Made by a program: the position numbers and the translations under genes. The notes beneath the pieces were generated by a model. The model was not told where the DNA came from and ran no database searches. It saw only the letters and a program-made list of their open reading frames with translations. Positions 1 through 64,000 of a stretch of 64,000 nt of DNA are shown piece after piece. Position 1 is the stretch's first letter; the number at the start of each line of letters is the position of its first letter. Origin of the DNA: a virus. Location: the IMG/VR virus record IMGVR_UViG_3300045993_000417, positions 1 through 64,000 of that record; one strand, written 5' to 3'.

Positions 1-1550
1 TAACCAATACCAATCTTAACGTAGTGGCTAAGGGGTTAGCTCAGACTAACGCTGTGGCTGGTCAAACTTCAGTCTATGGGGCGGCATGGCAGGACTTCTT
101 TACTCCAGTAGGTGCAACTTTAGCAACAGGTACGGCCTGGGCTGCAAACATAACTTCCTATACGTGTGCCGCTGCTCATGGTTTAGTTGCTGGTGACCAG
201 GTTACTATCTCAGGCGTATTAGCGTCGGTATATAACTCTACTGGTGGATATAACGGTACTTATACTGTACTGGCTACTGGATTAACAGCTACTGTGTTTA
301 AAGTGGATCAGTTGGTAAACCCAGGTACTTGGACGTCAGGCGGTACTACTTCTCCAAACCTAGGTAAGCTGGTAATACAGATGAACGAGCAGACTTCTGC
401 TACCCCTGGGTACATTCTTAATAAGATGGGTAACGGTTCGGGTTTCACCTCTATTGGTACATTGGTTCTATTGAACTTAGATGATACAGTGACGTGGGAA
501 ACTCCGTATTATATACTAGGGCATGAACAGTTCACCAATGGTGCTGTAGCCCCTTGGACTGTTGCTCAACCTACTTTCACTTCCACTAACCCTAATAACC
601 ACAATTGGTTTTACGATATAAACACTGGGGCTGGATACGGAGGTACATTCAAAAACTTGCACTTCAAGTCGTCTATGGGTGCTGCTGCTTGGGCCATCAC
701 GGGAACTACTACCTGTACGCTGACACCGGTGACTGCTACTGTTACAGGCTCGATAGCTGGGGACATCCTTACCGCTACTGCAGTGACGGCTGGATACTTA
801 TATGAGGGAATGACATTAACTGGTGCTGGGGTTACCGCTGGTACAGTAATCACTCAGGTTATTGACTCAATCACTGGTAAGGCCGGGCTATATAGGGTTG
901 GTATTATGACTGTTGCCGCTGGTACTTACACGATTGGTGTTTCTTCTCAGACAGTAACCTCTACTAGTATAACTGCTTCTACATCAGTATATGGTATTGC
1001 CGTAGGTGACGTATGCTTTGACTTGACTACTGCCGGTAACGTAGCTACTAACGCAAAGGTGGCTTCTATATCCTCTCTGGTTGCGTTTGTGCTTAACACA
1101 GCCTCTACAAACTCCACCTCTCAGGTTCTGGCGTTCTCGGCTATACATAATGAAGCGGCGTGTACTGTAGGGGTAGGATTTAAACTGAAGGTCAGATGCC
1201 GTGTTAACACAGTAGCTATTACTAACTCCTTAACTACCGTAGCAGTTCCTACGGTCACTAACTCGCTGTATCAACAAGCTCAATATCCGTTGGATATGAT
1301 TACCCTTACCCTTACCGGCATAGAGCCAGGTTCAGATATAGTCATAGTATCGTCTGGTAGTGGAGTAGAGAAGTTAAACATTGATAGTTGGGGTAGTAGT
1401 ACTTATAACTACGTGTATGAATCTCCATCTACTGTGGACATTAAAGTATACAAGCTTGGGTTCATGCCATTCAGTGTTAATGGGTACCTGTTATCATCTT
1501 CCAGCTCTAGTCTCCCTGTAGCTCAAGTAACGGATAGAACTTTTGTGTAG
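1..1550 (+). CDS. Virion fibre/appendage-like protein, 5'-truncated by the window edge
   Basis: The frame is open from nt 3 to the GTG at 24, so the true start probably lies upstream. Thr/Gly/Val-rich beta-type sequence. The C-terminus (QVTDRTFV) resembles that of the next gene (EQDRAYI). Confidence 0.55.
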   Translation, partial: TNTNLNVVAKGLAQTNAVAGQTSVYGAAWQDFFTPVGATLATGTAWAANITSYTCAAAHGLVAGDQVTISGVLASVYNSTGGYNGTYTVLATGLTATVFKVDQLVNPGTWTSGGTTSPNLGKLVIQMNEQTSATPGYILNKMGNGSGFTSIGTLVLLNLDDTVTWETPYYILGHEQFTNGAVAPWTVAQPTFTSTNPNNHNWFYDINTGAGYGGTFKNLHFKSSMGAAAWAITGTTTCTLTPVTATVTGSIAGDILTATAVTAGYLYEGMTLTGAGVTAGTVITQVIDSITGKAGLYRVGIMTVAAGTYTIGVSSQTVTSTSITASTSVYGIAVGDVCFDLTTAGNVATNAKVASISSLVAFVLNTASTNSTSQVLAFSAIHNEAACTVGVGFKLKVRCRVNTVAITNSLTTVAVPTVTNSLYQQAQYPLDMITLTLTGIEPGSDIVIVSSGSGVEKLNIDSWGSSTYNYVYESPSTVDIKVYKLGFMPFSVNGYLLSSSSSSLPVAQVTDRTFV

Positions 1551-1624
1551 TGTGGATAATTGAACTTAAAATACAGGATATGACCGGAAATGGTAAACAG
1601 GATAACTAAAGGACTTCAAACACT

Positions 1625-3280
1625 ATGAAAATCACCAGTCGTGCATCGTTAAACGTAGGCACAGAATTAACAGTAAATACAACTACTAGAGAAATCACTC
1701 TAAACGTAGCTGGTAACCTAATAGCAAAGGATGGGGTAACGTTTCAAGCCCTGTATTCTAAGATAATCGAACTGTGGACTAGCTCCACCTATAACTCGTT
1801 CCCAGAACCTTTCTACGCAATTGACGCGTTGTCTGGACAGTTCCAGATTGGCTTCGACGGTTCTCGTTACAACACTTGGACATTCGCTGGAAACACTCGC
1901 CTATACATACGTGATGGCGGTTGGAACGAATACACTGCTACCGCCCCTGGTGCAGACGGAACTTCTGCTACTGGTACTCTAGCTGCACAATACGTTGGTA
2001 TAGTGTCACTGGGTTCGGTAACTGCGGGTTCTCAGCTTTACTACCAGAAGGTATCTGGTGCAGCTCCTGCTGACTTCACTTATACAGACACAGCCAACCA
2101 AGGTATTCAAGTGTTTGGTGACGCTACTCACGGTAACTTCGATAGCAGAACGTTCTTCAAAGGATTCGTTCGTGAGTACGCTAAAAAATACAAAGACTCT
2201 GTGTTGGCGGATACTGGTAAAACAGCTACCGGCGCTTACATCGTCAACCTGTTGCTTTCTAATGAAACGGACTTGGACGTAGTTAACACTGACACTGACG
2301 TTATCGTTACTCCCATAGCACCATACAACTCAATGAAACTGAGGTATTTCTCAGGTGCATTTAATAAAGACGTTGATACTTCAGGATCTCCTCGTGCGTT
2401 TGGTATTGTAATTGACGTAGGTACACATTCTGGAATAGACGGAGCTGCAGCTAGTGGTGGGAATACTCTTACTTCTGCCATAGGTGGAATCGTTGGAGCT
2501 AACTACACTGGCGGCACTCTGACTGTTCACAATGGTGCAGCTAAAGGTGTGTATACAATTTCTGGTACTCCTACTGCTACAGTAGTTACCATTACTACTA
2601 CCTTCCCAGGTATTGCAACTGGAGCTTCATTCACAATTCAACGTGCAGCCCCTGTCGCTGCTACTTTGAAACAAATCTATACTTGGATACAAGCTAAGTT
2701 ACGTCAGGCTACGGACATTGACGATACGGCTGGTACAGTTACAGGTAAGACAGCTTCTCTTTTAGCTAACTTCGTTGGTTCTCGTTTGGACATGGGATTC
2801 TATACTCCTATTAATCCTAACGGTGGTGGCTCTGGAGTTATTGTAGAGGGTGTAGCTGACGCTGACGTAAATAACATTCGCTTCTTTGATAACACTGCTA
2901 CTCAGCGTGACTATCCATATGCTTCAGCGGGTTTGTTAAACTTCAACAGCAACTTGACCTCTGGCGGTACTGGATACTACGTTCTTTACTACACAGACCT
3001 AACCTTGGGTAATGACTACGGTACAGCTGCTGCAGTTAAGGTTAAAAACAAACTAGGAGTATTCATCTCAGGAGTTATTACTGGAGCCTCTATAGGATTC
3101 AGCTACGACTACACGAATGATACTGCGGGTGGTATGCGTACCGGTGGAGTAGACACTCCTGTTACATTGGTGGCAGGTAACCCCGGTGTAGCTAAGCCAG
3201 TGGTAGCTACTGGTATTCTTACAGCCTCTAAGTCAATCGTTATCAGTGCAGTGTCTGAGCAGGATAGAGCGTACATTTAA
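1625..3280 (+). CDS. Virion structural protein (fibre/appendage-associated), 551 aa
   Basis: Long ORF with an AAGGA SD and TAAAAT at 1567. T/G/A-rich beta composition. Confidence 0.55.
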   Translation: MKITSRASLNVGTELTVNTTTREITLNVAGNLIAKDGVTFQALYSKIIELWTSSTYNSFPEPFYAIDALSGQFQIGFDGSRYNTWTFAGNTRLYIRDGGWNEYTATAPGADGTSATGTLAAQYVGIVSLGSVTAGSQLYYQKVSGAAPADFTYTDTANQGIQVFGDATHGNFDSRTFFKGFVREYAKKYKDSVLADTGKTATGAYIVNLLLSNETDLDVVNTDTDVIVTPIAPYNSMKLRYFSGAFNKDVDTSGSPRAFGIVIDVGTHSGIDGAAASGGNTLTSAIGGIVGANYTGGTLTVHNGAAKGVYTISGTPTATVVTITTTFPGIATGASFTIQRAAPVAATLKQIYTWIQAKLRQATDIDDTAGTVTGKTASLLANFVGSRLDMGFYTPINPNGGGSGVIVEGVADADVNNIRFFDNTATQRDYPYASAGLLNFNSNLTSGGTGYYVLYYTDLTLGNDYGTAAAVKVKNKLGVFISGVITGASIGFSYDYTNDTAGGMRTGGVDTPVTLVAGNPGVAKPVVATGILTASKSIVISAVSEQDRAYI

Positions 3281-3345
3281 TACACTTGAGGTACAGCCAT
3301 AAAGGCGTTATAATATCCTTTATACGGAACAGTTGAGGACGTTTA

Positions 3346-3849
3346 ATGCCTAAAGTAGTTATAGATGGAGTAGCTAAAACAATACGAGTAAATGAATCAG
3401 CTTCTACGCTGGACATTCGTGTTGACGTCTATAAGGAATGGGTCCTGTGGGTCTCTCAATCAGATAACTCCAAGTTTTTACAGGCTATGAGATACACCGG
3501 CTTGGATCCTATGGGCGGGGCTCTATTTACTGGTGATACTTACTTCCTTATAAATGGGTGGAAGTTACTGGTAGACCTAACTCTCACTAGGGTTTCTGGT
3601 GTTTTACTTTCAGATAACTACGATACTGCCTATTACACTTACACCTTAGTCCCGCTATTCCCAGTCTCAGTATCATCACTAGTAACTACTATAAGTACTA
3701 GTGGTGGAGGTGGCGGAACTGCTCCTACTGCTTCAGAAGTCGCTACCGCTGTGTGGAACAAGCCTAAAGTAGAAATTACTACTGCCGGCTCTATAGGCGA
3801 GTGGGTCAAAGGGTTGCTCTCCACACTGAATTTCTTAGGGTTAAAATAA
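3346..3849 (+). CDS. Virion structural protein, 167 aa
   Basis: GAGGA SD. The N-terminus resembles that of 1625..3280. The 'SGGGGG..APTASEVATAVW' linker is typical of phage structural proteins. Confidence 0.5.
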   Translation: MPKVVIDGVAKTIRVNESASTLDIRVDVYKEWVLWVSQSDNSKFLQAMRYTGLDPMGGALFTGDTYFLINGWKLLVDLTLTRVSGVLLSDNYDTAYYTYTLVPLFPVSVSSLVTTISTSGGGGGTAPTASEVATAVWNKPKVEITTAGSIGEWVKGLLSTLNFLGLK

Positions 3850-3855
3850 GCGCAT

Positions 3856-5010
3856 ATGACAAACACGATTAACACTGAAGAACTTATATCAGGCGGTGAG
3901 GCCTTGATTCATATGCTTACCGACGTTGATGTTGGTAAACAGATTAAAGGCATAAAAGATGCTCTACCTGGTACCCGTTCTGTATCTAAAAAAGACACCC
4001 TTATTAAGAAAGTGAAGTACCTGGATGGGCTGAGTCGCATGGACATTAAACCTCAAGACGCTTACATCTTAAGAAACATGCCAGTCATTCCACCCATCTC
4101 CAGACCTGTCATTCCTATGGGCGGCAATCGTATCGAATATGCCGACGTAAATACGCTTTATAGAGACCATATGCTGGTCAACAACTCTCTTAAAGACGTT
4201 AAGGATATGCTTCCTAACGATCAGCTAGTAAACGAGCGTAAGGCACTCTATGAGGGCGCTAAGGCTGTTATGGGATTAGGACCAGCTATCACTGGGTCTA
4301 GTCGAGGTAAACAGCTTAAAGGCTTTCTACATCAGATTAGTGGAGATACCGGCCCTAAGGGTGGATTCTTCCATAGTAAGATTCTAAGTAAGAAACAGGA
4401 CTTTTCAGGCCGAGCTACTATCTACGCTGAGCCTAATCTAGGGTTTAACGAGGCTGCAGTTCCAGAGGATATGCTTTGGACGATGTATGAGTTCCATATC
4501 TTGAGAAGCTTGGTTAAACAAGGCTTCGACTACGTTAGTGCTAAGAAGGCTGTGGGGAGTCGTAGTCCAGCTGCGATTAACGCTTTTAATAAGGTCATTA
4601 AACAGATTCCAGTCATTCTCAACAGAGCTCCGACTTTGATGAGGACAAACATCACTGCGCATTATCCAGTGCCAATCAAAGGAAAGACACTTGGTCTTAA
4701 CCCGTTACACCTCCCAATGTATGCTGGTGACTATGATGGTGATGCCCTCACAGTTCATGTACCTATGACTCCAGGTGCGGTGGAAGAGGCTAAGTCTAAG
4801 CTACTTCCGGAGTCACATATACACGATTACCGTAAGGGGATTGGTAACTCTATGGTAGCCCCCGGTCATGAGGCTATCATCGGATCAGTGTACATGACCG
4901 AGCCGGATACTACACAAAAGACGGTCACGTTTAAGACTGAGGCTGAAGCTATGTCAGCATTTAAACGCGGTGAAATTAAAGAGAATACTCCGATCTCCAT
5001 TAAGGGGTAG
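3856..5010 (+). CDS. rpoC: DNA-directed RNA polymerase beta' subunit, middle (catalytic) fragment
   Basis: Motifs MPVIPPISRP, DVNTLYR, KKQDFSGRATI, VILNRAPTL and catalytic YAGDYDGD (cf. NADFDGD). Confidence 0.95.
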   Translation: MTNTINTEELISGGEALIHMLTDVDVGKQIKGIKDALPGTRSVSKKDTLIKKVKYLDGLSRMDIKPQDAYILRNMPVIPPISRPVIPMGGNRIEYADVNTLYRDHMLVNNSLKDVKDMLPNDQLVNERKALYEGAKAVMGLGPAITGSSRGKQLKGFLHQISGDTGPKGGFFHSKILSKKQDFSGRATIYAEPNLGFNEAAVPEDMLWTMYEFHILRSLVKQGFDYVSAKKAVGSRSPAAINAFNKVIKQIPVILNRAPTLMRTNITAHYPVPIKGKTLGLNPLHLPMYAGDYDGDALTVHVPMTPGAVEEAKSKLLPESHIHDYRKGIGNSMVAPGHEAIIGSVYMTEPDTTQKTVTFKTEAEAMSAFKRGEIKENTPISIKG

Positions 5011-5148
5011 TCCTCTTTATCTTGTACTCCCATACGTCCATGCCACAGTTCCATATACGATGGTACCCATTAACCTTACAGTTTTCCCATTCTGTGAGGT
5101 ATACTTGACTAAAAACAACCCGATGTTCTGGGCTGTTTATTGTTGCGT

Positions 5149-5871
5149 TTACTCTGCTTCAGGTTCAAACGAAGTTACTACGTAGCGGACACCGTCGTAC
5201 TCGTAAGTGAAACTACCTGATGCTTCGATGGCTAGTACCATGCGGTGGCGAATGTATCCTTCACGTTTCACCAACGTAGTATTCAACACATCGAATATCA
5301 TGTCAGGTTCATCACCAGACTCAAGGTGTTCCTTAGTGATCTCCACTGCGTCACCCTTATTAAACTCTTCAGCAATGATTGAGAATAGCTCACTTTCGCT
5401 GATTGCGACTACAGGACCATTGATGGCATCATCTGTCTCTTGGAACTTGTCACTACTCTTCAGCCAAGCTTTGAACTGATCACGGCTTCCGACTTGAGCT
5501 TCGGCGTACTCCATCATCTTAGCTTGAACAGGTTTGAATGCTTCCTGCAAACCCCTTACCATGGACGCTGATTCCTTGGAAAACTTGATGTATTCTTCGA
5601 AATCACCGGCGTTGTTTTTGTCGGTAACAGAGGACTTGAAATCCTTGCCGAGCAAAGTAGCTTCTGCAAACAACTCAAGGAATAGATCTCTGATGCGGTT
5701 GATGCGTACCCACAGATGAGAGTACTTTGGGTCATCCTTAAGTGTAGTAAGTAACTTCACATACACTGGGACGAGCTCGGTTAAGAGACTGGATACGGCC
5801 ATGAACACCTGACCGAAGACTTGGAAAATTACAGCGTACAGTTCCAACAGTTTTTGAATTGAATTGATCAT
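5149..5871 (-). CDS. Hypothetical protein (early-type island), 240 aa
   Basis: CAGGAG SD and the GGTATAA motif at 5949-5955 upstream. Confidence 0.7.
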   Translation of the reverse strand: MINSIQKLLELYAVIFQVFGQVFMAVSSLLTELVPVYVKLLTTLKDDPKYSHLWVRINRIRDLFLELFAEATLLGKDFKSSVTDKNNAGDFEEYIKFSKESASMVRGLQEAFKPVQAKMMEYAEAQVGSRDQFKAWLKSSDKFQETDDAINGPVVAISESELFSIIAEEFNKGDAVEITKEHLESGDEPDMIFDVLNTTLVKREGYIRHRMVLAIEASGSFTYEYDGVRYVVTSFEPEAE

Positions 5872-5948
5872 GATACAATTTCTCCTGTGTAAGTCAATCG
5901 CTCCGGATTGACAATTGTGAGCAGATAACCCTATCTACTCTACAATAC

Positions 5949-5955
5949 TTATACC
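5949..5955 (-). promoter_or_regulatory. Conserved GGTATAA promoter motif (early class; 1 of 10 copies)
   Basis: TTATACC on the + strand at 5949, 6456, 11713, 18209, 26553, 29495, 32843, 41669, 48804 and 51059, each directly upstream of - strand genes. Confidence 0.8.
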
Positions 5956-5987
5956 AAAAACACTGGAGGAAAATTGAATTTAAAACT

Positions 5988-6013
5988 AAAAAAACCGGAG
6001 GGGAATCCGGTTT
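5988..6013 (-). terminator. Intrinsic terminator
   Basis: AAACCGGA/TCCGGTTT stem with an A-tract on the left (U-tract on the - strand). Confidence 0.7.
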
Positions 6014-6031
6014 AGTTGGAGCTTGTTACTG

Positions 6032-6274
6032 TCAAACTGTCGTCTCTGTCATTAGCCTATCTACGCATGAACGTACCTGAACTTCGGTAAGTCCGAACAA
6101 ATCACATATGTCTGTCTTGCGATTAATAAGCTTTGCGCATACTTCCGAAACGTACTCTGAACTCCCCAGATCTTTCTTTATGGATAGTGCTTTACCCATC
6201 TGGAAAATACCTGGAGTCTTGGTGCCTGACTTCAATGTTTCTGTGATGATTTCTTCTACTAACTTCTTGTCCAT
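6032..6274 (-). CDS. Hypothetical protein (start revised to MDKKLV)
   Basis: AGGAGAG SD precedes the ATG at 6274. Confidence 0.6.
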   Translation of the reverse strand: MDKKLVEEIITETLKSGTKTPGIFQMGKALSIKKDLGSSEYVSEVCAKLINRKTDICDLFGLTEVQVRSCVDRLMTETTV

Positions 6275-6302
6275 GTTTCTCTCCTGTGTGATTGAAATTG
6301 GT

Positions 6303-6422
6303 TTAGTTACTTTCGTCAAACTTGGTATTCCTAAGTATTACCACTACTACGACCATTACAGCCAGCCATGTTAACGCACTGATCCACGGTGTAGTATAAT
6401 ACCATTTAAGAAATTCCCACAT
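6303..6422 (-). CDS. Small membrane protein, 39 aa (MWEFLKWYYTTPWISALTWLAVMVVVVVILRNTKFDESN); not in the ORF track
   Basis: AGGAG SD, a single hydrophobic helix, and the GGTATAA motif at 6456 upstream. Confidence 0.65.
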   Translation of the reverse strand: MWEFLKWYYTTPWISALTWLAVMVVVVVILRNTKFDESN

Positions 6423-6467
6423 GTGTGTCTCCTAGTATAGTTATACGTACTATACTTATACCAAAAA

Positions 6468-6812
6468 TCACTTATATTGTGCACTTTTTAAGGCTGCGGA
6501 AGTCCTCTTTATACTACCAGAAACTGAGTTAACACCGTTCTCATATAGCCAGTCCTTTCCAGCCTGGTAAGCTTTTTGTCTCATGACAGATAATTCTGGG
6601 GCCACTGCTCCAAAGGTAACTCTCGCTAATGTAGATTTTATACCGTGCGGATTCACACCAGCAAAACCACTTGCAAAACCATTTGCTATATGCTTCCTAG
6701 CTACGGCCGAACTTAGTAAACCTTTGGTTATCTGGTTTTAGGCTAAGTGAATACCTATAGCAGTACCTACTATAGCCCTCTTTTCAATCATGTTTATATA
6801 TTTATTAGTCAT
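6468..6812 (-). pseudogene. Tagged virion-type protein (MTNKYINMIEKRA...) interrupted by an in-frame TAA at 6738-6740
   Basis: The ATG at 6812 overlaps the helicase stop. The frame continues past a single TAA into ORF 6468..6656. Confidence 0.6.
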
Positions 6813-8523
6813 TCATCAACCCCACCACTTGATCACCTAAGTCTTCCTTGCTCTTACCATGATGCCATAGGTACTCGTCTATGCTAGTAGGTCGTTTACC
6901 AAAGAAGCCTTTAGGATGCACACTATGGTAGTACTCTACATCAACATGGCGGTCTTTAGCTGGTAACCCTTCGTGAGACTTAAAGCGTATACCACGAGCT
7001 ACCATCTGATCTGTCTTAGACTTATTAAAGTGATTCTCCATCACCTGTACCAGTCTAGTGTTAGTAGTGTTTAAACCTTCGGCTCCCGAGCTAGAGACAA
7101 GCATAACCCTCGTCTTCCCTGCATTATACGCGTCCTTAATTTCAGTCTTTTCCTTGCCACTTAAACCCCCGTGATATATAGAATGTGGAATACCTCTAGA
7201 CGCTAACTCTCTAGAGTATTCATTAAGACCTGCATCCATATAATTACTATGGACTATTGCTTTAAACTTCTTATCCGACTTGTGACGTTTTTCAAGCCTA
7301 TCAACCATAGTACGAATCTTAGGAGACGTGTCCTGAAGGTTGGGCATGAATGGTGAAGCAGTGTTAGATACTTGTCTTAAACCACTACTAAAAGCGTTGA
7401 GGTTAGCAGACTCTTTTTTATCTAAGGGTAGGTTCATACGTATGCGCATCTTAGTAGTCCACGGCAGTTTACCTTCCATGTACTTATACATGGCTCTCTG
7501 CTCTGGAGATAACTCTACCTCAATGTGGTGTTCCGTACTCTTTGGGAAATGCTTAGCTGCCTCAGGGTCAGTCTTAGCATCGTAGTAGTCTACGTGTCTA
7601 TCTAGGACCTTCTTCAGATACTTGTTGTTTTTTAGAGTCTTGGTCTCTTCAGGAGACGCACCTAGTACAAGCCCGGCCAAGATACCTGGTCTCTCCGTCT
7701 TAGTAGAGACAAACTCTTTGTCGAACTCTTTTTTACCTTCTGGTAGCACCTTCTTACGGGCAACCATGTTTATAAGAGGTGCCATGTCCGATACATGGTT
7801 GTACCTACTAGTACCAGTGGCTAAAACCCGTTGGTCAGCTTCTTCAATGATACCACGTAGCTCTTTATGGCGTTGGGTATTGCAATTTCTCAGCCTGTGA
7901 CTTTCATCCACAACCACTATGGAGTGGTGCTTTTTGCGTAGTTCGGCTGCGTTGTTTACGGCGCGGTCATACGTAGTTACGTTGAGGCGTGACCTATCAA
8001 TGTTGATGTTGTGTTTCTTAATTTCTTCGTCTAGATTGTTCAGCAGACTGGAGGGTACTATAGCTAGAGCATCGTTCTTCTTATCACGTTTCTGGGCTCG
8101 TTCTATGGCTACTAACATAGTCTTAGTCTTACCACTACCCATACTATGGTCTAAAAGGACGCCGCTGTTATCCTCCAGTTTTTTAAGAGCCCTCTCTTGG
8201 TAGACACTCAGTTGAGTTGGGGTGGTTTCTGACCTTGCTATTTTTAGGAGGTACTTCTTAAGGTACCTATTCTTCTTAGTCTTAACTCCTAACCTAGACT
8301 TAAGCTCCTCACCAATCTCAGCTTCTTTCTCCATTACCTTTTTGAATCCCTCGGCATGGTCCCTCTCCTCGCTACGAGCGTGTTCTATAGCCTTGCGTAA
8401 CTCCGGGGACTTAACTTCCTTCAGGCGCTCAGTGTAGTCGACTATGGCCTTCTCTTCTTCACCTTTGGATTTCTTGGCGATGGATAGGTCAGAGGCAATT
8501 TTTTGGAGGTATTTGTTATTCAT
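6805..8523 (-). CDS. SNF2-type SF2 helicase/ATPase with an N-terminal ferritin-like helical segment and YLxKIA tags
   Basis: HSMGSGKT (Walker A), VVVDESH, ATGT, SSSGAEGLN, QMVARGIR. The N-terminal EEKAIVDY...EERDH has a ferritin/rubrerythrin-like pattern. Confidence 0.85.
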   Translation of the reverse strand: MNNKYLQKIASDLSIAKKSKGEEEKAIVDYTERLKEVKSPELRKAIEHARSEERDHAEGFKKVMEKEAEIGEELKSRLGVKTKKNRYLKKYLLKIARSETTPTQLSVYQERALKKLEDNSGVLLDHSMGSGKTKTMLVAIERAQKRDKKNDALAIVPSSLLNNLDEEIKKHNINIDRSRLNVTTYDRAVNNAAELRKKHHSIVVVDESHRLRNCNTQRHKELRGIIEEADQRVLATGTSRYNHVSDMAPLINMVARKKVLPEGKKEFDKEFVSTKTERPGILAGLVLGASPEETKTLKNNKYLKKVLDRHVDYYDAKTDPEAAKHFPKSTEHHIEVELSPEQRAMYKYMEGKLPWTTKMRIRMNLPLDKKESANLNAFSSGLRQVSNTASPFMPNLQDTSPKIRTMVDRLEKRHKSDKKFKAIVHSNYMDAGLNEYSRELASRGIPHSIYHGGLSGKEKTEIKDAYNAGKTRVMLVSSSGAEGLNTTNTRLVQVMENHFNKSKTDQMVARGIRFKSHEGLPAKDRHVDVEYYHSVHPKGFFGKRPTSIDEYLWHHGKSKEDLGDQVVGLMND

Positions 8524-8726
8524 TTCGGTAACTTTCTCAAAGCTAGAACCCTTTTCTGCATACTCTCTGTTAGGCGTGCCCTTACGGAAGCCCTATAGTG
8601 ATTTAGGAAGTTTTCTAAGGATATACCATTAACGTTCTTGAAAGAACTTGTTATGTGAGATAAGTGTTTTGCCAGATGATGCCTGGTCATGGCATTCATC
8701 GCTAATTTTTCTAAGTGTCCGGACAT
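8520..8726 (-). CDS. Small tagged protein (MSGHLEKLA...)
   Basis: TAAAAT-N6-ATG upstream. The ORF overlaps the helicase start (ATGA). Confidence 0.65.
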   Translation of the reverse strand: MSGHLEKLAMNAMTRHHLAKHLSHITSSFKNVNGISLENFLNHYRASVRARLTESMQKRVLALRKLPK

Positions 8727-8797
8727 ATCCGTATTTTACCACAATGGGCTAAATTAGGCTAAAAAAACAGGCCTATAAAAGCACCTGTTTTAAACCT

Positions 8798-10294
8798 TTA
8801 GATACCAGCGATACGAACAATGTCATTAGCATTAAGAGTACTTGCGGGAAAGGCGGTCGACATTCTTACCCACTCACTGGCGTAGGAGGAGACATTAGGG
8901 GCTGTAAAGATGGTCTCAGCCGGCCGGGTGGAAGTACCTGAAGCCATCTTCTTCTTCAGTAGTTCTCCTAGGTTAGCCTGTCCTTCTTTAGCTTTCTTTA
9001 CAACCTCCTCTTTTTCTCCGTTCCTAAGGAACACCTCGAAGTGTTTCTCAGAAGCTTCGATGATAGTATCCTCAGCTCCAGTCTGTATGAGCATCTTAAT
9101 AGGTACACCGTGATACTTAGTCTTCATAAACGAATCTACGAAGTCCCTAGTGTCCTTCTTAGTTATGCCTCTAGGTAGGTACTCTGGTTTAAAATCAACC
9201 TCTGCAGTCTTGTAACTCTTAGCTTTAGCCAAGTTTATAGCAGGGGTTATTACCTTTAAGAACGAGCGATGTATAGCCGCACTATTGGAAGTGTTGAACT
9301 CTACATCAGTGCCTGAGCGAATGATCTCCATTAACACAGGTACTATCGGATAAGTTATAGGACACAGATTACCTAACTTAGCTAACCCTTCTTCTTTAGT
9401 GAAGCACTTCAGAGATTTCAAAATACTCACCATAGTGTTGAAAGAGTTTGTATACCTCATCTCACTATGCCTAACTACAGTTCTTGGAATGCTATTAACG
9501 TAAACATCGTTAGCCTTAAATATCCCACAAGATTCACCTAGGTACATGGGCTTAAGCTCTGTAGCACCATTAACTTCAGTGGAGTATCCGACTATTTCTA
9601 TGAATGGGGTACCATAGAAGTCTCTCTTGAAAGGTACACATTCAGACGTTAGCTCGGCTAGAGCTGCACCGAAACCCTGAGAAGACAACAGGTGTGACTG
9701 GTCACCGCCTGGAGTCCGGGAACTACTAATGTTAGAGACAGATATTCTCAGGCACCCTTTGTTTAAGGTAGGATCTTTGATATCTATAATCGGGACGTAG
9801 AATATCCCCTCAAAAAGTAGAATATCCCTTATATTTGCGGTAGTGACTGGGGATGCCCCGAATCTCTTAGTTCGGTGCGTCTTAACTATCTCCTCAGTGA
9901 GAGCATTCAATTGCTTCCTAAACCATATCACAGAGTTTTTGTGAGTATCAGAATTTACATGTACTCCACAGTTCATACACTTTACCTTATGTATGTTGAT
10001 ATACGCACTAGGTACGCTAAGGTACTGATAGTCTGCGTATAGCTGCTTGGCTTTAGTGGGATTAACTATACATTCGAGTACTCCCACTGAGTCATACTCA
10101 CTACCACGTGCCCTAGAGTTTATCGTAGACATCCACGTAACGAATTCAGCGTGGCTGGTAGCCTCATGGACGTTACCCTTACTGACCTTCGTTAATTCAG
10201 GGGGCTCTGGCTGAGCCGTAGCTTCCCTGACTACAGGTTGTAAAATTGGTATTACTACTGTTTCATTTGACATAACATCACTCCTATCATTCAA
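8798..10294 (-). CDS. Hypothetical protein, ~490 aa (likely start at the ATG at 10273)
   Basis: Long ORF with AGGAG before MSNETV and a CxxC. A terminator hairpin follows at ~8761-8791. Confidence 0.7.
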   Translation of the reverse strand: MNDRSDVMSNETVVIPILQPVVREATAQPEPPELTKVSKGNVHEATSHAEFVTWMSTINSRARGSEYDSVGVLECIVNPTKAKQLYADYQYLSVPSAYINIHKVKCMNCGVHVNSDTHKNSVIWFRKQLNALTEEIVKTHRTKRFGASPVTTANIRDILLFEGIFYVPIIDIKDPTLNKGCLRISVSNISSSRTPGGDQSHLLSSQGFGAALAELTSECVPFKRDFYGTPFIEIVGYSTEVNGATELKPMYLGESCGIFKANDVYVNSIPRTVVRHSEMRYTNSFNTMVSILKSLKCFTKEEGLAKLGNLCPITYPIVPVLMEIIRSGTDVEFNTSNSAAIHRSFLKVITPAINLAKAKSYKTAEVDFKPEYLPRGITKKDTRDFVDSFMKTKYHGVPIKMLIQTGAEDTIIEASEKHFEVFLRNGEKEEVVKKAKEGQANLGELLKKKMASGTSTRPAETIFTAPNVSSYASEWVRMSTAFPASTLNANDIVRIAGI

Positions 10295-10307
10295 CTAAAG
10301 TATGTAG

Positions 10308-10700
10308 ATGAACGAATCTGATTTTTTAAAAAAGCTGGCCAAGTACTCAGGCAGCACTCTGGTGTTTAAGAACGAAAGCTTACTACCTGGTACGGCCTGG
10401 ATTAACGACGTTCCTATAGACATTTCCATAGAGGATAGTTGTCTTGTACTGAATTCCGTAGGTGAGTTTAGTGGCAACTCTCACTTATACAGTAAGAGCG
10501 TTAACCGTGGAAAGGGAAACTTCAGTAGGCTAATACCTCACTTGAAGAAGGTGCTGCTGGAAGTAGGGTTTGAGCAGAAGGTATATCTAACTCCACTCAG
10601 TCCAGCCTGGGCTGCTAACTATGTTCTTAAATCGGTTGAGGGTAAATCTAAGGTTGGAGCCAGTTGGTACTTGGATTTAGTCACTCATCCTGATGAGTAG
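10308..10700 (+). CDS. GNAT-like acetyltransferase-fold protein
   Basis: RGKGNF acetyl-CoA loop-like motif. Similar to the C-terminus of 29533..30156. TAAAGT-N6-ATG upstream. Confidence 0.5.
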   Translation: MNESDFLKKLAKYSGSTLVFKNESLLPGTAWINDVPIDISIEDSCLVLNSVGEFSGNSHLYSKSVNRGKGNFSRLIPHLKKVLLEVGFEQKVYLTPLSPAWAANYVLKSVEGKSKVGASWYLDLVTHPDE

Positions 10701-11433
10701 GGTTCCGGAGCTGATCCTCGAAGTATTCCACCGTCTTCTGTAGTCTTAGGTGTTCAGCCAAGAACTTATCAAAGTCGGCCTCTGCCTCATTGTATAGCTC
10801 TTGCATACGAGCATCACGTACTTTGTGTTTAACCGTATCCCTCAGGCCAAAGGTTTCCTTATCACCCAGGTTGCCACGCACCCCTTCTAACCCACCAATC
10901 TCTTTCAGACGAGCACCATACATACCCAATACTTGACGTAGCGAGAAAGGTTTAAGGTCGTTACAATCTACCCCCATGTCAAAACGCAGCAATCCAGAGT
11001 TGTCCAAGGTGCCATGAGTGTGACCATGCAAATGTATTGAGCCGTGGTACTTCCTATTCCAGGACTCAATAGGGTAGTGACTCATGACTATAGGTGCTAA
11101 CCCATGTTCCTTCATTGGTAACTCAAAGTAGTCGGATACCGAGCCTACTACGTTGTCACGGCGTAAGGCAGTGATTAGATTCTGATCGTCATGATTACCC
11201 TTGATTAGAAGTTTCACCCCATTCAACTGTTTGACCCATTCGGTTGGATCAGGCCATCCCAGGTCTCCTAGGAGAAACACCGTGTCTGTAGGTTTCACAA
11301 CTGAGTTGTGTCTGGATACCATCTCCTTATTCATCTCCTCTACTGAGGTAAACGGGCGGTTACAGTACTTTATGATGTTGGTGTGTCGAAAATGATGATC
11401 TGAAGCTATATATACATTATCTAGGCTTGGCAT
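10681..11433 (-). CDS. Calcineurin-like metallophosphoesterase
   Basis: Motifs SDHHF, LGD, KGNHD, SHYP, HGHTH, DMGVD. Confidence 0.9.
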   Translation of the reverse strand: MPSLDNVYIASDHHFRHTNIIKYCNRPFTSVEEMNKEMVSRHNSVVKPTDTVFLLGDLGWPDPTEWVKQLNGVKLLIKGNHDDQNLITALRRDNVVGSVSDYFELPMKEHGLAPIVMSHYPIESWNRKYHGSIHLHGHTHGTLDNSGLLRFDMGVDCNDLKPFSLRQVLGMYGARLKEIGGLEGVRGNLGDKETFGLRDTVKHKVRDARMQELYNEAEADFDKFLAEHLRLQKTVEYFEDQLRNPTHQDE

Positions 11434-11668
11434 CTTCTGCTTCCATTAAAGGTGATAGGAATGCTGAGATTCTAGCCTGTAATATTTCAGAGTACTCACC
11501 CATTACCTCGGCCTGCTTAGTAAGCCTACCTCTCTCCTCTATGTCCAATGAGAAGAACAGGTCTGAAACTGTAAAAGACTTTAACGCATAGAGCTTAGCG
11601 TCAAGTGCTACTTTTTCATCAACCACACGTTGTTGGTGTGGGGCTAGAACTATGTTTCTATATGGCAT
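11417..11668 (-). CDS. Small conserved phage coiled-coil protein
   Basis: HQQRVVDEK...Q..VM.EYS.IL..RI pattern common in phages. GGAG SD. Confidence 0.7.
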   Translation of the reverse strand: MPYRNIVLAPHQQRVVDEKVALDAKLYALKSFTVSDLFFSLDIEERGRLTKQAEVMGEYSEILQARISAFLSPLMEAEDAKPR

Positions 11669-11755
11669 GTTGTTTCTCCGTCTGGTTATTGACTAAAATT
11701 TTCTACACAGCCTTATACCTCAAAAATAGCGTTTGTGGAATTTAAACCGATAAGC

Positions 11756-11770
11756 TAAAATAGAGCCATG
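11756..11770 (+). promoter_or_regulatory. Late-type -10 element (TAAAAT-N6-ATG), leaderless start; 1 of 11
   Basis: The same geometry occurs before the ATGs at 8726(-), 10308, 11768, 28148, 29533, 31082, 32880, 38106, 42449, 43020 and 54675. Confidence 0.75.
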
Positions 11771-13597
11771 ACCGATACTAAACTAACCACCGTTGGATCA
11801 TTGATCCTTAAGCACTCCATGCCTACCGAGAAGTCTAAACAGAACTTCGACATCCACTCACCTCTTGATAAAGGTGGAATGTCCCGAATGGTAAATATGC
11901 TCATACGTGATGGTGGAAAGGCCTCACACGAGCACATAAACTCACTAGGGCAGATGTTCTTTAACAAGGCTACGGAGATTGGAGCCTCTACTCCATTATC
12001 GGATTATATCAACGAGAGTGATGAGCGTTCAGCTATCCTCAAAGAATATGAAACTAAGGCTAACAAGATTATACTTGGTACAGGTACTAAGTCTCAGAAG
12101 AACGATGGACTTGGTAGTCTTACATCAGACTATAACAAACGCATTGAGAAACAAAACCTAGATTACCTATCAGGTCGTGGCTCTACTGCAGCTAAGATGG
12201 CTAGAACTGGAGCCCGTGGTAATCCAGCTCAGCTGGCGTCCGGTACTTCTACTCCACTTATGTCTTTGAACGTTAAAGGTGAGCTTATCCCTTTAGTTAT
12301 CAAAAGCTCCTTTGCAAGCGGTATGTCCCCAGCTGAACACTTAGCCATGAGCTATATGGGACGTGGCTCTACCGTTCTATCCCAATTATCTACAGCTCTA
12401 CCAGGCGCTTTGTTTAAACGTCTAAGCCCAACGGTATTCCACGAGACTATTACTGTCGATGACTGTGGAACTAAGAACGGCATTACTCAGAAAGTTACAG
12501 ATAAGAAGTCTGTGCTAGGCAGGTATGAGGCAGCGACTAATCACTTGATAGACGAGGAATACTACAAGCACCTAACTACTTCAACTAAGCCTAACGTAGT
12601 AGTACGTAGTGCTTTAACGTGTGAAGCTCACGAGGGAGTATGTAAGAAGTGTTACGGTTTAATGGGTAGTGGTAAGAACCCTGAGATTGGTGAGAACGTA
12701 GGTATCATAGCGGCCCAGTCAGTATCTGAGGTTCTAACACAGGCCATGTTGTCCACTAAACATAAGGCTACGGTTGGTGAGCGTCGTGGTAACATCTACG
12801 ACCAAGCTTCTAACATCCTTAATAACCCTAAAGAAAACTTCAAGGACGAAGCTACAATATCAGAGATTAACGGTAAAGTTAATGACATCGTAGTTACTCC
12901 ATTGAAAGACTACCATGTATTCGTAGATGGAGTTAAGCACTTCGTACCGAGGATTCAACAACTGACAGTCAAGAAGGGCGATGACGTAAAACAAGGTTAC
13001 GCCATTTCCACCGGCGTTATCAACCCGAGGAAACTAGTAGCTCTTCGAGGTCTAGGTGCTGGACGTAAGTACTTGGCAGAAGAACTTCGTAATATCTATG
13101 GAGGTGGATTGGATCCTAGACACTTTGAGCTAATTTCTCGTAACCTGGTTAAGTATGTACAGGTCGATAGTCCTGGAGAAACAGGGTTCATGCCTGGTGA
13201 TAAGGTTACTGTCAACGCATTAGCTAAGCATCTACAGGAAACCGAGACAGATACCCCGTTGAGTCACGCAAAGGGTATGATGTTGTCACGCAGTCAATTT
13301 GAGCTTACTCCAGGGACTACTCTGGATGCTAACCATATAGACGAGCTACACCGCCAAGGGGTTAAAACTGTTAAGACTACTAACTCTACCTTACGTGTAA
13401 CTCCAGTAGTACCAGGACTACAGACGGCTAAGCTTTTAGACAAGAACTGGATCTCCAGGCTGTCCTTCTCTAAGTTAGAGAACAGTATTAAAGAAGCTGC
13501 GGCTCTAGGTCACGACTCTGAAGTACATAGTACAGACCCTATTACTCCATTCGTAATGGGTAATGAATTTGGAGATGGTTCTAATGGCCGGTACTAG
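11768..13597 (+). CDS. rpoC: DNA-directed RNA polymerase beta' subunit, C-terminal fragment
   Basis: TTVG start, TGARGN, bridge-helix-like region, DCGT...RSALTC...GVCKKCYG Zn site, trigger loop VGIIAAQSVSE..TQAMLSTKH, RHFELI. Confidence 0.95.
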   Translation: MTDTKLTTVGSLILKHSMPTEKSKQNFDIHSPLDKGGMSRMVNMLIRDGGKASHEHINSLGQMFFNKATEIGASTPLSDYINESDERSAILKEYETKANKIILGTGTKSQKNDGLGSLTSDYNKRIEKQNLDYLSGRGSTAAKMARTGARGNPAQLASGTSTPLMSLNVKGELIPLVIKSSFASGMSPAEHLAMSYMGRGSTVLSQLSTALPGALFKRLSPTVFHETITVDDCGTKNGITQKVTDKKSVLGRYEAATNHLIDEEYYKHLTTSTKPNVVVRSALTCEAHEGVCKKCYGLMGSGKNPEIGENVGIIAAQSVSEVLTQAMLSTKHKATVGERRGNIYDQASNILNNPKENFKDEATISEINGKVNDIVVTPLKDYHVFVDGVKHFVPRIQQLTVKKGDDVKQGYAISTGVINPRKLVALRGLGAGRKYLAEELRNIYGGGLDPRHFELISRNLVKYVQVDSPGETGFMPGDKVTVNALAKHLQETETDTPLSHAKGMMLSRSQFELTPGTTLDANHIDELHRQGVKTVKTTNSTLRVTPVVPGLQTAKLLDKNWISRLSFSKLENSIKEAAALGHDSEVHSTDPITPFVMGNEFGDGSNGRY

Positions 13598-14456
13598 TTC
13601 TAGAGTACCTGGGGCCAGTATAGATAAATACCAGGCTATACGAGATGTACTACGCACCTGCCTTAAACATAATAGTTTCAATGTTATGGTTAGTAGTGAG
13701 CCAGATATTGAAAATGTTTTTATGGCTCTAATGCACTACGAAAGTACTATGGAGTACGGGAATGTAGGCCCAGATACTTCTATAGATAAGGATAAGAACG
13801 TTGTGTTAGGCAGTGCAGCGTTAAAGTTTATGGCCCACCCCTTAATTGTAGAAAAGCTGAAATTAAATGATGAACACATAACTTCTAACATAAAAAACTG
13901 TAAACGGGCCCACGGACTTGCACAGAGTATGGGTTTTAATCATGTTAGGAAAGTGTCACCTTGGGGATCAGGTCCATGCGTTATAGAAAAGTTAGTATTA
14001 AAGTATAATTTTGAGTCCTCTTGGACGGCTAGGCTTACTATAAACCCTGGTGACTCTATGGCTAAAATAATGGGACCTAAGGGGCAGGCGTTTGATTCTA
14101 CGTTTGTTACTAATCAAATAATGTCAGGACTTATGATATTAAACGATAAGTGGAATAATACTAGAAAATATTCTGACGGTGTACGTTGGCATGCTGAATC
14201 CAACGGCAAAGACTATATTAATAATAGTAGACTACTAGTAGCTTTAGGGTACTACTTAGGATACTCAGGTAAGGATGCAGTTAACAGTACTGCTAGCTCG
14301 TATGTAGCTGCTATAATGAATAAATCTTATAAGGAAGCTAACGGTAACTTGAGTAGTAACTTAGTGTCGTCTTCCTTTGAAATTCTAGTTGATGGTAAGC
14401 CTTCTAAAATAGCTCTATCTGAAAATACTAGAAAATCACTAGGTTGTACTGCCTAA
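13584..14456 (+). CDS. Hypothetical protein (lytic transglycosylase-like fold possible, unconfirmed)
   Basis: ORF coupled to the beta' stop. 'ALMHYES' and 'AHGLAQ' are only weakly SLT-like. Confidence 0.5.
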   Translation: MAGTSSRVPGASIDKYQAIRDVLRTCLKHNSFNVMVSSEPDIENVFMALMHYESTMEYGNVGPDTSIDKDKNVVLGSAALKFMAHPLIVEKLKLNDEHITSNIKNCKRAHGLAQSMGFNHVRKVSPWGSGPCVIEKLVLKYNFESSWTARLTINPGDSMAKIMGPKGQAFDSTFVTNQIMSGLMILNDKWNNTRKYSDGVRWHAESNGKDYINNSRLLVALGYYLGYSGKDAVNSTASSYVAAIMNKSYKEANGNLSSNLVSSSFEILVDGKPSKIALSENTRKSLGCTA

Positions 14457-14517
14457 GCTTTACACTGAATCAATAGTGCGTTAAAATACAGTCATATACA
14501 TTTATAGAGGATATTTA

Positions 14518-16416
14518 ATGGAATTCTACGATATCGCTCTGGCTAAGCTTTTACAAACTCTGCCAGAACTGGGAAATTACATAGTTACATTCAAAGATGT
14601 ATCTGAAGAACTATCGGAGGATAACGGCGTCCAAGTCGGTATCTTTATTCTCAAGGCCGGAACAGAGTACATGTTTGTACCTACTGTATCTAAAGGCGAC
14701 AACGTCTATCCAATAGACTCTATCTTCATTTCGTCTAAGGGTAAGTTCTTCCCTCTGACACGTAAAACGCTAAACCTGATCTCTAGCCTGTCTCAGAATA
14801 TTCAAGGTAAAGCTACTAAGATTCCTGACGCTGTGGTTAAAAACCCAGATCTGTCACAACTTATCAATCCTCCTAGGACTGGTAAATTCGTATATGCTTC
14901 TTCTAGTCGTCTAGGTGATTTCCTAGGTTCGATGCCGAACTCATTGAAGAGTTTCACCATTGAGAAGATTGCAGCTGAACAATCTATGTATGAGAATCTA
15001 CATAGCCTGTTTAACCTGAAAGACATCTTTGATCATCTTAAAGCTACCCCAGGCGGGTTGGCTGCTGTAACAAATCAAGCCCCTATTTCTATTCTTGACG
15101 TACCTAGTACAAAGATGACTGACTCTGAAATCCAGAATGTTCTGGACGTAGGCTATGTCGTACAAGGTGCCCCAACAACTAGTCGTGTCGCAGTATCCCA
15201 TTTGGACTATAACAAGTCTGGTTCGTTTACCCAAGTTACAAACCTGGATGGTAATAAGGACTACGAGCTGATGCTTGCTAATGGTAATGCTCGTGAAGCG
15301 TTTATACCTAAACAAGTACTGAACTTCAGTAATAAGCACGCCTCCGGTTCAGCCGTAGCTATCTTCACTAATGGTGACTATGCTACTGGCGATAGCTTTA
15401 TAAGTGTAGGTGATATTAAGAATCGTAAGAACGTACTTACTTCTCTGTTCGACTTCACTCCACCTGTATTGCCTAAGGACTTGACTCGTGATGCTACGTT
15501 TGCTCTTATCACTACCAATTCAGAACTTCTGGGCGTATTCCGTGCTAATGACGTAAGTATTACTAACATGGGTGTTGAGATTTCTGCCACAGTTCTATCG
15601 GGCTCTTATTCAAAAGTACGTATCCATGCCTATAGGAACTTTGCTAATCCATACATGCTGAACTCTACGGATAGGCATTGTTATGACCTATACATTCCTT
15701 ACGCTTCTCTAACATTGATGTTGGGTGAAGACGTATCGCATAAGATGGAGAAGAATGTTAACTCTGCATCTAGGAAGCGTGAGATTGGTGAAGCTGGTGG
15801 CCTGTTGGGTCATCAAGTTGACATCGGGTTCGATGGTGTTGAGTTCTTCGTCAATCGTCAACCTTTGGGTAAAGAAGCTAGTGTAATGAAGCGTCTAGTC
15901 GTAGACGAAGGTATTGACCCAGTTCAGGCTGTTCACTTCATTAAACAAGCTAAAGAAAACAGATTCGTAAAAGTGTACCTATCTAAGTCTGCTGCAGAAG
16001 CTGCTGCTCCAGCTGAGATGCCTCAGTATGGTGCTCAACTACCCTCTCAGCCTAAGCCGGGTCTAAACGGTTCTTTCGTACCTAATGTACAGAATGCCTT
16101 GAAGACTGGTGATGCCCAATCTGTAGAAGCTACTATAATTTCTGAGTTGCTTCAAACTCCAGACATGTTCGAGATGATTGCAGAATACCTACCAGACATC
16201 GAAGAGTGCATTGACAGACTAGGTCGTATTTTGTTACTATCCAGAGTGAACATCGAGAAGCTTGCAGATGGCAATGATGCTGATAATGTATTCGCATTCC
16301 TAGCCAATCTTAAAGCTGTCTATCGTATGCTTGGGGATAACTACATGAAGCTGGAAGAAATGGTTGCAATGAAACCAGAAGAAGCCGGTTCTAAAGTTAA
16401 AGCCGATAGTAAATAA
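14518..16416 (+). CDS. Putative head/virion protein, 632 aa
   Basis: GAGGA SD, TAAAAT at 14482, several K-x-A motifs (EKIAA, KEAS, KQA, KSAA). Confidence 0.65.
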   Translation: MEFYDIALAKLLQTLPELGNYIVTFKDVSEELSEDNGVQVGIFILKAGTEYMFVPTVSKGDNVYPIDSIFISSKGKFFPLTRKTLNLISSLSQNIQGKATKIPDAVVKNPDLSQLINPPRTGKFVYASSSRLGDFLGSMPNSLKSFTIEKIAAEQSMYENLHSLFNLKDIFDHLKATPGGLAAVTNQAPISILDVPSTKMTDSEIQNVLDVGYVVQGAPTTSRVAVSHLDYNKSGSFTQVTNLDGNKDYELMLANGNAREAFIPKQVLNFSNKHASGSAVAIFTNGDYATGDSFISVGDIKNRKNVLTSLFDFTPPVLPKDLTRDATFALITTNSELLGVFRANDVSITNMGVEISATVLSGSYSKVRIHAYRNFANPYMLNSTDRHCYDLYIPYASLTLMLGEDVSHKMEKNVNSASRKREIGEAGGLLGHQVDIGFDGVEFFVNRQPLGKEASVMKRLVVDEGIDPVQAVHFIKQAKENRFVKVYLSKSAAEAAAPAEMPQYGAQLPSQPKPGLNGSFVPNVQNALKTGDAQSVEATIISELLQTPDMFEMIAEYLPDIEECIDRLGRILLLSRVNIEKLADGNDADNVFAFLANLKAVYRMLGDNYMKLEEMVAMKPEEAGSKVKADSK

Positions 16417-16433
16417 CAGACGCTTATCATGAG

Positions 16434-17156
16434 ATGCAGAATCCAAAACTTAGAGCAAACTTAATTCAAAGTAAAACAAGCGGCGTTGACTCTATAGTTG
16501 ACGCCGTATTGGCCTCTGCTGATTCAATCGAATTCAAATTATATAAGCAAAGTCAAGACTTATATAAATCACCAACAAAGAAGAATTACCTAGAGTCCTC
16601 TCTTTTAGCTAGTAAAGATATGGTTCAGATTGCTGAACTGCTAGAGCTACCGCTAGACTTAGTGACTATGTACCGTGACGTTTTCTACAACGTTACAGAC
16701 TTGGATAAGCTATCCAAACTAGAACTACTAGACGTTCCTGACCAGGCTGAAAAGGGTATGAAAACCTGGGCCCTGAGTCAAGGTCTAGACTTTGTCTCTT
16801 GGCGTCTAGGTAACAAAGTTAATATCTCTCCAGTTGAAGGTCTTAAAGACCTATTTAGTACTTGTATCTTCAAGTCTAAGGAAGCCTTGTTTAGCGGTAA
16901 CGTAAGTGACGCAAGCAAGGAGAGTACAAAATGGGTGAAGCTCAGTATGGACCTGGCACGACTTATCAAGGTCTGGGTTTTGGACTCGGCTGCGGCCCGC
17001 TCCGATTTAGAAATGGCCCTAAAAGAAATTATCCCAGATTTTGAGTCGATAGACAAATTAGACCAAGTTATCGAAGAGTTTGCCCAAAAGAATGAATCGG
17101 TAGATATAGCACTACCAGAAAAGATGACGTTTGAAAGTATAGAGAGCCTATCATGA
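16434..17156 (+). CDS. Hypothetical protein, 240 aa
   Basis: ORF within the late operon. Confidence 0.7.
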   Translation: MQNPKLRANLIQSKTSGVDSIVDAVLASADSIEFKLYKQSQDLYKSPTKKNYLESSLLASKDMVQIAELLELPLDLVTMYRDVFYNVTDLDKLSKLELLDVPDQAEKGMKTWALSQGLDFVSWRLGNKVNISPVEGLKDLFSTCIFKSKEALFSGNVSDASKESTKWVKLSMDLARLIKVWVLDSAAARSDLEMALKEIIPDFESIDKLDQVIEEFAQKNESVDIALPEKMTFESIESLS

Positions 17157-17953
17157 GTGAAAACAAGTATTTGGAAAAGATTGCTTCGACAAGACTTATA
17201 AGAGAGTTGGGCAAAGGTATTATACCTCTAACTAAAGACTTGAAAAACTCTCTCGTCAGGTCTGGGGCCATGCGCAGCGGCCAAACTTACATTAAGGGTA
17301 TGGACACCGGTACTGAAAATATAGCCAAGAAACACGGCATACCATTACATAGAATTGATGATAGTCACCCTATGGCTGGAGCTGTTATAAATATGGGAGG
17401 GGCCGCTACTAAAGCTGTTGGCGGTAAACATCCCACTGTGTTTATACATGAAAAAGGATTAAACAAAGCATTTAATCCGTTTGAACAAAAAGTTATTCAC
17501 CGCCATGAGTTGAACGAGGCTATTGGCATGAAACATGATCTGGTTAGACATGGGACTGCAGAAAAGCTAGTAATGGTACAGCCTTCTCTCCACAACAACG
17601 GTGCTCCCTACGGGCAGCATAATAATCTAGGTGTGTTAGCTAGGGAGAGTAATGATATTAGGAAACTACCGCACTTACACCCCCTCAGTAATAATAATAA
17701 GCTATTGAGACAAGTTAGAAAAGACTCTGGTGAGCAAGACACATTAGCCGGTATAGTTGGCAAGAGATACGGTGAGCAAGGTTTCACCCATAAGGACATT
17801 GAGAAGCTGAACAAGAGTAAGGGAAACCTAACTACTAAAGACACTGATGAGCTGAAACAGAGTATACCTAAGGAGTTCCATCCTAGTTTTGAAGAGGGTT
17901 TGAAGAAACTCAAGGCAGCACATATAGCTGATAGATATCCTAAAAGAGACTAA
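17153..17953 (+). CDS. Tagged inner-head/ejected protein (MSENKYLEKIA) with an HRHELNE metallopeptidase-like motif
   Basis: N-terminal tag and His-rich composition. Confidence 0.6.
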   Translation: MSENKYLEKIASTRLIRELGKGIIPLTKDLKNSLVRSGAMRSGQTYIKGMDTGTENIAKKHGIPLHRIDDSHPMAGAVINMGGAATKAVGGKHPTVFIHEKGLNKAFNPFEQKVIHRHELNEAIGMKHDLVRHGTAEKLVMVQPSLHNNGAPYGQHNNLGVLARESNDIRKLPHLHPLSNNNKLLRQVRKDSGEQDTLAGIVGKRYGEQGFTHKDIEKLNKSKGNLTTKDTDELKQSIPKEFHPSFEEGLKKLKAAHIADRYPKRD

Positions 17954-17967
17954 GTAGTCTCTTCTAA

Positions 17968-18201
17968 CTAGTAAAGCCCTGGTATACTACTTATGCCCAT
18001 TTTCAAATACTCTTTACCTAGGGCCTTATTAATTAAGGTGACGTCCTTAGAAGTACACTCGCCGCCTTTGAAATTATCCAGACTGTTATTAAGCTCGGAT
18101 AGCACTATGGAGAATTCTTCTTGAAGTAAAGGATCGGTTAATAATACGTTTTCTACTGGGAAAGTTATTATACCCATGATACACTCCTGTGTTGTTAACA
18201 T
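17968..18201 (-). CDS. Hypothetical protein (likely start at the ATG at 18177)
   Basis: CAGGAG SD and the GGTATAA motif at 18209. Confidence 0.6.
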   Translation of the reverse strand: MLTTQECIMGIITFPVENVLLTDPLLQEEFSIVLSELNNSLDNFKGGECTSKDVTLINKALGKEYLKMGISSIPGLY

Positions 18202-18265
18202 ACTTATCTTATACCAAAAAGGACTGGTCTAGTTTAAAATAACCATATAATTACAAGGATGCAAG

Positions 18266-19420
18266 ATGCCATCAATATCAACAGAACAACTACAGACCAT
18301 CTCGGTTAAAACCGTAGAAGGATTTCTGAATGACCACGTCCCTCTGAGCGAAGGTCTGGCTAAACAGGCTGCTGCGTATGAACTTAATAGCGAGCAAATA
18401 CAGAGGGCGGTCGAAGCCGTAAACAGCATAACATATTTGAAACTAGTGAAAGTGGCTGAGGATCGCACTATTGAGTTCCCTCTATGTAAGACTGCTGAGG
18501 TAATGGCTCATATCACTTTGCCTGGTATGGATAAAGCTGCTGCCTTAGACTACGATAAGTATCTCTCATATATGTCTAAGCACGTGGGTGATAGTGACTC
18601 AGCAAAAAAGATGGATCCTCTTACCTACGCTAAGCACGATAGGGCAGCTATGCTTTTCGCAGGAAGATCTGTAGATGAAGCAAATACTGCTTACGATAAA
18701 CACGTTAAGCGTATAGAAAAAACAGCCTCAGTTGGCAAGTCTGAAGCCTTCAGTGATAACATCACCATCCAGTCTCCGACAGAAATGTACCACCTTCTGA
18801 CTAAGATGGCTGCTGAGAATAAACACCTTCTTTCCCGTGCTACTGACGACCTAATCGTCACTAAAGACTCTCTTGAGAAAGCTGCGTCTGTACTGGCTCG
18901 TGACCCTAAGGCCTCTATTAAACTAGAGATGCTGGGAGTTTCTGAGACTGGTATTGAAAAGGTTGCTGGTGTAACTGAGCAGACGGTTGGCTCGTTCATC
19001 TTCAAAGAGGCTGATCTTAAAGTGGCTAAGCAAGTCCTGGATCTAACGAAGAAAGCTAATGATCTGCAAGCTGAAGTCGCTAAACGTACAGAGTTACACA
19101 AGCAAGCAGAATTGGCTAAGCAGTCTTTTCTATCGGTACTGTCTAAGGGCCTAGGCTACTTAGCGGGTAAAGCCGTTGCAATACCAGGTAAAGCTATCGG
19201 TAGAGGTTTCAGGAATACCGGTATCAACCTAAAGAACTCTATTACTAACACAGTCTCTAACACTTTAGGGCCTAAGGGGCAGAAGCTATCCACCCCTAAG
19301 AAGTTAGGCATTGTTGGCGTTGCTGGAAGCACGGCCTTGGCGGGGACCGATGCATTGATGTATCAGCCTAGTAAAGAAAAAGACATATATCACCAAATGG
19401 TCCACGCTGGTCCATATTAA
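18266..19420 (+). CDS. Putative inner-head protein, 384 aa
   Basis: Many K-x-A sites (KQA, KVA, KTA, KAA, KMA, KEA) and a Gly-rich hydrophobic C-terminus. TAAAAT at 18236. Confidence 0.65.
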   Translation: MPSISTEQLQTISVKTVEGFLNDHVPLSEGLAKQAAAYELNSEQIQRAVEAVNSITYLKLVKVAEDRTIEFPLCKTAEVMAHITLPGMDKAAALDYDKYLSYMSKHVGDSDSAKKMDPLTYAKHDRAAMLFAGRSVDEANTAYDKHVKRIEKTASVGKSEAFSDNITIQSPTEMYHLLTKMAAENKHLLSRATDDLIVTKDSLEKAASVLARDPKASIKLEMLGVSETGIEKVAGVTEQTVGSFIFKEADLKVAKQVLDLTKKANDLQAEVAKRTELHKQAELAKQSFLSVLSKGLGYLAGKAVAIPGKAIGRGFRNTGINLKNSITNTVSNTLGPKGQKLSTPKKLGIVGVAGSTALAGTDALMYQPSKEKDIYHQMVHAGPY

Positions 19421-19439
19421 TTCAACCAAAGGAAAAGTA

Positions 19440-19976
19440 ATGAACTTAGATAACGTATACGCAATGGGCCTAGAGAAGTTTGCTGGTGACCAACAAAAGG
19501 CAGTAGAATTCACAGAGGGTTTCTGCAAAGAGGCTGGTATTTGGGACTCGGTTAAAGACGCTTTCAGTACTACTACCCAAAAGGACGCTACTAAAAATGG
19601 ATTCCTACCGTCTATGATGGAAGGTATGGGTAAGGGTCTAGGAGGTGCTGCTATCGCTGGTGGTGTTGGACTTATTGGTATGGCCGCTAACTCTATTAGT
19701 AATGGCAACCTACACAATAAGTTTATGACTGCTTTGCAACAGGCTATTTCCACCAACTCCTTCCTACGTAGCGCCAATAAGGAGAAGGTAATATCCTATG
19801 CAACCACTATATTTAAGTTTGCACCTCATGTAGCTACTGATGTCAACATTTTAACATCCCTGCTGGCAAATTCAGTGCAGGGTGATGGAGTAGATCCTCT
19901 CACTGTTAAAACTTTAGTTGACCTGGAAGCACGGTATAAAGACAGTAATTCTGTCAACCCTAAGTCGTTCATTTAA
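19440..19976 (+). CDS. Putative virion protein with a glycine-zipper segment
   Basis: EKFA and KEA motifs; GKGLGGAAIAGGVGLIG. Confidence 0.65.
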   Translation: MNLDNVYAMGLEKFAGDQQKAVEFTEGFCKEAGIWDSVKDAFSTTTQKDATKNGFLPSMMEGMGKGLGGAAIAGGVGLIGMAANSISNGNLHNKFMTALQQAISTNSFLRSANKEKVISYATTIFKFAPHVATDVNILTSLLANSVQGDGVDPLTVKTLVDLEARYKDSNSVNPKSFI

Positions 19977-19982
19977 GTTATA

Positions 19983-20171
19983 ATGCATAATCGGTACCTT
20001 GAGAAAATAGCAGGACTGCCTGGGTTGAACGTATTCAAATCCGGTATAACTAATCCTGCTATTTTTAATACTCTAGGTAGAGCTATTGAGAAAAAACCTG
20101 TTGGTGGTATTGTTAAGGCCAACACCGGTTTAACTTTGCATAATCAGAAATTAGGCGTGAAGAGCATATGA
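19983..20171 (+). CDS. Small tagged protein (MHNRYLEKIA)
   Basis: N-terminal tag; translationally coupled to the next gene. Confidence 0.65.
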   Translation: MHNRYLEKIAGLPGLNVFKSGITNPAIFNTLGRAIEKKPVGGIVKANTGLTLHNQKLGVKSI

Positions 20172-20416
20172 ATAAGTATTTAGAGAAAATCGCATTCCTA
20201 CCAGGATTTAAGGGTAAGAGGGAGAGAGACCTATTGGACCTAGCCGGGTTTGCAATGGGTGGTGCAGGTCTTGCAATGGGTGCTTCTCGCACTATGAATA
20301 CCAGTGATACTAACTATTCCGCCAGGAAGAAGGCTAAGTTAGAAGAAGAGAGCTTAGCTGCGTTAAAGAGTATCAATAACAACTTGAAGAAGTTGCCTAA
20401 AGCAGAGAGTAAATAA
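20168..20416 (+). CDS. Small tagged protein (MNKYLEKIA) with a hydrophobic Gly/Ala segment
   Basis: N-terminal tag. Confidence 0.7.
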   Translation: MNKYLEKIAFLPGFKGKRERDLLDLAGFAMGGAGLAMGASRTMNTSDTNYSARKKAKLEEESLAALKSINNNLKKLPKAESK

Positions 20417-20792
20417 TGGCTGGGGTTTGGGTAACTGATCACAGACGGGGAGCGTGTGGACATTGGGAATACCCAGATGGTCTGAAGACGTGTAAACATT
20501 GTGGTAAAGACTTACCTTAGTAAAGTGGAATGACGATGTAGAAGTTCTACGCCTGTATTCTGAATCTGTTAAGTTAACTACTGATACCGGCATATTACAT
20601 AACGTGGACCATATAATACCTCTAAAGTCTGACTTCGTATGTGGACTACATTGTCATACAAACCTTAGGGTCATAACGGCTGAAGAAAATAAGGCTAAAA
20701 ATAATAGGTACTGGCCGGACATGCCAGAAATAACCCCTGAACTTAAAGCCATGGCAAAAGCCTTTAAAGAAAGTGAAATGAAGAATGTATAA
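20416..20792 (+). pseudogene. Degenerate HNH homing endonuclease (internal deletion/frameshift)
   Basis: The ATG at 20416 gives ...KTCKHCGKDLP*. Another frame gives KWNDDVEVLRLYSESVKLTTDTGILHNVDHIIPLK...GLH..TNLRVITAEEN, collinear with the intact HNH at 51297. Confidence 0.75.
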
Positions 20793-22308
20793 ACTTATTG
20801 ACTCAGCGTCTTTCTTCCGGGAAGACGAGCCCATAGTTACCCTTATTGATTTAAAGAAATACACATCGGGGTTGGAGAAATTAGCCGCTGATTCTAGTAT
20901 AACAGCGTACGTTGCTGAACTGAAACCGGAAGAGGGGTATTTCTACGTTCACATACTGGCCCTTGGAGCTTCTGAATTCTACGGCGCAAATCGCAACGGT
21001 GATAGTTTCCCTGAGGACAGCCTTATTAAGTATCATCATACTTTTGTAACGTCCCCAGGATTTATTTTTCGAAATCATATTAACAAGGACCCCAGCATAG
21101 CCATAGGTAAAGTAGTCTTTTCAACATTTAATGTTAGAATGCATAGAGTGGAAATTATAGCTGCAATTGACCGGGTTAAGGGTAAAGATATTTTGGAAAG
21201 GGTGGAGGCAGGTGACTTCCCCTCCACCAGTATGGCATGCAAGACAAGTTATGACGAATGCTCTATCTGCAATAACCGAGCCCATACTAGGGCTGAGTAT
21301 TGCACCCATTTACGCAACGAGTTAGGTAAGATATATCCTGACGGTAGAAAAGTTACAGCTATCAACTCCGCCCCGTTAAAGTTCATGGAACAGAGTATAG
21401 TGGTTCGCCCGGCAGACGCAACGAGTTCCATACTGATGAAAGTAGCAAGTGACTCATCCTTCACTCAAGTCCAATCTTCAGCTGAGCTAGCTGAGATTGA
21501 AGGTCTTGGAGACAACGTCATGGATAAACAAGCGGATCTAAGCAAGCTAGCTGATCTCATCAAAGAAATTGATGGTGGTCTAGTAGTAGACGCAGATCCT
21601 GAGTTGGACAAACTTTTAGCTAAAACTAAAGACCCTAAGTTCGCTCTAATTCCAATCCTTAAGAACTTCAAGCTTAACGATGTTCTATACTCTCTTGGGC
21701 ACCTGGGCATTAGCCCGTCCCTAGCCTTCCTGGCAGAGTTAATAGCAGTCAAGCTAGTAGGAGACCACATGACCGGCTCTGGGGCTACTATAGCCTCTCT
21801 AGCGCATCAGGTAGACCCTTCTAAGATAGCTGTACCTAAAGAGATGTCGGACGAAGTTAACGGACCTCAATCCTCTATCCTGAAACTGTTCGCACCAGAA
21901 CTTCTTGGCAGCTCTATGCTTCCAGAGTTCGTAGAGAAGCGTGCTTTCTTGTTTGATGATGGAAGAGAACGTGACGATTTTGAAGGAAAGCATTATAATA
22001 CCAATATAGGCTACATTGGAAATGGTCCCGAGATTGAGAAGACTCCATTTGAAATGTGGCAAGCTGCAAATGGCGGTATGAAAGAAAACGGTGGCATAGG
22101 TAAAGTACTAACTACGCTACTGGCTGTTGGTGGAGCTGCACTAGCTGCTAAGTGGTTTATAACTAGAACCATTGAACAGAAAATGAGAGAGGCTTTGCCT
22201 CACCCTGGAAATGGTGTTAAAATAGTACTAGTTAAATCTGCTTCTGATTACAAGTTAACTCATCGTTTAGCTAAGGCTGCGATGATTAAGTGTCTAAAGA
22301 AGGTGTAA
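20785..22308 (+). CDS. Prohead (maturation) protease with a Zn-finger insertion
   Basis: NRNGDSF, IFRNH (His), TSMAC (Ser), CSICNN...YCTH, EQSIVVRPAD. Lies upstream of the scaffold and capsid genes. Confidence 0.75.
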   Translation: MYKLIDSASFFREDEPIVTLIDLKKYTSGLEKLAADSSITAYVAELKPEEGYFYVHILALGASEFYGANRNGDSFPEDSLIKYHHTFVTSPGFIFRNHINKDPSIAIGKVVFSTFNVRMHRVEIIAAIDRVKGKDILERVEAGDFPSTSMACKTSYDECSICNNRAHTRAEYCTHLRNELGKIYPDGRKVTAINSAPLKFMEQSIVVRPADATSSILMKVASDSSFTQVQSSAELAEIEGLGDNVMDKQADLSKLADLIKEIDGGLVVDADPELDKLLAKTKDPKFALIPILKNFKLNDVLYSLGHLGISPSLAFLAELIAVKLVGDHMTGSGATIASLAHQVDPSKIAVPKEMSDEVNGPQSSILKLFAPELLGSSMLPEFVEKRAFLFDDGRERDDFEGKHYNTNIGYIGNGPEIEKTPFEMWQAANGGMKENGGIGKVLTTLLAVGGAALAAKWFITRTIEQKMREALPHPGNGVKIVLVKSASDYKLTHRLAKAAMIKCLKKV

Positions 22309-22380
22309 TACAGATTGACGAAGGATTACTAAAAAGATACAATTCAATACCGTATCTAAACTACAAGGAAAACTTATAAC

Positions 22381-23571
22381 ATGAGTAAAAATGAAAACTT
22401 CACTTTAGAAGACCTTTTGGCTACAATTGAGAAGCAAGCTTCTGACGCTGAAACCGAGGGCTCTAAAGCCGATAATAAAGAAGACTCCAAGGAAGCATTG
22501 GACTCTCGTAAAAAGGACTCGGGTGAAACCGATGAAGCCGAAGCCGAAAAAGCTAAAGCTGAAAAGAAAGAAGGTCAAGAGAAGTCTGCATCTGAACAAG
22601 GCGCTGACTTAGCTAAGGAAATTCTAGAAAAAGTAGCATCTAACAATAAAGGAAATAACGAAATGAGCAAACAAGCTTCTGTAGCTGGCAAGGCTTTGGC
22701 CGATGCAATCCTGACTAAACTGGCTTCTGCTGGTGACGTCGCAACTGAAAACGGGATCACTCCTGGTACAGTTCCACAAAAGAATATCGTTGACAACGCT
22801 GAGATGGATGCACAGGCAACTGCAAAAATCCAATCACTTCCAGGTACCGACGGTGCTGGTAATGGCGGTAGCGTTAATCAAATCTTTGATGCAATCGTTG
22901 CTGATGCAATGGGCGAAGGCGCAACTGCTTACGACCAAACACAATCTGCTGGCGCTTCTGCTGGTGAAGGTGCTGCTATGGATCAAGGCGCAACTGCAAA
23001 TGGTCACGCTGATGAGTCTCAAGAGAAGATGGCTGCTGCTATCACATTGTTTGAGAATGGTCTGGACTTTGATACAGCAGTTGACTTGGTTAAAGAAGCT
23101 GCTGAAGCAATTGAAGCTGAAGAGTTTGATATGGCTAAACAAGCCGCTGTTAGCGAATTGATAGGTCAAGGTTTTGACTTTGATAGCGCAGTTGAGTTGG
23201 TTAAAGAAGCTGTTGCAAATCCATCTGAGCGCGTCTCTCATCCCAATAGTACTATACGCGGTAAGGTAGAACAGGGTGCTTATCAGGCTAAGCAAAAAGG
23301 TAAACGTTTCGGAGCTTCCGCTAAAAGTGAGGCTGCCAATCTGAAGGGCGCACTAGGCGGTTTGAAGAATTCCCCACGTACGGCTATTCAATCTATCGCA
23401 GGTAATCGTATTGCCCAAGCTGCTGCAGCTGCTGCTGCTATCGGTGGTGGTGCGTATGCTCTTACTCGTGAAAAGAAAGCTGCTTTCGAAGCATTGGTTG
23501 ATGCTGGTGTTGACTTCGAAAAGGCTGCTGAGTTGGTTGCTGCTAAGTCTCAAGAACTGTACGGTCTGTAA
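22381..23571 (+). CDS. Scaffold/inner-core protein
   Basis: Acidic and Ala-rich, with numerous EKQA/KSA/KVA/KLA/KMA/KEA sites and three LxxxG(L/F/V)DFxxAxxLV repeats. Confidence 0.65.
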   Translation: MSKNENFTLEDLLATIEKQASDAETEGSKADNKEDSKEALDSRKKDSGETDEAEAEKAKAEKKEGQEKSASEQGADLAKEILEKVASNNKGNNEMSKQASVAGKALADAILTKLASAGDVATENGITPGTVPQKNIVDNAEMDAQATAKIQSLPGTDGAGNGGSVNQIFDAIVADAMGEGATAYDQTQSAGASAGEGAAMDQGATANGHADESQEKMAAAITLFENGLDFDTAVDLVKEAAEAIEAEEFDMAKQAAVSELIGQGFDFDSAVELVKEAVANPSERVSHPNSTIRGKVEQGAYQAKQKGKRFGASAKSEAANLKGALGGLKNSPRTAIQSIAGNRIAQAAAAAAAIGGGAYALTREKKAAFEALVDAGVDFEKAAELVAAKSQELYGL

Positions 23572-23595
23572 GACGTAACGTAAAAGCATGATACT

Positions 23596-23627
23596 AGAGG
23601 GTGGAGCTTAAAGCCCGCCCTCTTTTT
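23596..23627 (+). terminator. Intrinsic terminator
   Basis: AGAGGGTGG/CCGCCCTCT stem followed by a T-tract. Confidence 0.65.
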
Positions 23628-23644
23628 ATTTAACCCATGAGACT

Positions 23645-24496
23645 ATGAACAAATACCTAACCAAACTAGCTACCCTCTCAGCCGATGCTAAAAAAGAGAT
23701 CCAACAAACAGCTATCATAGCTGCTACTGGATTAGGCGCAGGAATAGGCGGTGACATGTTATCTAAGACTAAGGCTATCTCTAGCTGGAAAGCTCCGAGC
23801 TGGCTTAAGGCTGGTGTTACCGTTGGGGCGTTAGGTTTAGTAGGTGACGTAGCTGCTGTTAAGGTTAATAGACATATAGAAAAGAGTGCAGGGATGAATA
23901 AGTATTTGGAAAAAGTGGCATTGACGTTAGATGGGCATTCGTTTGAACCGGTGGGGAACTACACCACCTCCGTTAAAGATATAAACGATGCTCCGGCTAC
24001 CGTACCTAAAAAGAAGTTTGGACATCAGAAGTTAGAACCTAATATTAATCCAGGAGATACTTTCGATTCAAAGACTCTAAACTACCTAGGGAGTCCTGAT
24101 ATAGCTCATGCTAAAGATATCACTCCAGTACCTCTGTCCGCTAAAATACACAATAACAAAGCCAAGATTCTACTATCTGCTGCAGGGCTAGCCGGGGCAG
24201 CTGGATTGTATGCTTTACATAATAAAAGGAAAAAAGAAGCGATGAACAAATATCTAGAGAAAGCGGCCTCTATGCAACTCCTATTTAATGGAGTTAGGCG
24301 TGGGGCACAAAGGCTTGGCGGGCAATTAAAGACATTGGGACAAGACTTTAGTACTGCCCCTAAAACGATGGCAGGTATGAAGAGTATGGCTCCAAGTATC
24401 AAACCTATACTTCAGAACCGTGCGGTACAGGTGGGTGCAGGTGCTACTGCGTTAGGAGTTGGTGCACTGTCCATGAGAAAAAAGAATAACCAATAA
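23645..24496 (+). CDS. Tagged polyprotein-like virion protein (three MNKYLxKxA copies)
   Basis: Tags start at 23645, 23894 and 24242. Each module ends in a Gly/Ala hydrophobic helix followed by basic residues. Confidence 0.75.
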   Translation: MNKYLTKLATLSADAKKEIQQTAIIAATGLGAGIGGDMLSKTKAISSWKAPSWLKAGVTVGALGLVGDVAAVKVNRHIEKSAGMNKYLEKVALTLDGHSFEPVGNYTTSVKDINDAPATVPKKKFGHQKLEPNINPGDTFDSKTLNYLGSPDIAHAKDITPVPLSAKIHNNKAKILLSAAGLAGAAGLYALHNKRKKEAMNKYLEKAASMQLLFNGVRRGAQRLGGQLKTLGQDFSTAPKTMAGMKSMAPSIKPILQNRAVQVGAGATALGVGALSMRKKNNQ

Positions 24497-24506
24497 GGAT
24501 ATTAAA

Positions 24507-25103
24507 ATGTCACTATCACAAGAATTACGTGCATACGCAGAAACCTTGCACACTCCAGAAGTTTCGGAGACAGAGGCTGCGGTTGAACTTTTGAAACAAG
24601 CGGGTCTTTCTGAAGACGTGGCTCGTGCAGAAGTTCTACAAATGGAAATGGAAAAAGAGGCTACCGAGCACCTAGTCATGTCCGGTATCGACATCGACAA
24701 GGCTGTCAACATGGTTAAGGCTGCTAACATCAATGTTAAGAACCTGACTAAGGTGTCTCTTGTTAAGGAAGCATCCGAAGTCACTGCTAGTCCAGAAGCT
24801 GAGTTACTGATTAAGGTAGCTGAGTACGTGGAAGAGTTGGAGTCTGAGAACGCTAACCTTAAGAACATGGTTAAAGTCGCTGAAGCTAGTGCACCAGAAA
24901 AAGAAATCAAACTCCCTCAGTCTATGGAGAAGGTTGCTAAGTCTGGCATGCTGACTAAGGAAGACTTGATTGAGCTACAGAGCGTTAGCGCTACTGTACT
25001 GAATAAGGTTGCATCGGCTCTAGAGCCTGCATGGGAAATGGGTAAAGCTGCTGGGGTTGCAAGACCTAAGACTGATCCTATCCTTGAATTTTGTGTGGCT
25101 TAA
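24507..25103 (+). CDS. Scaffold-like head protein
   Basis: Acidic helical protein with KQA/KEA/KAA/KVA motifs. Confidence 0.6.
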   Translation: MSLSQELRAYAETLHTPEVSETEAAVELLKQAGLSEDVARAEVLQMEMEKEATEHLVMSGIDIDKAVNMVKAANINVKNLTKVSLVKEASEVTASPEAELLIKVAEYVEELESENANLKNMVKVAEASAPEKEIKLPQSMEKVAKSGMLTKEDLIELQSVSATVLNKVASALEPAWEMGKAAGVARPKTDPILEFCVA

Positions 25104-25105
25104 TT

Positions 25106-25984
25106 ATGACTAACCTCTACTTAGAAAAGATTGCGGCTTCCATGTCTGAAGATATGCAAGAGCCTTGGACCATCCTGGGACAGAAAGAGGTAATGCTACG
25201 TCACGGATATGATGTACCTTATAATGAACTTGGTAACGTAAATGCTCAGACAGCTAATACTAACCTTTTTAGGCAGTTGAAGCACCGAGGTATCGGAGCT
25301 CTAATAGGTGCTGCTGCTGGAGGTATTATGGGCGGTATACTACAGGGATCACAGGGAGCTTCTATTGGAGTAGCTGGTGGGGCTATGGCTGGAGCTATAG
25401 GCGGGATTGTACACGATAGTAAGTACATGAAAGAAGACCACGCTGAACTAATTCGTAGGAACATAGATTCAGGGGCGTGGGATAAATATCATATTGGAGA
25501 AAAACAAGCCTCATTCGACAATCCTTACCTAGAGAAGATTGCAGCTAATAAAATGAAGCAGTACATGATCGACACTGGTCAAATTCATAGTCATCAGTTT
25601 TATGGTCCTAAGGGAACAAAAGTAAATGCTCCTAGTAACCAGTCTATCAACGCTATGTATGCTTCAACTGCGCCTACGTCTACATACAATGCGGGTGGTA
25701 GGACAACTACGACTAAGCCTGGTAGTAAAGGTATTTTAGGAATTGGCAAGACTCCTGCTGTAACTACCTCTGTAGAAAATACCGCCACTAGAGTAACAGG
25801 AGATTCATTGGCTGGTGGAGTGAAAAGCAGGATGGTGCCAAAGACAGGTGTTAAGGGACTCCTAGGTAAGGCCGTAGGGTTGATGAAAAGAAATCCATTA
25901 GCTACTGGAGCTGTTGCATTAGGTGCTGGTATGTTAGCCGGTAGGTCTAGTAAAGGCAGTGGCGATCAGTATCAATACGCTTAA
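25106..25984 (+). CDS. Tagged two-module virion protein (MTNLYLEKIA; internal NPYLEKIA) with a glycine zipper
   Basis: Start revised to the ATG at 25106. GxxxG repeats. Confidence 0.7.
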   Translation: MTNLYLEKIAASMSEDMQEPWTILGQKEVMLRHGYDVPYNELGNVNAQTANTNLFRQLKHRGIGALIGAAAGGIMGGILQGSQGASIGVAGGAMAGAIGGIVHDSKYMKEDHAELIRRNIDSGAWDKYHIGEKQASFDNPYLEKIAANKMKQYMIDTGQIHSHQFYGPKGTKVNAPSNQSINAMYASTAPTSTYNAGGRTTTTKPGSKGILGIGKTPAVTTSVENTATRVTGDSLAGGVKSRMVPKTGVKGLLGKAVGLMKRNPLATGAVALGAGMLAGRSSKGSGDQYQYA

Positions 25985-26008
25985 GCTTTAAGAACTACGT
26001 TTCAAACT

Positions 26009-26041
26009 AAAAAAATCCCGGAGTGATTACCGGGATTTTTT
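26009..26041. terminator. Bidirectional intrinsic terminator
   Basis: AAAAAATCCCGG/CCGGGATTTTTT between convergent genes. Confidence 0.85.
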
Positions 26042-26042
26042 A

Positions 26043-26516
26043 TTACTTACATTTAGACCAAGCCGTGCGTTGCTCCCTATCAAAACTAGAAGCCCCTATC
26101 ATTCTATACGCGGCGTTATCCCTAGTGTTACGTTTCCTAGCGTATGCCTCTGAAGTACTCCACTGCCTGTTATCCCTTACCCGGTTTGTTTTACTCCATA
26201 CAGACATAGCATATTCTGGACTATTACCCTCTAGAATAGCTAACCCTACTGGCCTGAAGTTTACTGTTAACCACGTTACACAATCATAGCTAGACTTGAA
26301 GGGTCCTATTGACGGTATATCAAACATTACCTTTTTAGTGTCCTGTTCGGTCCAGCTAACCCCCATAGTGACCTGCAAGTAGGCGTGTACTGAGAGTACG
26401 GCCCTAATCATACTTACGCTACGGTTAGACTTCATGGCGTCAATACAAAGCTTTATTAGTGTCACTCTGAATACATTACGGACGTCGGCCTGTAGTGGTG
26501 TTAATTTTACTTTCAT
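26043..26516 (-). CDS. Hypothetical protein
   Basis: CAGGAG SD and the GGTATAA motif at 26553. Confidence 0.65.
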   Translation of the reverse strand: MKVKLTPLQADVRNVFRVTLIKLCIDAMKSNRSVSMIRAVLSVHAYLQVTMGVSWTEQDTKKVMFDIPSIGPFKSSYDCVTWLTVNFRPVGLAILEGNSPEYAMSVWSKTNRVRDNRQWSTSEAYARKRNTRDNAAYRMIGASSFDREQRTAWSKCK

Positions 26517-26695
26517 GATTTAATCTCCTGTTGTGAGTTTATTACACTTAACTTATACCATTTTTCACTACATCTATTTAATTCTGAGTTAAACTAATTT
26601 CATAGAGCTATATGTTCTACAGGTTTGGGCAGTAATGTCCTTGATTGATCTAATAATTAGTTCGGTCTAAACATTTAACTAAAAGGAAATAAACC

Positions 26696-27136
26696 ATGAA
26701 AATGGAAAGAACGGCAGAAGTCATTCGTGGCTGGCCATATGACGGTTCTCTTAACCGTGCGGAGCCAATTACGGCTGCTGCAACTCTGGTTAATGGTGAC
26801 TGGGTTGTAAAAGGTGCAGACGGTACTGTTAACGTTGGTTCAGTTACATTCGCTAACGGTAAAGCTGGTTTGGTAGTTGTTGGTAATGGTGATTCTGGTT
26901 CTGCATTGAACTCTGGCAAAGCTGAAGTATTGTGGGGTAACTTTATCGCTAAGGTATCTAACTTTACTGCTGGCGCTTATGTTCCTGGTGCTCCAGTTAC
27001 TGTTACAGCAGGTAAGATTGCATTGGCAACTCTGAGCACTGGCACAACCAACGGTAGCATCGTTGTAGGCCACGTATTGGATGTTGTTGCAGTTAGTGCA
27101 ACTAATACTGCTCATGTTGTTATCGCAGTATATTAA
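26696..27136 (+). CDS. Head decoration/cement protein
   Basis: 146-aa beta-rich protein directly upstream of the capsid gene. AAGGA SD. Confidence 0.7.
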   Translation: MKMERTAEVIRGWPYDGSLNRAEPITAAATLVNGDWVVKGADGTVNVGSVTFANGKAGLVVVGNGDSGSALNSGKAEVLWGNFIAKVSNFTAGAYVPGAPVTVTAGKIALATLSTGTTNGSIVVGHVLDVVAVSATNTAHVVIAVY

Positions 27137-27148
27137 TAGGGGATAAAC

Positions 27149-28042
27149 ATGAGTAATTACACAACCGAAACAATCAATACCCAATTCATCAATCAGTCTT
27201 TCTTGGACAAGATTGACCAAGGTATGGAAAAAGAAGCCGGCGCAGCAATGTCCGCATTCGTGCGTCAAAAACTGCGTGAAGATGGCTTTACACGTAAGAT
27301 CCTAACTCCAGTTTCGATCACTGCTTCCGAGCTAGATCGTCAACTGAGCGAAGAGCCACAAGTAATCGTAGAGAAAGAGCCAGACAGCGTTGCTGCAAAC
27401 TTGCCCTTCTTGTCTCGTGCTGAGATTCGCTACTTTACCGGTTCTCGTTATGCAGTAACTTTCCAGAAGATCACTTCTGCTGAGTTCAAGAAGTCTAAGT
27501 TCGAGTTGGCTACATACCGTACCGACATCCGCACTATCCTTCAAGAAAACTCGGTTAAGGATCTGCAAGAGCAAGAAGACAAAAACTTCTACAACAACTG
27601 CTTGGCAGTGGCTACAGCTAACAGCAACGTTCACGCCATCGCTGGTGGTTTCAACGTAGCTAACCTGAACGCTGGTATCAAGTTCCTGTTGGAGAAGAAA
27701 CTTCCTGTTGGTTGTATCCTGATGACTCAAAGCATGTATGCTGATCTGTTGGCTCAACCAGCTACTCAAATCGGTTCTGCAGCAGCTTCTGAGCTGTTCC
27801 GCGGCCAAGCTAGTCTTGACAATTTTTTTGGATACAAAATTATTACGACTAACAAAACTGACATCGTACCGACAAACCAAGCTGTCGTGTTTGCTCCGCA
27901 AGAGTATACCGGCCAGTTCTATTCCTTGCAGGAACCTCAAGTTTTCCTCAAGACAGAAGCCGATATGATCCAGTTCCAGACGTACGAAGCTATCGGTGCA
28001 GGCCTCGGAAATACCTCAGCAGTGCATTTTCTTAATTTCTAA
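27149..28042 (+). CDS. Major capsid protein (HK97-fold, putative)
   Basis: Position after protease, scaffold and decoration genes; strong codon bias; VRQKLREDGFTRKIL; N-terminal EKEA cleavage-like site; terminator follows. Confidence 0.8.
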   Translation: MSNYTTETINTQFINQSFLDKIDQGMEKEAGAAMSAFVRQKLREDGFTRKILTPVSITASELDRQLSEEPQVIVEKEPDSVAANLPFLSRAEIRYFTGSRYAVTFQKITSAEFKKSKFELATYRTDIRTILQENSVKDLQEQEDKNFYNNCLAVATANSNVHAIAGGFNVANLNAGIKFLLEKKLPVGCILMTQSMYADLLAQPATQIGSAAASELFRGQASLDNFFGYKIITTNKTDIVPTNQAVVFAPQEYTGQFYSLQEPQVFLKTEADMIQFQTYEAIGAGLGNTSAVHFLNF

Positions 28043-28064
28043 GAGGTTTTTAGAAAGTAACACT

Positions 28065-28093
28065 AAAAAGCCTGGAGAAATCCGGGCTTTTTT
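28065..28093. terminator. Intrinsic terminator after the capsid gene
   Basis: AAAAAGCCTGGA/TCCGGGCTTTTT. Confidence 0.8.
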
Positions 28094-28147
28094 ACGTCCT
28101 CAAAATTGTAGTAGTTAAAAGTGTCCTAGTTATGTTAAAATAGGATT

Positions 28148-29329
28148 ATGAAACATACCAACAAATTATCGCAAGAAGAAGTAATACGTCGCATGACTTT
28201 GAAGAACCCTCAGTTTGATTTTTCAGAGTTTGTGTACACAAATAGTACTACCAAAAGTACTGTCATGTGTAGTACTCACGGTAGATTCCAACAGAATTAT
28301 AAAAGGCTGACTAACGGTATAGGGTGTGCCAAATGTGGTGGCGTAGCTAAAAAAGATCCAATATCTTATGTAGAGGAAATCACACGTAAGTTTGGCACAT
28401 TCTGTGACTACTCTAGGGTAGTATATCTAGGGGCCCGTTCAACGGTGGAGGTAGTATGCCCTATACACGGTGTATTTAGTGTAATAGCATGTAACTACCT
28501 TAATCTATATAAACACCCGTGTCCTAAGTGTGGTATTGATAATAGGGTCAAGAATCAGTTTGATTCTGCGGAGGATTTTATAAGGAAGGCGGTTTCCGTG
28601 CACGGATCTTTATATGACTACTCTAAGGTGGTATACGTAGGTTCTAAGATGCCTGTGGAAATAGTCTGTAAAACTCATGGGAGTTTCTTAAAGTCTCCCA
28701 ATAAACACATAAGTTATAAAGGTGGATGTCAGAGGTGTTCTGAGGGTAACCGTATCTCTAAAGGTGAATCGAGTCTTCTTAATAAAGTATCGGAGCTGGG
28801 ATTAGCTATACTGAAGAACAATAGGGGCATTCTACCCGGACGTAAAGAGTTGGATATGTACTTCCCTGAACTAAAAACAGGGATAGAGTATAACGGAATA
28901 CTATGGCACTCGGAATATAAGGGGTCCAAGTTTAACCTATTGGACAAGACAAAACTGGGAGAAGCCGTAGGGGTTAAAGTATTACATATATTCGAAGACG
29001 AGTGGGAGAACGATCCGGATAGGGTAATTAATATAACCAAAGCCGTATTAGGAACTGAGATAAACGATAAACAATTAGTAAAAGAGTGCTCCACCTTATT
29101 TGGCGAACTAACATATTTAGATAGAAGGTACCCACTGCTAGATAAATTTCTACGCCTAGGATACGAGGTAATAGAGGTAGTAGATCCTAAACCCTGGTTT
29201 AGTAATGGATATAAAAATAGAGTACCCTACACTGAAGACATAAAATCAAGTAACCCCCGTGGAGTAGTAGTCTGGGACTGTGGAGGTTACCTATTAAAAC
29301 CACCGGCCAAAATTATGGGTGTAACATAA
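28148..29329 (+). CDS. Free-standing homing-endonuclease-like protein: three Zn-ribbon repeats plus a PD-(D/E)xK/Vsr-like domain
   Basis: Three (F/Y)DYS..VY...C..HG...C..C repeats; ELDMYFPELKTGIEYNGILWH; HIFEDEW. Confidence 0.8.
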   Translation: MKHTNKLSQEEVIRRMTLKNPQFDFSEFVYTNSTTKSTVMCSTHGRFQQNYKRLTNGIGCAKCGGVAKKDPISYVEEITRKFGTFCDYSRVVYLGARSTVEVVCPIHGVFSVIACNYLNLYKHPCPKCGIDNRVKNQFDSAEDFIRKAVSVHGSLYDYSKVVYVGSKMPVEIVCKTHGSFLKSPNKHISYKGGCQRCSEGNRISKGESSLLNKVSELGLAILKNNRGILPGRKELDMYFPELKTGIEYNGILWHSEYKGSKFNLLDKTKLGEAVGVKVLHIFEDEWENDPDRVINITKAVLGTEINDKQLVKECSTLFGELTYLDRRYPLLDKFLRLGYEVIEVVDPKPWFSNGYKNRVPYTEDIKSSNPRGVVVWDCGGYLLKPPAKIMGVT

Positions 29330-29532
29330 ACTAAGTCCGGCTCCCGCCGGAATACTTTTCACGATTTGGGATTGTTGGTACTACAAAAACTTCCAACAGA
29401 TTCAATTAACATCTTGATTCTCCCAAATCTTTATTGTTATTAAGATGTAACCCATCGCTGTTTTGATGGATATGATCTCCCTACTACAATATACTTATAC
29501 CAAAAAAGCGGTTCTTAATGTAAAATATGGTT

Positions 29533-30156
29533 ATGAATAAATATCTGATATCCATAGAGAAGGTGGCGATGAATGCCCTTAAGTCCAGGGTATTAGCTAA
29601 AGGTGTAGGGGTTATCGCACAGCCTGGGTCACAGTGGAAACGGGCTATAAGGGATTCCAAAAATTTTAAGTCAGTAGAAGATTTTCAGAATACCTGGAAA
29701 CATAAAGTACCAAACACTTTTAAGGTGGAGGGTACTGCTACTGCCATAACCAGGACTGGTGAAAAAATCCCTGGAGCGTATAATAAATATACGAAACTAA
29801 CTGATTCTCTAAAGTCTATAGAAAATAAAGGGTTAGGTAAAGTAACGTTTCTTAATGGGGAAGCAGCCTCCATAAAAACTAAAGGCTCTAATTTACAGAT
29901 ACACCTAAAAAGTCATAATAATAGGAATATACTAGAGGCTGTTGGAAGCACAGTTAGCCCTACTGCAAGTGATACTACTCGTGGTAAAGGTTTATTTAAA
30001 GGACTATGGCCTCACATATCCAAAGAGTTAAGGAAGCGTGGGATAACCCATCTAGAGATGGAGCCTCAATCCCCCGTCTGGCATAAGAACTACAAACTTG
30101 AAAAAATACCAGAAAAAGACGTAGATTACTATAAACATAGAATACCAACTAAATGA
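29533..30156 (+). CDS. Tagged protein (MNKYLISIEKVA) with a C-terminal GNAT-like domain
   Basis: Start revised by the TAAAAT-N6-ATG geometry. RGKGLF...P.SPVW..NY.L matches 10308..10700. Confidence 0.6.
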   Translation: MNKYLISIEKVAMNALKSRVLAKGVGVIAQPGSQWKRAIRDSKNFKSVEDFQNTWKHKVPNTFKVEGTATAITRTGEKIPGAYNKYTKLTDSLKSIENKGLGKVTFLNGEAASIKTKGSNLQIHLKSHNNRNILEAVGSTVSPTASDTTRGKGLFKGLWPHISKELRKRGITHLEMEPQSPVWHKNYKLEKIPEKDVDYYKHRIPTK

Positions 30157-30506
30157 ATAAATACTTAGAAAAGATAGCATCCAGGTCAGACGGAGTTATA
30201 AACTCCATCTTCGGATTCGGAGATAGACTGATAGGCCACTCTGCCGGCCGTGCTAAGACCATCCACAACTCCTTGAAGGACGCAGCTCATCTGGGTAGCG
30301 GTATCCCAGCCTCTACCATGCGCAAGGCTAAGGAGCTATCTGATGCTGCCTCTCTGGCTTCTCGTAACACTCGTATCCGTACTGCTCTAGCAGTGGGCGG
30401 TGGTGTAACTGCTGGGTATCTCGGTATCCACAAGTACCAGCAACATAAAGATGAGAAGATTATGCAGAAGATCTTATCTAACGCACAAAACAATCAAGTA
30501 TACTAA
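30153..30506 (+). CDS. Tagged small virion protein (MNKYLEKIA) with a hydrophobic helix
   Basis: N-terminal tag; ALAVGGGVTAGYLG. Confidence 0.7.
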   Translation: MNKYLEKIASRSDGVINSIFGFGDRLIGHSAGRAKTIHNSLKDAAHLGSGIPASTMRKAKELSDAASLASRNTRIRTALAVGGGVTAGYLGIHKYQQHKDEKIMQKILSNAQNNQVY

Positions 30507-30575
30507 AATACGTATTGACTAAATTAGAGAGACGTACTAAAATCACGTTCTCTTACATAACTTAAAGGAAACAAA

Positions 30576-31010
30576 ATGTACATTCAAAACACCCTAAACC
30601 ATACTCTAGTTCTGAAAGCCGGATACTTGAAGTTGGCTGCAGGCGCAACAAACGTCAATCCCCTTACAGAGGATGACTACAAGGACACTACTATTGCTGA
30701 CGCAATCTCTCGTGGTTGGGCTAAAAAAGTAACTGAGGCTATCGCTGCTGCTGAAGTGGCACCGGTTGCAGTTACTGTAGCTAGCTCTAAGGGAGGTTTG
30801 ACTCTTGAAGAACTAAAGGCTGAACAGGCTGCTAAAGTAGAGAAGCCAACTGCTTTCACTACTGAGCTTGGTCTTAGCGATGGTATCCCTCAGGGCGGTG
30901 CAGTAGGTTCTACAATCGGAGTGCCTATTGAGACTTACGTAACTGAGCCTGTAGTAGCTCCAGTAGAAGAAGTTAAAGAAACAAAAGCCTCTAAGGCTAA
31001 AAGTAAATAA
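30576..31010 (+). CDS. Hypothetical virion protein
   Basis: AAGGA SD, TAAAAT upstream, terminator at ~31040-31062. Confidence 0.65.
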   Translation: MYIQNTLNHTLVLKAGYLKLAAGATNVNPLTEDDYKDTTIADAISRGWAKKVTEAIAAAEVAPVAVTVASSKGGLTLEELKAEQAAKVEKPTAFTTELGLSDGIPQGGAVGSTIGVPIETYVTEPVVAPVEEVKETKASKAKSK

Positions 31011-31081
31011 AGTATCCCTACATATAAATTGGAATACTTTCCGGCCTTAGGGCCGGTTTTTTATTGTGCTAAACTCTAGTC

Positions 31082-31525
31082 ATGGCTACTATACAAATTC
31101 TAACTGTTGATGAAGTACGTGAGTACTTAGGTGATTACGCTCAAAACAACCGCCTGATTGAAGGTGAGGAGTTTTCAGATACCAGAGTTTCGCTCTGCAT
31201 GGGACTGGCAGTAGATGAATATAATACCAACCCACCTTTCACAGTGTATAGTACGGCGGATTTCCCCTCCAAGTCTATATTGCTCTGGGGAACGTTGTGG
31301 AAGATGTTTGAAGGTAAGGCTGCAGAGTTTGCACGAAACACTCTGTCATACAGTGACGGCGGTGTACAGATACCAATTGAGGAAAAGGCGGAGTTGTATA
31401 AGACTCTAGCTAACGGTTTCCATCAGAACTTCAACGACCAAATGAGAATCCTAAAAACACACGTTAACATGGAATCAGGCTGGGGTGACGTTCGTGGAGA
31501 TGCGAGCCTTTTCCCTATTTGGTAA
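31082..31525 (+). CDS. Head-tail adaptor (neck) protein, putative
   Basis: Size, position after the capsid gene, and a helical 'VREYLGD...FSD...LSYSDGG' pattern. Confidence 0.55.
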   Translation: MATIQILTVDEVREYLGDYAQNNRLIEGEEFSDTRVSLCMGLAVDEYNTNPPFTVYSTADFPSKSILLWGTLWKMFEGKAAEFARNTLSYSDGGVQIPIEEKAELYKTLANGFHQNFNDQMRILKTHVNMESGWGDVRGDASLFPIW

Positions 31526-31528
31526 TCT

Positions 31529-31558
31529 AAAAAAAGCCCAGGTTATTCTGGGCTTTTT
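31529..31558. terminator. Bidirectional terminator
   Basis: AAAAAGCCCAG/CTGGGCTTTTT between convergent genes. Confidence 0.85.
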
Positions 31559-31559
31559 A

Positions 31560-31904
31560 TCAAACACGCAGAGCGGTAATATATACCCCTATTGCCCTGT
31601 AAAACATCCCATCCTTATTATTGGTGTCCTGTAGTACCAACACGGTTACTTCCGAGTGGCTGGTAAAATCAGGTTCTTTAAGTGCGGGCTTTATCAAAGA
31701 CATTTCCTGGTCATGTAATTCTTTCTCTGAATAGGCTTTTATCATTATAAAGGGAACATAGGCTAGCCTGTGTTTGTAATCCCAGTAATCCCCCCTACCA
31801 CGGATACACCTAGTTAGGCCCTCTATTTCTATGACCTTGATAGGACCACCTTCTAGTTGTTTATCTAACTCACTAACAGATATAGGTTTATACGTTATGT
31901 TCAT
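31560..31904 (-). CDS. Hypothetical protein
   Basis: ORF coupled to the upstream phosphoesterase. Confidence 0.6.
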   Translation of the reverse strand: MNITYKPISVSELDKQLEGGPIKVIEIEGLTRCIRGRGDYWDYKHRLAYVPFIMIKAYSEKELHDQEMSLIKPALKEPDFTSHSEVTVLVLQDTNNKDGMFYRAIGVYITALRV

Positions 31905-32814
31905 TCTCTTCCTTAGTTGAAGTTATGATGAGCGTCTCATGTTCTACCAACCCTCTGGCCTCATTCATTTCACCAGCGTAACCTACGCAGTTATTGATTA
32001 GTACACACTCCCCGAACACGGTGGTATCCTGGTAATGAGTATGTCCATAGAACCAGTACCTGATGTTTGGGTTGTCCATAATCAAGTCACTCAAGTCTGA
32101 GGCGTAATAACAGTTAGAAGTGTCCCCTGCGTACCTAGGATCACACAGACTGAACATCGGTAAGTGATGTGTTATTACTATCACTTTCTTGTTAGGGTTT
32201 TGTCTAGCTATAAAGCGTATGTATTCCTTGTGCCTTTTATGCACATTAACCCAGCGCTCTGACGTAAATCTATCCCACCTGCCCTCAGGACCGGTATCGT
32301 ATGATATCTTACCGTCGTAAGCCATAACTCTATTTAGGTTCATCATAGAGAAGGGATCATTCTTATTCATGTCTGTCCAAAGAGTACAGCCTACAAACAA
32401 GAAGTCACCATCCACGTAAGTGTCGCAGTCAAGTACTTTGACGTTGTGTAACCCCCTGTTGGCTAGAAGTTCGTTACACTTCTCACCACCCCTTCTGATA
32501 GTTAAGCTACCAGAGTTAATCGGCCAGAAATCATGGTTTCCAAGCACTATAAGCACCTGTTTAAACCTACATGCAACCTTCTCGATCCATGTCCTAGAAT
32601 CTACCGTGAATGGTCTAGGAGTATCCTTATCTATTAGAATCGTTTCCCTAGAGAAGTCCTCCCATTCGATAAACCTGGTGCCGGTCCATAAGTCCCCTGC
32701 CAGTATGAGGATAGTCTCAGCGTCGTCTGGTAGAACCGGTGGATACCAAAGTTTACCTAGCTTATAGTGATCTAAATGAATATCAGAGTATTCACGTATT
32801 TTTAACTGTTGCAT
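31888..32814 (-). CDS. Calcineurin-like metallophosphoesterase
   Basis: Motifs SDIHLD, LAGDL, LGNHD, TLWTD, THHLP, GHTH. Confidence 0.9.
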   Translation of the reverse strand: MQQLKIREYSDIHLDHYKLGKLWYPPVLPDDAETILILAGDLWTGTRFIEWEDFSRETILIDKDTPRPFTVDSRTWIEKVACRFKQVLIVLGNHDFWPINSGSLTIRRGGEKCNELLANRGLHNVKVLDCDTYVDGDFLFVGCTLWTDMNKNDPFSMMNLNRVMAYDGKISYDTGPEGRWDRFTSERWVNVHKRHKEYIRFIARQNPNKKVIVITHHLPMFSLCDPRYAGDTSNCYYASDLSDLIMDNPNIRYWFYGHTHYQDTTVFGECVLINNCVGYAGEMNEARGLVEHETLIITSTKEENEHNV

Positions 32815-32879
32815 AATGATCCTTTAGTTGTTTGTACATTACTTATACCAAATATTCTACCATACTTTAAAATACAGTT

Positions 32880-33776
32880 ATGTCATTAAACGTCTCTATC
32901 AATGTAGGGTTCCTAGTTCAAACCCATAATATGGGTAGCTCAACCGTGCCTACGTTGATTAGTAATGGGATATACCAGTCCGGAGCCATATCGGTAACTA
33001 TATATCCTAGATGGTATAAACACGTATCTGTTGAATGGACAGTGCCTTCTAACTGGGGTAATTGTGTATTCAACGTGTATACTAGTCAGACGGAGGGTGG
33101 TCCTTGGGAGTTGATTAACCCTATCCCTATTACTGGAACGTTCTTAACAGAAGCCGTTTCAAAAGAGTATTCTAAATTCTCTAAGGGTTTTTACGTAGTA
33201 GAAGCATTACTACTGGATAAGAATCTGCATAAGGTAAGGTCAGCTTCTTCGACTTGGAATACGTATCAATCTAACTGGGTTGCATTGCGCTCAAACGAGA
33301 TACAGCGTAGGCAGTACATACTTCTAGCTCAATTTACTGGGGTTAAGTCTTATCTGTTTAGACGTAGAGACTACGGTAAGCGCTGTACGAACTGTTGGGA
33401 TCCTAAGACTGAAAAGGTTATTAAGGATCATTGCACAGTGTGTTTTGGTACTAGTTTCGAAGGTGGTTACTTTGATGCTGTACCGTTCTATGTTCAGTAT
33501 GAACCTACCCCTAATACAGATCAGCAGGTGTATTATGGAACTATGGAAAATAACCAAATCGGCGGTAGGAGTATATCTATACCAGAGGTTAGGTTAAATG
33601 ATATAATAATCAGAGCAGGGGATTGGAACGCATATTTAGTAGACAGAATGACTAACACTGAACTCATGTCTAATTCAGTAAGTCAAATAATGGTATTAAC
33701 ACAATTAGGTAAAGACAGCGTCGAGTACAATTTAATGACAAAGAACCTACCAGATTTCCCACAACAATATATATAA
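32880..33776 (+). CDS. Neck/head-closure protein with an FN3-like N-terminus and Zn finger, putative
   Basis: RCTNCWD...CTVCFGTSFEGGY; position between the adaptor and the sheath. Confidence 0.55.
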   Translation: MSLNVSINVGFLVQTHNMGSSTVPTLISNGIYQSGAISVTIYPRWYKHVSVEWTVPSNWGNCVFNVYTSQTEGGPWELINPIPITGTFLTEAVSKEYSKFSKGFYVVEALLLDKNLHKVRSASSTWNTYQSNWVALRSNEIQRRQYILLAQFTGVKSYLFRRRDYGKRCTNCWDPKTEKVIKDHCTVCFGTSFEGGYFDAVPFYVQYEPTPNTDQQVYYGTMENNQIGGRSISIPEVRLNDIIIRAGDWNAYLVDRMTNTELMSNSVSQIMVLTQLGKDSVEYNLMTKNLPDFPQQYI

Positions 33777-33786
33777 AGGATAGAAC

Positions 33787-33981
33787 ATGAGCAACAAGTA
33801 CTTAGAAAAGATCGCAATGACTGCTGGAGTTGGTAACCTTATTAAGGGCATCAAGACTACTAGCAAGCTGGAGTCGGACATGCTTAAAGGCAAGGCCCGT
33901 AATATTATTCAGAAACAGGTAGACAGGCACATCCCTACCGGCGGTCTAAGCACTTTGAAGCAATACCCAGTACGGTACTAA
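33787..33981 (+). CDS. Small tagged protein (MSNKYLEKIA)
   Basis: N-terminal tag and AGGA SD. Confidence 0.65.
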   Translation: MSNKYLEKIAMTAGVGNLIKGIKTTSKLESDMLKGKARNIIQKQVDRHIPTGGLSTLKQYPVRY

Positions 33982-33983
33982 TA

Positions 33984-34568
33984 ATGTCGTCGTTCTCTCC
34001 TCTACTAGTGTCTAAGCTGGTAATATTACCCTTGAGGTATTTTTTCAGTAACTACGCCAAGGCGTATGACTTAGTATGGGACGAGGATGAAAAGATTCGC
34101 ACAATAGAGGTTGGCCACATGAATGACTACCATCAAATAGCCATTCAGAAGAACCCGCGTGTTTTAATATCCAGAGGGGACTACCAGATAAACAAGGTGG
34201 GCATCACTGATAACCTTGCTGAAGCCTTACCCTCTCAACTTCACGGTAGTGACGACCGCGTTAATATGGTGCTTATTTCTGGTAATGCCCAGATAATCAT
34301 AGAGGCCAGGCAACAAGGAACTTGCGAAATTTTAGCAGATATGGTTTCTCACTTTATTACCTGGTCAAGGCCTTTTCTCTGTGATACACAGGGTTTTAAG
34401 GAGTTCGGATTACCAATGGTAGTTTCAGACTGCACCCCTGATCAGGAGGATAAGGAGAAATTTAAGGTAGTGATCTCTATACCCTTTATGATGGAAGAGA
34501 AATGGACTGTAAGACAAGAAGCGCTCTCTTTGAAAAGTTTCTTTGTATCTCTATCAAAGCAGCCATGA
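33984..34568 (+). CDS. Tail terminator/completion protein, putative
   Basis: Size and position directly upstream of the sheath. Confidence 0.5.
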   Translation: MSSFSPLLVSKLVILPLRYFFSNYAKAYDLVWDEDEKIRTIEVGHMNDYHQIAIQKNPRVLISRGDYQINKVGITDNLAEALPSQLHGSDDRVNMVLISGNAQIIIEARQQGTCEILADMVSHFITWSRPFLCDTQGFKEFGLPMVVSDCTPDQEDKEKFKVVISIPFMMEEKWTVRQEALSLKSFFVSLSKQP

Positions 34569-34667
34569 GTCCTGGGTTAAAATATTGTCATAGATTACAC
34601 GGATAACATCCGTTTAAAGGATTTACAAAACTCAGAAAATTCTGGGTTATTTATTTAGGAGAGCTTA

Positions 34668-37316
34668 ATGGCCTACGTAGTACCTTCACCTCTTGTATAT
34701 CAAGAGTTACTAAATTCTGGTGGGGTTGCAAATTCTACCCCAGATCTAGATGCTTGCATTATCGGCCCAGCATTCAACGTTATTAACTACGTTGCTGGTG
34801 ACGTCGCATCTTTGATCAAAACGGCAGCATCTAAGGTTAGTGCAGCAATCCCTGTCACTCTGGCAGCCGGTTCTGATACCATCACGTTCACTACCGCTCC
34901 TGCAGTCACTGTAGGGGATGTACTGCTTATTCCCGGTGCTGGACTGGCTGGAGGTTCTTTACAAGCTACAGTTAATTCCGTTAATGGAATGATTGTAATT
35001 CTAGACACTGTCGCTATCACTAGCGTCACTAACGCTGCTGCTACGAAACAAGGCACTCTAGTAGACTCTACTATCGCTAATACTTTCGGTATGCCTAGTC
35101 AAAAGCCTGGTCAAGTAACTTCTGTTGCTTCAATTGGCGTATACCTTAATAACGCTAGAGTTCAAACTCTATCTACCAAATTCCACGCTTTCTCTAATAG
35201 TGTAGCGTTGACTATGGTTCCTGTAGTTGGTGTCGGTAGTATCCTAATAGGTACTAGAGACGTTACTGCAGTTGATGTTTCTGGTAAGCTGGTTGTCGGT
35301 GATGAAATCACTATAGCTGGTGCAGGTGTAGGTGGAGCTAACTTGGTTGCTAAAATCTCCGCAATGCCTACTGGCACTACTATCACCCTAGACCCTAATT
35401 CCCCAGCAGCCTCAGCTACTGTCCCAGGTGGAGTCCTAACTAAGAGCGTAATTCAAAATATAAGCCCAGTTACTTCTACCTTGATTTTAGAGGCAGGCGA
35501 TAAGGTTCATATTAATTACACTAATAACGTAGGGGCGGCAGCTACCTTTGATACAACCGTTAATGAAGTCGTAAGCCCAGTAGGAGCTATTACCAGTCTC
35601 ACTCTAGCTGACGTCCTTCCTGCAAATATCAGTAAGACTACCACTGTTAGCGTGGCAGCATCTTCTGGAGCTGGTACTGTTACCTTAGGATCAGTTGTAG
35701 GTATGACTAAGGGTGATACTATTAAATTCGCCTCTATAGGTGGAGTTACTGGTAATGACTTTATTACTACAGTAACTCTTATCGCTGGTAACATAGTTAC
35801 TTTATCAGGGGTTCTACCTGCAGCAGCCGATCTAAACTCGGTAGTTATAGTTGGTAACCAAATAACAGTTAGCTCACGTAAGCTATATAACAATCAACTA
35901 TTACCAACACACAAAGTATCTAACGTACTAAGCCTTAACTACGACACTTCTACTACTGCTACCTCTGGTCAGATAGTAATAAACCCTAATCCTGAGTTAG
36001 TGTATGGTGTAGTTAAGACTGCAGACGTACATGTTGGTTACAAGGCTTTGCGTACAGACCTAAGTGCATCTGTAATGGATGTAGCTAACACTGCTGATAT
36101 CCAGGGTACTTTTGGTGACATCTCCGATGCTAACCCTTTGGCTCTAGCTGTTCAACTGGCTAAGGCTAATACCACTACCAGAGTCCGGTTCATTGCCATC
36201 GAGTCAGATGATCTTGTCGGTTACCAAAAAGCATTCGACTTAGCTGAAGGTCAGAGACTGTACGCAATCGTACCTTTGACACAAGACCAATCAATTGTTG
36301 CTGCTCTAAAGAACCACGTTTTACAGATGTCCTTACCTGAGTCTGCTAATTGGCGTATTGCTCTGGTTAACACGGCTATTCCTACTGATGTAACCGTAGG
36401 ACCTTTCAGTTCTGGATTATTGAATGCCAATAGCGGTAATAACGCTATAGCAGTATCCGCTGGTAAATATATCCTTACATCGTCTAACGCTACATTCCTA
36501 AGTGACGGGGTCACTCCTGGAGATATTACTCACGTTTATAACGGAGCTACTCTACTTGGTGCTTACACTGTCCTAGAGGTTGTAAGTAACCAACAAGTTG
36601 TTCTAGACACTACTTCTACAGTATCCGGTGTTTCGTACTTCGTCTCTCGTATCTTGACTAAGACACAAAAGGCTCAGTCCGTTGCTGCAGTGAGCAAAAG
36701 TTTTGGTTCTAGCAGAGTAATCCACGTTCAACCAGACACTGTTGGTGTTAACGTTAACGGCACGATCAAATATCTGCCAGGATATTATCTGTGTGCTGCA
36801 GTGGCTGGACTAGTGGCTGGATTCCCAGTACAACAGGGTTTCACAAATATTGGTGTGGCAGGTATTGCTGATATTAAATACAGTAACTTCTACTTTACCC
36901 GTGCTCAACTTAACTCTATGGCAGAGGCTGGTACATTCCTGTTTGTTCAAGAGACCAGCGGTTCTATACCATACTGCCGTCATGAGTTAACTACTGATGT
37001 TACAGTACTAGAGTACCGTGAGTTACTAGTAGTTAAGAACTGGGACTTCCTGTCTTATTTCTACTATGACAAGATGAAGGGATTCATGGGTTCATGGAAT
37101 ATTACTGCTGAAACTCTAAATACAGTACGTAGGACTATCAACGCATCATCTGAGTTGCTTAAAGCTAAAAAATTGCCTAAGATCGGAGCACCATTGATCG
37201 ACGCAAAAATAACTAAACTAGAGCAGAGCACTAATAACAAAGATACTATTGATTGCAGATTGAGTGTGTCAGTCGTTTACCCATTCAACTATATCAATTT
37301 ATATTTGGTAATCTAG
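34668..37316 (+). CDS. Tail sheath protein with inserted beta-barrel domains
   Basis: MAYVVPSPLVYQE start; PGYYLCAAVAG, RHELTTD, RELLVVKNWD, VVYPFNYI sheath core; repeated VGD.I.I.GAG modules. Confidence 0.85.
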   Translation: MAYVVPSPLVYQELLNSGGVANSTPDLDACIIGPAFNVINYVAGDVASLIKTAASKVSAAIPVTLAAGSDTITFTTAPAVTVGDVLLIPGAGLAGGSLQATVNSVNGMIVILDTVAITSVTNAAATKQGTLVDSTIANTFGMPSQKPGQVTSVASIGVYLNNARVQTLSTKFHAFSNSVALTMVPVVGVGSILIGTRDVTAVDVSGKLVVGDEITIAGAGVGGANLVAKISAMPTGTTITLDPNSPAASATVPGGVLTKSVIQNISPVTSTLILEAGDKVHINYTNNVGAAATFDTTVNEVVSPVGAITSLTLADVLPANISKTTTVSVAASSGAGTVTLGSVVGMTKGDTIKFASIGGVTGNDFITTVTLIAGNIVTLSGVLPAAADLNSVVIVGNQITVSSRKLYNNQLLPTHKVSNVLSLNYDTSTTATSGQIVINPNPELVYGVVKTADVHVGYKALRTDLSASVMDVANTADIQGTFGDISDANPLALAVQLAKANTTTRVRFIAIESDDLVGYQKAFDLAEGQRLYAIVPLTQDQSIVAALKNHVLQMSLPESANWRIALVNTAIPTDVTVGPFSSGLLNANSGNNAIAVSAGKYILTSSNATFLSDGVTPGDITHVYNGATLLGAYTVLEVVSNQQVVLDTTSTVSGVSYFVSRILTKTQKAQSVAAVSKSFGSSRVIHVQPDTVGVNVNGTIKYLPGYYLCAAVAGLVAGFPVQQGFTNIGVAGIADIKYSNFYFTRAQLNSMAEAGTFLFVQETSGSIPYCRHELTTDVTVLEYRELLVVKNWDFLSYFYYDKMKGFMGSWNITAETLNTVRRTINASSELLKAKKLPKIGAPLIDAKITKLEQSTNNKDTIDCRLSVSVVYPFNYINLYLVI

Positions 37317-37327
37317 AAAATACATAC

Positions 37328-37347
37328 GGGGTCTTCGGACCCCTTTT
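37328..37347 (+). terminator. cUUCGg hairpin/terminator between sheath and tube
   Basis: GGGGTC-TTCG-GACCCC followed by TTTT. Confidence 0.6.
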
Positions 37348-37368
37348 AAAGAAAAGGAATATCCTTAA

Positions 37369-38043
37369 ATGGCTACAAAAGATGATGACAAACTAGGTAC
37401 AGTAGGTGAGGCCGGGTTTGGATTGAATTGGGACTGGAAAGGTTCCTATATGGACAAACTGGGTGATGAAGGCTACGAGAGATTCTCGCAGTTTTCAGCA
37501 TCTCCAGATACTACAGCACTATTTGCAGGCCCCGCTCGTTATACAGGTCTTGCCGGTGATGCTGCAAGTTTAATACCTATTGGCTTAGCTGACGGAATCG
37601 GTTTCCAATCTCAATCAGGTATCCAACCTTTGTACGAAATCGGTTCTAACCGCACGTTCTTCACACGTGGCAAAACCTCTCACTCGATGACTATGGGTAA
37701 GATGTTGGCTGACCAGAAGAATATCTTGGCAGCTTTGTCTGCTGCGGCTTATCGACCACTAATGGCTACTGATGGATCTAAGAGTCCAGGAGCTGAAACT
37801 CCAAATCCAAACATTATGATGAACTTGGACTCTGAGTTCTTCGCAGTTCCGTTTGGATTGTTATTGGTATTCAAGACTCGTGGTGGTGGTAATGATGGTT
37901 ATGGTAAAGCGTTGACTGCTCTGTATCTAGAGTATTGTATGTTTGCTAACTATGGTTTTAACATAGCTTCTCAAAGCCCTGTTATCCAGGAATCCATAAG
38001 TCTTTCCTTCGATAGACCAGTACCAGTATCCTTTAACGCCTAA
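37369..38043 (+). CDS. Tail tube protein
   Basis: Follows the sheath; QPLYEIGS, YLEYC, IQESISLSFDR. Confidence 0.75.
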   Translation: MATKDDDKLGTVGEAGFGLNWDWKGSYMDKLGDEGYERFSQFSASPDTTALFAGPARYTGLAGDAASLIPIGLADGIGFQSQSGIQPLYEIGSNRTFFTRGKTSHSMTMGKMLADQKNILAALSAAAYRPLMATDGSKSPGAETPNPNIMMNLDSEFFAVPFGLLLVFKTRGGGNDGYGKALTALYLEYCMFANYGFNIASQSPVIQESISLSFDRPVPVSFNA

Positions 38044-38069
38044 CATAACACCCATAGGGGTATAATAAG

Positions 38070-38091
38070 AACCCGGCTAGTCCGGGTTTTT
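38070..38091 (+). terminator. Intrinsic terminator
   Basis: AACCCGG/CCGGGTT followed by a T-tract. Confidence 0.75.
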
Positions 38092-38105
38092 GTTATAATA
38101 GTATT

Positions 38106-39365
38106 ATGTATAATATACCAATCAAATTAGATAAAGGCCTAGAAGAGGGCGTCGTTACAGAAGTAGATGCTAAGCGTCTTATATGTAAGGTGCGCACCTC
38201 CTTTGGCAAAAGATTAAGTAGAGTAAAGTGGATGCTACCCTTTGGAGGATCCTCTAGAGCTGGTGATAGGGGTACTCCTTCTCAGGGGGATAGGGTAGTA
38301 CTATCCTATGGATTGGGGTATCCAATTATAGTAGGGTTCCTACCAGAGTTAGAAGGAGTAGGAAGAGATGATTCCACCGAGTTAGTAGGATCCGTATACT
38401 CAGTGGATACTGGTAACTTTAGTGGAACTGCAGGTGACTCCTCTAAGATAGACGTTAGTAAACCTAAAGACTTTATATCTGGTGATAGGGTAATCTCTAC
38501 ATTGGGTGGCGCCCTTTTAGGGTTACTACGTGGAGGTTCTGTAGTAATACGCAGCGGTGCGTTCTCAGAGATATTTATCTCTAAATGGACGAACTTAGTG
38601 AGAGTAGTGTCAGGTAACTGGGAACACTTTACCGATGTGTTCTCTGATGTAGTTAAAAACTATAGAGGTAGGGTATATAGGTACACCGGATATAGTAATA
38701 CCTACCTAGGGGCTAAAAATGAGGTGTACACCTACAATGAGTTCACAGGGGATACTGCTTTAGCCGAACAGATGAAAACTACATATACTGAGGATGTAAT
38801 ACCAGTTACTCAGAACACTATTATACGTAGAGAGTTGGTTACAGTCGGCGGTGTAGAGAAGATGCACCATAATATAGGACTAACCGGGCTAGATGAGACC
38901 ATAGTTACTAACGCAGGCGGTATTACTAGGATTAAGAGTGACGGTAATGAGATGTATGTTAGTCATAAGTCTGTAGGTAACGTCGAGAGTGTTGCTGTAA
39001 TAGATATTTCCGGTATACTATTCAGGACTGGTGTAGCTGGAGCTGGGCAGAAGGCCTCGTTCCATATTGATCAAAACGGTAACATTGACGTAACGCATGA
39101 TGGTACATTAAATGTAAATACTACCGGCACTGCTACTATCCACAGCGAAGGTAACATGTCCGCTACTACCAGTGGTAATTTAATAGTTACAGCGACTGGT
39201 ACAGCTAATGTGACGGCTGGGGGCAAGGCTACGGTTAAAGGTGCAACAGTGGATGTGGACGGTGGCGGTGGTGGTATTAAGGGGGTTGTGCAGGGTAGCT
39301 GTATCTGTGCCTTCACCGGTGCGCCACACGGACATGTTTCAGGAACAGTGAAGGGATCTCAATAA
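38106..39365 (+). CDS. Baseplate central spike (gp5/gpV/VgrG-like)
   Basis: N-terminal OB-fold pattern (GVVTEVD...P.QGDRV), C-terminal beta-helix repeats, and a CICAFTGAPH tip. Confidence 0.7.
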   Translation: MYNIPIKLDKGLEEGVVTEVDAKRLICKVRTSFGKRLSRVKWMLPFGGSSRAGDRGTPSQGDRVVLSYGLGYPIIVGFLPELEGVGRDDSTELVGSVYSVDTGNFSGTAGDSSKIDVSKPKDFISGDRVISTLGGALLGLLRGGSVVIRSGAFSEIFISKWTNLVRVVSGNWEHFTDVFSDVVKNYRGRVYRYTGYSNTYLGAKNEVYTYNEFTGDTALAEQMKTTYTEDVIPVTQNTIIRRELVTVGGVEKMHHNIGLTGLDETIVTNAGGITRIKSDGNEMYVSHKSVGNVESVAVIDISGILFRTGVAGAGQKASFHIDQNGNIDVTHDGTLNVNTTGTATIHSEGNMSATTSGNLIVTATGTANVTAGGKATVKGATVDVDGGGGGIKGVVQGSCICAFTGAPHGHVSGTVKGSQ

Positions 39366-39601
39366 TGGCAATGACAGCAGCAGGTATGGCAGCAAAGATT
39401 AAGGCAGCAATGACTACCCCGGCAATGATTGCCCTAGCACAAACAAGTGATTCAGCTACCGCGGTGACTAATGCTGACACTGCGATGTTAGCCATGTGCC
39501 AAGGTATTATAAATGAGATAGTGGCTAACTCAGAACTCGTGTCTGTAACACATGATGCCGGGGCGGCTGGTGCCGGTATAATAACAGGTACGGTAAAATA
39601 G
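39365..39601 (+). CDS. Small spike-associated protein
   Basis: Coupled to the spike gene; ends ...GIITGTVK. Confidence 0.6.
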   Translation: MAMTAAGMAAKIKAAMTTPAMIALAQTSDSATAVTNADTAMLAMCQGIINEIVANSELVSVTHDAGAAGAGIITGTVK

Positions 39602-39613
39602 TCTTTGCTAGGC

Positions 39614-39645
39614 TAAAAATTACCCAAGGGTTTCCCCTTGTAATT
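39614..39645 (-). terminator. Terminator of the RT transcription unit
   Basis: AATTACAAGGG-GAAA-CCCTTGGGTAATT followed by TTTAG on the - strand. Confidence 0.65.
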
Positions 39646-39725
39646 TAATGGGATATGTTTAACTGTTTTGTTGTTTGAAATAATCTTGAGGATAGCTTAT
39701 TCCTGCTATTGATTTGTTTATTCAT
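39645..39725 (-). CDS. Possible 26-aa peptide MNKQINSRNKLSSRLFQTTKQLNISH; not in the ORF track
   Basis: A perfect AGGAGG SD lies 4 nt upstream, and the ORF ends at the terminator. Confidence 0.4.
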   Translation of the reverse strand: MNKQINSRNKLSSRLFQTTKQLNISH

Positions 39726-39734
39726 AAAACCTCC

Positions 39735-39830
39735 TGAGATCAGAGGGGCGGAGAGCCTTTAATTATCTCCGCCCGACATAGGTACTTTCTTCCAGTCTGG
39801 GTTTTTGTCGCTTACCCGAAAGCGGTTGAT
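39735..39830 (-). ncRNA. Candidate RT-associated structured RNA
   Basis: Hairpins GGGCGGAGA/TCTCCGCCC (39746-39774) and CGCTT/AAGCG (39809-39824). The second loop (GGGU) could pair with a downstream ACCC. Confidence 0.3.
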
Positions 39831-40949
39831 TCACGCAATCTGTACTTGCTGAGTTCCAACATTGTTAACGTCTTGAGAAACAAATTCTTCTACTCTTACG
39901 TCTTGACTATTGCGCACATTCGTTGTTCTACGCCCATAGATTTCTTTAAAACGACTCATAAAATGAGATCCAGCTTGTGGGTTAAGCTGGTTGAACCAGT
40001 TCAATCGCCCGTTCATGACACTTATGAATTCATCTTCGGTAATTTGATTTTTAGAAGCTTCCACTTCTATACCGTTAACTTCACAGTTGTGTATGATTGC
40101 TCTGAGTGTATTACGTTCAGTTTTTTGCAGATTGACCTTACTGTTCACAACGGCTCCACAGACATACTGCCGTTGATAATATTTCATTACTTTGGTCTTA
40201 TCCTGGTTAACCCTAAACCCGAATCTTTCCACAGTCTCTCTCAAGTATGAGATAAGAGAATGCACCGTATCACTTCCCGTGTTATCAACTAAGTTATCAG
40301 AAGATATAGTAATGTCATCAGCATAGATGGTTAATGTATAACCACGCTCATCACAGTAGTCCTTGATTAAAGGACCGAAAGTGTATGTTGTAATGATGTT
40401 ACTCAACTTAGGGCTCGTTAATGCCCCCTGTGGTACGAATGATTTGTACGTACACAGTTCTGATAATAGTCGTGCTGGCTTTTCGCCAAACCCGATATGC
40501 TTAAATATCTGGTCCAAGTGATACTGTTTGATACTTTGGAAATAGTCCTTTAAGTCAACGGAGACTATAACCTTCTTACCTACATGCTTCTGAGCCATCG
40601 TCGGGATGTTCTTACCTTTCTCAAATGCATACACGTAATCAGGAACCTGTATCTGTTCCAGAATCTCTTTAAGGATTCTGAATTGTACTAGCCGCATCGG
40701 CTGGTCGGGGTTGTACAGCGTCCGAAACTTCCCAGATGCCCCCTTCTTCCTTATGGATAGAATGGAGTAGTGATTCAACTTGTTCATTCCAACATAAGTC
40801 AGCCTGTTGGCAAACTTCATTTTCAACTTCGCTGCTAGTTGTTTGTTGGTCTGGATTGTGAATAGTGGGCTTGCCACTGGAAATAAGGACAACTGAGGAT
40901 ACACTGGATTTTGTGCACTCAGCTGTTGTTGTGATTGATTTAATTCCAT
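39831..40949 (-). CDS. Retron-type reverse transcriptase, 372 aa
   Basis: KK..GKFRTL.NP, YAFEKGKN, MAQKH (cf. NAxxH), VDLKDYFQSI, VPQGALTSP, YADDITIS, NQDKT, QYVCGAVV (cf. VTG). Confidence 0.92.
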   Translation of the reverse strand: MELNQSQQQLSAQNPVYPQLSLFPVASPLFTIQTNKQLAAKLKMKFANRLTYVGMNKLNHYSILSIRKKGASGKFRTLYNPDQPMRLVQFRILKEILEQIQVPDYVYAFEKGKNIPTMAQKHVGKKVIVSVDLKDYFQSIKQYHLDQIFKHIGFGEKPARLLSELCTYKSFVPQGALTSPKLSNIITTYTFGPLIKDYCDERGYTLTIYADDITISSDNLVDNTGSDTVHSLISYLRETVERFGFRVNQDKTKVMKYYQRQYVCGAVVNSKVNLQKTERNTLRAIIHNCEVNGIEVEASKNQITEDEFISVMNGRLNWFNQLNPQAGSHFMSRFKEIYGRRTTNVRNSQDVRVEEFVSQDVNNVGTQQVQIA

Positions 40950-41244
40950 TTTGTACCTTCTCCAATTCTCTAGATTTACGGATAACGCCCCTCATTAAAT
41001 CTGGGAGAGTTACCTTATAACATTTTTTTTCGATTACCACGATACCTTCTCGTAGTACTGGCGGGTGCTTATCAAACCTCATTATCAAGTCACCATCCTT
41101 ATAGGGGAGTAAAGTGACTCTGAAGTAGTTATACAAGTCACCCTGCTTCACGATGAAATAGTTATTTTTTCTAGTCATGGTTTCGGATACCGACGTAGGA
41201 GCTTTTATCTTTGCAACGAAGTCATCAGTTATTACTAAGGACAC
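40669..41244 (-). CDS. Hypothetical protein overlapping the RT 5' end by 281 nt
   Basis: A strong GGAGGT SD precedes the GTG at 41244. Confidence 0.6.
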   Translation of the reverse strand: MSLVITDDFVAKIKAPTSVSETMTRKNNYFIVKQGDLYNYFRVTLLPYKDGDLIMRFDKHPPVLREGIVVIEKKCYKVTLPDLMRGVIRKSRELEKVQNGIKSITTTAECTKSSVSSVVLISSGKPTIHNPDQQTTSSEVENEVCQQADLCWNEQVESLLHSIHKEEGGIWEVSDAVQPRPADAASTIQNP

Positions 41245-41273
41245 AACACCTCCCTGGTTAGTTACTAACCAAA

Positions 41274-41588
41274 TTAGCCTGGGGTAGGTTCCATGTCAGG
41301 AGCCCACGAGAACATCTTACCCTCAAACATGGTTAAATCCACTTCTGGATAAGAATACGTACTAAACACTTTACGTGATTCAGTAGAAGCATTAGCCACT
41401 TCAACCTCTTCAACTTGCTCAGCTTGAGCAGTGTTTGATACAGTGTTTGATACAGTGTTTGTTTCTGCCACTTTGTTAAGCACCTCTGCATAAGCCTTCT
41501 TGCATTCGATGACTATAACAACTACCGCTTTAACGAGTTGGACTAATGCTGAAAGCACGCCAACCGCTTTTACTAGGAATGGAATCAT
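41274..41588 (-). CDS. Hypothetical protein with an N-terminal hydrophobic helix
   Basis: AAGGT SD; first gene after the GGTATAA motif at 41669. Confidence 0.6.
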   Translation of the reverse strand: MIPFLVKAVGVLSALVQLVKAVVVIVIECKKAYAEVLNKVAETNTVSNTVSNTAQAEQVEEVEVANASTESRKVFSTYSYPEVDLTMFEGKMFSWAPDMEPTPG

Positions 41589-41708
41589 ATGATTTACCTT
41601 TTATAGAATGTGTATATTTTTAAAGGCTTCTATAAAGGAAGATGAAGTACTCACGTTACCTAAATTAGTTATACCAAAAAAAGAGGGAAAATTTAACTTT
41701 TTCAGCAT

Positions 41709-42244
41709 TCCGCACTTTCTACGCACTTCCTTCCGCACTTTTTATTTAAGCTTTTTCTTTATAATCAAACACTTAACCTTTTCTTCCGCACTTTATTTGG
41801 AATCTCCGCACTTTTTATTTAAGGTTAAGTATTTGATTTGATTAAAGAAAAGACCCTTTTTCCGCACTTCCGCACTTTTTTGGAGAAAAATACATAACAA
41901 TAGTATTTTATTAAATAATAAAAAATATGGGTTAAAACCTTGTAAATGCCTATATTTATATATCTGGTTTTTTAAAAAGTAGGTATATATAAGGGATATG
42001 TTTAAAACACCCACACCTTTTATTGATTTTCTAGGGTTTTTAAATAATACTATTGTTATATGTTTTTCTCCAAAAAAGTGCGGAAGTGCGGAAAAAGGCT
42101 CTTTTCCTGTTTGTATTCAAATACTTAAGTAAAAATAAAAAGTGCGGAGAATTCAAATAAAGTGCGGAAGAAAAGGTTAAGTGTTTGATTATAAAGAAAA
42201 AGCTTAAATAAAAAGTGCGGAAGGAAGTGCGTAGAAAGTGCGGA
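41709..42244. repeat. Long inverted repeat (arms 41709-41907 and 42046-42244) with 7+7 CGCACTT copies, IHF consensus sites and an AT-rich 138-bp spacer; candidate replication origin or packaging site
   Basis: The outer 91 bp are perfectly inverted. WATCAAN4TTR matches at 41763-41775, 41826-41838 and 42178-42190. Confidence 0.9.
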
Positions 42245-42448
42245 GAATATTTATATGGCAAGTGCCTTGCGTGGGGATCTAGAGTAATACGTGTAAGTGT
42301 TCTTTAAAATGATCCTAACCACGTTTAAAACGTTTTTGAGGCCTTGGCCACATCCTTATCTCACTTTATAAAATGAGAGGCTTAAAACGCGTTTAAATCA
42401 GTCTTGAACATGGTTGAGTTTTTATATGGGAGATGGTATGATTCGTGA

Positions 42449-43015
42449 ATGTCAATATTATCCGAAATACCTCTCGAAGAGCTTGAAGCTATTATCGAGG
42501 AGAATCCTAAGCTACGTGGTATTATCCAAGGATATATCGCTGAGTATAAACTTATAGATAAGCTTCGTCTGACTCAGGGAGTAACTGAGGTCAGTAAGAT
42601 ACCAGATCATCAAGGGGTAAAAAAAGACATACAAATTAAGTACTTAGATACAGACATAACTATAGAATGTAAATCTATACTATCGGCTACGGTTAAAGTA
42701 GATACCATACATGGGACTTGGCAAGGGACTGTTCAGTGTAAGAACTCTGACTCAATCCATGCCGTAGTAAATGGTGAAGCCATTAAACATACTAACTTGA
42801 CTAGGGGTGGATTTGATATAATGTCTATATCAACTTACGCCGTGGATGGTTTATGGAATGCAGTATACATAGAGAATAGGTACATGCCTCAGGCAACCCC
42901 CGATAGGTTTGATCTCATGAAGACGAGCTTCATAGTCAATCCCTTACTCACACCTTGTGTAGAAACAGATTTAGAGAAGATACTTAAATCCACTCGGGAC
43001 CTTAAGTTAAAATAG
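42449..43015 (+). CDS. PD-(D/E)xK restriction-endonuclease-like nuclease
   Basis: GYIAE...KKDIQI...IECKS active-site pattern; TATGAT-N6-ATG upstream. Confidence 0.65.
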   Translation: MSILSEIPLEELEAIIEENPKLRGIIQGYIAEYKLIDKLRLTQGVTEVSKIPDHQGVKKDIQIKYLDTDITIECKSILSATVKVDTIHGTWQGTVQCKNSDSIHAVVNGEAIKHTNLTRGGFDIMSISTYAVDGLWNAVYIENRYMPQATPDRFDLMKTSFIVNPLLTPCVETDLEKILKSTRDLKLK

Positions 43016-43019
43016 GCCT

Positions 43020-43796
43020 ATGAAAGACGAACTAGTTATCCAAAGCCTTGTTGAGCTATATAAAGAACGTGGAATAGACTTACATCTATTGCTAGATGAT
43101 CCTATGTTTACTCACCTACCACTGGAGAGTAAGGTTAACTCTATTAAGCAGTATGCATCCCACATCGCTTCCCCTACTTCCCGCACTTTAACTCGAGCTG
43201 ACGTTAAGAGCGTTTTGACTAATTCCCTTGCTGGTGCAGGGTTGGCCGGAGGGTCTGTGCTTATGCGTAGATACCTGACTAATAAAGCTAACGGAGTAGA
43301 CTTACCTATCTCAATTAGAGGTATGGCTATAGCTGCTGGGTTGGGCGCTGCTGGTGGAGCCATAAAGACTATATTTGATAGGTCTAAATCCATTGCGCAG
43401 AGAAATGATATGAATAAAGCCTTTAATGGCTTGGTTCAGTCTGGAGAAGATAAGGATGCTATTAAGATTATGGCACTTCGTAATCTTCAGAACGTTAAGA
43501 GTGGACCTCCTGGCATAGTAGGGGCATTCCTAGGTAATACAGTTGATAGCGTACTACCTATGGCTATTGATAGGGGTAATGCTTACAACAACGCATACGT
43601 AGCTATGAATACCGCTAATGAATACGGGGCTGCTAGTGATCGCTGGGAAGCTAGCCAAACTGTTGAAGAGATGAAAGCCAGACGTACGGCAATGGATGAA
43701 GCAGACCGTAGGAGTCAACTAGCTATTGCTGTTAGTGGACAAGATCACAACCGCTTCCTGGGTAAAATACAAGAAAACTTTAAAGGACTACTATAA
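43020..43796 (+). CDS. Putative virion protein with two glycine-zipper helices
   Basis: LAGAGLAGG and AAGLGAAGG; TAAAAT-N6-ATG upstream. Confidence 0.65.
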   Translation: MKDELVIQSLVELYKERGIDLHLLLDDPMFTHLPLESKVNSIKQYASHIASPTSRTLTRADVKSVLTNSLAGAGLAGGSVLMRRYLTNKANGVDLPISIRGMAIAAGLGAAGGAIKTIFDRSKSIAQRNDMNKAFNGLVQSGEDKDAIKIMALRNLQNVKSGPPGIVGAFLGNTVDSVLPMAIDRGNAYNNAYVAMNTANEYGAASDRWEASQTVEEMKARRTAMDEADRRSQLAIAVSGQDHNRFLGKIQENFKGLL

Positions 43797-44683
43797 TGAC
43801 GATGTTGGCTTACTACATAAAACCCGTTCTAGAACTGGTTCCAGAAATTTCCCCTATGATCAAGTCTGCTTCTGTAGACAAAGAATATCCTACTGACAAT
43901 AAGTCGTCAGTACTAGCCTCCGCAATGGCTATAGAGTACATGATTAAGATTGCCCGTAAAACACCAGACTACACTGAGATGGAAAAGGTTGCTAAGGCTG
44001 TTGATGCATATAGTCTCAAGACTCAGATCGGTTCTCTAAGTGAAGTCATGATTAAACGTGCTAGTAGGGTTGCTGAAGAATCTGAGAAGAATTCTACAGA
44101 ATCATACATGCTTAAAGAAGCATCCTTCAAAGGATCCATCTCAGGATTTTCAGATATAGCAACTACTGCTGCTACGGCTAAAGGCCTTTACAAACAGGCT
44201 TCTGAAAAAGGTGTTACCCCTTCTATTGAAATCTCCATGTATGCAGGTAAGCTTCCTTTGGATAAAACTGCTGCCCTTAAGTCCTTATCTGTTAGACACT
44301 CTCTAACTAAAGAGGCTGAGTACATTAAACTGGCTAAGGCTCTGGGTTCAGCATCAGAGGTTAGTGAAGCCACTGCCTCATTTCTGGCTGAGATAGTTAC
44401 CGGCTTGGATAAGAAGGCTGGTCTTACTTTCAAAGGTTTCAATTTCTATCGTGAGGCTTTCCATACTAAGGAGGCTGCAGCCAGTGTTCTGAACATTAAG
44501 CTGGCTGGACAAGACGTACCATACGAAAAGTTGGCACGTGTTGGAAAGGCTAACATTGCTTCCTATATCGGTAAAGACGTAGCTGCTGAGTTTGATCGTG
44601 GCCCTGCCAACTTCAAACAAGTAGCAGAAACTTTACCCTTGGACTTACAGAAAGTCCTTATCTCTTTGACTAAGAACGTTTAA
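43796..44683 (+). CDS. Putative head protein rich in K-x-A sites
   Basis: KSA, KIA, KVA, KRA, KEA, KQA, KTA, KLA. Confidence 0.65.
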   Translation: MTMLAYYIKPVLELVPEISPMIKSASVDKEYPTDNKSSVLASAMAIEYMIKIARKTPDYTEMEKVAKAVDAYSLKTQIGSLSEVMIKRASRVAEESEKNSTESYMLKEASFKGSISGFSDIATTAATAKGLYKQASEKGVTPSIEISMYAGKLPLDKTAALKSLSVRHSLTKEAEYIKLAKALGSASEVSEATASFLAEIVTGLDKKAGLTFKGFNFYREAFHTKEAAASVLNIKLAGQDVPYEKLARVGKANIASYIGKDVAAEFDRGPANFKQVAETLPLDLQKVLISLTKNV

Positions 44684-44685
44684 TA

Positions 44686-45216
44686 ATGTCGAACGGAGAT
44701 ACTCCAGGATTTCGTGGCATCTACACTTTGAAGTGTAAGATGGATTCCGTCTTAGGTAAAGACGCCTGGATTGATTATGAGGTAGAGACTATATTGAGTG
44801 AGTTAACCTTACCTTTCTATTCTCAATCTCTAGAAGACAAGGTTTATTTACTAAAGACATTAGGTGCTGCTCCTGAATTATTCCATGAGGATTTCTGGTT
44901 CACCATGATAGCTACCGACGTTATAAATGGTAATATGGCTGACTTCAGTCAAGTGCCACATATAACCTCATTAGAGTTGGCATACGCTATAACTCAGATA
45001 CAGCTGTCATTAAGTACTTCAGACGTAGTATCTAAATACAACGACGGATTCATTGAAGGGGTGGCTTACATACTTCGTAATGAAGGTTACTCTGAACCAG
45101 TAGCGCCTTTTGGTTTTGTTCCTAAAGACATGCTTTACCCAGGCCAAACTAAAGAGGATTCTGAAGACAAGGCTAAGGCTATACAACTTTACATCAAAGG
45201 TATGAGCAATGATTAA
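44686..45216 (+). CDS. Hypothetical protein
   Basis: ORF within the operon. Confidence 0.65.
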   Translation: MSNGDTPGFRGIYTLKCKMDSVLGKDAWIDYEVETILSELTLPFYSQSLEDKVYLLKTLGAAPELFHEDFWFTMIATDVINGNMADFSQVPHITSLELAYAITQIQLSLSTSDVVSKYNDGFIEGVAYILRNEGYSEPVAPFGFVPKDMLYPGQTKEDSEDKAKAIQLYIKGMSND

Positions 45217-45649
45217 CATTACTACTTTCGTAGGACAAGCTGCTGGTATTCCAATATTAGCTACTACCGGTCTAACTACTTTTCCATCCCTACAGCTACT
45301 AACTGACTACAATACGTTGACTGCTAACACCGTCAAGTCCCTAGGCACTACAGGGCTGACTACTCCAGTGGAGATCTCAGTAGGAGCCGGGGTTTACAAT
45401 ACTACCTTCACTGCACCAACTACAGGCAACTACTACGTAGTGTACGGCGGAGTCGTTATCGCCCATGTACAGGTGGAGGCTTACGATAAGTTCGCTCTTC
45501 TTAAGAATATTGAGGATGAGGCTTTAGGTAGCTGGTCTTGGAATAAGCTTACCGGTGTACTAACCGTCCTTAGACAGAACGCAACTACCCTAGCTACATA
45601 CAACGTTGTTGATACGGTGACGGCTTCTAGTAGAGAACGTACGGCTTAG
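45209..45649 (+). CDS. Hypothetical virion protein
   Basis: Thr-rich beta-type sequence. Confidence 0.6.
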   Translation: MINITTFVGQAAGIPILATTGLTTFPSLQLLTDYNTLTANTVKSLGTTGLTTPVEISVGAGVYNTTFTAPTTGNYYVVYGGVVIAHVQVEAYDKFALLKNIEDEALGSWSWNKLTGVLTVLRQNATTLATYNVVDTVTASSRERTA

Positions 45650-45668
45650 ACTTAAGTCTGATTGAGCT

Positions 45669-45698
45669 AAAAAAGAGCCCTGGAATACGGGCTCTTTT
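45669..45698. terminator. Bidirectional terminator
   Basis: AAAAGAGCCC/GGGCTCTTTT between convergent genes. Confidence 0.85.
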
Positions 45699-45706
45699 CT
45701 TTGGAG

Positions 45707-47044
45707 CTACCAGTCAATAGCTGGCACTGGTTCTACTACATTGTTTTGAAGAGTATGCATCGGTGCTGGTTGTACTTCATCTACTCTTAGTAACGCTGGT
45801 GCTATAGCAGGGCTAAGGTCATTAACCTCAGCCACTAGAACAACACCCTCATTGTTTTGATAATCCCTACTGACAACTTGTAACGGTGGAGCATCTTCGA
45901 CGATCTTTTTAGATCGCTTAGACGGGCTTTTGACCCCTACCACTGCAGTCTCTACGACTTCAGCGGCCACCACTTTGATTTTGTCAGTAATAGGAAGTGC
46001 ATCAGCCAATTCCTTAGCCTTAGCTTTCTCAGCAGCGGCCTTAGCCGCTTTCTCAGCCTTAATACGAATCACTTCTTCCTTCTGAACAATACCACTCGCC
46101 ATAGTCATAACCAGGTCGGTCTGACTATGATCAAAACCACGCGTGCTATTACCAGTTAACTCCTTAAAGTTATCATGTGCTTTAACCTTCTGGACGCTGG
46201 CTGTTACGGACAGGAAATGAGACATCGTATTGAACGTAGTGGAAGATCCTCCGGCCATGTCCACGAACACCTTATTGAAGTTCATAGGTTTACGGTAGTA
46301 ATAGTTCTGAACTACAGCAATTATGTTCGTAGCAACCAGAGCGTTGATAGCCAAGGTTTGATCAAGATCAGCACAACTACCTAGTCCTGGGTTATCCGCC
46401 AAGCTCAGGTAGTGATTAACATCCATTGGGATGAATGTAATGTCGTCTACGTGAGTGATCAGCTTAGGTAACTTTGCTACCAACGAGCTGTCCCACTCAT
46501 TAGGGTGTATGGCTACAGCTGGATTAAAGAAGTTGACTTGTCCAAAGTTGTCCTCATTACCTGAATCAATGATGAACACGTTTTCCTGCTGTTGGCCATG
46601 ACCTATGATTTCAAGGGCATTGGATAGGATCTTTCTCCTAGCTACTACAGAGTCAACACACATGATAATCATGACTGGTTCATTTACCAGGTTAACGTTC
46701 AATTCTCTTTTGAAGAACTGATAGATATCTGCGGGACCTTCAATGGCAGTAATCATTGGGGTAATGGACAGGCCGTACGCTTTGCTATAGCGTTCAGCCA
46801 ATACCACAGCCTTATTCTTACTGATGTCCTGACGAATGAAATTCTGGCGAGCCAGGTTCTTTTCTTCAATTATGTCGAAGTCACATAGAACGATGTTAGG
46901 AGTACCTAACCATCCACGTGGGGAATACTCACGAGTGATTGATCTCATGAACTGTGCCAACAGGGGAACTAGCCTTGAGCCAGTTCCACCGCAGCCTACT
47001 ACGATGATGTTATGCGGGATTGATGATGGGATGAAATTAAACAA
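45707..47044 (-). CDS. E1-like ThiF-family ubiquitin-like activating enzyme (PRTRC ThiF-like)
   Basis: VVGCGGTGS, DFDIIEEKNLARQNF, CVDS..AR, DSGN, and GSCA with the candidate catalytic Cys. Confidence 0.9.
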   Translation of the reverse strand: MFNFIPSSIPHNIIVVGCGGTGSRLVPLLAQFMRSITREYSPRGWLGTPNIVLCDFDIIEEKNLARQNFIRQDISKNKAVVLAERYSKAYGLSITPMITAIEGPADIYQFFKRELNVNLVNEPVMIIMCVDSVVARRKILSNALEIIGHGQQQENVFIIDSGNEDNFGQVNFFNPAVAIHPNEWDSSLVAKLPKLITHVDDITFIPMDVNHYLSLADNPGLGSCADLDQTLAINALVATNIIAVVQNYYYRKPMNFNKVFVDMAGGSSTTFNTMSHFLSVTASVQKVKAHDNFKELTGNSTRGFDHSQTDLVMTMASGIVQKEEVIRIKAEKAAKAAAEKAKAKELADALPITDKIKVVAAEVVETAVVGVKSPSKRSKKIVEDAPPLQVVSRDYQNNEGVVLVAEVNDLSPAIAPALLRVDEVQPAPMHTLQNNVVEPVPAIDW

Positions 47045-47092
47045 GTGCCTCTCCTTTTTAATTGATAGGAGGGGCGTTTAACCCCTCCACAT

Positions 47093-47959
47093 TCACATGC
47101 CGTTTTCTGCTACTTTCTGTTGATACTTGAGAGGTAGAGATCCAAACAAGTCCTTAATCATATCTAACTGCTTTTCGTCTTCCATCAACTGGAATAGATC
47201 ACTGATAGCTTCTGACAAGAGCTCATTCTTACCTACTAAAGGGGCCATACAATCGTTAAGCAACGTGAAGGCGTTAGCCACCTCGCTACCGTATTGTATA
47301 GCCAGGTATGAGTATTGGTCGCTATCTACGTTACCAATGTCACTACCATGGAACCTACCTACAGGATCCCCCTCTTCTACCTCTCCGTAGTTGTTAAAGC
47401 CGTCTACGTTGTCACCCTCTAATTGAGTCCTTGAGTGCCCGTTTGTTTGCTCGTTTATCTCGTTTCGAGAGCCAGCGGGACCCAGAGGGAGCTTCCCCTG
47501 AGCCCCCGATGGAAAACCCGCTGGGAGCCCTCCTTCGTAACCTTCGTACATCTCGTCTGCTGATGAGTTGAGAGCACGATTTGGGAGAGAGCGCAAACCA
47601 GGTCCTGCACGTTCACCAGAAGGTGTATGAGCATTTGGACGAGGACGACCATACTGATACTGCTCAAGATGATCCCACTTACGGCCACCTTGGTGTGTAC
47701 CGTGCTTACCACCGTATGAGCCATAGGTAGTTACATTGACGTTATTCAACCACTCTTCAGGTACGTCTACCACACGGTCTGCTGGTGTGTGGAAGATATC
47801 TTGGAGTTTCACTTCATACTTCTGTTTGTAGTAGTTGAAGCGGATCTTTACTTCTGGTTCTTTGTCTTTGAGTTTTCCTACAACACCTGAAAAACCGATG
47901 GCGTTAAGGTCATCTCGATCATCCGTGCCTGAAAAGAAACTCCCCATTGTGTTATGTGA
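47093..47959 (-). CDS. JAB/MPN+ metallo-isopeptidase, exon 2 (PRTRC protein A-like)
   Basis: SHNTMGSFFSGTDDRDD completes the H-S-H...S..D motif when joined to exon 1. Confidence 0.85.
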   Translation of the reverse strand, partial: SHNTMGSFFSGTDDRDDLNAIGFSGVVGKLKDKEPEVKIRFNYYKQKYEVKLQDIFHTPADRVVDVPEEWLNNVNVTTYGSYGGKHGTHQGGRKWDHLEQYQYGRPRPNAHTPSGERAGPGLRSLPNRALNSSADEMYEGYEGGLPAGFPSGAQGKLPLGPAGSRNEINEQTNGHSRTQLEGDNVDGFNNYGEVEEGDPVGRFHGSDIGNVDSDQYSYLAIQYGSEVANAFTLLNDCMAPLVGKNELLSEAISDLFQLMEDEKQLDMIKDLFGSLPLKYQQKVAENGM

Positions 47960-48301
47960 CATAACGTGTTATGGTTTTCTTTTTAATTACAAAACCCTTG
48001 AAATACTAACTTAAACGTAAATACGATAAGTTTTTACCGATAGTAAATCAAGATCAGACTATATCATCATCTTCAGAAGTATTGCCTGAAGAGTTGGGCG
48101 CTCGTGTTCCTATTATTGCATAGACTGCTCAAGGATTAGTCGTTACACTTTCTTGCTACTTCAATGTCTTTTCGCAAGCTTAGCACGGGATTATGTGTAT
48201 TGGACACGTTTTCCCCGTTAGCAGGATTTCTCCTACACCTCAGTTGTCTGAGTTCACCCAATTTATTCACTACAGATCGCTCCGTAGGTCCACTCACTTT
48301 A
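47960..48301 (-). mobile_element. Group I intron (342 nt, no homing ORF)
   Basis: The 5' exon ends in U; the intron begins UAA and ends in G. P1 UCCAU/GUGGA; P10 GUGA/UCAC; P3 UUGGGUG/CGCCCAA; Q AAUCCCGUGC; R GUAACGACUA; S GAUAUAGUC. Confidence 0.92.
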
Positions 48302-48763
48302 ATGGATATCCACGATAACACTAGTTCCATCGGGGATGTAAGCCCAGTCGTAACTAGCACTACCTTTAGAAACAGTCTGAGGGGGAACACCGATGTGGTA
48401 TCCACGCTCAGGATTATAAAGGACATGAATCATGGCCTCTACTTCTGATTTCTTTACTTCCATGACCTTCTTGAAGAAGGCGATGATTTGTTCCCAGATC
48501 TCGTACTGAATCTTACCCGCTGGTAAAAAGGCAATTTCTTGCTTGGTCATTTCAGCAGGAATAACCTCAGACGCAGGACGAACGTACCCAGGGATGGAAT
48601 CCACTTTCAACCTAATGAAACGGTTCTCACCTCGGAATACGTGTCGCTTGAAAAACTCATCCTTTACTATGGTATAAATTTCTTTATACCCCTGTGCAAC
48701 TGCGTCCGTCTCTTCTTGAAGACTCGCACAGATGCAGCTAATGCTGGGCATTAATATTTGCAT
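48302..48763 (-). CDS. JAB/MPN+ isopeptidase, exon 1 (spliced product 442 aa)
   Basis: SEVEAM (catalytic Glu), VPPQTVSKGSASY, IVDIH. AGGAG SD. Confidence 0.85.
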
Positions 48764-48827
48764 CCTCCACTCCTTAAGTTAAGCTACAGGTGTTACTATA
48801 CTCTTATACCAAAAACTGCCGTTTTGT

Positions 48828-49634
48828 TTAACGACGTAGGTGCTCGTATGGAAATGGTTTGTTATCTTTAGCCAAATCACGCAGGTGGTGATACCACTGT
48901 CTGGGCGAGCCAAACTTAACGATGTTCACCTTACTAGAGATACCTAGGTCATTACTGAACGGAGATTCCCATAGGAAGTTATAGTAGTAGTCAAGACCAC
49001 GTAGGTTGTTATCCACAAACCTAGCAGGCATCTTGTTACCACCATAACACATGTTACATGAGTCATATGAGTTGGTGAACGGCATAAGGGAAATACCCTT
49101 AGTGTGATCAACTCTAATGATTTGAACATCCGTTGGTAGTTTATTAACAGGAGAGTCCGTGACGGTGTAGTATGCGTTCGTGTTAACCCAGTCATTCTTC
49201 TCACGTTTGAGTTTGTGACTGATGATGATGTTAGGCACTACGATGTCGAACTTCTCCGTCTTACCTTCACCCATATACTGGAAAGGCTTAATACCTTCTC
49301 TGTAGTAGCAAGATATATCCAACTCAGTAGGTCCTACCGCTATGAAGAACGCACTGGTAGGAAGTGTCAATGTCAGTTTACTCTCTTTTGAAAGAGTGTT
49401 AGTGGCTTTGAGTACTGAGTTGATGAAGTCCTCATAGGACACGGTCTTGGTGATTCCACCAACCCCCTTAACCACTACGGAGTCGTCAAGTAGTACCACT
49501 TCTTGTCCAGACACCTCTACCATTGCTAGCAAGGATCTCTCTAGATCAGAGAGTGAAGTTTCTTTGACCATTTTAGGAACAGCCTCTACCACCTCTACTT
49601 CTGGGCGTGAGCCCTCAATAAATATGTCGTTCAT
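48828..49634 (-). CDS. Prokaryotic E2-like conjugating enzyme (PRTRC protein B-like)
   Basis: PNII...LMPFTNSYDSCNMCYGGN..P...FWESPFSND resembles the PF.N....G.(I/M)C.G E2-family motif; operon context agrees. Confidence 0.75.
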   Translation of the reverse strand: MNDIFIEGSRPEVEVVEAVPKMVKETSLSDLERSLLAMVEVSGQEVVLLDDSVVVKGVGGITKTVSYEDFINSVLKATNTLSKESKLTLTLPTSAFFIAVGPTELDISCYYREGIKPFQYMGEGKTEKFDIVVPNIIISHKLKREKNDWVNTNAYYTVTDSPVNKLPTDVQIIRVDHTKGISLMPFTNSYDSCNMCYGGNKMPARFVDNNLRGLDYYYNFLWESPFSNDLGISSKVNIVKFGSPRQWYHHLRDLAKDNKPFPYEHLRR

Positions 49635-49897
49635 TATACGAAATCCTCTGAGGAAAAATTGGAGTAATGTTTAGCTTTTTGGAGAGTACTAATCACGCTG
49701 TTAACTACGTTTCTCAAGTGGAGACTACTCTCAAACTTGAAAGTACTAGTAAGATCCTTAACACAAGAAATTACGTCTTCACGAGTCTCAATGTTCCTTA
49801 TTACGCAAGCGTCTTTCACTACCTGGATAGCATCGGTAGAAATGTCTGAAGCGTTGTTCAACTCTAAAGCCATATTAGACAACATAGGCATTTGCAT
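49634..49897 (-). CDS. Hypothetical protein of the Ubl operon
   Basis: Translationally coupled on both sides. Confidence 0.6.
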   Translation of the reverse strand: MQMPMLSNMALELNNASDISTDAIQVVKDACVIRNIETREDVISCVKDLTSTFKFESSLHLRNVVNSVISTLQKAKHYSNFSSEDFV

Positions 49898-50675
49898 TGT
49901 AGTGACCCTTTCTGCTTAGCGTTTTGATGACTTTAGGTATGTCATCAAAGAATGTGAATAGATTGAATGAGGAGCACTCTGGATGAGAGGAGTAGGTATT
50001 TATTTGATTTTCAGCTGAGTTAAACTCGTATCTGTTTCCATCAGATTTATACCAAGATCCTAATTCTAATGTGAGGCGGATTGTAAATAGAATCTGGATA
50101 TTCTCCGTTGTGGTAGTAGGTATGTCCCCGAATATGTCTGTTCTACGGAAGGTCTTAATACGTAGTGGGCATCCATTAATGGCACACTTGTGATTGATGT
50201 ACCTAGCATACCTCTTTACGGTTGGGAAATCACAAGTATCATCGGTATCTTCCAAGAATGATGACACACTTTCAAAACTTAAGTTAATGTAGCTAGAGTT
50301 TTTATCACTTATATATCCATACTCTACTAGGTCACTATGAGGTATACTCTTAACCACTTTGAGTAGAGGTAGATCCAGATGGAACCTATTGTAGTGAAGC
50401 TCTATCTCCGCCTTCTCCATGAAGTCCATGTAGGGTACCTTCTTAAGGACTTGACCGTACAAAGAGGTATAGATCTTTTTAAAAAACTTCCTAGCGTTGG
50501 TTGAATTAACTCTGATGTCAGCCACTACCGTGGAGGAGCTGGGGATAATGCCATACTCCTTACTCTTAGAAGTAGTGAACTCTAGGAGCTTCTTGATTTT
50601 TGTTCCACTATACTCCGTTACTAAACTCGTCAAAGATGATAAGCTATTTTTTAGAAAAATCTTTACTGTTGCCAT
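49875..50675 (-). CDS. Hypothetical protein of the Ubl operon, 266 aa
   Basis: GAGGAG SD. Confidence 0.7.
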   Translation of the reverse strand: MATVKIFLKNSLSSLTSLVTEYSGTKIKKLLEFTTSKSKEYGIIPSSSTVVADIRVNSTNARKFFKKIYTSLYGQVLKKVPYMDFMEKAEIELHYNRFHLDLPLLKVVKSIPHSDLVEYGYISDKNSSYINLSFESVSSFLEDTDDTCDFPTVKRYARYINHKCAINGCPLRIKTFRRTDIFGDIPTTTTENIQILFTIRLTLELGSWYKSDGNRYEFNSAENQINTYSSHPECSSFNLFTFFDDIPKVIKTLSRKGHYNANAYVV

Positions 50676-50749
50676 GATTGAATTCTCCTCTTACTAAAAA
50701 AAACGGGTCCAGCTGGACCCGAACCCGTTTCTCTACCTGATACTAGGGA

Positions 50750-50965
50750 TTAACCCTTTGTACCTGTCTTTGGACGGAAGGTGATGACGCGAACTTGGCC
50801 AATGCCATCACGTGTCACGATTTCTTCCGAAGATTGATAGCCGGACAGACCTGGGATCTGGCTGGAATACGCTGCGATAACCTGAGAAACGCTCAATGAC
50901 CCAGGGACCTGGTACTCGGTATCAGTTGCGGTAATTACGATGTTTGTTTGGACGATCTCTGCCAT
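50750..50965 (-). CDS. Ubiquitin-like beta-grasp protein (PRTRC protein C-like)
   Basis: 71 aa, beta-beta-alpha-beta pattern, ends ITFRPKTGTKG with a free C-terminal Gly. First gene of the operon, followed by a hairpin at ~50697-50730. Confidence 0.8.
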   Translation of the reverse strand: MAEIVQTNIVITATDTEYQVPGSLSVSQVIAAYSSQIPGLSGYQSSEEIVTRDGIGQVRVITFRPKTGTKG

Positions 50966-51093
50966 TTTGATTCCTTTTTCGTTAACGATTTAAAAAGTAT
51001 GAGCTAAAAGGAAATGCTACTAGCCGGCTAATAACTATGCTTTTCCCGCTCAATACTGTTATACCACAGTATCACAATTTATTGAAAGTCGGG

Positions 51094-51122
51094 TTGACAC
51101 GTATGGTATGTTGAGTTAAGAT
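51094..51122 (+). promoter_or_regulatory. Sigma70-type promoter TTGACA-N17-TAAGAT
   Basis: Near-consensus -35 and -10 with a 17-bp spacer, upstream of RHH-HNH-terminase. Confidence 0.7.
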
Positions 51123-51160
51123 ACGTATATCTGAACACATGTGATAACTGACCAAACAAA

Positions 51161-51295
51161 ATGATAAGAACTAACTTCTACTTCCCACAAGTAATGATTG
51201 ACAGATTAAAGGCCGTCAAAGAGCGCACCGGCATACCTATGTCTGAGTTCATCCGTAGGGCTATTGAGCGTGCATTGACTGAGGCTGGGGTTTAG
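51161..51295 (+). CDS. Ribbon-helix-helix DNA-binding protein, 44 aa; not in the ORF track
   Basis: MIRTNFYFPQVMIDRLKAVKERTGIPMSEFIRRAIERAL is a CopG/Arc-like pattern. Confidence 0.8.
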   Translation: MIRTNFYFPQVMIDRLKAVKERTGIPMSEFIRRAIERALTEAGV

Positions 51296-51296
51296 C

Positions 51297-51950
51297 GTGG
51301 CTAACCTCAACTCCAGGGGCATCGACTTAGATACCCATAAGAAAATTTGTAATACATGTGCAGTAGAAAAGCTAGGCACTGAATTCAGCAAAGCATCCAA
51401 TAATAAAGATGGCCTTGTTTGTAAATGTAGGCCCTGTGTCAAAGAATGGGATAGAAAACATCGTGAGGCCAATCTGGAAGAGATTAAGGCTTACGATAGA
51501 GCTAGATATATAAGAGATAGAGAGAAAAGGTTAGCCCTATCTAAACATTGCAATAGCAAGCGTAAACCTATAAAAAAAATACAGGACGCTGTACGTTATA
51601 ACTTAAATAGAGAGGCGGCTTTATTAAGAGCAGCAGTTTATAAAAGGGAAAATAGGGGTAGGTATAATGCTTTAGGCAGAGCTAGAGAACTTAAAAAAAT
51701 CCAAGCCACGCCTTCATGGTCAGAAAGGGAAGAAATAATATCTCTGTATAACGAGGCCACTAGGCTGACGGTTGAAACAGGTATTCCTCATCATGTAGAT
51801 CATATTATACCCATCACCCACTCATTAGTTCAGGGCCTTCATGTACTAGCGAACTTGCGCATACTTACCGCTAAGAAAAACATAGAACGTGGAAATCGTA
51901 TAGACTTAGATAAATACGATCATTTTTTACCTAATGAATTACAACCATGA
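51297..51950 (+). CDS. HNH homing endonuclease
   Basis: KICNTC...CKCRPC; QATPSW; HVDHIIP...GLHVLANLRILTAKKN. Confidence 0.88.
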   Translation: MANLNSRGIDLDTHKKICNTCAVEKLGTEFSKASNNKDGLVCKCRPCVKEWDRKHREANLEEIKAYDRARYIRDREKRLALSKHCNSKRKPIKKIQDAVRYNLNREAALLRAAVYKRENRGRYNALGRARELKKIQATPSWSEREEIISLYNEATRLTVETGIPHHVDHIIPITHSLVQGLHVLANLRILTAKKNIERGNRIDLDKYDHFLPNELQP

Positions 51951-53614
51951 GTACTCCGTCTAGCCTTATAAAATTAAAACCTTCAGAGATAGCTAGGGCA
52001 CTACTACAGGTAAGGGGTAAGCCTTTAAATATGAAGGACTACCTTCCTATGGAGTTAATCTACGATATAGCCCCACAACAACTGGTTTTACGCGCTTCGA
52101 GGCAGATCGGGAAGTCATTAGGGCTAGGCGCTACAATCATAGCTCAATCTGTGATTAGACCTTTCTTTACTACTATGTTTATATCCCCCTTGAGTGGTCA
52201 AACTAGTAGGTTTTCTTCGGCATACCTGGACCCCTTTTTAGACAGTCCAGTACTGAAAAAACATTTCTTGGATAGCTCTTCTAAAAAGAACGTATTTGAA
52301 AAATCCCTAAATAACGGATCACGCATTTATCTCAGCTACGCAGAAACAGAATCCGATTCAAATCGCGTACGCGGGGCTTCCTGTGATCAGCTACTTTTAG
52401 ATGAAGTACAGGACCTGCAGGGTTCAGCCTTACCAGTTCTATATGAAACACTATCAGCTTCTGAATTCGGATTTAAAAGGTTGGCTGGAACCAGTAAGAC
52501 TCTAAACAACACCCTAGAGATAGAATATAAAAAATCCTCGCAGTGTGAATGGATTTGTAAATGTGACCATTGTGGTAAATACAGTATCCCAATAGATTTT
52601 GAGACGTGCTTGAAGATGTCAGAAAACCCGCTAGGTCCAGGATGTGTGCACTGTGGTAAAGTATTAAACATGTCAACTGGTAGGTGGGCAGCGGCTAGGC
52701 CTGATGTTAAAAGCTACATCGGAATGCATCTCCCCCAGCTTATATTCCCAGTCCGTAATAGATTAGGAACCGCTGAAAAGCCTGGAAAATGGGAAGAGAT
52801 GCGAGCCAAAATATTCGGGGTAAATGGGTCACCAGGATACTCCATGCAGAAAGTAGCGAATGAGGTCTTCGGGTTGCCGTCGGGAGAGGGCGGCCGTATC
52901 TTATCTCTTAAAGAGTGTATGGATTGTTGTAACTCAGAAAAAACAGAGTGGGACAAGGGGTTTCCTAGAGACTCTAGAAACATAGTGTGTACCGTACTGG
53001 GGGTAGATTGGTCCGTGTCAGGAAGTACTAAGTCTTACACAATAATTTCAGTGTTAGGATACGACTATAATGGTAAGTGTTACCTATTATACAGCCAAAA
53101 ATTGGACGGGATTGATATCTTGCTCCAAGTAAAACGTGCTGAACAACTCTACTATGATTTTGAGTGTTCCTTCATTGGCTCAGATAGAGGGGTTGGAGTA
53201 CTACAAGGCCAGTTGTTTAAGCAGCATCTAGGGGAGAATAAGGTAGCTATGGTCAACTACGTAGCAGCTAAGGCTCAACTACGCTGGGATAAACAGGGTT
53301 TGTTCTATGCTGCAGACCGCACCATGAACATAGATACCGTTATTCTAAAGATGAAACTTGGTAGGGGAAGATTTGAGACACCGGCGTGGGGGCTAACTAA
53401 CCCATTCTGGCAGGATGCCCTTAACGTGTATGAGGAGGAATCTCAGTCCGGACGTAGACTATATAGACACGACCAAGACTTATGTGATGACTGGCTCCAT
53501 TCAATCGTATTCGCAAACGTAGCGTACATGGTACTTAAAGGTGACTTCGTTTATACTGACGAAACTCCTTCTCACTCTGATTCACTATTTGATATAGACA
53601 ATTTCATAGCGTAG
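51947..53614 (+). CDS. Terminase large subunit
   Basis: RASRQIGKS (Walker A), LLLDEVQD (Walker B), AGT coupling motif, CxxC pair, GVDW...DDWLHS nuclease domain. Confidence 0.9.
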   Translation: MSTPSSLIKLKPSEIARALLQVRGKPLNMKDYLPMELIYDIAPQQLVLRASRQIGKSLGLGATIIAQSVIRPFFTTMFISPLSGQTSRFSSAYLDPFLDSPVLKKHFLDSSSKKNVFEKSLNNGSRIYLSYAETESDSNRVRGASCDQLLLDEVQDLQGSALPVLYETLSASEFGFKRLAGTSKTLNNTLEIEYKKSSQCEWICKCDHCGKYSIPIDFETCLKMSENPLGPGCVHCGKVLNMSTGRWAAARPDVKSYIGMHLPQLIFPVRNRLGTAEKPGKWEEMRAKIFGVNGSPGYSMQKVANEVFGLPSGEGGRILSLKECMDCCNSEKTEWDKGFPRDSRNIVCTVLGVDWSVSGSTKSYTIISVLGYDYNGKCYLLYSQKLDGIDILLQVKRAEQLYYDFECSFIGSDRGVGVLQGQLFKQHLGENKVAMVNYVAAKAQLRWDKQGLFYAADRTMNIDTVILKMKLGRGRFETPAWGLTNPFWQDALNVYEEESQSGRRLYRHDQDLCDDWLHSIVFANVAYMVLKGDFVYTDETPSHSDSLFDIDNFIA

Positions 53615-53656
53615 TGTTAACATACGCTTTTACACATAACCTAACCGGAGAAATAA

Positions 53657-54130
53657 ATGGGACTACCAGATTTTGAAACAACAAAGAAAGACGACGAAGT
53701 AATCGTAGAGAAACAAGAAGTTAAAGTTGAGGATAAACCAGCTAAGCCAGAGTACGACGAGAATGAACTACTGGCAATCTTCGATGAGATCATCTTCTCC
53801 GGAGAGTATACTGAGAAAGTGAGCATTCGTGGTAAGCTCAACATTACACTACGTACTCGCACTGCAGAAGAGGTATCTAAGATTACAAGTAAGATAGACC
53901 TAACCCCTTCTAATCTAATCTCTACGGCGAATGAACGTAGAGCGTTGATGAACCTACATTTCGCTTTAGTAGAGTATCAGGGTAAAGACATTTCTAAGGC
54001 TAAGGCTGAAGATAGGGAGAAATTCATTAATAGCTTGCCTGCACCAGTCATTGGAACATTACTGATATCTCTTGATAGATTTGATAGGAAGGTATATAAA
54101 GCCTGTGAGGTGGGTGAAGAAAATTTTTAA
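53657..54130 (+). CDS. Tail assembly chaperone (G-like)
   Basis: Lies upstream of the tape measure gene and ends on the slippery A AAT TTT. Confidence 0.7.
   Translation: MGLPDFETTKKDDEVIVEKQEVKVEDKPAKPEYDENELLAIFDEIIFSGEYTEKVSIRGKLNITLRTRTAEEVSKITSKIDLTPSNLISTANERRALMNLHFALVEYQGKDISKAKAEDREKFINSLPAPVIGTLLISLDRFDRKVYKACEVGEENF
54121..54127 (+). other. Programmed -1 frameshift heptamer A AAT TTT
   Basis: X XXY YYZ just before the stop. The -1 frame (LKHSWAIHRLRL...) is open into 54199..54642. Confidence 0.75.
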
Positions 54131-54642
54131 AACACTCCTGGGCCATACATAGGCTCAGGCTTCATACCTCGGGAGTTGAGTTACCTAAGTTAGGGTCTAT
54201 GAGGGATAGGGTGTTTAGAGAGTTTTCTGTACGTGAAGCTAGGAAGGACATACATCACGTAAACATGCTGGCGCTAGTAGCGTCTTCTAACTTAAGATTT
54301 GAAGCAGGCCAAGAAGGTAAGGCTTCAGAGTGGTTAGCTAAGGTTAAGACGGTATTCACTAACTATAGTAGTTCGGCATTGGGTATAGAGCTTACACAGA
54401 CTGATACTCAAGAGATGGAGATGGCTGATGCGTACGGTAAATTTGTTAAGGGTCTAAGGCCTAAACTATCTAAAGATAGTAAGCACGGTGGTTTGGTTGT
54501 TACTGGTTTGGACAAACTCTTCCTTGCACACGGGGAAAAGCCTCCCCTACCAAGTGAGCCAGAGAAGGAGCAGAAACAGGACACTAAGAAGCCTGAACCT
54601 GCAAAAACTAAAAAACTGAGAACTAATTTAAGGCCCGACTAA
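54127..54642 (+). CDS. Tail chaperone frameshift extension (GT-like)
   Basis: The -1 frame is open from the slippery site and contains ORF 54199..54642. Terminator at 54631-54659. Confidence 0.7.
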   Translation, partial: LKHSWAIHRLRLHTSGVELPKLGSMRDRVFREFSVREARKDIHHVNMLALVASSNLRFEAGQEGKASEWLAKVKTVFTNYSSSALGIELTQTDTQEMEMADAYGKFVKGLRPKLSKDSKHGGLVVTGLDKLFLAHGEKPPLPSEPEKEQKQDTKKPEPAKTKKLRTNLRPD

Positions 54643-54674
54643 CGTCGGGCTTTTCTTTTAACTAAAATACAGCT

Positions 54675-57600
54675 ATGTTCGGAAACGATGATATTTATAG
54701 AAGTCAAGCTGACATGGGTGCTAACTCATTCACTGGACCACAAAACAGTAATATTGGTGGACAAGGCTGGGGAGTCGATTCCAGTCTTCTAACACCGAGT
54801 TACGCAGCCCCCTATCGCCCTCAATGGTCCGGTCAGGGTAGTCAGAACGACTACACTAAGCGTGGATTCTTTAGCTCAGCCAATCAGCTGATGCCTTGGC
54901 AGACTTACGGCCATACCGCCCCTCAAGACAATTGGCACTCTAACATTAACTCAATGGTGGAATCACCGTTTGACGTAGCGGCATTCGCAGTACAAAGAAT
55001 AGCAGCACCGATTGTAGCTTTTAAAGTAGCCAACAGCCTACTGGGGCCTAAATCCTTCACGGGGGCCTTCCGTGGAGAAGGTGCCGGAGCAGCCTTTGGT
55101 AAAAGCATTGCCTCTTCCACAGCTAGAGGCTTCATGGGTGGGGTAGGCGCAGGCGCAGCCACTACTGCCAGAGTGGCGGGATTTGTAGGTGGAGCAGGAA
55201 GCGCCATAGGTGCAGTAGCATTACCCTATGCAGCTGCTATGACAGCGCTGGCCGGGGCTGAGAGAGCTATATTCAACCCCTATATCAATAACATGAAGCA
55301 GGCTGAGTCTATATACCAGAACTTCCAAGGGGTATCCTTCACCGACGCCAAGGGTAGTGCATCGACAGGTAGAGGCATAGGGTATAAAGACTCTATGAGA
55401 ATGTCTCAGGATATTACCAAGATGGGCATCAAAGATATGATGTTCTCTACCGGTGAGTTCAGAGAGCTATCCGATATGGGTATGCGCTCAGGTATGATGG
55501 ACAACGCTAAATCTGGTGATATAGTAAGAAGAGTGAAGGAGATGTCTGACCAGATAAAATTGGTCATGGCTGTCTCTAAGGATCCAAATGTTCAGAGTGC
55601 CATAGAGAGCTTGGCAAAGTTACAGATGGGCGGGGCTTCTGGTGCTAAGGCTACTAGGGCTTACTCTCAAATAGGCATGGCCGCATCAGTGGCTGGGGCT
55701 AGTGTACAAAGAGTTATGGATACGGTGGGTGCCCAGGGGGGTTACCTATACGCTCAGAATGGTATGACACCATACTTAGGCCAGGTGGCTGCCGCTAACA
55801 CTATGTCATCATTCGCTGCAGCAAATAGGATGGGTCTTATTAGCCCAGAGCAGTTATCCAGAATGGGTGGAGTAGAAGGTGCTACTCAGTCTTCCTTAAC
55901 TGCCCAGATCAATGCCTCTCAGTCTACCCTGGGTAAGATGATGGCGTATAACCACTATCTGGGTGGAGGGGCCGGAGGCAGTACGGTAGGATCGGTGGCT
56001 AACTTCGGTAGAAGTATGTCTCAAGACCCAATTAAAACTATGGGTGCTATGTTGTTAAATGGCAATCAGGCTTCAGCCAAGATGATGAGCGAAAGAGGCT
56101 CAATGTCTACTGAAGATCAGATAATGATGATTGCCAGGGATATGCCTGGACAGGTTAACTCTGAGGGTAAAATATCAGCAGAGACTGCAGCCTGGATTAT
56201 GTCTACAAAGATGGGCATTGGCCAGTCTGAGATAATAGCCTTCCTAGAAAATAGAAAAGCTGAAACTAGTCCTGAAACATTAGAGGCCTCTCAAAAAGCA
56301 AGGACCGCCTTCGTCAGGGACCAAGCCCGCTCTATTGTAGAGCAGGACAACGTATACGACACAGTAATAGGTAGAGCTTACAACAAGATAAGCAAGTGGG
56401 GTAGGGATGTAACAGCAGACTTTGCCGAGAGCAGTGTAGACCCAGTTAACACACTAATAGCGAATATTAAGGAATCCGGACAGGAGATATTAGATACCAA
56501 TGGGTGGTTCGGAAGCTCCTTAGGTGGTAAAGAGGTATCCCTTGATTCTAACGAGGGTGACTTTGCCATAGACGGAGATATAAGTAAGGTACCTAAATCA
56601 TCATACAGGATGAAAGTAGCTAACGGAATTTCCCTTAGGGAAGATTACCGCGCAATTACAGGTACAACGACTAAAACCGGTACTAGGACCCAGAGACAGC
56701 TGATGAAGGCTATAAACGCCGCCGCAGATAATAGGGACATGGAAGCTGGAGCTGCTCTAGAGGCGATGGCAACTGCAACGGACCCTGATTCTAAGGTAAA
56801 AGCCAAGGATATGATGACAAAGGTGGCACGTAAGATAGCCTTGAAATCAGGAATGAAGAGTGACTTCATGAGAGACGAGGATATAGAGGGTGTTGTTGAT
56901 CTTGCGGCTGATTCTGAGTATAAAGAAAACAAGGTAGATCAATCAGAGTTTAAAACTCTTGATTATATGTTGTCTGAGGCTATGGGTGATAAGAACCGCA
57001 CAGGTCATGATAATGCAGCATTACTAGGTAGTGCTGTATCCCTTGTAGGCAGGGGACTATCAGCAACAGATAGAAGAGACTTATTAGAAACTAAACAGGC
57101 ATCGGACATATCAAAAGCCTTTGGTATAGACTCTAGCACTGAAGATGGAAAGAAGATTCTACTTAAGAAGATACAAGACTTAACTAAGACTGCTGAGCTA
57201 TCCGGTGTCAATGTACCTTTATTGTTAGAGTCAGCCGATCAAGGTACGTTAGATGACATAATGAAAGACGGAGGGGCTAGGATTAAGGGTAAAGACGCTC
57301 AGTCTAAAATCAAGGCCATACTAGCAGATAAAAGTAAAACGGTTGAAGAACAGCGTGCCGCTGTAAATAAAGTAGTAGAGAGAGCAGCAGCTGTAGAAGG
57401 TGTAGTGAAATCAGAGAAGACTACTACTAGTCTACAGGATGATGCCGGTATACAAAAAGCTGCCACCGCATCTGTTCTTCAGCATGAGAGTGCAGTAAAA
57501 GCTTTATTGCTTAACAAATCAGACATTGACTCTACTAACTTCAGTGCAGCTACTACTAAACTAGACAGTGCCGCTACTACTTTTGAAAGAGCCGTAAGAG

Positions 57601-57767
57601 TGTTTGCTGCGTCTCAAGGAATAGATATACCGGCAGAAACTAAGACACCTGCTGCTGAGAATAAACAGAATGTAGATAATAAAACGGATGTACCAGCAGC
57701 AGATATCAGAGATACTATATCTAATTCTTACTTAGGGAAAAAGCTGGGATTTAGAAGGACCTTATAA
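54675..57767 (+). CDS. Tape measure protein
   Basis: 1030 aa, Ala/Gly/Met-rich helical, follows the chaperones. Confidence 0.8.
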   Translation: MFGNDDIYRSQADMGANSFTGPQNSNIGGQGWGVDSSLLTPSYAAPYRPQWSGQGSQNDYTKRGFFSSANQLMPWQTYGHTAPQDNWHSNINSMVESPFDVAAFAVQRIAAPIVAFKVANSLLGPKSFTGAFRGEGAGAAFGKSIASSTARGFMGGVGAGAATTARVAGFVGGAGSAIGAVALPYAAAMTALAGAERAIFNPYINNMKQAESIYQNFQGVSFTDAKGSASTGRGIGYKDSMRMSQDITKMGIKDMMFSTGEFRELSDMGMRSGMMDNAKSGDIVRRVKEMSDQIKLVMAVSKDPNVQSAIESLAKLQMGGASGAKATRAYSQIGMAASVAGASVQRVMDTVGAQGGYLYAQNGMTPYLGQVAAANTMSSFAAANRMGLISPEQLSRMGGVEGATQSSLTAQINASQSTLGKMMAYNHYLGGGAGGSTVGSVANFGRSMSQDPIKTMGAMLLNGNQASAKMMSERGSMSTEDQIMMIARDMPGQVNSEGKISAETAAWIMSTKMGIGQSEIIAFLENRKAETSPETLEASQKARTAFVRDQARSIVEQDNVYDTVIGRAYNKISKWGRDVTADFAESSVDPVNTLIANIKESGQEILDTNGWFGSSLGGKEVSLDSNEGDFAIDGDISKVPKSSYRMKVANGISLREDYRAITGTTTKTGTRTQRQLMKAINAAADNRDMEAGAALEAMATATDPDSKVKAKDMMTKVARKIALKSGMKSDFMRDEDIEGVVDLAADSEYKENKVDQSEFKTLDYMLSEAMGDKNRTGHDNAALLGSAVSLVGRGLSATDRRDLLETKQASDISKAFGIDSSTEDGKKILLKKIQDLTKTAELSGVNVPLLLESADQGTLDDIMKDGGARIKGKDAQSKIKAILADKSKTVEEQRAAVNKVVERAAAVEGVVKSEKTTTSLQDDAGIQKAATASVLQHESAVKALLLNKSDIDSTNFSAATTKLDSAATTFERAVRVFAASQGIDIPAETKTPAAENKQNVDNKTDVPAADIRDTISNSYLGKKLGFRRTL

Positions 57768-57985
57768 TGACCATACAAAATAAATCAAGCACTATAATCC
57801 CATCAGTACACGCTATAACTCCGGTTAAACTGTACTTAGATCAGGTGAAGAATATAATGGATGGTGTACGAGCTGCGTCTAACGGCCAGTCTTTCATACC
57901 CAATCAATACGGTGGACTATTCGGTCAAAGAGAAGTCTATCGTGAAAAGGTAGTGCTTCAAACAGTTGATTTTAATATGGGTTAA
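57767..57985 (+). CDS. Hypothetical tail protein
   Basis: Coupled ORF. Confidence 0.55.
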   Translation: MTIQNKSSTIIPSVHAITPVKLYLDQVKNIMDGVRAASNGQSFIPNQYGGLFGQREVYREKVVLQTVDFNMG

Positions 57986-57989
57986 TCAT

Positions 57990-59561
57990 ATGGCTATCGG
58001 TACCTTCAGCGCAGAACAGACTATGCAAGAACAGATGGCGGACCTTACCCGTAGGCCTATGGAGTCAGCTGCGTCAGTTGCTACAGTTAAATCTACAGCT
58101 ACCTCTACAATAGCAGATACTAAAACAGATATACTTAGTAAGATTAATTGGAGTGCTCCACTCCCTCAGAACGAGCGTCTATATGTTTCTAGACCTAGAA
58201 GTGTATCTAACGACCCAACTAAAAACATAAAGGGTGATGGTGGGGATAGGGGAACTCGTGCGTACATAAGATTACTTACTGAGAATCAACCGGGTGTAGA
58301 CTCAAGGTTAAAAGACTCTGACCTTACTTATACTAGGGATGCAGCTTTTCTTACATCAGATGGGAAGTACGGCGGGTACGCTGATTTCTTATTAACAGGA
58401 GTCTCCTGTAATTTAGAGGAGAAGCTTCAGGTAGTACAAACCTTCGGAGATGCAGAGGTTACTTATTACTTCGGGCGTCGTCCTATGATATTTAGCTTCT
58501 CAGGTTTACTAATAGATTCTGTAGATAATAATTGGTTTATACACTGGTTAAAACTATACAACGATGTAATGCGTGGTAGTGCCTTAGCTAAAAACTATGA
58601 GCTGCTGAAAATAGTTTTGCCAAATATGACGCTTACTGGGACTATCAATAACTTCTCATGGCAACAAGAGTCATCTAATGATATATCAATACCCTTCTCT
58701 TTTAACTTTTTAGCTAAGAGAATAGACCCAACTACTGCTGATCTACCAACGGGTGCGTTCTCCCCACAGGGTATAAGCTCTTTGAGAATGAACTCAACGG
58801 CGTTACCTACATTAAACCAATCCCAGATTGAGGAGATTAAACGTAGGGCGGCTGAACTAGATAAAGCTATACAAGATCCTAATATAATAAGTAGGGATTT
58901 GGCGTTGATGACCTCCCATCACTCGACCGGTATAGCTACTATAGGTATTGATGGAGTACCGACCTTATTTTCCAAAGGTAACCTCGGAGTAGTAGACCAG
59001 ACCACATTTAATGGATGGTCTAGCACTTTCTCTGGAGTTAGAACCCAGTTGTTCTCTCCTACGTTCGGTGTACTCTCTGGATTAACAAAACTAATCAGAA
59101 TAGCTACTGGTAATGTAAGCGGTATTGTTAATGTATTTAGTGGAGGTGTCAACGGCGTCCTAAGGGATATTAATAGTATATCGTATGGTGCCACTAACTT
59201 AATAAACATGGTTAACTCCACTGTTAAAGGGGCGGCATCTCAGGTAGCTAATGTAAGAACTAACTACGCTAACACTTTGGCTACATTAAAGAAAACTAAG
59301 GGGGTTATAGTTAATGCCCCCAATACTATACATGATTCACTAGTAGGAATGGTGTCTACTGGTAAGGCTAAATCTACATCACCCCTTCTATCCGGTTCAA
59401 TAGGTCATGCATCTTCTGGTGCTCTTTTACAGTCTATAACTAAGGCTAGAACTCTATCTGGAATAAAATTACCCTTGTCAGGAGGAGGACGTATGAGTAT
59501 AATGATGGCACTTAGTTCTGGTACGCCACGCACTAGACAGCGTGGACCGACTTTAAAATAA
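57990..59561 (+). CDS. Baseplate/tube-initiator-like protein
   Basis: Tube-like domain (EKLQVVQTFG...FGRRP..FSFSGLL). Start revised to the ATG at 57990. Confidence 0.55.
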   Translation: MAIGTFSAEQTMQEQMADLTRRPMESAASVATVKSTATSTIADTKTDILSKINWSAPLPQNERLYVSRPRSVSNDPTKNIKGDGGDRGTRAYIRLLTENQPGVDSRLKDSDLTYTRDAAFLTSDGKYGGYADFLLTGVSCNLEEKLQVVQTFGDAEVTYYFGRRPMIFSFSGLLIDSVDNNWFIHWLKLYNDVMRGSALAKNYELLKIVLPNMTLTGTINNFSWQQESSNDISIPFSFNFLAKRIDPTTADLPTGAFSPQGISSLRMNSTALPTLNQSQIEEIKRRAAELDKAIQDPNIISRDLALMTSHHSTGIATIGIDGVPTLFSKGNLGVVDQTTFNGWSSTFSGVRTQLFSPTFGVLSGLTKLIRIATGNVSGIVNVFSGGVNGVLRDINSISYGATNLINMVNSTVKGAASQVANVRTNYANTLATLKKTKGVIVNAPNTIHDSLVGMVSTGKAKSTSPLLSGSIGHASSGALLQSITKARTLSGIKLPLSGGGRMSIMMALSSGTPRTRQRGPTLK

Positions 59562-59568
59562 AATAAAA

Positions 59569-60417
59569 ATGAGAAGCTACCTAACTTCACTTATATTCGA
59601 GAAGCTATTCGATAACGTCCCTGATAACGATAAGGACGTATATAATCTTGCTCAGATGGTAATATCACCACGTGTAAAAATAGTGGAGGAAAGCTGTGGA
59701 ACTACTGTAGGTGAGATAGAGACAATAGGGTATCGTATGGAGGGTGAAATTGAACTATCCACTAACACCCCTCTATCTAAGACTAGAATTAACTATCTGT
59801 TATCACAAGGAATTTATGAGGTAGCTACAGTTCACGTACATAAGTGCACCTCTAAAGGAGGAGTATGTGCCAGGTGTTTCTCTTCTGAATTTCAAGAACA
59901 GCCTGTACCAATTGTAGGAGATTACGTTGTTATTCCTTCAGAAAAAATAATACATATAGATGTGCTGGCCGGCTCGCTTGGTCAAAATAATTACCAATTA
60001 AGCATGGACGCGTCCCTGTTCAACAGAGTACGCTTGTACCATAACGGAATTCTAAAACCTACGTCGTCTTACTCTATATCAGGATATACACTAATTATAG
60101 ACTTCAGCATAGCTGAAGAGGAACACCTGGTAATTAAGTATGTGGACGCCACCACTACCCCATTAATGGGATACTTGTCTGATACGTATTCCGGATCATT
60201 ACTGGGGTTAGAGGCGCTGCCTACTCTATCTACTAGTATTAAGTCAGGATTACTTAAAGAGATAATACCTGAGGGGCGACTGGAACTTATAGCTAACAGA
60301 ATAAAATCCTTAGACATTCCAGTAGATCAATCTGAGTACATAGATAAAATAATTGATCCATTGGAAAAACTTTTATATGTAGTAGCACTTTACACGATAT
60401 ACACAAATGTCCTCTAA
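59569..60417 (+). CDS. Baseplate-cluster protein with an RNAP beta'-like Zn-binding domain
   Basis: IVEESCGT...HKCTSKGGVCARCF...PIVGDYV parallels ITVDDCGT...LTCEAHEGVCKKCY...PEIGENV in 11768..13597. Confidence 0.6.
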   Translation: MRSYLTSLIFEKLFDNVPDNDKDVYNLAQMVISPRVKIVEESCGTTVGEIETIGYRMEGEIELSTNTPLSKTRINYLLSQGIYEVATVHVHKCTSKGGVCARCFSSEFQEQPVPIVGDYVVIPSEKIIHIDVLAGSLGQNNYQLSMDASLFNRVRLYHNGILKPTSSYSISGYTLIIDFSIAEEEHLVIKYVDATTTPLMGYLSDTYSGSLLGLEALPTLSTSIKSGLLKEIIPEGRLELIANRIKSLDIPVDQSEYIDKIIDPLEKLLYVVALYTIYTNVL

Positions 60418-62881
60418 TACAGACGTCCTATACCAGAAGGTAACTTTATTTATAGAGGGCGTAGAAGTACCATATTCTTCAATATCTATCTCTCAAGCCA
60501 TAGGTAATATACCTTCTGCGTCTTTAGAGCTACCTCCAAGCCCTGGGTTAATGGATATCATTAGGTACTACCAACCCAAAGTACATATATTCTATGAAGA
60601 TCCTGTGCTTGGTAAGGATCGCCTACTGTTTTGGGGTTATATAACCTCCAATAGCTATAGCGCCTCCGTTCAATCGGCAAGTATAAACTTTCAATGTATT
60701 CATAAGAACCATGTTATTAACCACTTAACACTAGACTTCTCAGGGTATCCTGCTGGGGCTTACGCCAACTTCAGCCCTGGAGAAAATATGTTTATGCCAA
60801 GCAGCTTCGGGTCAACACACTCTCTAGTATTAGCTTTAAGAGGTATAGACAGAGTTCGTCTAGCTACCGAGACCTCAGATGAAATATCCGTTAGTAATCC
60901 TAATGTTATAAATGCTAGCCAATCCTTACTAGACCCTAAGTTTGCTGATGTCAAGGATAGGTGGGTAGGTATGCCTTCGGCTATGATGAATATGTGGAAC
61001 CAGCTTAAAGCTTCTGCGTATTATCTAAGTCAGTACAACTCTATACTAGTCGCCATGTACATACCTTTAATAGAGGATGGACTAAAACTGTTCAGTAGAG
61101 TTTCAGGTCATAACACAATAGAGGATGCTGTAAACGCATCCAAACAAGACATCTGCGATGATACAGGTAATAAGACAGATTCATCCAAGCCTATAATGGT
61201 TCCACCAGCATTCAGGCTACATTCTATGTCAGCTATACAAACCTCACTGTCTGTAGAGGCTATAGGTAACATGTTGGGATTTATGGGGGAGAAGACTGGA
61301 TTCTTCAGGCTATTCAGTGAGTTCTATTTGGCCTCCGAATATGAGGTAATAACGTTAGCCAGTCCTGCGTTAGTACCAAAAGATCCTAAAAAAACTTCTG
61401 TACATAATTCTGATGATTTAATGGCTATAGATGTAGTTATTAAACCTCAATTACCCTTCTACTATAGTCCCTTATGTAATGTTATTCTACCAAACATGTA
61501 CTCAAGCATACAGGTAGAACAAAATGAAAGTGTAGTCCCATCTAGGGTATCTATGATTCATAGTGCCATGCCTGGTGATGAACAAAAGGTAGGCCTATAC
61601 TATAGGGGGCCACACTCTATAAGAGAGTCAATAGTAACTGGATTATCTATAAGAGGGATAACTAGGTCTAACGAGACTCCTAAGCCCGACTCTACTAGTC
61701 TACCTAGTGTATTTGATACACCAACCTCTACTAATGCTAAAGTTATAGCTAAGAACAAAGTTGAGGTTATACCATCCCTCCATGAGTCCACCGGAGCCTC
61801 TTATAATGTTCCAGGTAAGTATGAGTTAGGAAGTGGATATAGACCTAAGCAGGTCATAGCTCCATCCTGGTTAGCGTACTTAGTCAAGCGTTGTAACGAG
61901 TCAGTAGCGTCTGGTACGGTTCTAACTGAGGAACACCCGGCTGATGATAGTGATATAGGTAAGATAACTAAAGATCTCCATGATGGGTGGGTGTTTACTC
62001 ATGCACGTAAGAATGGGAATGCAGATGCGTCTAAAGAACTCCTAGACCCTAACTTTAAAGGATCTGGAGTAGCTGCGTTCCAGAGAATACTGTTTGCTGC
62101 TGCAGACTACGACTACACTAAGGAGGTATTATCCTCAAAGACTGGATCTATCTCCTGTATTTTTAATCCTTACATAATACCAGGATATCCTATGGATATA
62201 GTAGCTAAGTCACCTAACTTACCTAGCTTCCATGCATTATGTGCGGCGGTAACTCATACTTTCACAGCAGACTCTATAAGTACCTCAGTGTCCTTTGTAA
62301 GTGCAGCTACGTACTCAGAACTATCTAACTATGATTTAATGCCATCTCACCCTTGGTTACAAACCTCCTTACAGCTATACAACGTTGATAGAGATGCTAC
62401 TAGCGGTGCAGTTACCAGCGTCATGTCTACTATAATAAACAACCCTAAGGCTAAGCTTAAGGCTGATAGTTTCTATATGTCAGTTCTCGGGGTAGGAGCT
62501 GCTGCTCCCTCTGATTTGGTTAACTTTAAAAACATGGAAATATACTCAAATAAAAGGGAGGGTGGTGTACTTAATCCTGGAACTGGTGGAGTTACGTATG
62601 GTGATAACGGAGGTCATCAGGGGGATGACACTACTGGTATAGGTAACCTGAAGTTGGTACACAGACCAATAGAAACAAGAGAATCTATAGAAAAAAACTT
62701 TAACTATTCCTTCATTGACTTAACTAAAGAAAACTATACTATTGATTCCCTAACGTACGGTGACCCTAAGCTTAATCCTATTAAGGATGATGGTATTCCA
62801 TTAGAGCCTGGAGCTAGCCTATTCTTAGACTATCCAGAGACCGTAGACTTTCTAAAAGCTAATAACATACAGGTCGTTTAG
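60407..62881 (+). CDS. Baseplate hub protein, putative
   Basis: LFIEGVEVP N-terminus and FNPYIIPGYP...VTHTF hub-like C-terminal pattern; position. Confidence 0.6.
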   Translation: MSSNTDVLYQKVTLFIEGVEVPYSSISISQAIGNIPSASLELPPSPGLMDIIRYYQPKVHIFYEDPVLGKDRLLFWGYITSNSYSASVQSASINFQCIHKNHVINHLTLDFSGYPAGAYANFSPGENMFMPSSFGSTHSLVLALRGIDRVRLATETSDEISVSNPNVINASQSLLDPKFADVKDRWVGMPSAMMNMWNQLKASAYYLSQYNSILVAMYIPLIEDGLKLFSRVSGHNTIEDAVNASKQDICDDTGNKTDSSKPIMVPPAFRLHSMSAIQTSLSVEAIGNMLGFMGEKTGFFRLFSEFYLASEYEVITLASPALVPKDPKKTSVHNSDDLMAIDVVIKPQLPFYYSPLCNVILPNMYSSIQVEQNESVVPSRVSMIHSAMPGDEQKVGLYYRGPHSIRESIVTGLSIRGITRSNETPKPDSTSLPSVFDTPTSTNAKVIAKNKVEVIPSLHESTGASYNVPGKYELGSGYRPKQVIAPSWLAYLVKRCNESVASGTVLTEEHPADDSDIGKITKDLHDGWVFTHARKNGNADASKELLDPNFKGSGVAAFQRILFAAADYDYTKEVLSSKTGSISCIFNPYIIPGYPMDIVAKSPNLPSFHALCAAVTHTFTADSISTSVSFVSAATYSELSNYDLMPSHPWLQTSLQLYNVDRDATSGAVTSVMSTIINNPKAKLKADSFYMSVLGVGAAAPSDLVNFKNMEIYSNKREGGVLNPGTGGVTYGDNGGHQGDDTTGIGNLKLVHRPIETRESIEKNFNYSFIDLTKENYTIDSLTYGDPKLNPIKDDGIPLEPGASLFLDYPETVDFLKANNIQVV

Positions 62882-62897
62882 TCTAAGATATATAATT

Positions 62898-63113
62898 ATG
62901 GCCGACTCTACTTTAAATAATAATCTAGGATATCCCAGGGCTGGTGAGACTGGTGTAAGAACATCTCTCATACCCACTGGCCTGGCTAAAAAAATGTCTA
63001 CTACGTCATTGGCTAATGAGTGTTTTGTCAACCAGAGGTTTAGCGGAAAACTACAGGCGTTCCTTATAGGATATAATAATAGCATTTACTCGGAACACAG
63101 TGTCTATCTATGA
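62898..63113 (+). CDS. Hypothetical protein
   Basis: Short ORF coupled to the sigma gene. Confidence 0.5.
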   Translation: MADSTLNNNLGYPRAGETGVRTSLIPTGLAKKMSTTSLANECFVNQRFSGKLQAFLIGYNNSIYSEHSVYL

Positions 63114-63880
63114 TCAAAGTGTCTTTTGCCCCACTACCACTTAACCCAGCTACTGAGGCACTCATTCCTGAAAGAGTCCCATTTAACTATTCTGAAGCAC
63201 GTAAGCGTGACCAGGATATGTTTGAGTCTTGGAAGAAGACGGGTAGTAAACGTGACCTAGGTAATTTGGTAGAGAGCCTAAGCCCCGTTATCAAGTCCGA
63301 AGTGAACAGACTTTCCGGTAGTCTACCTCCTGCAGCCCTATCTGCTGAGGCTAAGAAGTGGACGATTAAAGCTATACAAACATACGACCCTGCTCGTGGC
63401 ACTACCATCTCCACCCACGTCATGAACTACCTACCTAAGGTGAGGCGTATGAACTACAAGTTCCAGAACGCCGTAAGGCTTCCTGAGAACATGCAGCTGA
63501 AGTTTCATGAGTATAATCATGGACTTGCACAGCTCACCGAACAGCTTAATCGTGAGCCGTCTGACGATGAGTTGGCTAAGCATTTAGGTTGGAGTAAAGG
63601 CCACACAATCAAATTTAAGAACTCATTGTACTCCGACCTTATTGAGTCTAACACTGAGCGCCCTAATGAGTTTACCTCGTTTAACGAGAACGCTATTCTC
63701 ATGGCCCACTTGATGGATCAACTCTCTAGCGAGGAAAAATATATCTTGAACCATGCTAAAGGCATGACCGCTACTCAGTTGGCTGACAAACTGGGGGTTA
63801 ACATTAACAGATTAAACTACCTTAAATCTAAACTTGTAGAGAAAATTAAAGGTATTAAAACTGACATTAAGATGTACTAA
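63110..63880 (+). CDS. Phage sigma70-family (FliA/SigB-like) sigma factor
   Basis: IKAIQTYDPARGTTISTH (region 2), VRLPE, LNREPSDDELAKHLGW (region 3), C-terminal HTH. Confidence 0.85.
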   Translation: MIKVSFAPLPLNPATEALIPERVPFNYSEARKRDQDMFESWKKTGSKRDLGNLVESLSPVIKSEVNRLSGSLPPAALSAEAKKWTIKAIQTYDPARGTTISTHVMNYLPKVRRMNYKFQNAVRLPENMQLKFHEYNHGLAQLTEQLNREPSDDELAKHLGWSKGHTIKFKNSLYSDLIESNTERPNEFTSFNENAILMAHLMDQLSSEEKYILNHAKGMTATQLADKLGVNINRLNYLKSKLVEKIKGIKTDIKMY

Positions 63881-63882
63881 AC

Positions 63883-64000
63883 ATGGCCTCATATAAAGAA
63901 CAAGCAGCTTCCATATACTTAAACCTATCTAATTTTTTTAGGTCGGAAGCCTTAGCGTCTAATGATGCTACAGGTAGTGTACTACCTACAGAATTCAGGG
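63883..64000 (+). CDS. Hypothetical protein, 3'-truncated by the window edge
   Basis: ATG at 63883, open to the end of the window. Confidence 0.5.
   Translation, partial: MASYKEQAASIYLNLSNFFRSEALASNDATGSVLPTEFR

Follow-up and report, generated by a model that had tools for sequence, protein, structure and literature searches.

To our knowledge, T4 and its close relatives are the only phages for which short capsid-targeting leaders have been demonstrated. The T4 capsid-targeting sequence (CTS) reads MKTYQEFIAE, and the T4 internal proteins are described as highly basic. Encapsulins use cargo-loading peptides that are usually C-terminal and are not removed, and the EncFtn family is best known as cargo in these HK97-fold shells. 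The maturation and release sites of herpesvirus assemblin read (V/L/I)-x-A-S, with the cut between Ala and Ser. In the giant phages phiKZ, 201phi2-1, and SPN3US, ejection proteins carry long N-terminal propeptides, which are cut by gp175/gp245 at (A/S/G)-x-E and are thought to target the proteins to the prohead (PMC5694885, PMC10052503). These propeptides are family-specific and mostly 111-254 residues long, the one case of a common N-terminus being that of gp53 and gp54, which are paralogues (PMC5694885, PMC10052503).

We analyzed a window of 64,000 nucleotides, the whole stretch of DNA under study, from an uncultured large phage. An earlier note on this DNA had described a recurrent N-terminal tag on about 11 unrelated proteins. 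The tag is real and, from reading of the ORF starts, is carried by about 10 proteins, with the nine-residue consensus MNKYLEKIA. On balance, we lean toward reading this peptide, from its sequence, as a T4-CTS-like head-loading signal that ends in a protease cleavage site.

Tagged proteins in the window

Eight ORFs of the window start with a clean tag of the form ~M(x0-2)N[KR]YLEKIA. Two further ORFs have variants of the tag, internal copies are found in three proteins, and one tagged ORF is interrupted by a stop codon. Tagged genes are found in four fixed slots of the head-gene backbone, beside the protease, the scaffold-like genes, and the major capsid protein (MCP) gene, with 0-3 variable genes per slot.

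6741..6812, - strand: 24-codon ORF with an insertion-variant tag, MTNKYINMIEKRA; TAA at codon 25
6805..8523, - strand: composite tagged gene with the tag MNNKYLQKIA (8497-8523), an EncFtn-like module, and an SNF2-type helicase
8520..8726, - strand: 68-aa basic protein (pI 11.4), weak variant MSGHLEKLA; ATGA overlap with the helicase gene, TAAAAT-N6-ATG upstream
17153..17953, + strand: basic protein of 266 aa, tagged MSENKYLEKIA; slot 1, flanked by the gp219-like and gp220-like head genes
19983..20171, + strand: tagged 62-aa basic protein, MHNRYLEKIA; slot 2, directly 5' of the protease
20168..20416, + strand: basic protein of 82 aa, tagged MNKYLEKIA and containing a Gly-rich segment; slot 2, overlaps the previous gene at ATGA
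23645..24496, + strand: polyprotein-like gene with three tagged modules, first tag MNKYLTKLA; slot 3
25106..25984, + strand: tagged 292-aa basic protein, MTNLYLEKIA; slot 4
29533..30156, + strand: tagged 207-aa basic protein, 3-residue-insertion variant MNKYLISIEKVA; TAAAAT-N6-ATG upstream
30153..30506, + strand: basic protein of 117 aa, tagged MNKYLEKIA; overlaps the previous gene at ATGA
33787..33981, + strand: tagged 64-aa basic protein, MSNKYLEKIA; between conserved tail-region genes (Arash gp234-like and gp235-like)

The frame starting at 6812(-) stays open for 90 more codons after its TAA, to 6468, and the ORF is likely, judging from its sequence, a broken tagged gene. The start at 10308, previously listed as weakly tagged, reads MNESDFLKKLA and is not convincing. 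With the tag stripped off, blastp places the tagged proteins of the window in separate families, their Gly-rich segments being the one thing that they share. Most of them have no PHROG or Pfam match, and the ESM Atlas search with the 17153 product yielded no more than weak structural resemblance to metallopeptidases (TM below 0.41). The DNA similarity of the window to known phages is limited to an 84-bp patch, and a full-text literature search for the tag sequence found no paper. A Sec, Tat, or lipoprotein signal peptide was considered and rejected, as N-K-Y-L-E-K-I-A is charged throughout, with no h-region of at least 10 residues.

Internal copies of the tag, which the earlier note had not listed, are found in three genes. 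The slot 3 gene carries its tags at 23645, 23894, and 24242, with a Gly/Ala-rich segment closing each module and IEKSAG preceding the second tag. The slot 4 protein has a second, internal tag, DNPYLEKIA (GEKQASFDNPYLEKIA), with the Y codon at 25526. Internal tags in such fused multi-module genes have K-x-A-[SGN] 7-10 residues upstream of the tag Tyr.

In the composite gene, the EncFtn-like two-helix module lies within 8224-8523(-) and matches PF22277 with 28.4 bits against a cutoff of 27; by sequence it also matches PDB 5da5 and 3k6c. The second tag of this gene is degenerate, reads KKYLLKIA, and is found at about 8233-8256(-) (internal copy at 8253(-)), inside the helicase gene and before the helicase part. 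Residues 104-572 match SNF2-rel_dom (4.6e-22) and are 40% identical to Arash gp217, which is without the 100-residue extension. The helicase is found with the tag, with the tag and a spacer, or tagless, as in Arash.

As for the late-type units described before, the tagged genes do lie in the head/tail block or beside RNA polymerase genes, but their start contexts are mixed, being TAAAAT-N6-ATG, Shine-Dalgarno-like, or an ATGA overlap. TAAAAT-N6-ATG without a Shine-Dalgarno sequence is found at two tagged genes and also 5' of the untagged genes 11768, 28148, and 32880. Every codon of the tag varies synonymously, with Leu alone written by six different codons, so that it is the peptide that is conserved and not the DNA.

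Tag core and prohead protease

The backbone is collinear with that of the cultured Salmonella phage Arash, where the same slots hold no tagged gene. Its main members are the following.

14518..19976, + strand: head-module backbone, Arash gp218-, gp219-, gp220-, and gp221-like; genes at 14518, 16434, 18266, and 19440
20785..22308, + strand: prohead protease (phrog_18299), whose catalytic domain, at about residues 15-209, has the T4 gp21/assemblin fold
22381..23571, + strand: untagged scaffold-like protein of acidic pI (4.6); core motif at residues 16 (IEKQAS) and 82 (LEKVAS)
24507..25103, + strand: acidic (pI 4.7) conserved head protein, Arash gp225-like
27149..28042, + strand: MCP, 297 aa, 55% identical to Arash gp226

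The last five residues of the tag (L-E-K-I-A) fit the motif hydrophobic-x-K-x-A. Followed by [SAGT], this motif is seen 34 times in the 14-34 kb block against 4.1 expected (eightfold), and 9 times against 7.3 elsewhere. The core [LIMV]EK.A has 28 copies against 1.9 expected in this contig and 21 against 3.5 in Arash, and is present in Vibrio phage D181 too. It keeps its position among orthologues of the scaffold-like and head proteins. The untagged backbone proteins of 14518..19976 have positionally conserved copies, for example, at residue 148 of the 632-aa protein and residue 11 of the 178-aa protein, and the 24507..25103 protein has two, MEKEAT (residue 48) and MEKVAK (residue 140). Residues 24-30 of the MCP read G-M-E-K-E-A-G, where the K, the A, and G/S are kept in all orthologues and E varies (E, T, or V). 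At the level of sequence, the tag is thus no isolated invention but "MNKY" joined to a head motif that is found across the lineage.

The protease sequence has no match in the PDB, and only the fold search succeeded. The best PDB match of its AF2 model (pLDDT 70) is T4 gp21 (5jbl; Foldseek E 8e-4), with a VIA Z of 10.9 and an rmsd of 3.0 A over 141 residues, whereas herpes proteases reach a Z of 6-8. Since there is no Pfam match, the gp21-family membership is by fold only. The protease has two invariant motifs, K32-x-A34 and K219-x-A221, of which the second directly follows the last strand of the catalytic fold, and conservation ends after its Ala. We infer that hydrophobic-x-K-x-A is the recognition site of this protease, cut after Ala; the E of the motif can be replaced by T, V, I, L, or Q, which argues against a cut after E. 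The cleavage after K-x-A that the earlier note had proposed would fit both the enrichment of the motif in head proteins and its invariance after the protease domain.

The tag in uncultured and cultured relatives

The earlier note had also suggested a motif scan of relatives. Carried out on IMG/VR with a back-translated pattern, the scan found the tag on 129 distinct proteins from at least 54 families, and most of the contigs with the tag have head genes of this lineage. About 80% of the IMG/VR copies (114 of 144) stand 1-3 residues after a Met, and in prokaryote genomes (596 Gb) 6 of 68 copies (9%) follow the start Met. Past the anchor N[KR]Y[LI], the conservation is 78% for E, 93% for K, 96% for I/V/L, and 89% for A, after which there is none. 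N-K-Y, the prefix specific to the cargo, matches the tag core in conservation and is absent from the internal scaffold motifs. The residue after the tag Ala is varied (S, A, E, G, K, L, and others), more so than after the internal motifs, which weakens the case for a strict cut between Ala and Ser.

The tagged proteins have a median length of 128 aa and a median pI of 10.0, with 91% above 9; untagged ORFs from the same loci have a median pI of 6.1, with 26% above 9. Gly-zipper-like segments are found in 63 of the 129, with weak Pfam glycine-zipper matches, and 8 of the 129 have any 19-residue window with a Kyte-Doolittle mean of at least 1.6. Modeled as a helix, the tag has a hydrophobic moment of 1.99 against a shuffle mean of 1.16, which is not significant, as 8% of the shuffles reach 1.99. 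The tagged cargo of the relatives includes a ligase-like protein. An ADP-ribosyltransferase/Tpt1-like identity for a slot 2 cargo family of the relatives was rejected, being below the Pfam thresholds (five sequences).

The tag-bearing phages are all uncultured, and the nearest cultured phages are Arash and the Vibrio phages D69, D148, and D181. The NKYL tag was not found in Arash or D181, though both have the core motif, and a scan of Arash for other recurrent N-terminal peptides gave only paralogous Bro-like starts. Thus, this head type assembles, and carries the helicase, without the tag. In the Arash virion mass spectrometry, taken from the feature table of the supplement, the tagless helicase orthologue has 1148 spectra and the MCP 1333. 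The table lists 116 "virion" proteins, with 100% coverage for several motif-bearing head proteins, indicating that uncleaved forms are present and that the preparation is probably not clean. Because trypsin cuts inside the motif and so many proteins are listed, the coverage is uninformative on cleavage. RNA polymerase subunits are abundant in the Arash virion preparations; those of the window are presumably virion-borne and have neither tag nor motif, so there are other routes of loading. An import signal for a phage nucleus was considered as an identity for the tag; neither chimallin nor tubulin is annotated in Arash.

Proposed mechanism and alternatives

The leader would bring small, basic, unrelated proteins, along with a few enzymes, into the core of the prohead during assembly, and the T4 gp21-type maturation protease would then trim it off. 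LEKIA may act as a strong copy of the hydrophobic-x-K-x-A motif of the scaffold and head proteins of the lineage, to which the cargo-only "MNKY" prefix would add affinity or specificity for loading. In the fused genes, a cut at the upstream K-x-A-[S/G] would free modules that again start with the tag. Given their basic charge, the loaded proteins would sit alongside the DNA and would probably exit the head together with it when the phage infects. The binding to the core, the position of the cut, the packaging, and the ejection are steps that we infer. The T4-analogous addressing system proposed in the earlier note is supported in part, and the sequence-based evidence all points in its direction: an N-terminal, sharp-ended, peptide-selected leader on unrelated basic proteins encoded in the head block, together with a gp21-fold protease.

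An unlikely alternative is that the motif is a cleavage site only, with no addressing role for the leader, and that the tagged proteins enter by charge, DNA binding, or their Gly-rich segments. The tag core is indeed a general head motif that also stands just after the catalytic domain of the protease, the Arash helicase is found in virion preparations without a tag, and the charge of the uniformly basic cargo could by itself favor copackaging with DNA. However, trimming nine N-terminal residues would have no evident use unless the leader had acted first, the N-K-Y prefix is conserved like the core yet missing from the scaffold motifs, and in T4 one short leader both addresses the protein and is cut.

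Still less probable is a docking peptide for a target other than the capsid, such as a chaperone, the inner membrane, a phage-made compartment, or timed degradation. Such a role would agree with the Gly-zipper-like segments, the above-average though not significant hydrophobic moment, and the two near-invariant lysines of the tag. On the other hand, few of the tagged proteins have a classical hydrophobic window, soluble enzymes (the helicase, the ligase-like protein, and the EncFtn-like module) bear the same tag, and the tag has no Sec- or Tat-like hydrophobic core. Moreover, the genes lie inside the head module and not in lysis or early regions, and the scaffold-like proteins and the protease share the tag core.

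That the tag is an RNA- or DNA-level feature (a promoter part, a site at which cassettes recombine, or a downstream element that helps leaderless late mRNAs to be translated) would suit the TAAAAT located exactly 6 nt before the ATG of two tagged genes and the behavior of tagged genes as exchangeable cassettes, but is very improbable and largely refuted already by the synonymous variation, the internal in-frame copies without a start codon, the mixed start contexts, and the same TAAAAT-N6-ATG geometry at untagged genes.

If the head-loading reading is true, loading by "address plus cut" would be an old or repeatedly invented trait of heads with gp21/assemblin-type proteases, and the tag would serve as a sequence rule for predicting which proteins uncultured phages package and probably inject. 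It would also offer a nine-residue packaging tag, with the tag-free relatives (Arash and the Vibrio phages) as test beds for protein packaging. A more far-reaching version, which we put forward as possible but doubtful, is that in these phages of roughly 170-190 kb the gp21-fold protease has switched to hydrophobic-x-K-x-A, with Ala at P1 like that of herpesvirus assemblins, and that the nine-residue leader is sufficient and portable. The head would then be an encapsulin-like container for a dozen or so changeable basic proteins and enzymes, including an encapsulated-ferritin-like one, and the tag could be moved to Arash as a packaging tool.

Comparison with known systems

Aligned in register, the tag and the T4 CTS are identical at M1, Y4, E6, I8, and A9 (5 of 9), a match that by our estimate could arise by chance about once in 1000 (4 of 8 non-Met positions). 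As in T4, an extreme N-terminal leader of about 10 residues is common to unrelated small, highly basic proteins and ends in the putative recognition site of the phage's own prohead protease, which has the gp21 fold (Z 10.9 to 5jbl), and the cargo genes vary between relatives. Unlike in T4, the putative site is hydrophobic-x-K-x-A with a probable Ala at P1, whereas the T4 site is (L/I)-x-E and the T4 family cuts after Glu. T4 has three internal proteins and Alt, in contrast to the genomes here, each with about 10 tagged genes and, in addition, fusion genes that carry several tags. The predicted cargo differs in including an SNF2 helicase, a ligase-like enzyme, and an EncFtn-like module. Further differences are the 297-aa MCP, the multisubunit RNA polymerase genes, and the "orphan" phage Arash as the nearest cultured relative. 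No T4-like phage is found among the MCP matches at E<=1e-5 (4 records) or among the protease matches listed, which, with the 297-aa MCP, places the system outside the T4 family, as either an analogue of the T4 system or a distant relation.

With phiKZ and SPN3US, the lineage shares a gp21-related protease, which processes many head and ejection proteins there, and, presumably, virion-borne RNA polymerase as a feature. It differs in the leader of 9-11 residues found across at least 54 families and in the motif hydrophobic-x-K-x-A, in which Glu is replaceable. Herpesvirus assemblin is similar in the protease fold (Z 6-8), in a motif whose last residue is an invariant Ala, mostly with a small residue next to it, and in scaffold proteins that bear the sites, but the motif here would place an invariant Lys at P3 and a hydrophobic residue at P5; we treat this resemblance as a lead only.

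The proposed system resembles encapsulin loading in using a short terminal peptide for diverse cargo of an HK97-fold shell, one cargo module being EncFtn-like. It differs in the N-terminal position and unrelated sequence of the tag and in the shell, which is a tailed-phage head with portal, protease, and DNA. Through the EncFtn-like module, phage heads would be connected directly to the cargo of encapsulins, which is rare. Taken as a head-loading signal, the tag would be a T4-style short leader in an unrelated lineage, carried by more numerous and more varied proteins and paired with a different putative protease motif.

A shared N-terminal leader on window proteins

The window covers the first 64 kb of a single-contig virus record of 84.8 kb. 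Translation of the starts on which an earlier note had seen a common leader, MNKYLEKIA (here called the tag), gives eight clean cases of the consensus M(x0-2)-N-[KRL]-Y-L-[EQT]-K-[IL]-A, at the ORFs starting at 17153, 19983, 20168, 23645, 25106, 30153, and 33787 (+) and at 8523 (-). Among the other listed starts, 29533 carries an insertion variant, 8726 (-) is weak, and 6812 (-) bears the tag on a stop-interrupted frame. The start at 10308 is unconvincing.

Variant leaders and the largest tagged gene of the window
29533 (+): leader with three extra residues, MNKYLISIEKVA
8726 (-): weak variant, MSGHLEKLA
6468-6812 (-): tagged ORF MTNKYINMIEKRA, an insertion variant with TAA at codon 25 and 90 more codons open, to 6468
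6805-8523 (-): tag, EncFtn-like two-helix module, degenerate second tag, SNF2 helicase

The interrupted ORF at 6468-6812 (-), for which no homologue was found among the fetched loci, probably represents a cargo gene that was broken recently. Internal copies that the earlier note did not include are found in ORF 23645 (two) and ORF 25106 (one), and the helicase ORF has a degenerate internal copy at residue 93. Synonymous variation is seen at each codon of the tag (TAT/TAC, six Leu codons, GAA/GAG, AAA/AAG, ATT/ATA/ATC, and GCN), and the tagged genes start in mixed contexts, being TAAAAT-N6-ATG, Shine-Dalgarno-like, or an ATGA overlap with the preceding gene, so it is the peptide that is under selection and not the DNA or RNA.

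The hexamer TAAAAT lies exactly 6 nt 5' of the ATG, without a Shine-Dalgarno sequence, at 8726 (-), 11768, 28148, 29533, and 32880; two of these genes are tagged and three are not, so the geometry is not specific to tagged genes. The gene at 28148-29329 (+) encodes an HNH/homing endonuclease (phrog_559, 2e-45) and is located directly 3' of the intact MCP gene and 5' of two tagged genes. A terminator-like GC-rich hairpin with a T-run is found at 23560-23644, between the scaffold-like gene and the three-module tagged gene 23645.

Distribution of the tag

The earlier note had proposed a motif scan of relatives, and the IMG/VR relatives do carry the tag, mostly at N-termini: a back-translated NKYLEKIA pattern matches 95 stretches with 144 in-frame copies, 114 of which sit 1 to 3 residues past a Met. 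Near homologues of the window protease, of its other head genes, and of its MCP (54-94% identity) are also found at most of these loci. Five complete or near-complete relatives (168-193 kb) hold 4 to 9 copies each, the reversed-pattern control giving 0. The same pattern, run as a control against 596 Gb of prokaryote genomes, returned 68 in-frame copies, with only 6 near a Met and none adjoining head genes of this lineage. The tag-bearing phages are all uncultured.

With a slightly looser pattern, the loci and the window yield 129 distinct tagged proteins, which fall into at least 54 blastp families once the tag is removed. After the anchor N[KR]Y[LI] alone, the following positions are E in 78%, K in 93%, I/V/L in 96%, and A in 89%; conservation then ends, and the residue past the Ala is fairly free.

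Most tagged genes occupy fixed slots in the head-gene block

In culture, the nearest relatives are Salmonella phage Arash (180.8 kb) and Vibrio phages D69, D148, and D181, to which the window protease is 45-47% and the MCP 52-55% identical. The head backbone follows the gene order of Arash gp218-gp226, its genes starting in the window at 14518, 16434, 18266, 19440, 20785 (protease), 22381 (acidic scaffold-like), 24507, 26696, and 27149 (MCP). In 15 tag-bearing relatives, the majority of the tagged genes sit in four fixed slots of this backbone, each with 0 to 3 genes encoding 46 to 436 aa.

Backbone slots
3' of the gp219-like gene
5' of the protease gene
3' of the scaffold-like gene
3' of the gp225-like gene

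No tagged gene was found at the equivalent slots of Arash, nor was NKYLEKIA or any other recurrent N-terminal peptide found in this phage. Its helicase, gp217, corresponds to residues 104-572 of the window helicase, without the tagged extension.

A few proteins of the cultured, tag-free relatives begin with the bare core motif; such starts could represent the leader in a minimal or ancestral state.

Bare-core starts
Arash 58195-58971 (-): MEKQAS, gp100c, in virion MS
other starts: MMEKVAS; MDKVAK followed by a Gly-zipper
other loci: Arash 172528-172995 (-); Vibrio phage D181 L100:13503-13682 (+)

The tagged proteins, proposed cargo

The tagged proteins are short and markedly basic, with a median length of 128 aa, a median pI of 10.0, and 91% above pI 9. 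The 821 untagged ORFs from these loci have a median pI of 6.1, and 26% of them exceed pI 9. About half of the tagged proteins contain zipper-like segments rich in Gly and Ala; a classical transmembrane window is present in few.

In the helicase gene, the EncFtn-like module (8224-8523, -) scores 28.4 bits for PF22277, where the cutoff is 27. It is fused to the N-terminus of the helicase with a tag on either side, and it shares E..AI..Y and E-x-x-H motifs with EncFtn. In a relative, the tag and an EncFtn-like module of this kind make up a free-standing gene of 71 aa (L033:5655-5867, +), which scores 44.9 bits and matches the encapsulated ferritins 5da5 and 3k6c in the PDB by sequence. The EncFtn family is best known from the interior of HK97-fold shells, and an EncFtn-like protein that a phage encodes with a head-type leader may merit separate study.

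Some relatives carry the tag directly on the helicase. In relatives it is also found on a protein resembling ATP-dependent DNA ligases (phrog_114, 5e-19) and adjoining the tagged helicase, and on a family in the pre-protease slot with an H-G-[ST] motif and below-threshold PARP/Tpt1-like matches (loci for the two: L009:1381-2742, +; L059:6690-7997, -; L034:138-917, -).

A head-wide motif and the protease

The five-residue core of the tag recurs beyond the leaders. For this core, [LIMV]EK.A, the contig has 28 copies where per-protein shuffles predict 1.9 (at most 6 in any of 200), and Arash has 21 where 3.5 are expected. The more general hydrophobic-x-K-x-A-[SAGT] has 34 copies in the 14-34 kb block, with 4.1 expected, and only 9 in the remaining contig, with 7.3 expected. 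Untagged copies are found in the acidic scaffold-like proteins, the gp218-, gp220-, and gp221-like proteins, the MCP N-arm, and the protease, and hold their position across orthologues although the flanking sequence diverges, for example GLEKFAGD at residue 10-13 of the gp221-like protein and MEKEA[AT]S at residue 46-48 of the gp225-like protein. Vibrio phage D181 has the same pattern. In the fusion genes, K-x-A-[SGN] regularly lies 7 to 10 residues upstream of the Tyr of the internal tag (IEKSAG-MNKYLEKVA, GEKQAS-FDNPYLEKIA, and NEKKAS-MTNRYLEKIA). With several copies in scaffold-like proteins, and others near structural N-termini, bordering the protease domain, and between fusion modules, the motif is distributed as expected of a maturation-protease site.

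The model of the protease catalytic domain (pLDDT 70) best matches T4 gp21, the prohead protease (Foldseek E 8e-4; VIA Z 10.9, rmsd 3.0 A, 141/166 residues), followed by herpesvirus proteases (Z 6-8). In an alignment of 15 proteases, K219 and A221 (V-L-Q-K-V-A-S) are invariant immediately past this domain, and conservation stops at the Ala; K32 and A34 near the N-terminus are also invariant, with mostly V or I in the "E" position. K and A do not vary and E can be exchanged, so we favour a predicted cut after the Ala, as the earlier note had proposed; this would represent an altered specificity for a gp21-fold enzyme. The protease gene (20785-22308, +) also encodes a C-terminal extension of roughly 290 residues past the gp21-like domain (noted region, residues 270-507), with a conserved VEKRA at residue 383 and, close to its end, a hydrophobic segment rich in Gly and Ala.

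Proposed function and comparison with T4

Virion MS of Arash detected the helicase orthologue with 1148 spectra, gp218 with 1149, RNA polymerase beta' with 1210, and the MCP with 1333. The helicase count is comparable with the other three and gives indirect support to the proposed head loading of the tagged proteins, with which the EncFtn-like module is also consistent. The Arash preparation includes the helicase though it is without the tag, and the RNA polymerase subunits encoded in the window lack both the tag and the core motif. For the Arash preparation 116 proteins are reported, many at 100% coverage, and it is therefore uninformative on cleavage; trypsin, moreover, cleaves at the Lys of the motif.

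We found no paper mentioning the tag or a capsid-targeting sequence (CTS) in this phage lineage. CTS-addressed variable cargo is an established idea for T-even phages. The window phage lies outside the T4 family; its tag shares M1, Y4, E6, I8, and A9 in register with the T4 CTS (MKTYQEFIAE), a likeness with a chance of about 1 in 1000 by our estimate, and, as in T4, sits on basic proteins encoded inside the head module. This resemblance and the protease-site-like motif suggest by analogy that the tag most likely serves to recruit proteins to the prohead core, after which it would be trimmed off. The tag combines the hydrophobic-x-K-x-A motif with a cargo-specific MNKY prefix. One may speculate that the tagged proteins are ejected into the host. 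The PARP/Tpt1-like family of relatives, a candidate ADP-ribosyltransferase only, recalls Alt, the packaged ADP-ribosyltransferase of T4. A comparable distribution logic is followed by the cleavage motifs (L/I)-x-E of T4 and (A/S/G)-x-E of SPN3US/phiKZ (for the latter, PMC5694885, PMC10052503).

What the first reader, a model, noticed from the sequence alone, without database searches (positions are those of the whole stretch)
45707..51065. Phage-encoded ubiquitin-like conjugation operon (Ubl, two unknowns, E2, JAB, E1)
Seen: one - strand unit behind GGTATAA motifs (51059, internal 48804) encodes a 71-aa Ubl ending GTKG, two unknown proteins, an E2-like protein with a Cys motif, a JAB isopeptidase and a ThiF/E1. 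Known: this set matches the bacterial PRTRC-type Ub-like systems, and related bacterial E1-E2-JAB systems (CBASS Cap2/Cap3, Bil) act in antiphage defence. Inference: a phage carrying the whole cascade as an early unit may tag host or phage proteins, or counter host Ubl defence. The Ubl already ends in Gly, so JAB is probably a deconjugase. The two unknown ORFs are candidate E3/substrate adaptors.
Basis: partly seen in the sequence, partly recalled or inferred. Interest (0 to 1): 0.88.

Follow-up and report, generated by a model that had tools for sequence, protein, structure and literature searches.

The report
Phage-core ubiquitin-like tagging operon (PRTRC-like)
A large uncultured wetland phage, like its whole lineage including culturable Salmonella and Vibrio phages, carries an apparently intact six-gene kit for attaching a small ubiquitin-like protein to other molecules; what it tags is unknown.

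Summary
On the minus strand, 45707-51065 encodes a 71-aa Ubl ending in Gly, two unknown proteins (266 and 87 aa), a Prok-E2_D-type E2 with an invariant Cys, a JAB/JAMM peptidase and a ThiF-type E1.

One correction: a 342-nt group I intron splits the JAB gene inside its HxH zinc motif.

The operon is a core module, not a stray accessory gene. Of 39 terminase-anchored relatives with enough flank, 37 have it beside the terminase gene. The other two show signs of it further away.

The Ubl is confidently predicted as a beta-grasp. It is homologous to PRTRC protein C and shares its unusual G-x-K-G tail. Relatives encode di- and poly-Ubl precursors or capped forms, so JAB must also mature the tag. 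A hairpin plus T-run follows the Ubl gene in every lineage.

The system is PRTRC-like (Iyer class 6d) but fails PRTRC membership. It has no ParB, scores below the model cut-offs, and has unrelated proteins in place of E/F.

Target and role remain untested, and I found no publication on this system.

The scan has found and followed up the same cassette on other phage DNA several times, with the same reading.

The parts
51059..51066 (-). Promoter-like extended -10 element (TGGTATAA), about 94 nt upstream of the Ubl start
   Evidence: Exact motif and its context. The motif is enriched: 27 copies against 11.9 expected. Function is inferred.
50750..50965 (-). Ubl, 71 aa, born mature with the C-terminus ...KTGTKG-stop
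   Evidence: AF2 with a 19-sequence alignment gives pLDDT 89.6, a beta-beta-alpha-beta-beta fold and a floppy tail. Best structural neighbours are MoaD (Z 5.3), a ubiquitin-like protein (Z 5.2) and Ub/SUMO/ISG15/FAT10 (Z 4-4.6). hhalign to PRTRC protein C gives 90.8%. T7, F63, G68, K70 and G71 are invariant.
50696..50721 (-). GC-rich hairpin followed by T8: intrinsic terminator or attenuator between the Ubl gene and the enzyme genes
   Evidence: Found by the terminator scan. All 13 relatives examined (14 lineages with the window) have a hairpin plus T-run at the same place, with lineage-specific stems.
49875..50675 (-). Unknown protein A (266 aa), a lineage-specific partner
   Evidence: Present between Ubl and E2 in every relative examined. 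The family has only 187 cluster representatives among 1.84 billion proteins and no Pfam domain. The AF2 model (pLDDT 71) has no convincing fold match.
49634..49897 (-). Unknown protein B (87 aa), small, with a conserved C-terminal ...[ED]DF[VI] end
   Evidence: Alignment of 14 orthologues. No family, profile or Atlas match.
48828..49634 (-). E2-like protein (Prok-E2_D type) with catalytic-candidate Cys196 in the motif P-F-x-N-x-Y...N-M-C-Y-G-G-N
   Evidence: Pfam PF14460 at E=3.7e-5. There are 31 family members, including this one, and most carry PF14460. P185, N188, Y190, C196 and G198 are invariant.
48804..48811 (-). Internal promoter-like element (tttttGGTATAAg) before the JAB gene
   Evidence: It matches the extended consensus shared by nine minus-strand sites in the window.
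48302..48763 (-). JAB/JAMM peptidase, exon 1: N-terminal alpha+beta domain, catalytic Glu109 and the first His of HxH
47960..48301 (-). Group I intron, 342 nt, without an ORF
   Evidence: Rfam RF00028 matches the full model at 29 bits, E=1.6e-5, below the gathering score of 50. In P1, UCCAU pairs with GUGGA, giving U.G at the splice site, and the intron ends in G. Removal restores DIH|SHNTMGSFFSGTDD, colinear with uninterrupted orthologues. A 91-nt DNA contig from another wetland sample skips exactly these 342 nt.
47093..47959 (-). JAB/JAMM peptidase, exon 2: second His, Ser164 and Asp167, then a long variable tail
   Evidence: PRTRC_A at E=2.3e-9. E109, H154, H156, S164 and D167 are invariant across phage, cellular and canonical PRTRC_A sequences.
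45707..47044 (-). E1: ThiF-type adenylation domain (about residues 1-280) plus a variable charged tail
   Evidence: Pfam ThiF at 47 bits and PRTRC_ThiF at 81.7 bits. Invariant residues include GxGGTG, R24, D55, D57, K62-N-L-x-R-Q, D131 and C224 in the motif SCADL[DN]Q.

Best explanation
This is a working, phage-owned ubiquitin-like conjugation cascade of the PRTRC/class-6d kind.

Proposed mechanism:
- The E1 adenylates the terminal Gly71 of the Ubl. It may also hold the Ubl on Cys224.
- The Ubl passes to Cys196 of the E2-like protein, which transfers it to an amino group on target molecules, most likely lysines of proteins in the infected cell.
- The JAB metalloprotease removes the tag. In relatives with poly-Ubl or capped Ubl, it also cuts after the G-x-K-G tail to produce the mature tag.
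- The two lineage-specific proteins (266 and 87 aa) are obligate partners, perhaps setting specificity.
- The Ubl is made in excess over the enzymes, because a terminator-like hairpin follows its gene.
- Transcription probably starts from host-type extended -10 promoters. I therefore favour action early or mid infection on host proteins (takeover or counter-defence) over a role in virion assembly.

Shown here: gene content, intact catalytic motifs, the beta-grasp prediction, homology to PRTRC components, and core-gene status in the lineage.

Inferred: every chemical step, the timing and the target.
For: - All catalytic signatures are intact and invariant across the family: E1, E2 Cys and JAB E...HxH...S..D.
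- The Ubl is a confident beta-grasp with a flexible tail ending in Gly.
- The Ubl is homologous to PRTRC protein C and shares the G-x-K-G end.
- Relatives carry di-Ubl, capped Ubl and 3-5-unit poly-Ubl, all with the same tail at each junction. This is how conjugatable modifiers are encoded.
- The same six-gene order occurs in 26 IMG/VR loci, in Vibrio phage D69 and in Salmonella phage Arash.
- 37 of 39 terminase-anchored loci with enough flank have E2+JAB+E1 next to TerL, down to 47% TerL identity.
- There is one E2-like copy in each of four >=92%-complete relatives and in the Arash record.
- A hairpin plus T-run follows the Ubl gene in all 14 lineages.
- Promoter-like TGGTATAA elements precede the Ubl and JAB genes.
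- Operon proteins were detected by mass spectrometry in Arash preparations (PMC10585845).
Against: - There are no expression, splicing or biochemical data for this phage, and no RNA run holds it.
- The closest structural neighbours of the Ubl are sulfur carriers (MoaD), with only moderate Z of 5.3.
- The window's E2 scores just under the Pfam cut-off (24.0 against 25).
- The role of E1 Cys224 is a guess. Related bacterial Bub systems work without cysteines (PMC11601596).
- Nothing identifies a target. The two unknown proteins have no recognisable fold.
- The Arash 'structural protein' labels come from a preparation that also held ribonucleotide reductases, a DNA ligase, a primase and helicases. 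They show expression, not location.
Confidence: 0.62

Rival explanations
1. Virion-assembly role. The cascade tags the phage's own structural proteins, or cross-links them, as a step in morphogenesis. A loose parallel is the Ubl and JAB modules in lambda-type tail assembly.
For: The operon always sits inside the morphogenesis region. It lies between the terminase/head genes and a conserved block whose Arash homologues are abundant in virion preparations. Operon products were detected in the Arash particle proteome. It is a core gene set of the lineage.
Against: It is transcribed opposite to the late genes, from host-type extended -10 elements. The Arash preparation also contained many replication enzymes, so detection does not place the proteins in the particle.
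Confidence: 0.18
2. Inter-phage competition or defence. Like bacterial Bil, the cascade tags proteins of a competing, superinfecting phage or other mobile element.
For: The bacterial Ub-like conjugation systems with a demonstrated role (Bil, type II CBASS) are antiphage (PMC11601596). A preprint reports PRTRC protein B as a target of a diversity-generating retroelement in a Phocaeicola prophage, which fits a variable target (bioRxiv 10.64898/2026.10.01.756045). Unknowns A and B diverge fast: 50-55% identity between phages whose TerL is 92% identical.
Against: The operon is a fixed core module of every member examined, not a sporadic island. Four of five full-length relatives lack a tyrosine integrase. 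There is no PADLOC match apart from generic E1 similarity.
Confidence: 0.1
3. Sulfur-carrier pathway. The Ubl is thiocarboxylated by the ThiF-like E1 and donates sulfur to a cofactor, tRNA or DNA modification, with JAB acting only as a maturase (as in CysO/Mec+).
For: The best structural neighbours are MoaD. The E1 is ThiF/MoeB-like. JAB maturases of sulfur carriers are known (Iyer et al. 2006, PMC1779556).
Against: An E2-fold protein with an invariant cysteine is always present. The operon has no rhodanese, cysteine desulfurase or sulfur-acceptor enzyme. The tail is KG rather than GG. Poly-Ubl precursors are typical of conjugated modifiers.
Confidence: 0.07

Closest known systems
PRTRC cassette (ParB-Related, ThiF-Related Cassette; NCBIfam TIGR03734-03742), which by gene content appears to be operon class 6d of Iyer, Burroughs and Aravind 2006 (my equation, not stated by a source). 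Example: Cupriavidus taiwanensis plasmid NZ_CP016951.1
   Same: The order Ubl (C), a mid-size protein, E2-like (B), JAB (A), ThiF-type E1 is the same. The Ubl is homologous and shares the G-x-K-G tail. The JAB catalytic residues are identical. E1 and JAB give their best NCBIfam hits to the PRTRC models. The function of PRTRC itself has never been tested (PMC13366799).
   Different: There is no ParB in this record, in four >=92%-complete relatives or in Arash. All scores are below the curated cut-offs. The proteins in place of F and E show no detectable similarity. No His C-terminal to the E2 Cys is invariant, unlike the description of class 6d. The system is carried as a core module by large, mostly integrase-less phages rather than by plasmids or ICEs. 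Some members have poly-Ubl.
Six-gene cellular relatives in a Thermoplasmata archaeon, an NC10 bacterium, Deltaproteobacteria and Myxococcales MAGs (L032, L034, L035, L070, L038)
   Same: They have Ubl ending in G-x-K-G (A-N-K-G in the archaeon), a small protein ending in an aromatic residue followed mostly by an aliphatic one, a mid-size protein, then E2, JAB and E1. They also score below the cut-offs of the PRTRC models.
   Different: The small and mid-size proteins are in the reverse order and show no profile similarity to the phage ones. E1 identity is about 30%.
Bil (BilABCD) antiphage system
   Same: It has separate Ubl, E2, JAB and E1 genes and no E3, and conjugation to protein lysines has been demonstrated (PMC11601596).
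   Different: [quoted passage not shown] Here there is a single ThiF-like domain. No PADLOC hit was found. Bil is host-encoded and acts against phage.
Type II CBASS Cap2/Cap3, and Bub (6E/DUF6527)
   Same: Both use E1/E2/JAB-type chemistry in prokaryotes. In type I Bub, the JAB domain matures a fused Ubl precursor.
   Different: Cap2 is an E2-E1 fusion that conjugates the cyclase itself, with no free Ubl. Bub uses Ser/Tyr oxyesters and a DUF6527 protease. Here E2 and E1 keep invariant cysteines, and no such partners exist.
ThiS/ThiF, MoaD/MoeB and CysO/Mec+ sulfur-carrier systems
   Same: They share a beta-grasp carrier, a ThiF-type adenylating enzyme and sometimes a JAB maturase.
   Different: They have no E2, they have a GG tail, and they have dedicated sulfur-transfer partners.

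Membership tests
PRTRC cassette (NCBIfam TIGR03734-03742) | A ParB-family protein is part of the cassette | tested here: not met
   No TIGR03734 or Pfam ParB_N match in the 84.8-kb record, in four relatives that are 92-100% complete, or in phage Arash.
PRTRC cassette (NCBIfam TIGR03734-03742) | The ThiF-family protein reaches the TIGR03736 cut-off | tested here: not met
   It is the best NCBIfam hit, but scores 81.7 bits against a cut-off of 144.75.
PRTRC cassette (NCBIfam TIGR03734-03742) | Proteins A (JAB) and B (E2-like) reach their cut-offs | tested here: not met
   PRTRC_A scores 37.1 against 101.8 (exon 2 alone). PRTRC_B scores 14.2 against 131.45. The catalytic residues of A are nevertheless identical to a canonical PRTRC_A.
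PRTRC cassette (NCBIfam TIGR03734-03742) | Protein C (Ubl) | tested here: inconclusive
   There is no HMM hit. However, the phage Ubl profile aligns to one canonical PRTRC_C at 90.8% probability, E=1.2e-6, with the G-x-K-G tails in register.
PRTRC cassette (NCBIfam TIGR03734-03742) | Proteins E and F | tested here: not met
   There are no NCBIfam hits. hhalign of the two unknown families against canonical E and F gives probability below 1%.
Pfam Prok-E2_D (PF14460) | Profile match, and a conserved active-site cysteine | tested here: met
   The window protein scores 24.0 bits against a cut-off of 25, which is marginal. Most homologues carry PF14460. Cys196 is invariant in 31 sequences.
JAB/JAMM metallopeptidase (Pfam Prok-JAB, PF14464) | The E...HxH...S..D zinc site | tested here: met
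   E109, H154, H156, S164 and D167 are invariant once the intron is removed. Uninterrupted orthologues score 33-41 bits against a cut-off of 25.
ThiF/MoeB/E1 adenylating enzymes (PF00899) | Nucleotide-binding GxGxxG, an Arg finger and a Mg-binding Asp | tested here: met
   Scores 47 bits against a cut-off of 28.1. GxGGTG, R24, N-L-x-R-Q and D131 are invariant.
Ubiquitin-like beta-grasp modifier | A beta-grasp fold with a flexible C-terminal tail ending in Gly | tested here: met
   AF2 gives pLDDT 89.6 with the order bbabb, and the tail (residues 65-71) has low confidence. The neighbour list is dominated by MoaD, Ub, SUMO, ISG15 and FAT10 at Z 4-5.3, with 59-63 residues aligned. Z is moderate, as expected for 71 residues.
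Bil (BilABCD) | [quoted passage not shown] | tested here: not met
   There is a single ThiF-like domain followed by a low-complexity tail. PADLOC gives only weak CBASS-type E1 hits and nothing for Ubl, E2 or JAB.
Ubl conjugation (function) | ATP-dependent thioester and isopeptide formation | not testable with these tools
   This needs biochemistry or mass spectrometry.

The most novel reading that the evidence does not exclude
A whole lineage of large virulent phages depends on its own ubiquitin-like conjugation system. The system is expressed from host-type promoters and tags host proteins (for example defence or proteostasis factors) with a KG-ended Ubl. This would be the first virus-run protein-tagging cascade described in prokaryotes, and it would give the never-tested PRTRC family a function.
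Probability: 0.3. Interest if true: 0.88.

Novelty: new variant of a known kind. Interest (0 to 1): 0.68.

Why it matters
Every prokaryotic ubiquitin-like conjugation system whose biological role is known (Bil, type II CBASS) is a host weapon against phages. Here the phage owns the cascade, and every member of its lineage that I could examine keeps it. That implies a routine role in infection.

The parent family (PRTRC, class 6d) has been known from sequence since 2006 and has never been tested.

Two culturable members, Salmonella phage Arash and Vibrio phage D69, make the question answerable at the bench.

The KG tail has a practical consequence. Trypsin would leave a single Gly on modified lysines (+57 Da), not the di-Gly remnant that standard ubiquitin workflows look for.

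Tried and rejected
- Megablast of the region against 50,697 phage records: no match.
- Rfam at gathering thresholds: nothing in the window. The intron appears only in the E-value search.
- PHROGs: no family for Ubl, unknown A, unknown B or E2.
- PADLOC: only generic E1 hits.
- E2 family profile against PDB sequences: nothing meaningful.
- Unknown A: Foldseek found no match. VIA-align gave only generic alpha/beta sandwiches at Z <= 6.6. The ESM Atlas gave no usable hit. The profile search found only same-sized orphan relatives without Pfam domains.
- Unknown B: the Atlas gave only weak helical look-alikes.
- hhalign of unknowns A and B against the cellular mid-size and small proteins, and against canonical PRTRC F and E: no signal.
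- Pfam on single Ubl units: only 2 of 19 touch Prok_Ub, at E=0.004.
- Sequencing runs: no RNA holder is listed, only wetland and pond DNA runs, so nothing can be said about expression or splicing.
- Literature searches for a phage-encoded ubiquitin-like system returned nothing relevant.
- I considered reading the Arash 'structural protein' labels as proof of virion packaging. I rejected this because the preparation also held many replication enzymes and the paper's protein numbering does not map cleanly onto GenBank.

Full report
**What is there.** The minus strand of 45707-51065 carries, in transcription order:
- a 71-aa ORF ending ...KTGTKG-stop (50965-50750)
- a 266-aa ORF (50675-49875)
- an 87-aa ORF (49897-49634)
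- a 268-aa ORF (49634-48828)
- a JAB gene in two pieces (48763-48302 and 47959-47093)
- a 445-aa ORF with a TTG start (47044-45707)

The window is part of an 84.8-kb IMG/VR virus record estimated to be 67% complete. A large terminase subunit lies directly to the right (phrog_675, E=6e-47). DNA runs holding the stretch come from wetland and pond metagenomes.

**The enzymes.**
- *E1.* It passes Pfam ThiF (47 bits, cut-off 28.1), and its best NCBIfam hit is PRTRC_ThiF (81.7 bits, below the cut-off of 144.75). In 13 diverse orthologues the nucleotide loop GxGGTG, R24, D55/D57, K62-N-L-x-R-Q, D131 and a cysteine in SCADL[DN]Q (C224) are invariant.
- *E2.* The 268-aa protein hits Prok-E2_D at 24.0 bits (cut-off 25). 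It has 30 homologues in the 5.8-billion-protein set, and most carry PF14460. P185, N188, Y190, C196 and G198 are invariant.
- *JAB.* The gene is interrupted. Exon 1 ends ...VIVDIH followed by TAA, and exon 2 begins SHNTMGSFFSGTDD. Joining them restores the JAMM site, colinear with the uninterrupted genes of phages Arash and D69. E109, H154, H156, S164 and D167 are invariant across phage, cellular and canonical PRTRC_A sequences. Uninterrupted orthologues pass Prok-JAB.

**The intron.** The 342 nt between the exons match the whole Rfam group I model at E=1.6e-5 (29 bits, under the gathering score of 50). In P1, UCCAU pairs with GUGGA, which puts a U.G pair at the 5' splice site, and the intron ends in G. 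A 91-nt contig from a different wetland DNA run joins the two exons and skips exactly 342 nt. This points to an intron-less allele in nature, although it rests on a single short contig. The closest relatives (L004/L005) carry a 1.14-kb version with an antisense LAGLIDADG ORF. It is inserted 6 nt further downstream (DIHSH|NTMG), and its guide sequence is changed to match (GUGGC).

**The tag.**
- An AF2 model built on 19 Ubl units is confident (pLDDT 89.6). It shows two strands, a helix and two more strands, followed by a disordered tail (residues 65-71).
- Foldseek E-values are weak. However, both Foldseek and the exhaustive VIA-align search return lists dominated by beta-grasp proteins: MoaD (Z 5.3), a ubiquitin-like protein (Z 5.2), and ubiquitin, SUMO, ISG15 and FAT10 (Z 4-4.6).
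- The family's hallmark is the tail [KR]-T-G-[TN]-K-G, with K70 and G71 invariant.
- The encoded forms vary:
  - mature mono-Ubl: this window and most relatives
  - head-to-tail di-Ubl: L016, L018, L020
  - mono-Ubl with a 17-23-residue cap: L023, L025
  - three to five units with linkers and a short cap: Vibrio phage D69, L030, L031
- This mirrors eukaryotic polyubiquitin genes. It means the JAB must cut after the tail in those phages, so it is not only a deconjugase.
- In phage Arash the Ubl is present but mis-annotated. A 66-aa ORF ending RRTGTKG lies in another frame of the annotated gp251c.

**Operon layout.** A GC-rich hairpin followed by eight T's sits between the Ubl gene and the next gene. 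All 13 relatives examined have a hairpin plus T-run at the same place, with different stem sequences. I read this as an attenuator that keeps the tag in excess over the enzymes. Both GGTATAA sites are preceded by T, giving TGGTATAA, which is an extended -10 element. The site before the JAB gene also fits a longer consensus (tttttGGTATAAgtat) shared by nine minus-strand sites in the window. This fits host-polymerase transcription opposite to the late genes, but timing is not shown.

**Distribution.**
- The same six genes in the same order occur in 26 IMG/VR loci found with the E2 profile, on contigs up to 185 kb. They also occur in Vibrio phages D69, D181 and D148 and in Salmonella phage Arash.
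- Anchoring on the terminase instead, 37 of 39 loci with at least 7 kb of upstream flank have E2+JAB+E1 back to back with TerL, down to 47% TerL identity. Of the two exceptions, one (L168) has the operon elsewhere on the same contig. The other (L147) shows a Ubl hit at the edge of the flank.
- The genes on the far side of the operon are conserved too.
- Four relatives that are 92-100% complete, and the Arash record, each have one E2-like copy. Four of these five genomes lack a tyrosine integrase.
- The cassette is therefore a vertically inherited core module of this lineage.

**The two unknowns.**
- Both are present in every relative examined, and their families are very divergent: many orthologues share only 10-25% identity with the window's proteins. 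Among close relatives they diverge fast (50-55% identity where TerL is about 92%), as do a few neighbouring genes.
- Unknown A has three conserved helical segments. Its AF2 model is mediocre (pLDDT 71) and has no convincing fold match. The family has only 187 cluster representatives among 1.84 billion proteins and no Pfam domain.
- Unknown B is a small protein with a conserved acidic-aromatic-aliphatic C-terminus (...EDFV).
- Their role as specificity factors is a guess.

**Relation to known systems.**
- A canonical PRTRC cassette on a Cupriavidus plasmid reads ParB-E-C-F-B-A-ThiF. Its protein C ends AAGAKG plus a three-residue cap. The phage Ubl profile aligns to it at 90.8% probability with the tails in register.
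- Cellular six-gene relatives in an archaeon, an NC10 bacterium, Deltaproteobacteria and Myxococcales share the G-x-K-G tail (A-N-K-G in the archaeon). They also have a small protein ending in an aromatic residue followed mostly by an aliphatic one, and they also score below the PRTRC cut-offs.
- By gene content this corresponds to class 6d of Iyer et al. 2006 (Ubl, JAB with an N-terminal alpha+beta domain, E1, E2-like, and a rapidly diverging helical protein; PMC1779556).
- The phage system fails strict PRTRC membership. No ParB is found anywhere in complete relatives, all model scores are below cut-off, and E and F are not recognisable.
- It is not Bil (the E1 architecture differs and PADLOC gives no hit), not type II CBASS (no E2-E1 fusion and no cyclase), and not Bub (cysteines are retained and there is no DUF6527).

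**Literature.**
- I found no paper describing a phage-encoded Ubl cascade of this kind.
- PRTRC annotations have been noted in a Burkholderia gladioli prophage, with the remark that the function has never been studied (PMC13366799).
- A 2026 preprint reports PRTRC protein B as a target of a diversity-generating retroelement in a Phocaeicola prophage. That would fit the E2-like protein contacting a variable target.
- The Arash paper detected operon products by mass spectrometry. The same preparation also held ribonucleotide reductases, a DNA ligase, a primase and helicases, so I take this as evidence of expression only.

**Verdict.** I put a functional conjugation cascade at about 0.6. Within that, I favour host-protein targets over virion proteins, without direct evidence. 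Earlier follow-ups of this scan reached the same reading on other phage genomes; I checked the shared claims independently here.

Noticed in passing
window 47960-48301 (-): An ORF-less 342-nt group I intron splits the JAB HxH motif. It matches Rfam RF00028 at E=1.6e-5 (below gathering), has a U.G pair at the 5' splice site and ends in G. Among the loci fetched, only the window and its closest relatives carry an intron here; all more distant orthologues are uninterrupted.
   Followed up: yes
L004/L005 5976-7116 (also L006/L007): The closest relatives have a 1.14-kb intron of the same family, inserted 6 nt downstream (after the second His codon rather than the first). The guide sequence changes from GUGGA to GUGGC to match the new exon context. 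An antisense 290-aa LAGLIDADG/HTH ORF lies inside it (Pfam LAGLIDADG_1 at 29.7 bits).
   Followed up: partly
window 47958/48301 joint, run X2: A 91-nt DNA contig (depth 6.3) from another wetland metagenome joins the two JAB exons and skips exactly 342 nt. This suggests an intron-less allele in the population. It is a single short contig with only 29 nt on one side, so the evidence is weak.
   Followed up: partly
window 51161-51295 (+): A 44-aa ribbon-helix-helix protein (Pfam RHH_3 and RHH_1, above cut-off) is transcribed divergently from the Ubl operon, just before the HNH and terminase genes. It could regulate either side. tblastn found it only in the closest relatives.
   Followed up: partly
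window 51297-51950 (+): An HNH/endonuclease VII-like gene abuts and overlaps the start of the large terminase gene. Homologues sit at other positions in relatives (for example downstream of E1 in L009, L015 and L016), as expected of a mobile nuclease.
   Followed up: no
window, minus-strand sites 5949, 6456, 11713, 18209, 26553, 29495, 32843, 41669, 48804: These sites share the extended motif tttttGGTATAAgtat (an extended -10 look-alike). Most of these sites lie just upstream of leftward genes, which suggests one promoter class for the minus-strand transcription units.
   Followed up: partly
L002 (Salmonella phage Arash, OQ632216.1), about 105-305: The GenBank CDS gp251c is called in the wrong frame. 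The real gene there is a 66-aa Ubl ending RRTGTKG.
   Followed up: yes
L025 1049-2683 (-): The terminase match in this relative contains four in-frame stops when read straight through. This could be an intron, an insertion or a frame problem.
   Followed up: no
L009, L015, L016, L020, L023: between the JAB and E1 genes: These relatives have a spacer of about 0.55-1.1 kb between the JAB stop and the E1 start, where the window has 48 nt. Its content was not examined.
   Followed up: no

Follow-up and report, generated by a model that had tools for sequence, protein, structure and literature searches.

Evidence for a group I intron in the zinc-motif codons of a phage JAB gene, with endonuclease-bearing relatives inserted 6 nt downstream

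We report that 342 nt on the reverse strand of a viral DNA stretch of 64,000 nt (the window) most probably constitute a genuine, splicing-competent group I intron that interrupts a JAB gene within the codons of its zinc motif; judged from sequence comparison, we give the intron and the junction described below a probability of about 0.85. The window is part of an IMG/VR virus contig of 84.8 kb (~67% complete by estimate). Homologous introns are present in the same gene of related phages, and the 6-nt shift of the insertion site among them, the antisense orientation of the endonuclease gene in the relatives, and two extra hairpins between P3 and P4 are more interesting than the location of the intron in an active site.

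An interrupted JAB gene

The gene and its neighbours are arranged as follows (all on the reverse strand):
48828-49634, reverse strand: Prok-E2_D-like protein, neighbour of the JAB gene
48302..48763, reverse strand: exon 1 of the JAB (PRTRC protein A-like) gene, an ORF of 154 codons ending ..VIVDIH
47960..48301, reverse strand: probable group I intron, 342 nt, beginning with an in-frame UAA and ending AUG with the omega-G at 47960 (based on an RF00028 match, the protein-alignment junction, and homologous introns in the related contigs L002, L003 and L010)
47093..47959, reverse strand: exon 2 of the JAB gene, with 288 codons and a stop codon, beginning SHNTMGSFFSGTDD (ORF and alignment)
45707-47044, reverse strand: ThiF/E1 protein, neighbour of the JAB gene (PRTRC_ThiF, E 5e-23)

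The JAB gene is part of a PRTRC-like Ubl/E2/JAB/E1 cassette. Exon 1 ends with GTG GAT ATC CAT and is followed by an in-frame TAA at 48301-48299, while exon 2 runs from 47959 with TCA CAT AAC ACA ATG GGG (SHNTMG..), directly preceded by an ATG at 47962-47960. The gap between the exons (48301-47960) is 342 nt and the two parts add up to 442 aa (154 + 288) once joined. A homologue search with the exon-1 ORF yielded 39 unsplit relatives of 389-517 aa, all with the Prok-JAB domain PF14464 and several carrying the source name 'PRTRC system protein A'; over 100% of its length exon 1 is 59-63% identical to unsplit PF14464 proteins of 418-517 aa. In the alignment the 39 unsplit homologues read DIHSHNTMGAFFSGTD straight through the junction point and have an uninterrupted ..VDIHSHNTMGAFFSGTDNRDD.., and since the two window ORFs meet precisely at DIH|SHN the joined product would be 442 aa with an intact JAMM motif (HxH-x7-S-xx-D). 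Correspondingly, in-silico removal of the intron gives DIH|SHNTMGSFFSGTDD, which matches the homologues and places E..HxH-x7-S-xx-D in one polypeptide. Moreover, positions 142-187 of the NCBIfam model PRTRC_A (TIGR03735) match exon 2 residues 1-46, and in the domain search PF14464 was reached by neither exon taken alone.

Only one cut has U as the final exon base and G as the final intron base. The sole alternative that leaves the same joined sequence, a cut shifted by +1, was rejected as the intron would then end in T.

An earlier note on this DNA had proposed that the JAB zinc motif is divided as H|SH by a group I intron without an ORF, whose removal restores a frame of 442 aa. Its coordinates, strand and frames are confirmed, the junction being placed by the protein alignment, and the intronless alleles that it suggested looking for are represented by the 39 unsplit homologues. 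It also foresaw the annotation as two genes: the JAB gene is split by gene callers into two hypothetical proteins, the 154-aa fragment is stored as a separate protein in the database, and at least 9 protein clusters are truncated likewise. As long as the intron goes unnoticed, phage Ubl-conjugation cassettes will therefore appear to be without an intact isopeptidase.

Comparing the window with L002 (both intron-bearing), we obtained dN/dS values of 0.016 in exon 1 and 0.06-0.09 in exon 2, synonymous sites being near saturation. Strong purifying selection acts on both exons, which are maintained as coding sequence; given that the interruption separates two zinc ligands of the motif, this implies that the intron leaves the RNA. 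Positions 47000-49000 gave no blastn match in the phage collection, and tblastn of exon 1 against phages gave one weak partial match only (Salmonella phage Arash).

Structure of the intron

The Rfam model RF00028 (Intron_gpI) matches 48311-48036 on the reverse strand over its full span (positions 1-253) with 29.1 bits, corresponding to E 2.6e-5 when 901 nt were searched against all Rfam families and to E 5.8e-7 when the 84.8-kb genome was searched with RF00028 alone. The group I covariance-model check that the earlier note had called for therefore gave a match, though one below the gathering score: at gathering scores no Rfam family reached threshold anywhere in the window (29.1 bits against 50 for RF00028). 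We ascribe the low score of the window copy to an insertion of ~33 nt, folding as two hairpins, between P3 and P4; in the covariance-model alignment as well as in that by MAFFT, P4 is wrongly placed on the first of the two. The splice-site U.G pair of the RF00028 consensus falls on U48302.G48293, U48302 being where the protein alignment independently ends exon 1. The 3' splice site is 76 nt past the end of the RF00028 match, and it was placed there by the protein alignment together with the terminal G and a P10 of 4 bp. The following elements were located in the window:
48289..48306, reverse strand: P1, exon end UCCAU|U (48306-48301) with the internal guide AGUGGA (48294-48289), 6 of 6 paired, with wobble U48302.G48293
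48294..48297, reverse strand: P10 guide GUGA, directly 5' of the P1 guide, 4 bp with the exon-2 start UCAC (47959-47956)
48270..48287, reverse strand: P2 hairpin, 7 bp, GNRA loop (GCGA)
48255..48261, reverse strand: 5' strand of P3, UUGGGUG, pairing with CGCCCAA at 48094-48100
48221..48252, reverse strand: two extra hairpins between P3 and P4, CUCAG-ACAA-CUGAG and GUAGGA-GAAA-UCCUGC
48152..48218, reverse strand: P4-P5-P6 domain, with P4 ACGGGG/UCCCGU, P5 GUGU/ACAC and P6 CUUGC/GCAAG
48057..48141, reverse strand: P7 domain, P7 GACUA (48141-48137) with UAGUC (48061-48057), enclosing P7.1, the 3' strand of P3, and P8
within 48057..48141, reverse strand: P7.1 UCCU/AGGA and P8 UCUUCAG/CUGAAGA, complementary strands
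47960..48056, reverse strand: 3' tail (P9 region), 97 nt, up to the omega-G 47960

Every helix of the window core from P3 to P8, including the P3/P7 pseudoknot and the P4-P6 domain, is complementary, and both the R element GUAACGACUA and the S element GAUAUAGUC, which make up the guanosine-binding helix P7, are present; the P1 with a U.G pair, P10, P3, R/S elements and terminal G described in the earlier note have all been found. The fold z-score is -3.0. All helices also pair in the three variants of the JAB-gene intron (window, L002 and L010), with compensatory changes in P1, P2, P3, P3.1, P3.2, P4, P7.1 and P8; the P2 loops are GUAA in L002 and GUGA in L010, and their stem sequences differ from that of the window. 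A P7.1 between P7 and the 3' strand of P3 is an IA-type trait, and we take the window intron to belong to an IA-like phage family.

Homologous introns and the endonuclease gene

Homologous introns interrupt the same gene in two groups of contigs, one comprising L002, L003, L008 and L009 (exon 1 protein identity to the window 92-93%) and the other L010 (72%). They are 1141 nt long in the L002 group and 958 nt in L010, compared with 342 nt in the window. The Rfam search of L010 gave no match at E <= 0.1; the alignment nonetheless shows clear homology of its intron. Open reading frames of the relatives, and what corresponds to them in the window, are:
L002:3652-4524, reverse strand: LAGLIDADG ORF, 290 aa, antisense to the intron and the JAB gene; at the same place in L003
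L010:624-1325, reverse strand: LAGLIDADG ORF, 233 aa, antisense to the intron and the JAB gene
48010..48124, forward strand (window): endonuclease remnant, 37 C-terminal codons LKRKYDK...GARVPIIA plus stop, preceded by a stop and without a start codon

The L002-type and L010 ORFs are intact, have two LAGLIDADG motifs each and are 44% identical to one another; PF00961 and PF14528 score above their cut-offs in the endonuclease ORFs of the relatives (PF00961 with 29.7 bits in L002 and L003). Compared with the window, the L002 endonuclease matches only at residues 249-290 (62% identity, E 6.7e-7). An intact LAGLIDADG ORF with two motifs is absent from the window intron, and no other copy is present in the 84.8 kb. 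In the alignments the 3' tail of the window lacks ~800 nt found in L002, and this is the region that holds the antisense gene in the relatives. With a full endonuclease gene in the relatives and its last 37 codons in the window, the window intron is seen to be a derivative that has lost the gene; on this comparison its ORF-less state is secondary.

Homing endonucleases characteristically target codons of functionally critical residues (PMC3984707), and together with the LAGLIDADG gene in the introns of the relatives this makes an insertion at the HxH codons an expected one. The view of the earlier note that the active site is an unusual location is thus not upheld.

Three further observations concern the endonuclease gene and the sequence around it. 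First, the final ~27 codons of the L002 endonuclease ORF extend over the P7.1-P9 stretch of the ribozyme core. Second, dS between the window and L002 is 0.67 in the first 75 codons after SH (window 47735-47959) compared to ~2.7 in exon 1 (48302-48763), and the low value just downstream of the intron could represent a co-conversion tract from homing. Third, a short distance upstream of the 3' splice site, the intron tails of the window, L002 and L010 share (C)AUAAC(AC) (window 47966-47976, reverse strand; L002 ~4596-4603; L010 ~1322-1331). This motif is similar to CAU|AACACA, the sequence of the ligated exons at the HSH|N site, and its versions in the window (CCAU) and L002 (GCUAU) might also pair with the P1 guide; it may be left over from the invasion by the endonuclease gene or represent an alternative pairing.

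Insertion sites and break points in the HxH codons

In the relatives the insertion point is 6 nt downstream of that in the window, i.e. HSH|N instead of DIH|SH. The junctions are ..ATT CAC AGC CAT|UAA..UUAUUG|AAT ACA ATG in L002 and ..CAT TCG CAT|UAA..CAAAG|AAC ACA ATG in L010, and the guides match the respective exons:
window: exon end UCCAU, P1 guide GUGGA, P10 GUGA : UCAC
L002: exon end GCCAU, P1 guide GUGGC, P10 GUAU : AUAC (exon +2..+5)
L010: exon end UCGCAU, P1 guide GUGCGA, no clear P10 pairing

Nucleotide identities show the intron to be mosaic:
window and L002: exons 82-86%, P1-P2 65%, core 92%
window and L010: exons 71-73%, P1-P2 80%, core 75.5%

Simple boundary sliding was considered as the source of the 6-nt shift and rejected, since the window intron begins UAAAGUG, as does that of L010, and not with former exon bases. 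The shift has the look of a precise re-insertion by way of a retargeted guide. Tentatively, one lineage might have moved 6 nt within the HxH codons by retargeting of the guide with a rematched P10, i.e. by an RNA-guided relocation of the reverse-splicing type; we consider this possible but unlikely.

Among the exon-1 homologues, short proteins from several lineages stop at three points in the motif:
..D[IC]H|: window, P0043, P0049, P0050
..HSH|: P0040 cluster, P0042, P0047, P0057, P0058
..HN[TS]MG|: P0041, P0044, P0045, P0046, P0048, with unrelated tails; a break point seen as protein truncations

Proteins ending ..HNTMG| have two kinds of unrelated read-through tails, R.. and (N)KNVP.., and at the protein level the tail of P0057 (RWCDGVAIL) can be back-read as a putative L010-type guide region, UGGUGCGAC. 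The search for related loci with P0043 found nothing, and that with P0048 found unsplit relatives only. Should the relocation and the third break point after ..HNTMG be true, the JAB active-site codons would be a multi-site hotspot for mobile introns. In any event, three states exist in closely related genes, namely an intron with an endonuclease gene (HSH|N), an endonuclease-less intron (DIH|SH) and no intron, and these allele states with their site-matched guides make it possible to test, in a compact natural setting, how the insertion site of a group I intron changes.

Predicted splicing and alternative readings

In the proposed mechanism the JAB gene would be transcribed into a single pre-mRNA, on which ribosomes would be halted by the in-frame UAA that is the first intron codon, letting the ribozyme fold. 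The guide GUGGA would then form P1 with the exon end UCCAU, including the wobble U48302.G48293, and an external guanosine would attack after U48302. The P10 guide GUGA would align the first exon-2 bases, and ligation after G47960 would give ..GAUAUCCAU|UCACAUAAC.. and hence the 442-aa JAB with its E..HxH-x7-S-xx-D motif intact. An aquifer metatranscriptome, the only RNA run, contains one 212-nt contig of the L002-type intron core, with no exon sequence and no joint.

A quite unlikely alternative is that the intron is a genuine group I intron which needs a protein helper, either a maturase-type LAGLIDADG protein from a co-infecting relative or a host factor; the window allele would then splice poorly or only in certain conditions. 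LAGLIDADG proteins often double as maturases (PMC3073962), and the deletion of the endonuclease gene, the two extra hairpins in J3/4 and the low Rfam score would all fit such a dependence. However, the endonuclease gene is antisense and mostly outside the ribozyme core, the core helices of the window are all intact, and its exons are under strong purifying selection.

It is very unlikely that splicing is a regulatory timer of JAB activity, with the unspliced mRNA yielding the 154-aa N-terminal fragment only. While the in-frame UAA would give a defined 154-aa product from unspliced RNA, we found no feature pointing to regulation and thus no support for the splicing-timed deconjugation put forward in the earlier note. 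Moreover, selfish mobility explains the homing endonuclease gene of the relatives, and 39 of the 48 related protein clusters are unsplit, implying that the intron is dispensable for the system.

Less probable still is a dead intron remnant in a pseudogene, where the two ORFs would be decaying pieces of an inactivated JAB gene. An Rfam score below the gathering threshold and the absence of direct RNA support could be read in this way, but both exons have low dN/dS values (0.016-0.09, synonymous sites being near saturation) and are open over their full length with the catalytic residues intact, P1 and P10 fit the local exons, and the same DCH| break is found in three other contigs. Finally, a two-piece JAB, in which exon 2 is translated separately from the in-frame ATG directly before it (47962-47960) and assembles with the exon-1 product, is hardly credible: no Shine-Dalgarno-like sequence precedes this ATG (AAAACCAUAACACGUUAUG), L010 has AAG at the same place, which makes the window ATG incidental, and two zinc ligands would be separated.

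Relation to known introns

Group IA2-type phage introns are found in T4 td, nrdB and sunY, in Twort orf142, and in the DNA polymerase genes of SPO1 and Bastille. The window intron resembles these in residing in a phage ORF at conserved catalytic-residue codons, in starting with an in-frame stop, in having a P7.1-type element between P7 and the 3' strand of P3, and in that relatives have a peripheral endonuclease gene and ORF-less derivatives occur. It differs in that its host gene encodes a JAB/JAMM isopeptidase and not a DNA-metabolism or structural protein, and the JAB introns differ in having two hairpins between P3 and P4 and, in the relatives, an antisense endonuclease gene. We know of no phage with a homing endonuclease gene in antisense orientation and, to our knowledge, both an antisense LAGLIDADG gene and a covarying two-hairpin insertion in J3/4 are unusual among phage group I introns.

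Several of these features are established, e.g. group I introns in phage protein genes, their peripheral endonuclease genes and the loss of the latter (PMC3984707; PMC3073962), and in-frame stops at the intron start are known from group I introns of bacteria and phages (PMC3984707). Within the literature collection searched there was no paper that combines group I intron, phage and JAB, and the JAB of the Ubl/E2/JAB/E1 cassette appears to be a new host gene class for group I introns.

An antisense homing endonuclease gene, I-DirII, is present in an rDNA intron of Didymium iridis (PMC3073962). As there, the endonuclease ORF runs opposite to the intron and the host gene in L002, L003 and L010; the Didymium case, in contrast, concerns eukaryotic nuclear rDNA, a His-Cys box enzyme and a Pol II promoter, whereas the JAB introns are in a phage protein-coding gene, their enzyme is of the LAGLIDADG type, and the window keeps only a remnant of it. 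With respect to the two insertion sites, related rDNA group I introns at different sites provide circumstantial support for transposition by reverse splicing (PMC3984707; PMC1299323), for which direct evidence is lacking according to a review (PMC3984707). The JAB introns are similar to these rDNA introns in that homologous introns occupy two sites and have guides matching 4-6 nt of the local exon, and unlike them in that the sites are merely 6 nt apart, in a phage protein-coding gene whose exons are restored in frame at both. Such a 6-nt difference in site with matched guides likewise seems new or uncommon.

A wider family of phage introns

Scanning IMG/VR for the core from the R element to the 3' strand of P3 (TGTAACGACTA, a spacer of 20-50 nt, and CACGAGCGCCC) gave 52 loci. 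At seven of the 14 loci tested, an RF00028 match that exceeds the gathering score (51.3-72.9 bits) coincides with the core, and these loci are without the J3/4 insertion. In an alignment of 30 sequences, the window included, standard pairs make up 98.9% of the cells in P3, P6, P7 and P7.1, compared with 77% in shuffles and 29-41% when the partners were slid; both sides have changed in 10 of the 21 pairs of these helices. Specifically, the two outer P3 pairs, all five P6 pairs, P7.1 and P8 covary among the 30 members, and P7 (GACUA/UAGUC) is invariant in all of them.

The extra hairpins are specific to the JAB-gene introns (window 48221-48252, reverse strand; L002:3524-3556; L010 ~425-460), and in L010 they keep pairing by compensatory changes (CCUAG/CUAGG and GUAGAU/AUCUGC). 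The remaining 27 aligned members are without them and have GGGUGAAUU-CGGUG with a short J3/4 joiner of 2-4 nt (AAUU or similar). A search with the two-hairpin insertion pattern returned the contigs L002 and L003 alone in IMG/VR and no match in prokaryote genomes. Capsid (PF13252) and family-A DNA polymerase ORFs precede other family members, and this intron family is therefore widespread among phages.

Some contigs of the family show additional features. Two copies of the intron core, ~1.6 kb or 5.5 kb apart, are present on each of the phage contigs L035, L038, L048 and L050, and L063:5077-5707 has two adjacent RF00028 matches above the gathering score. Full-length tmRNA genes (100-105 bits) are present, together with tRNA genes, on two viral contigs of the intron family, at L046:3064-3452 on the reverse strand and at L065:10186-10574 on the forward strand.
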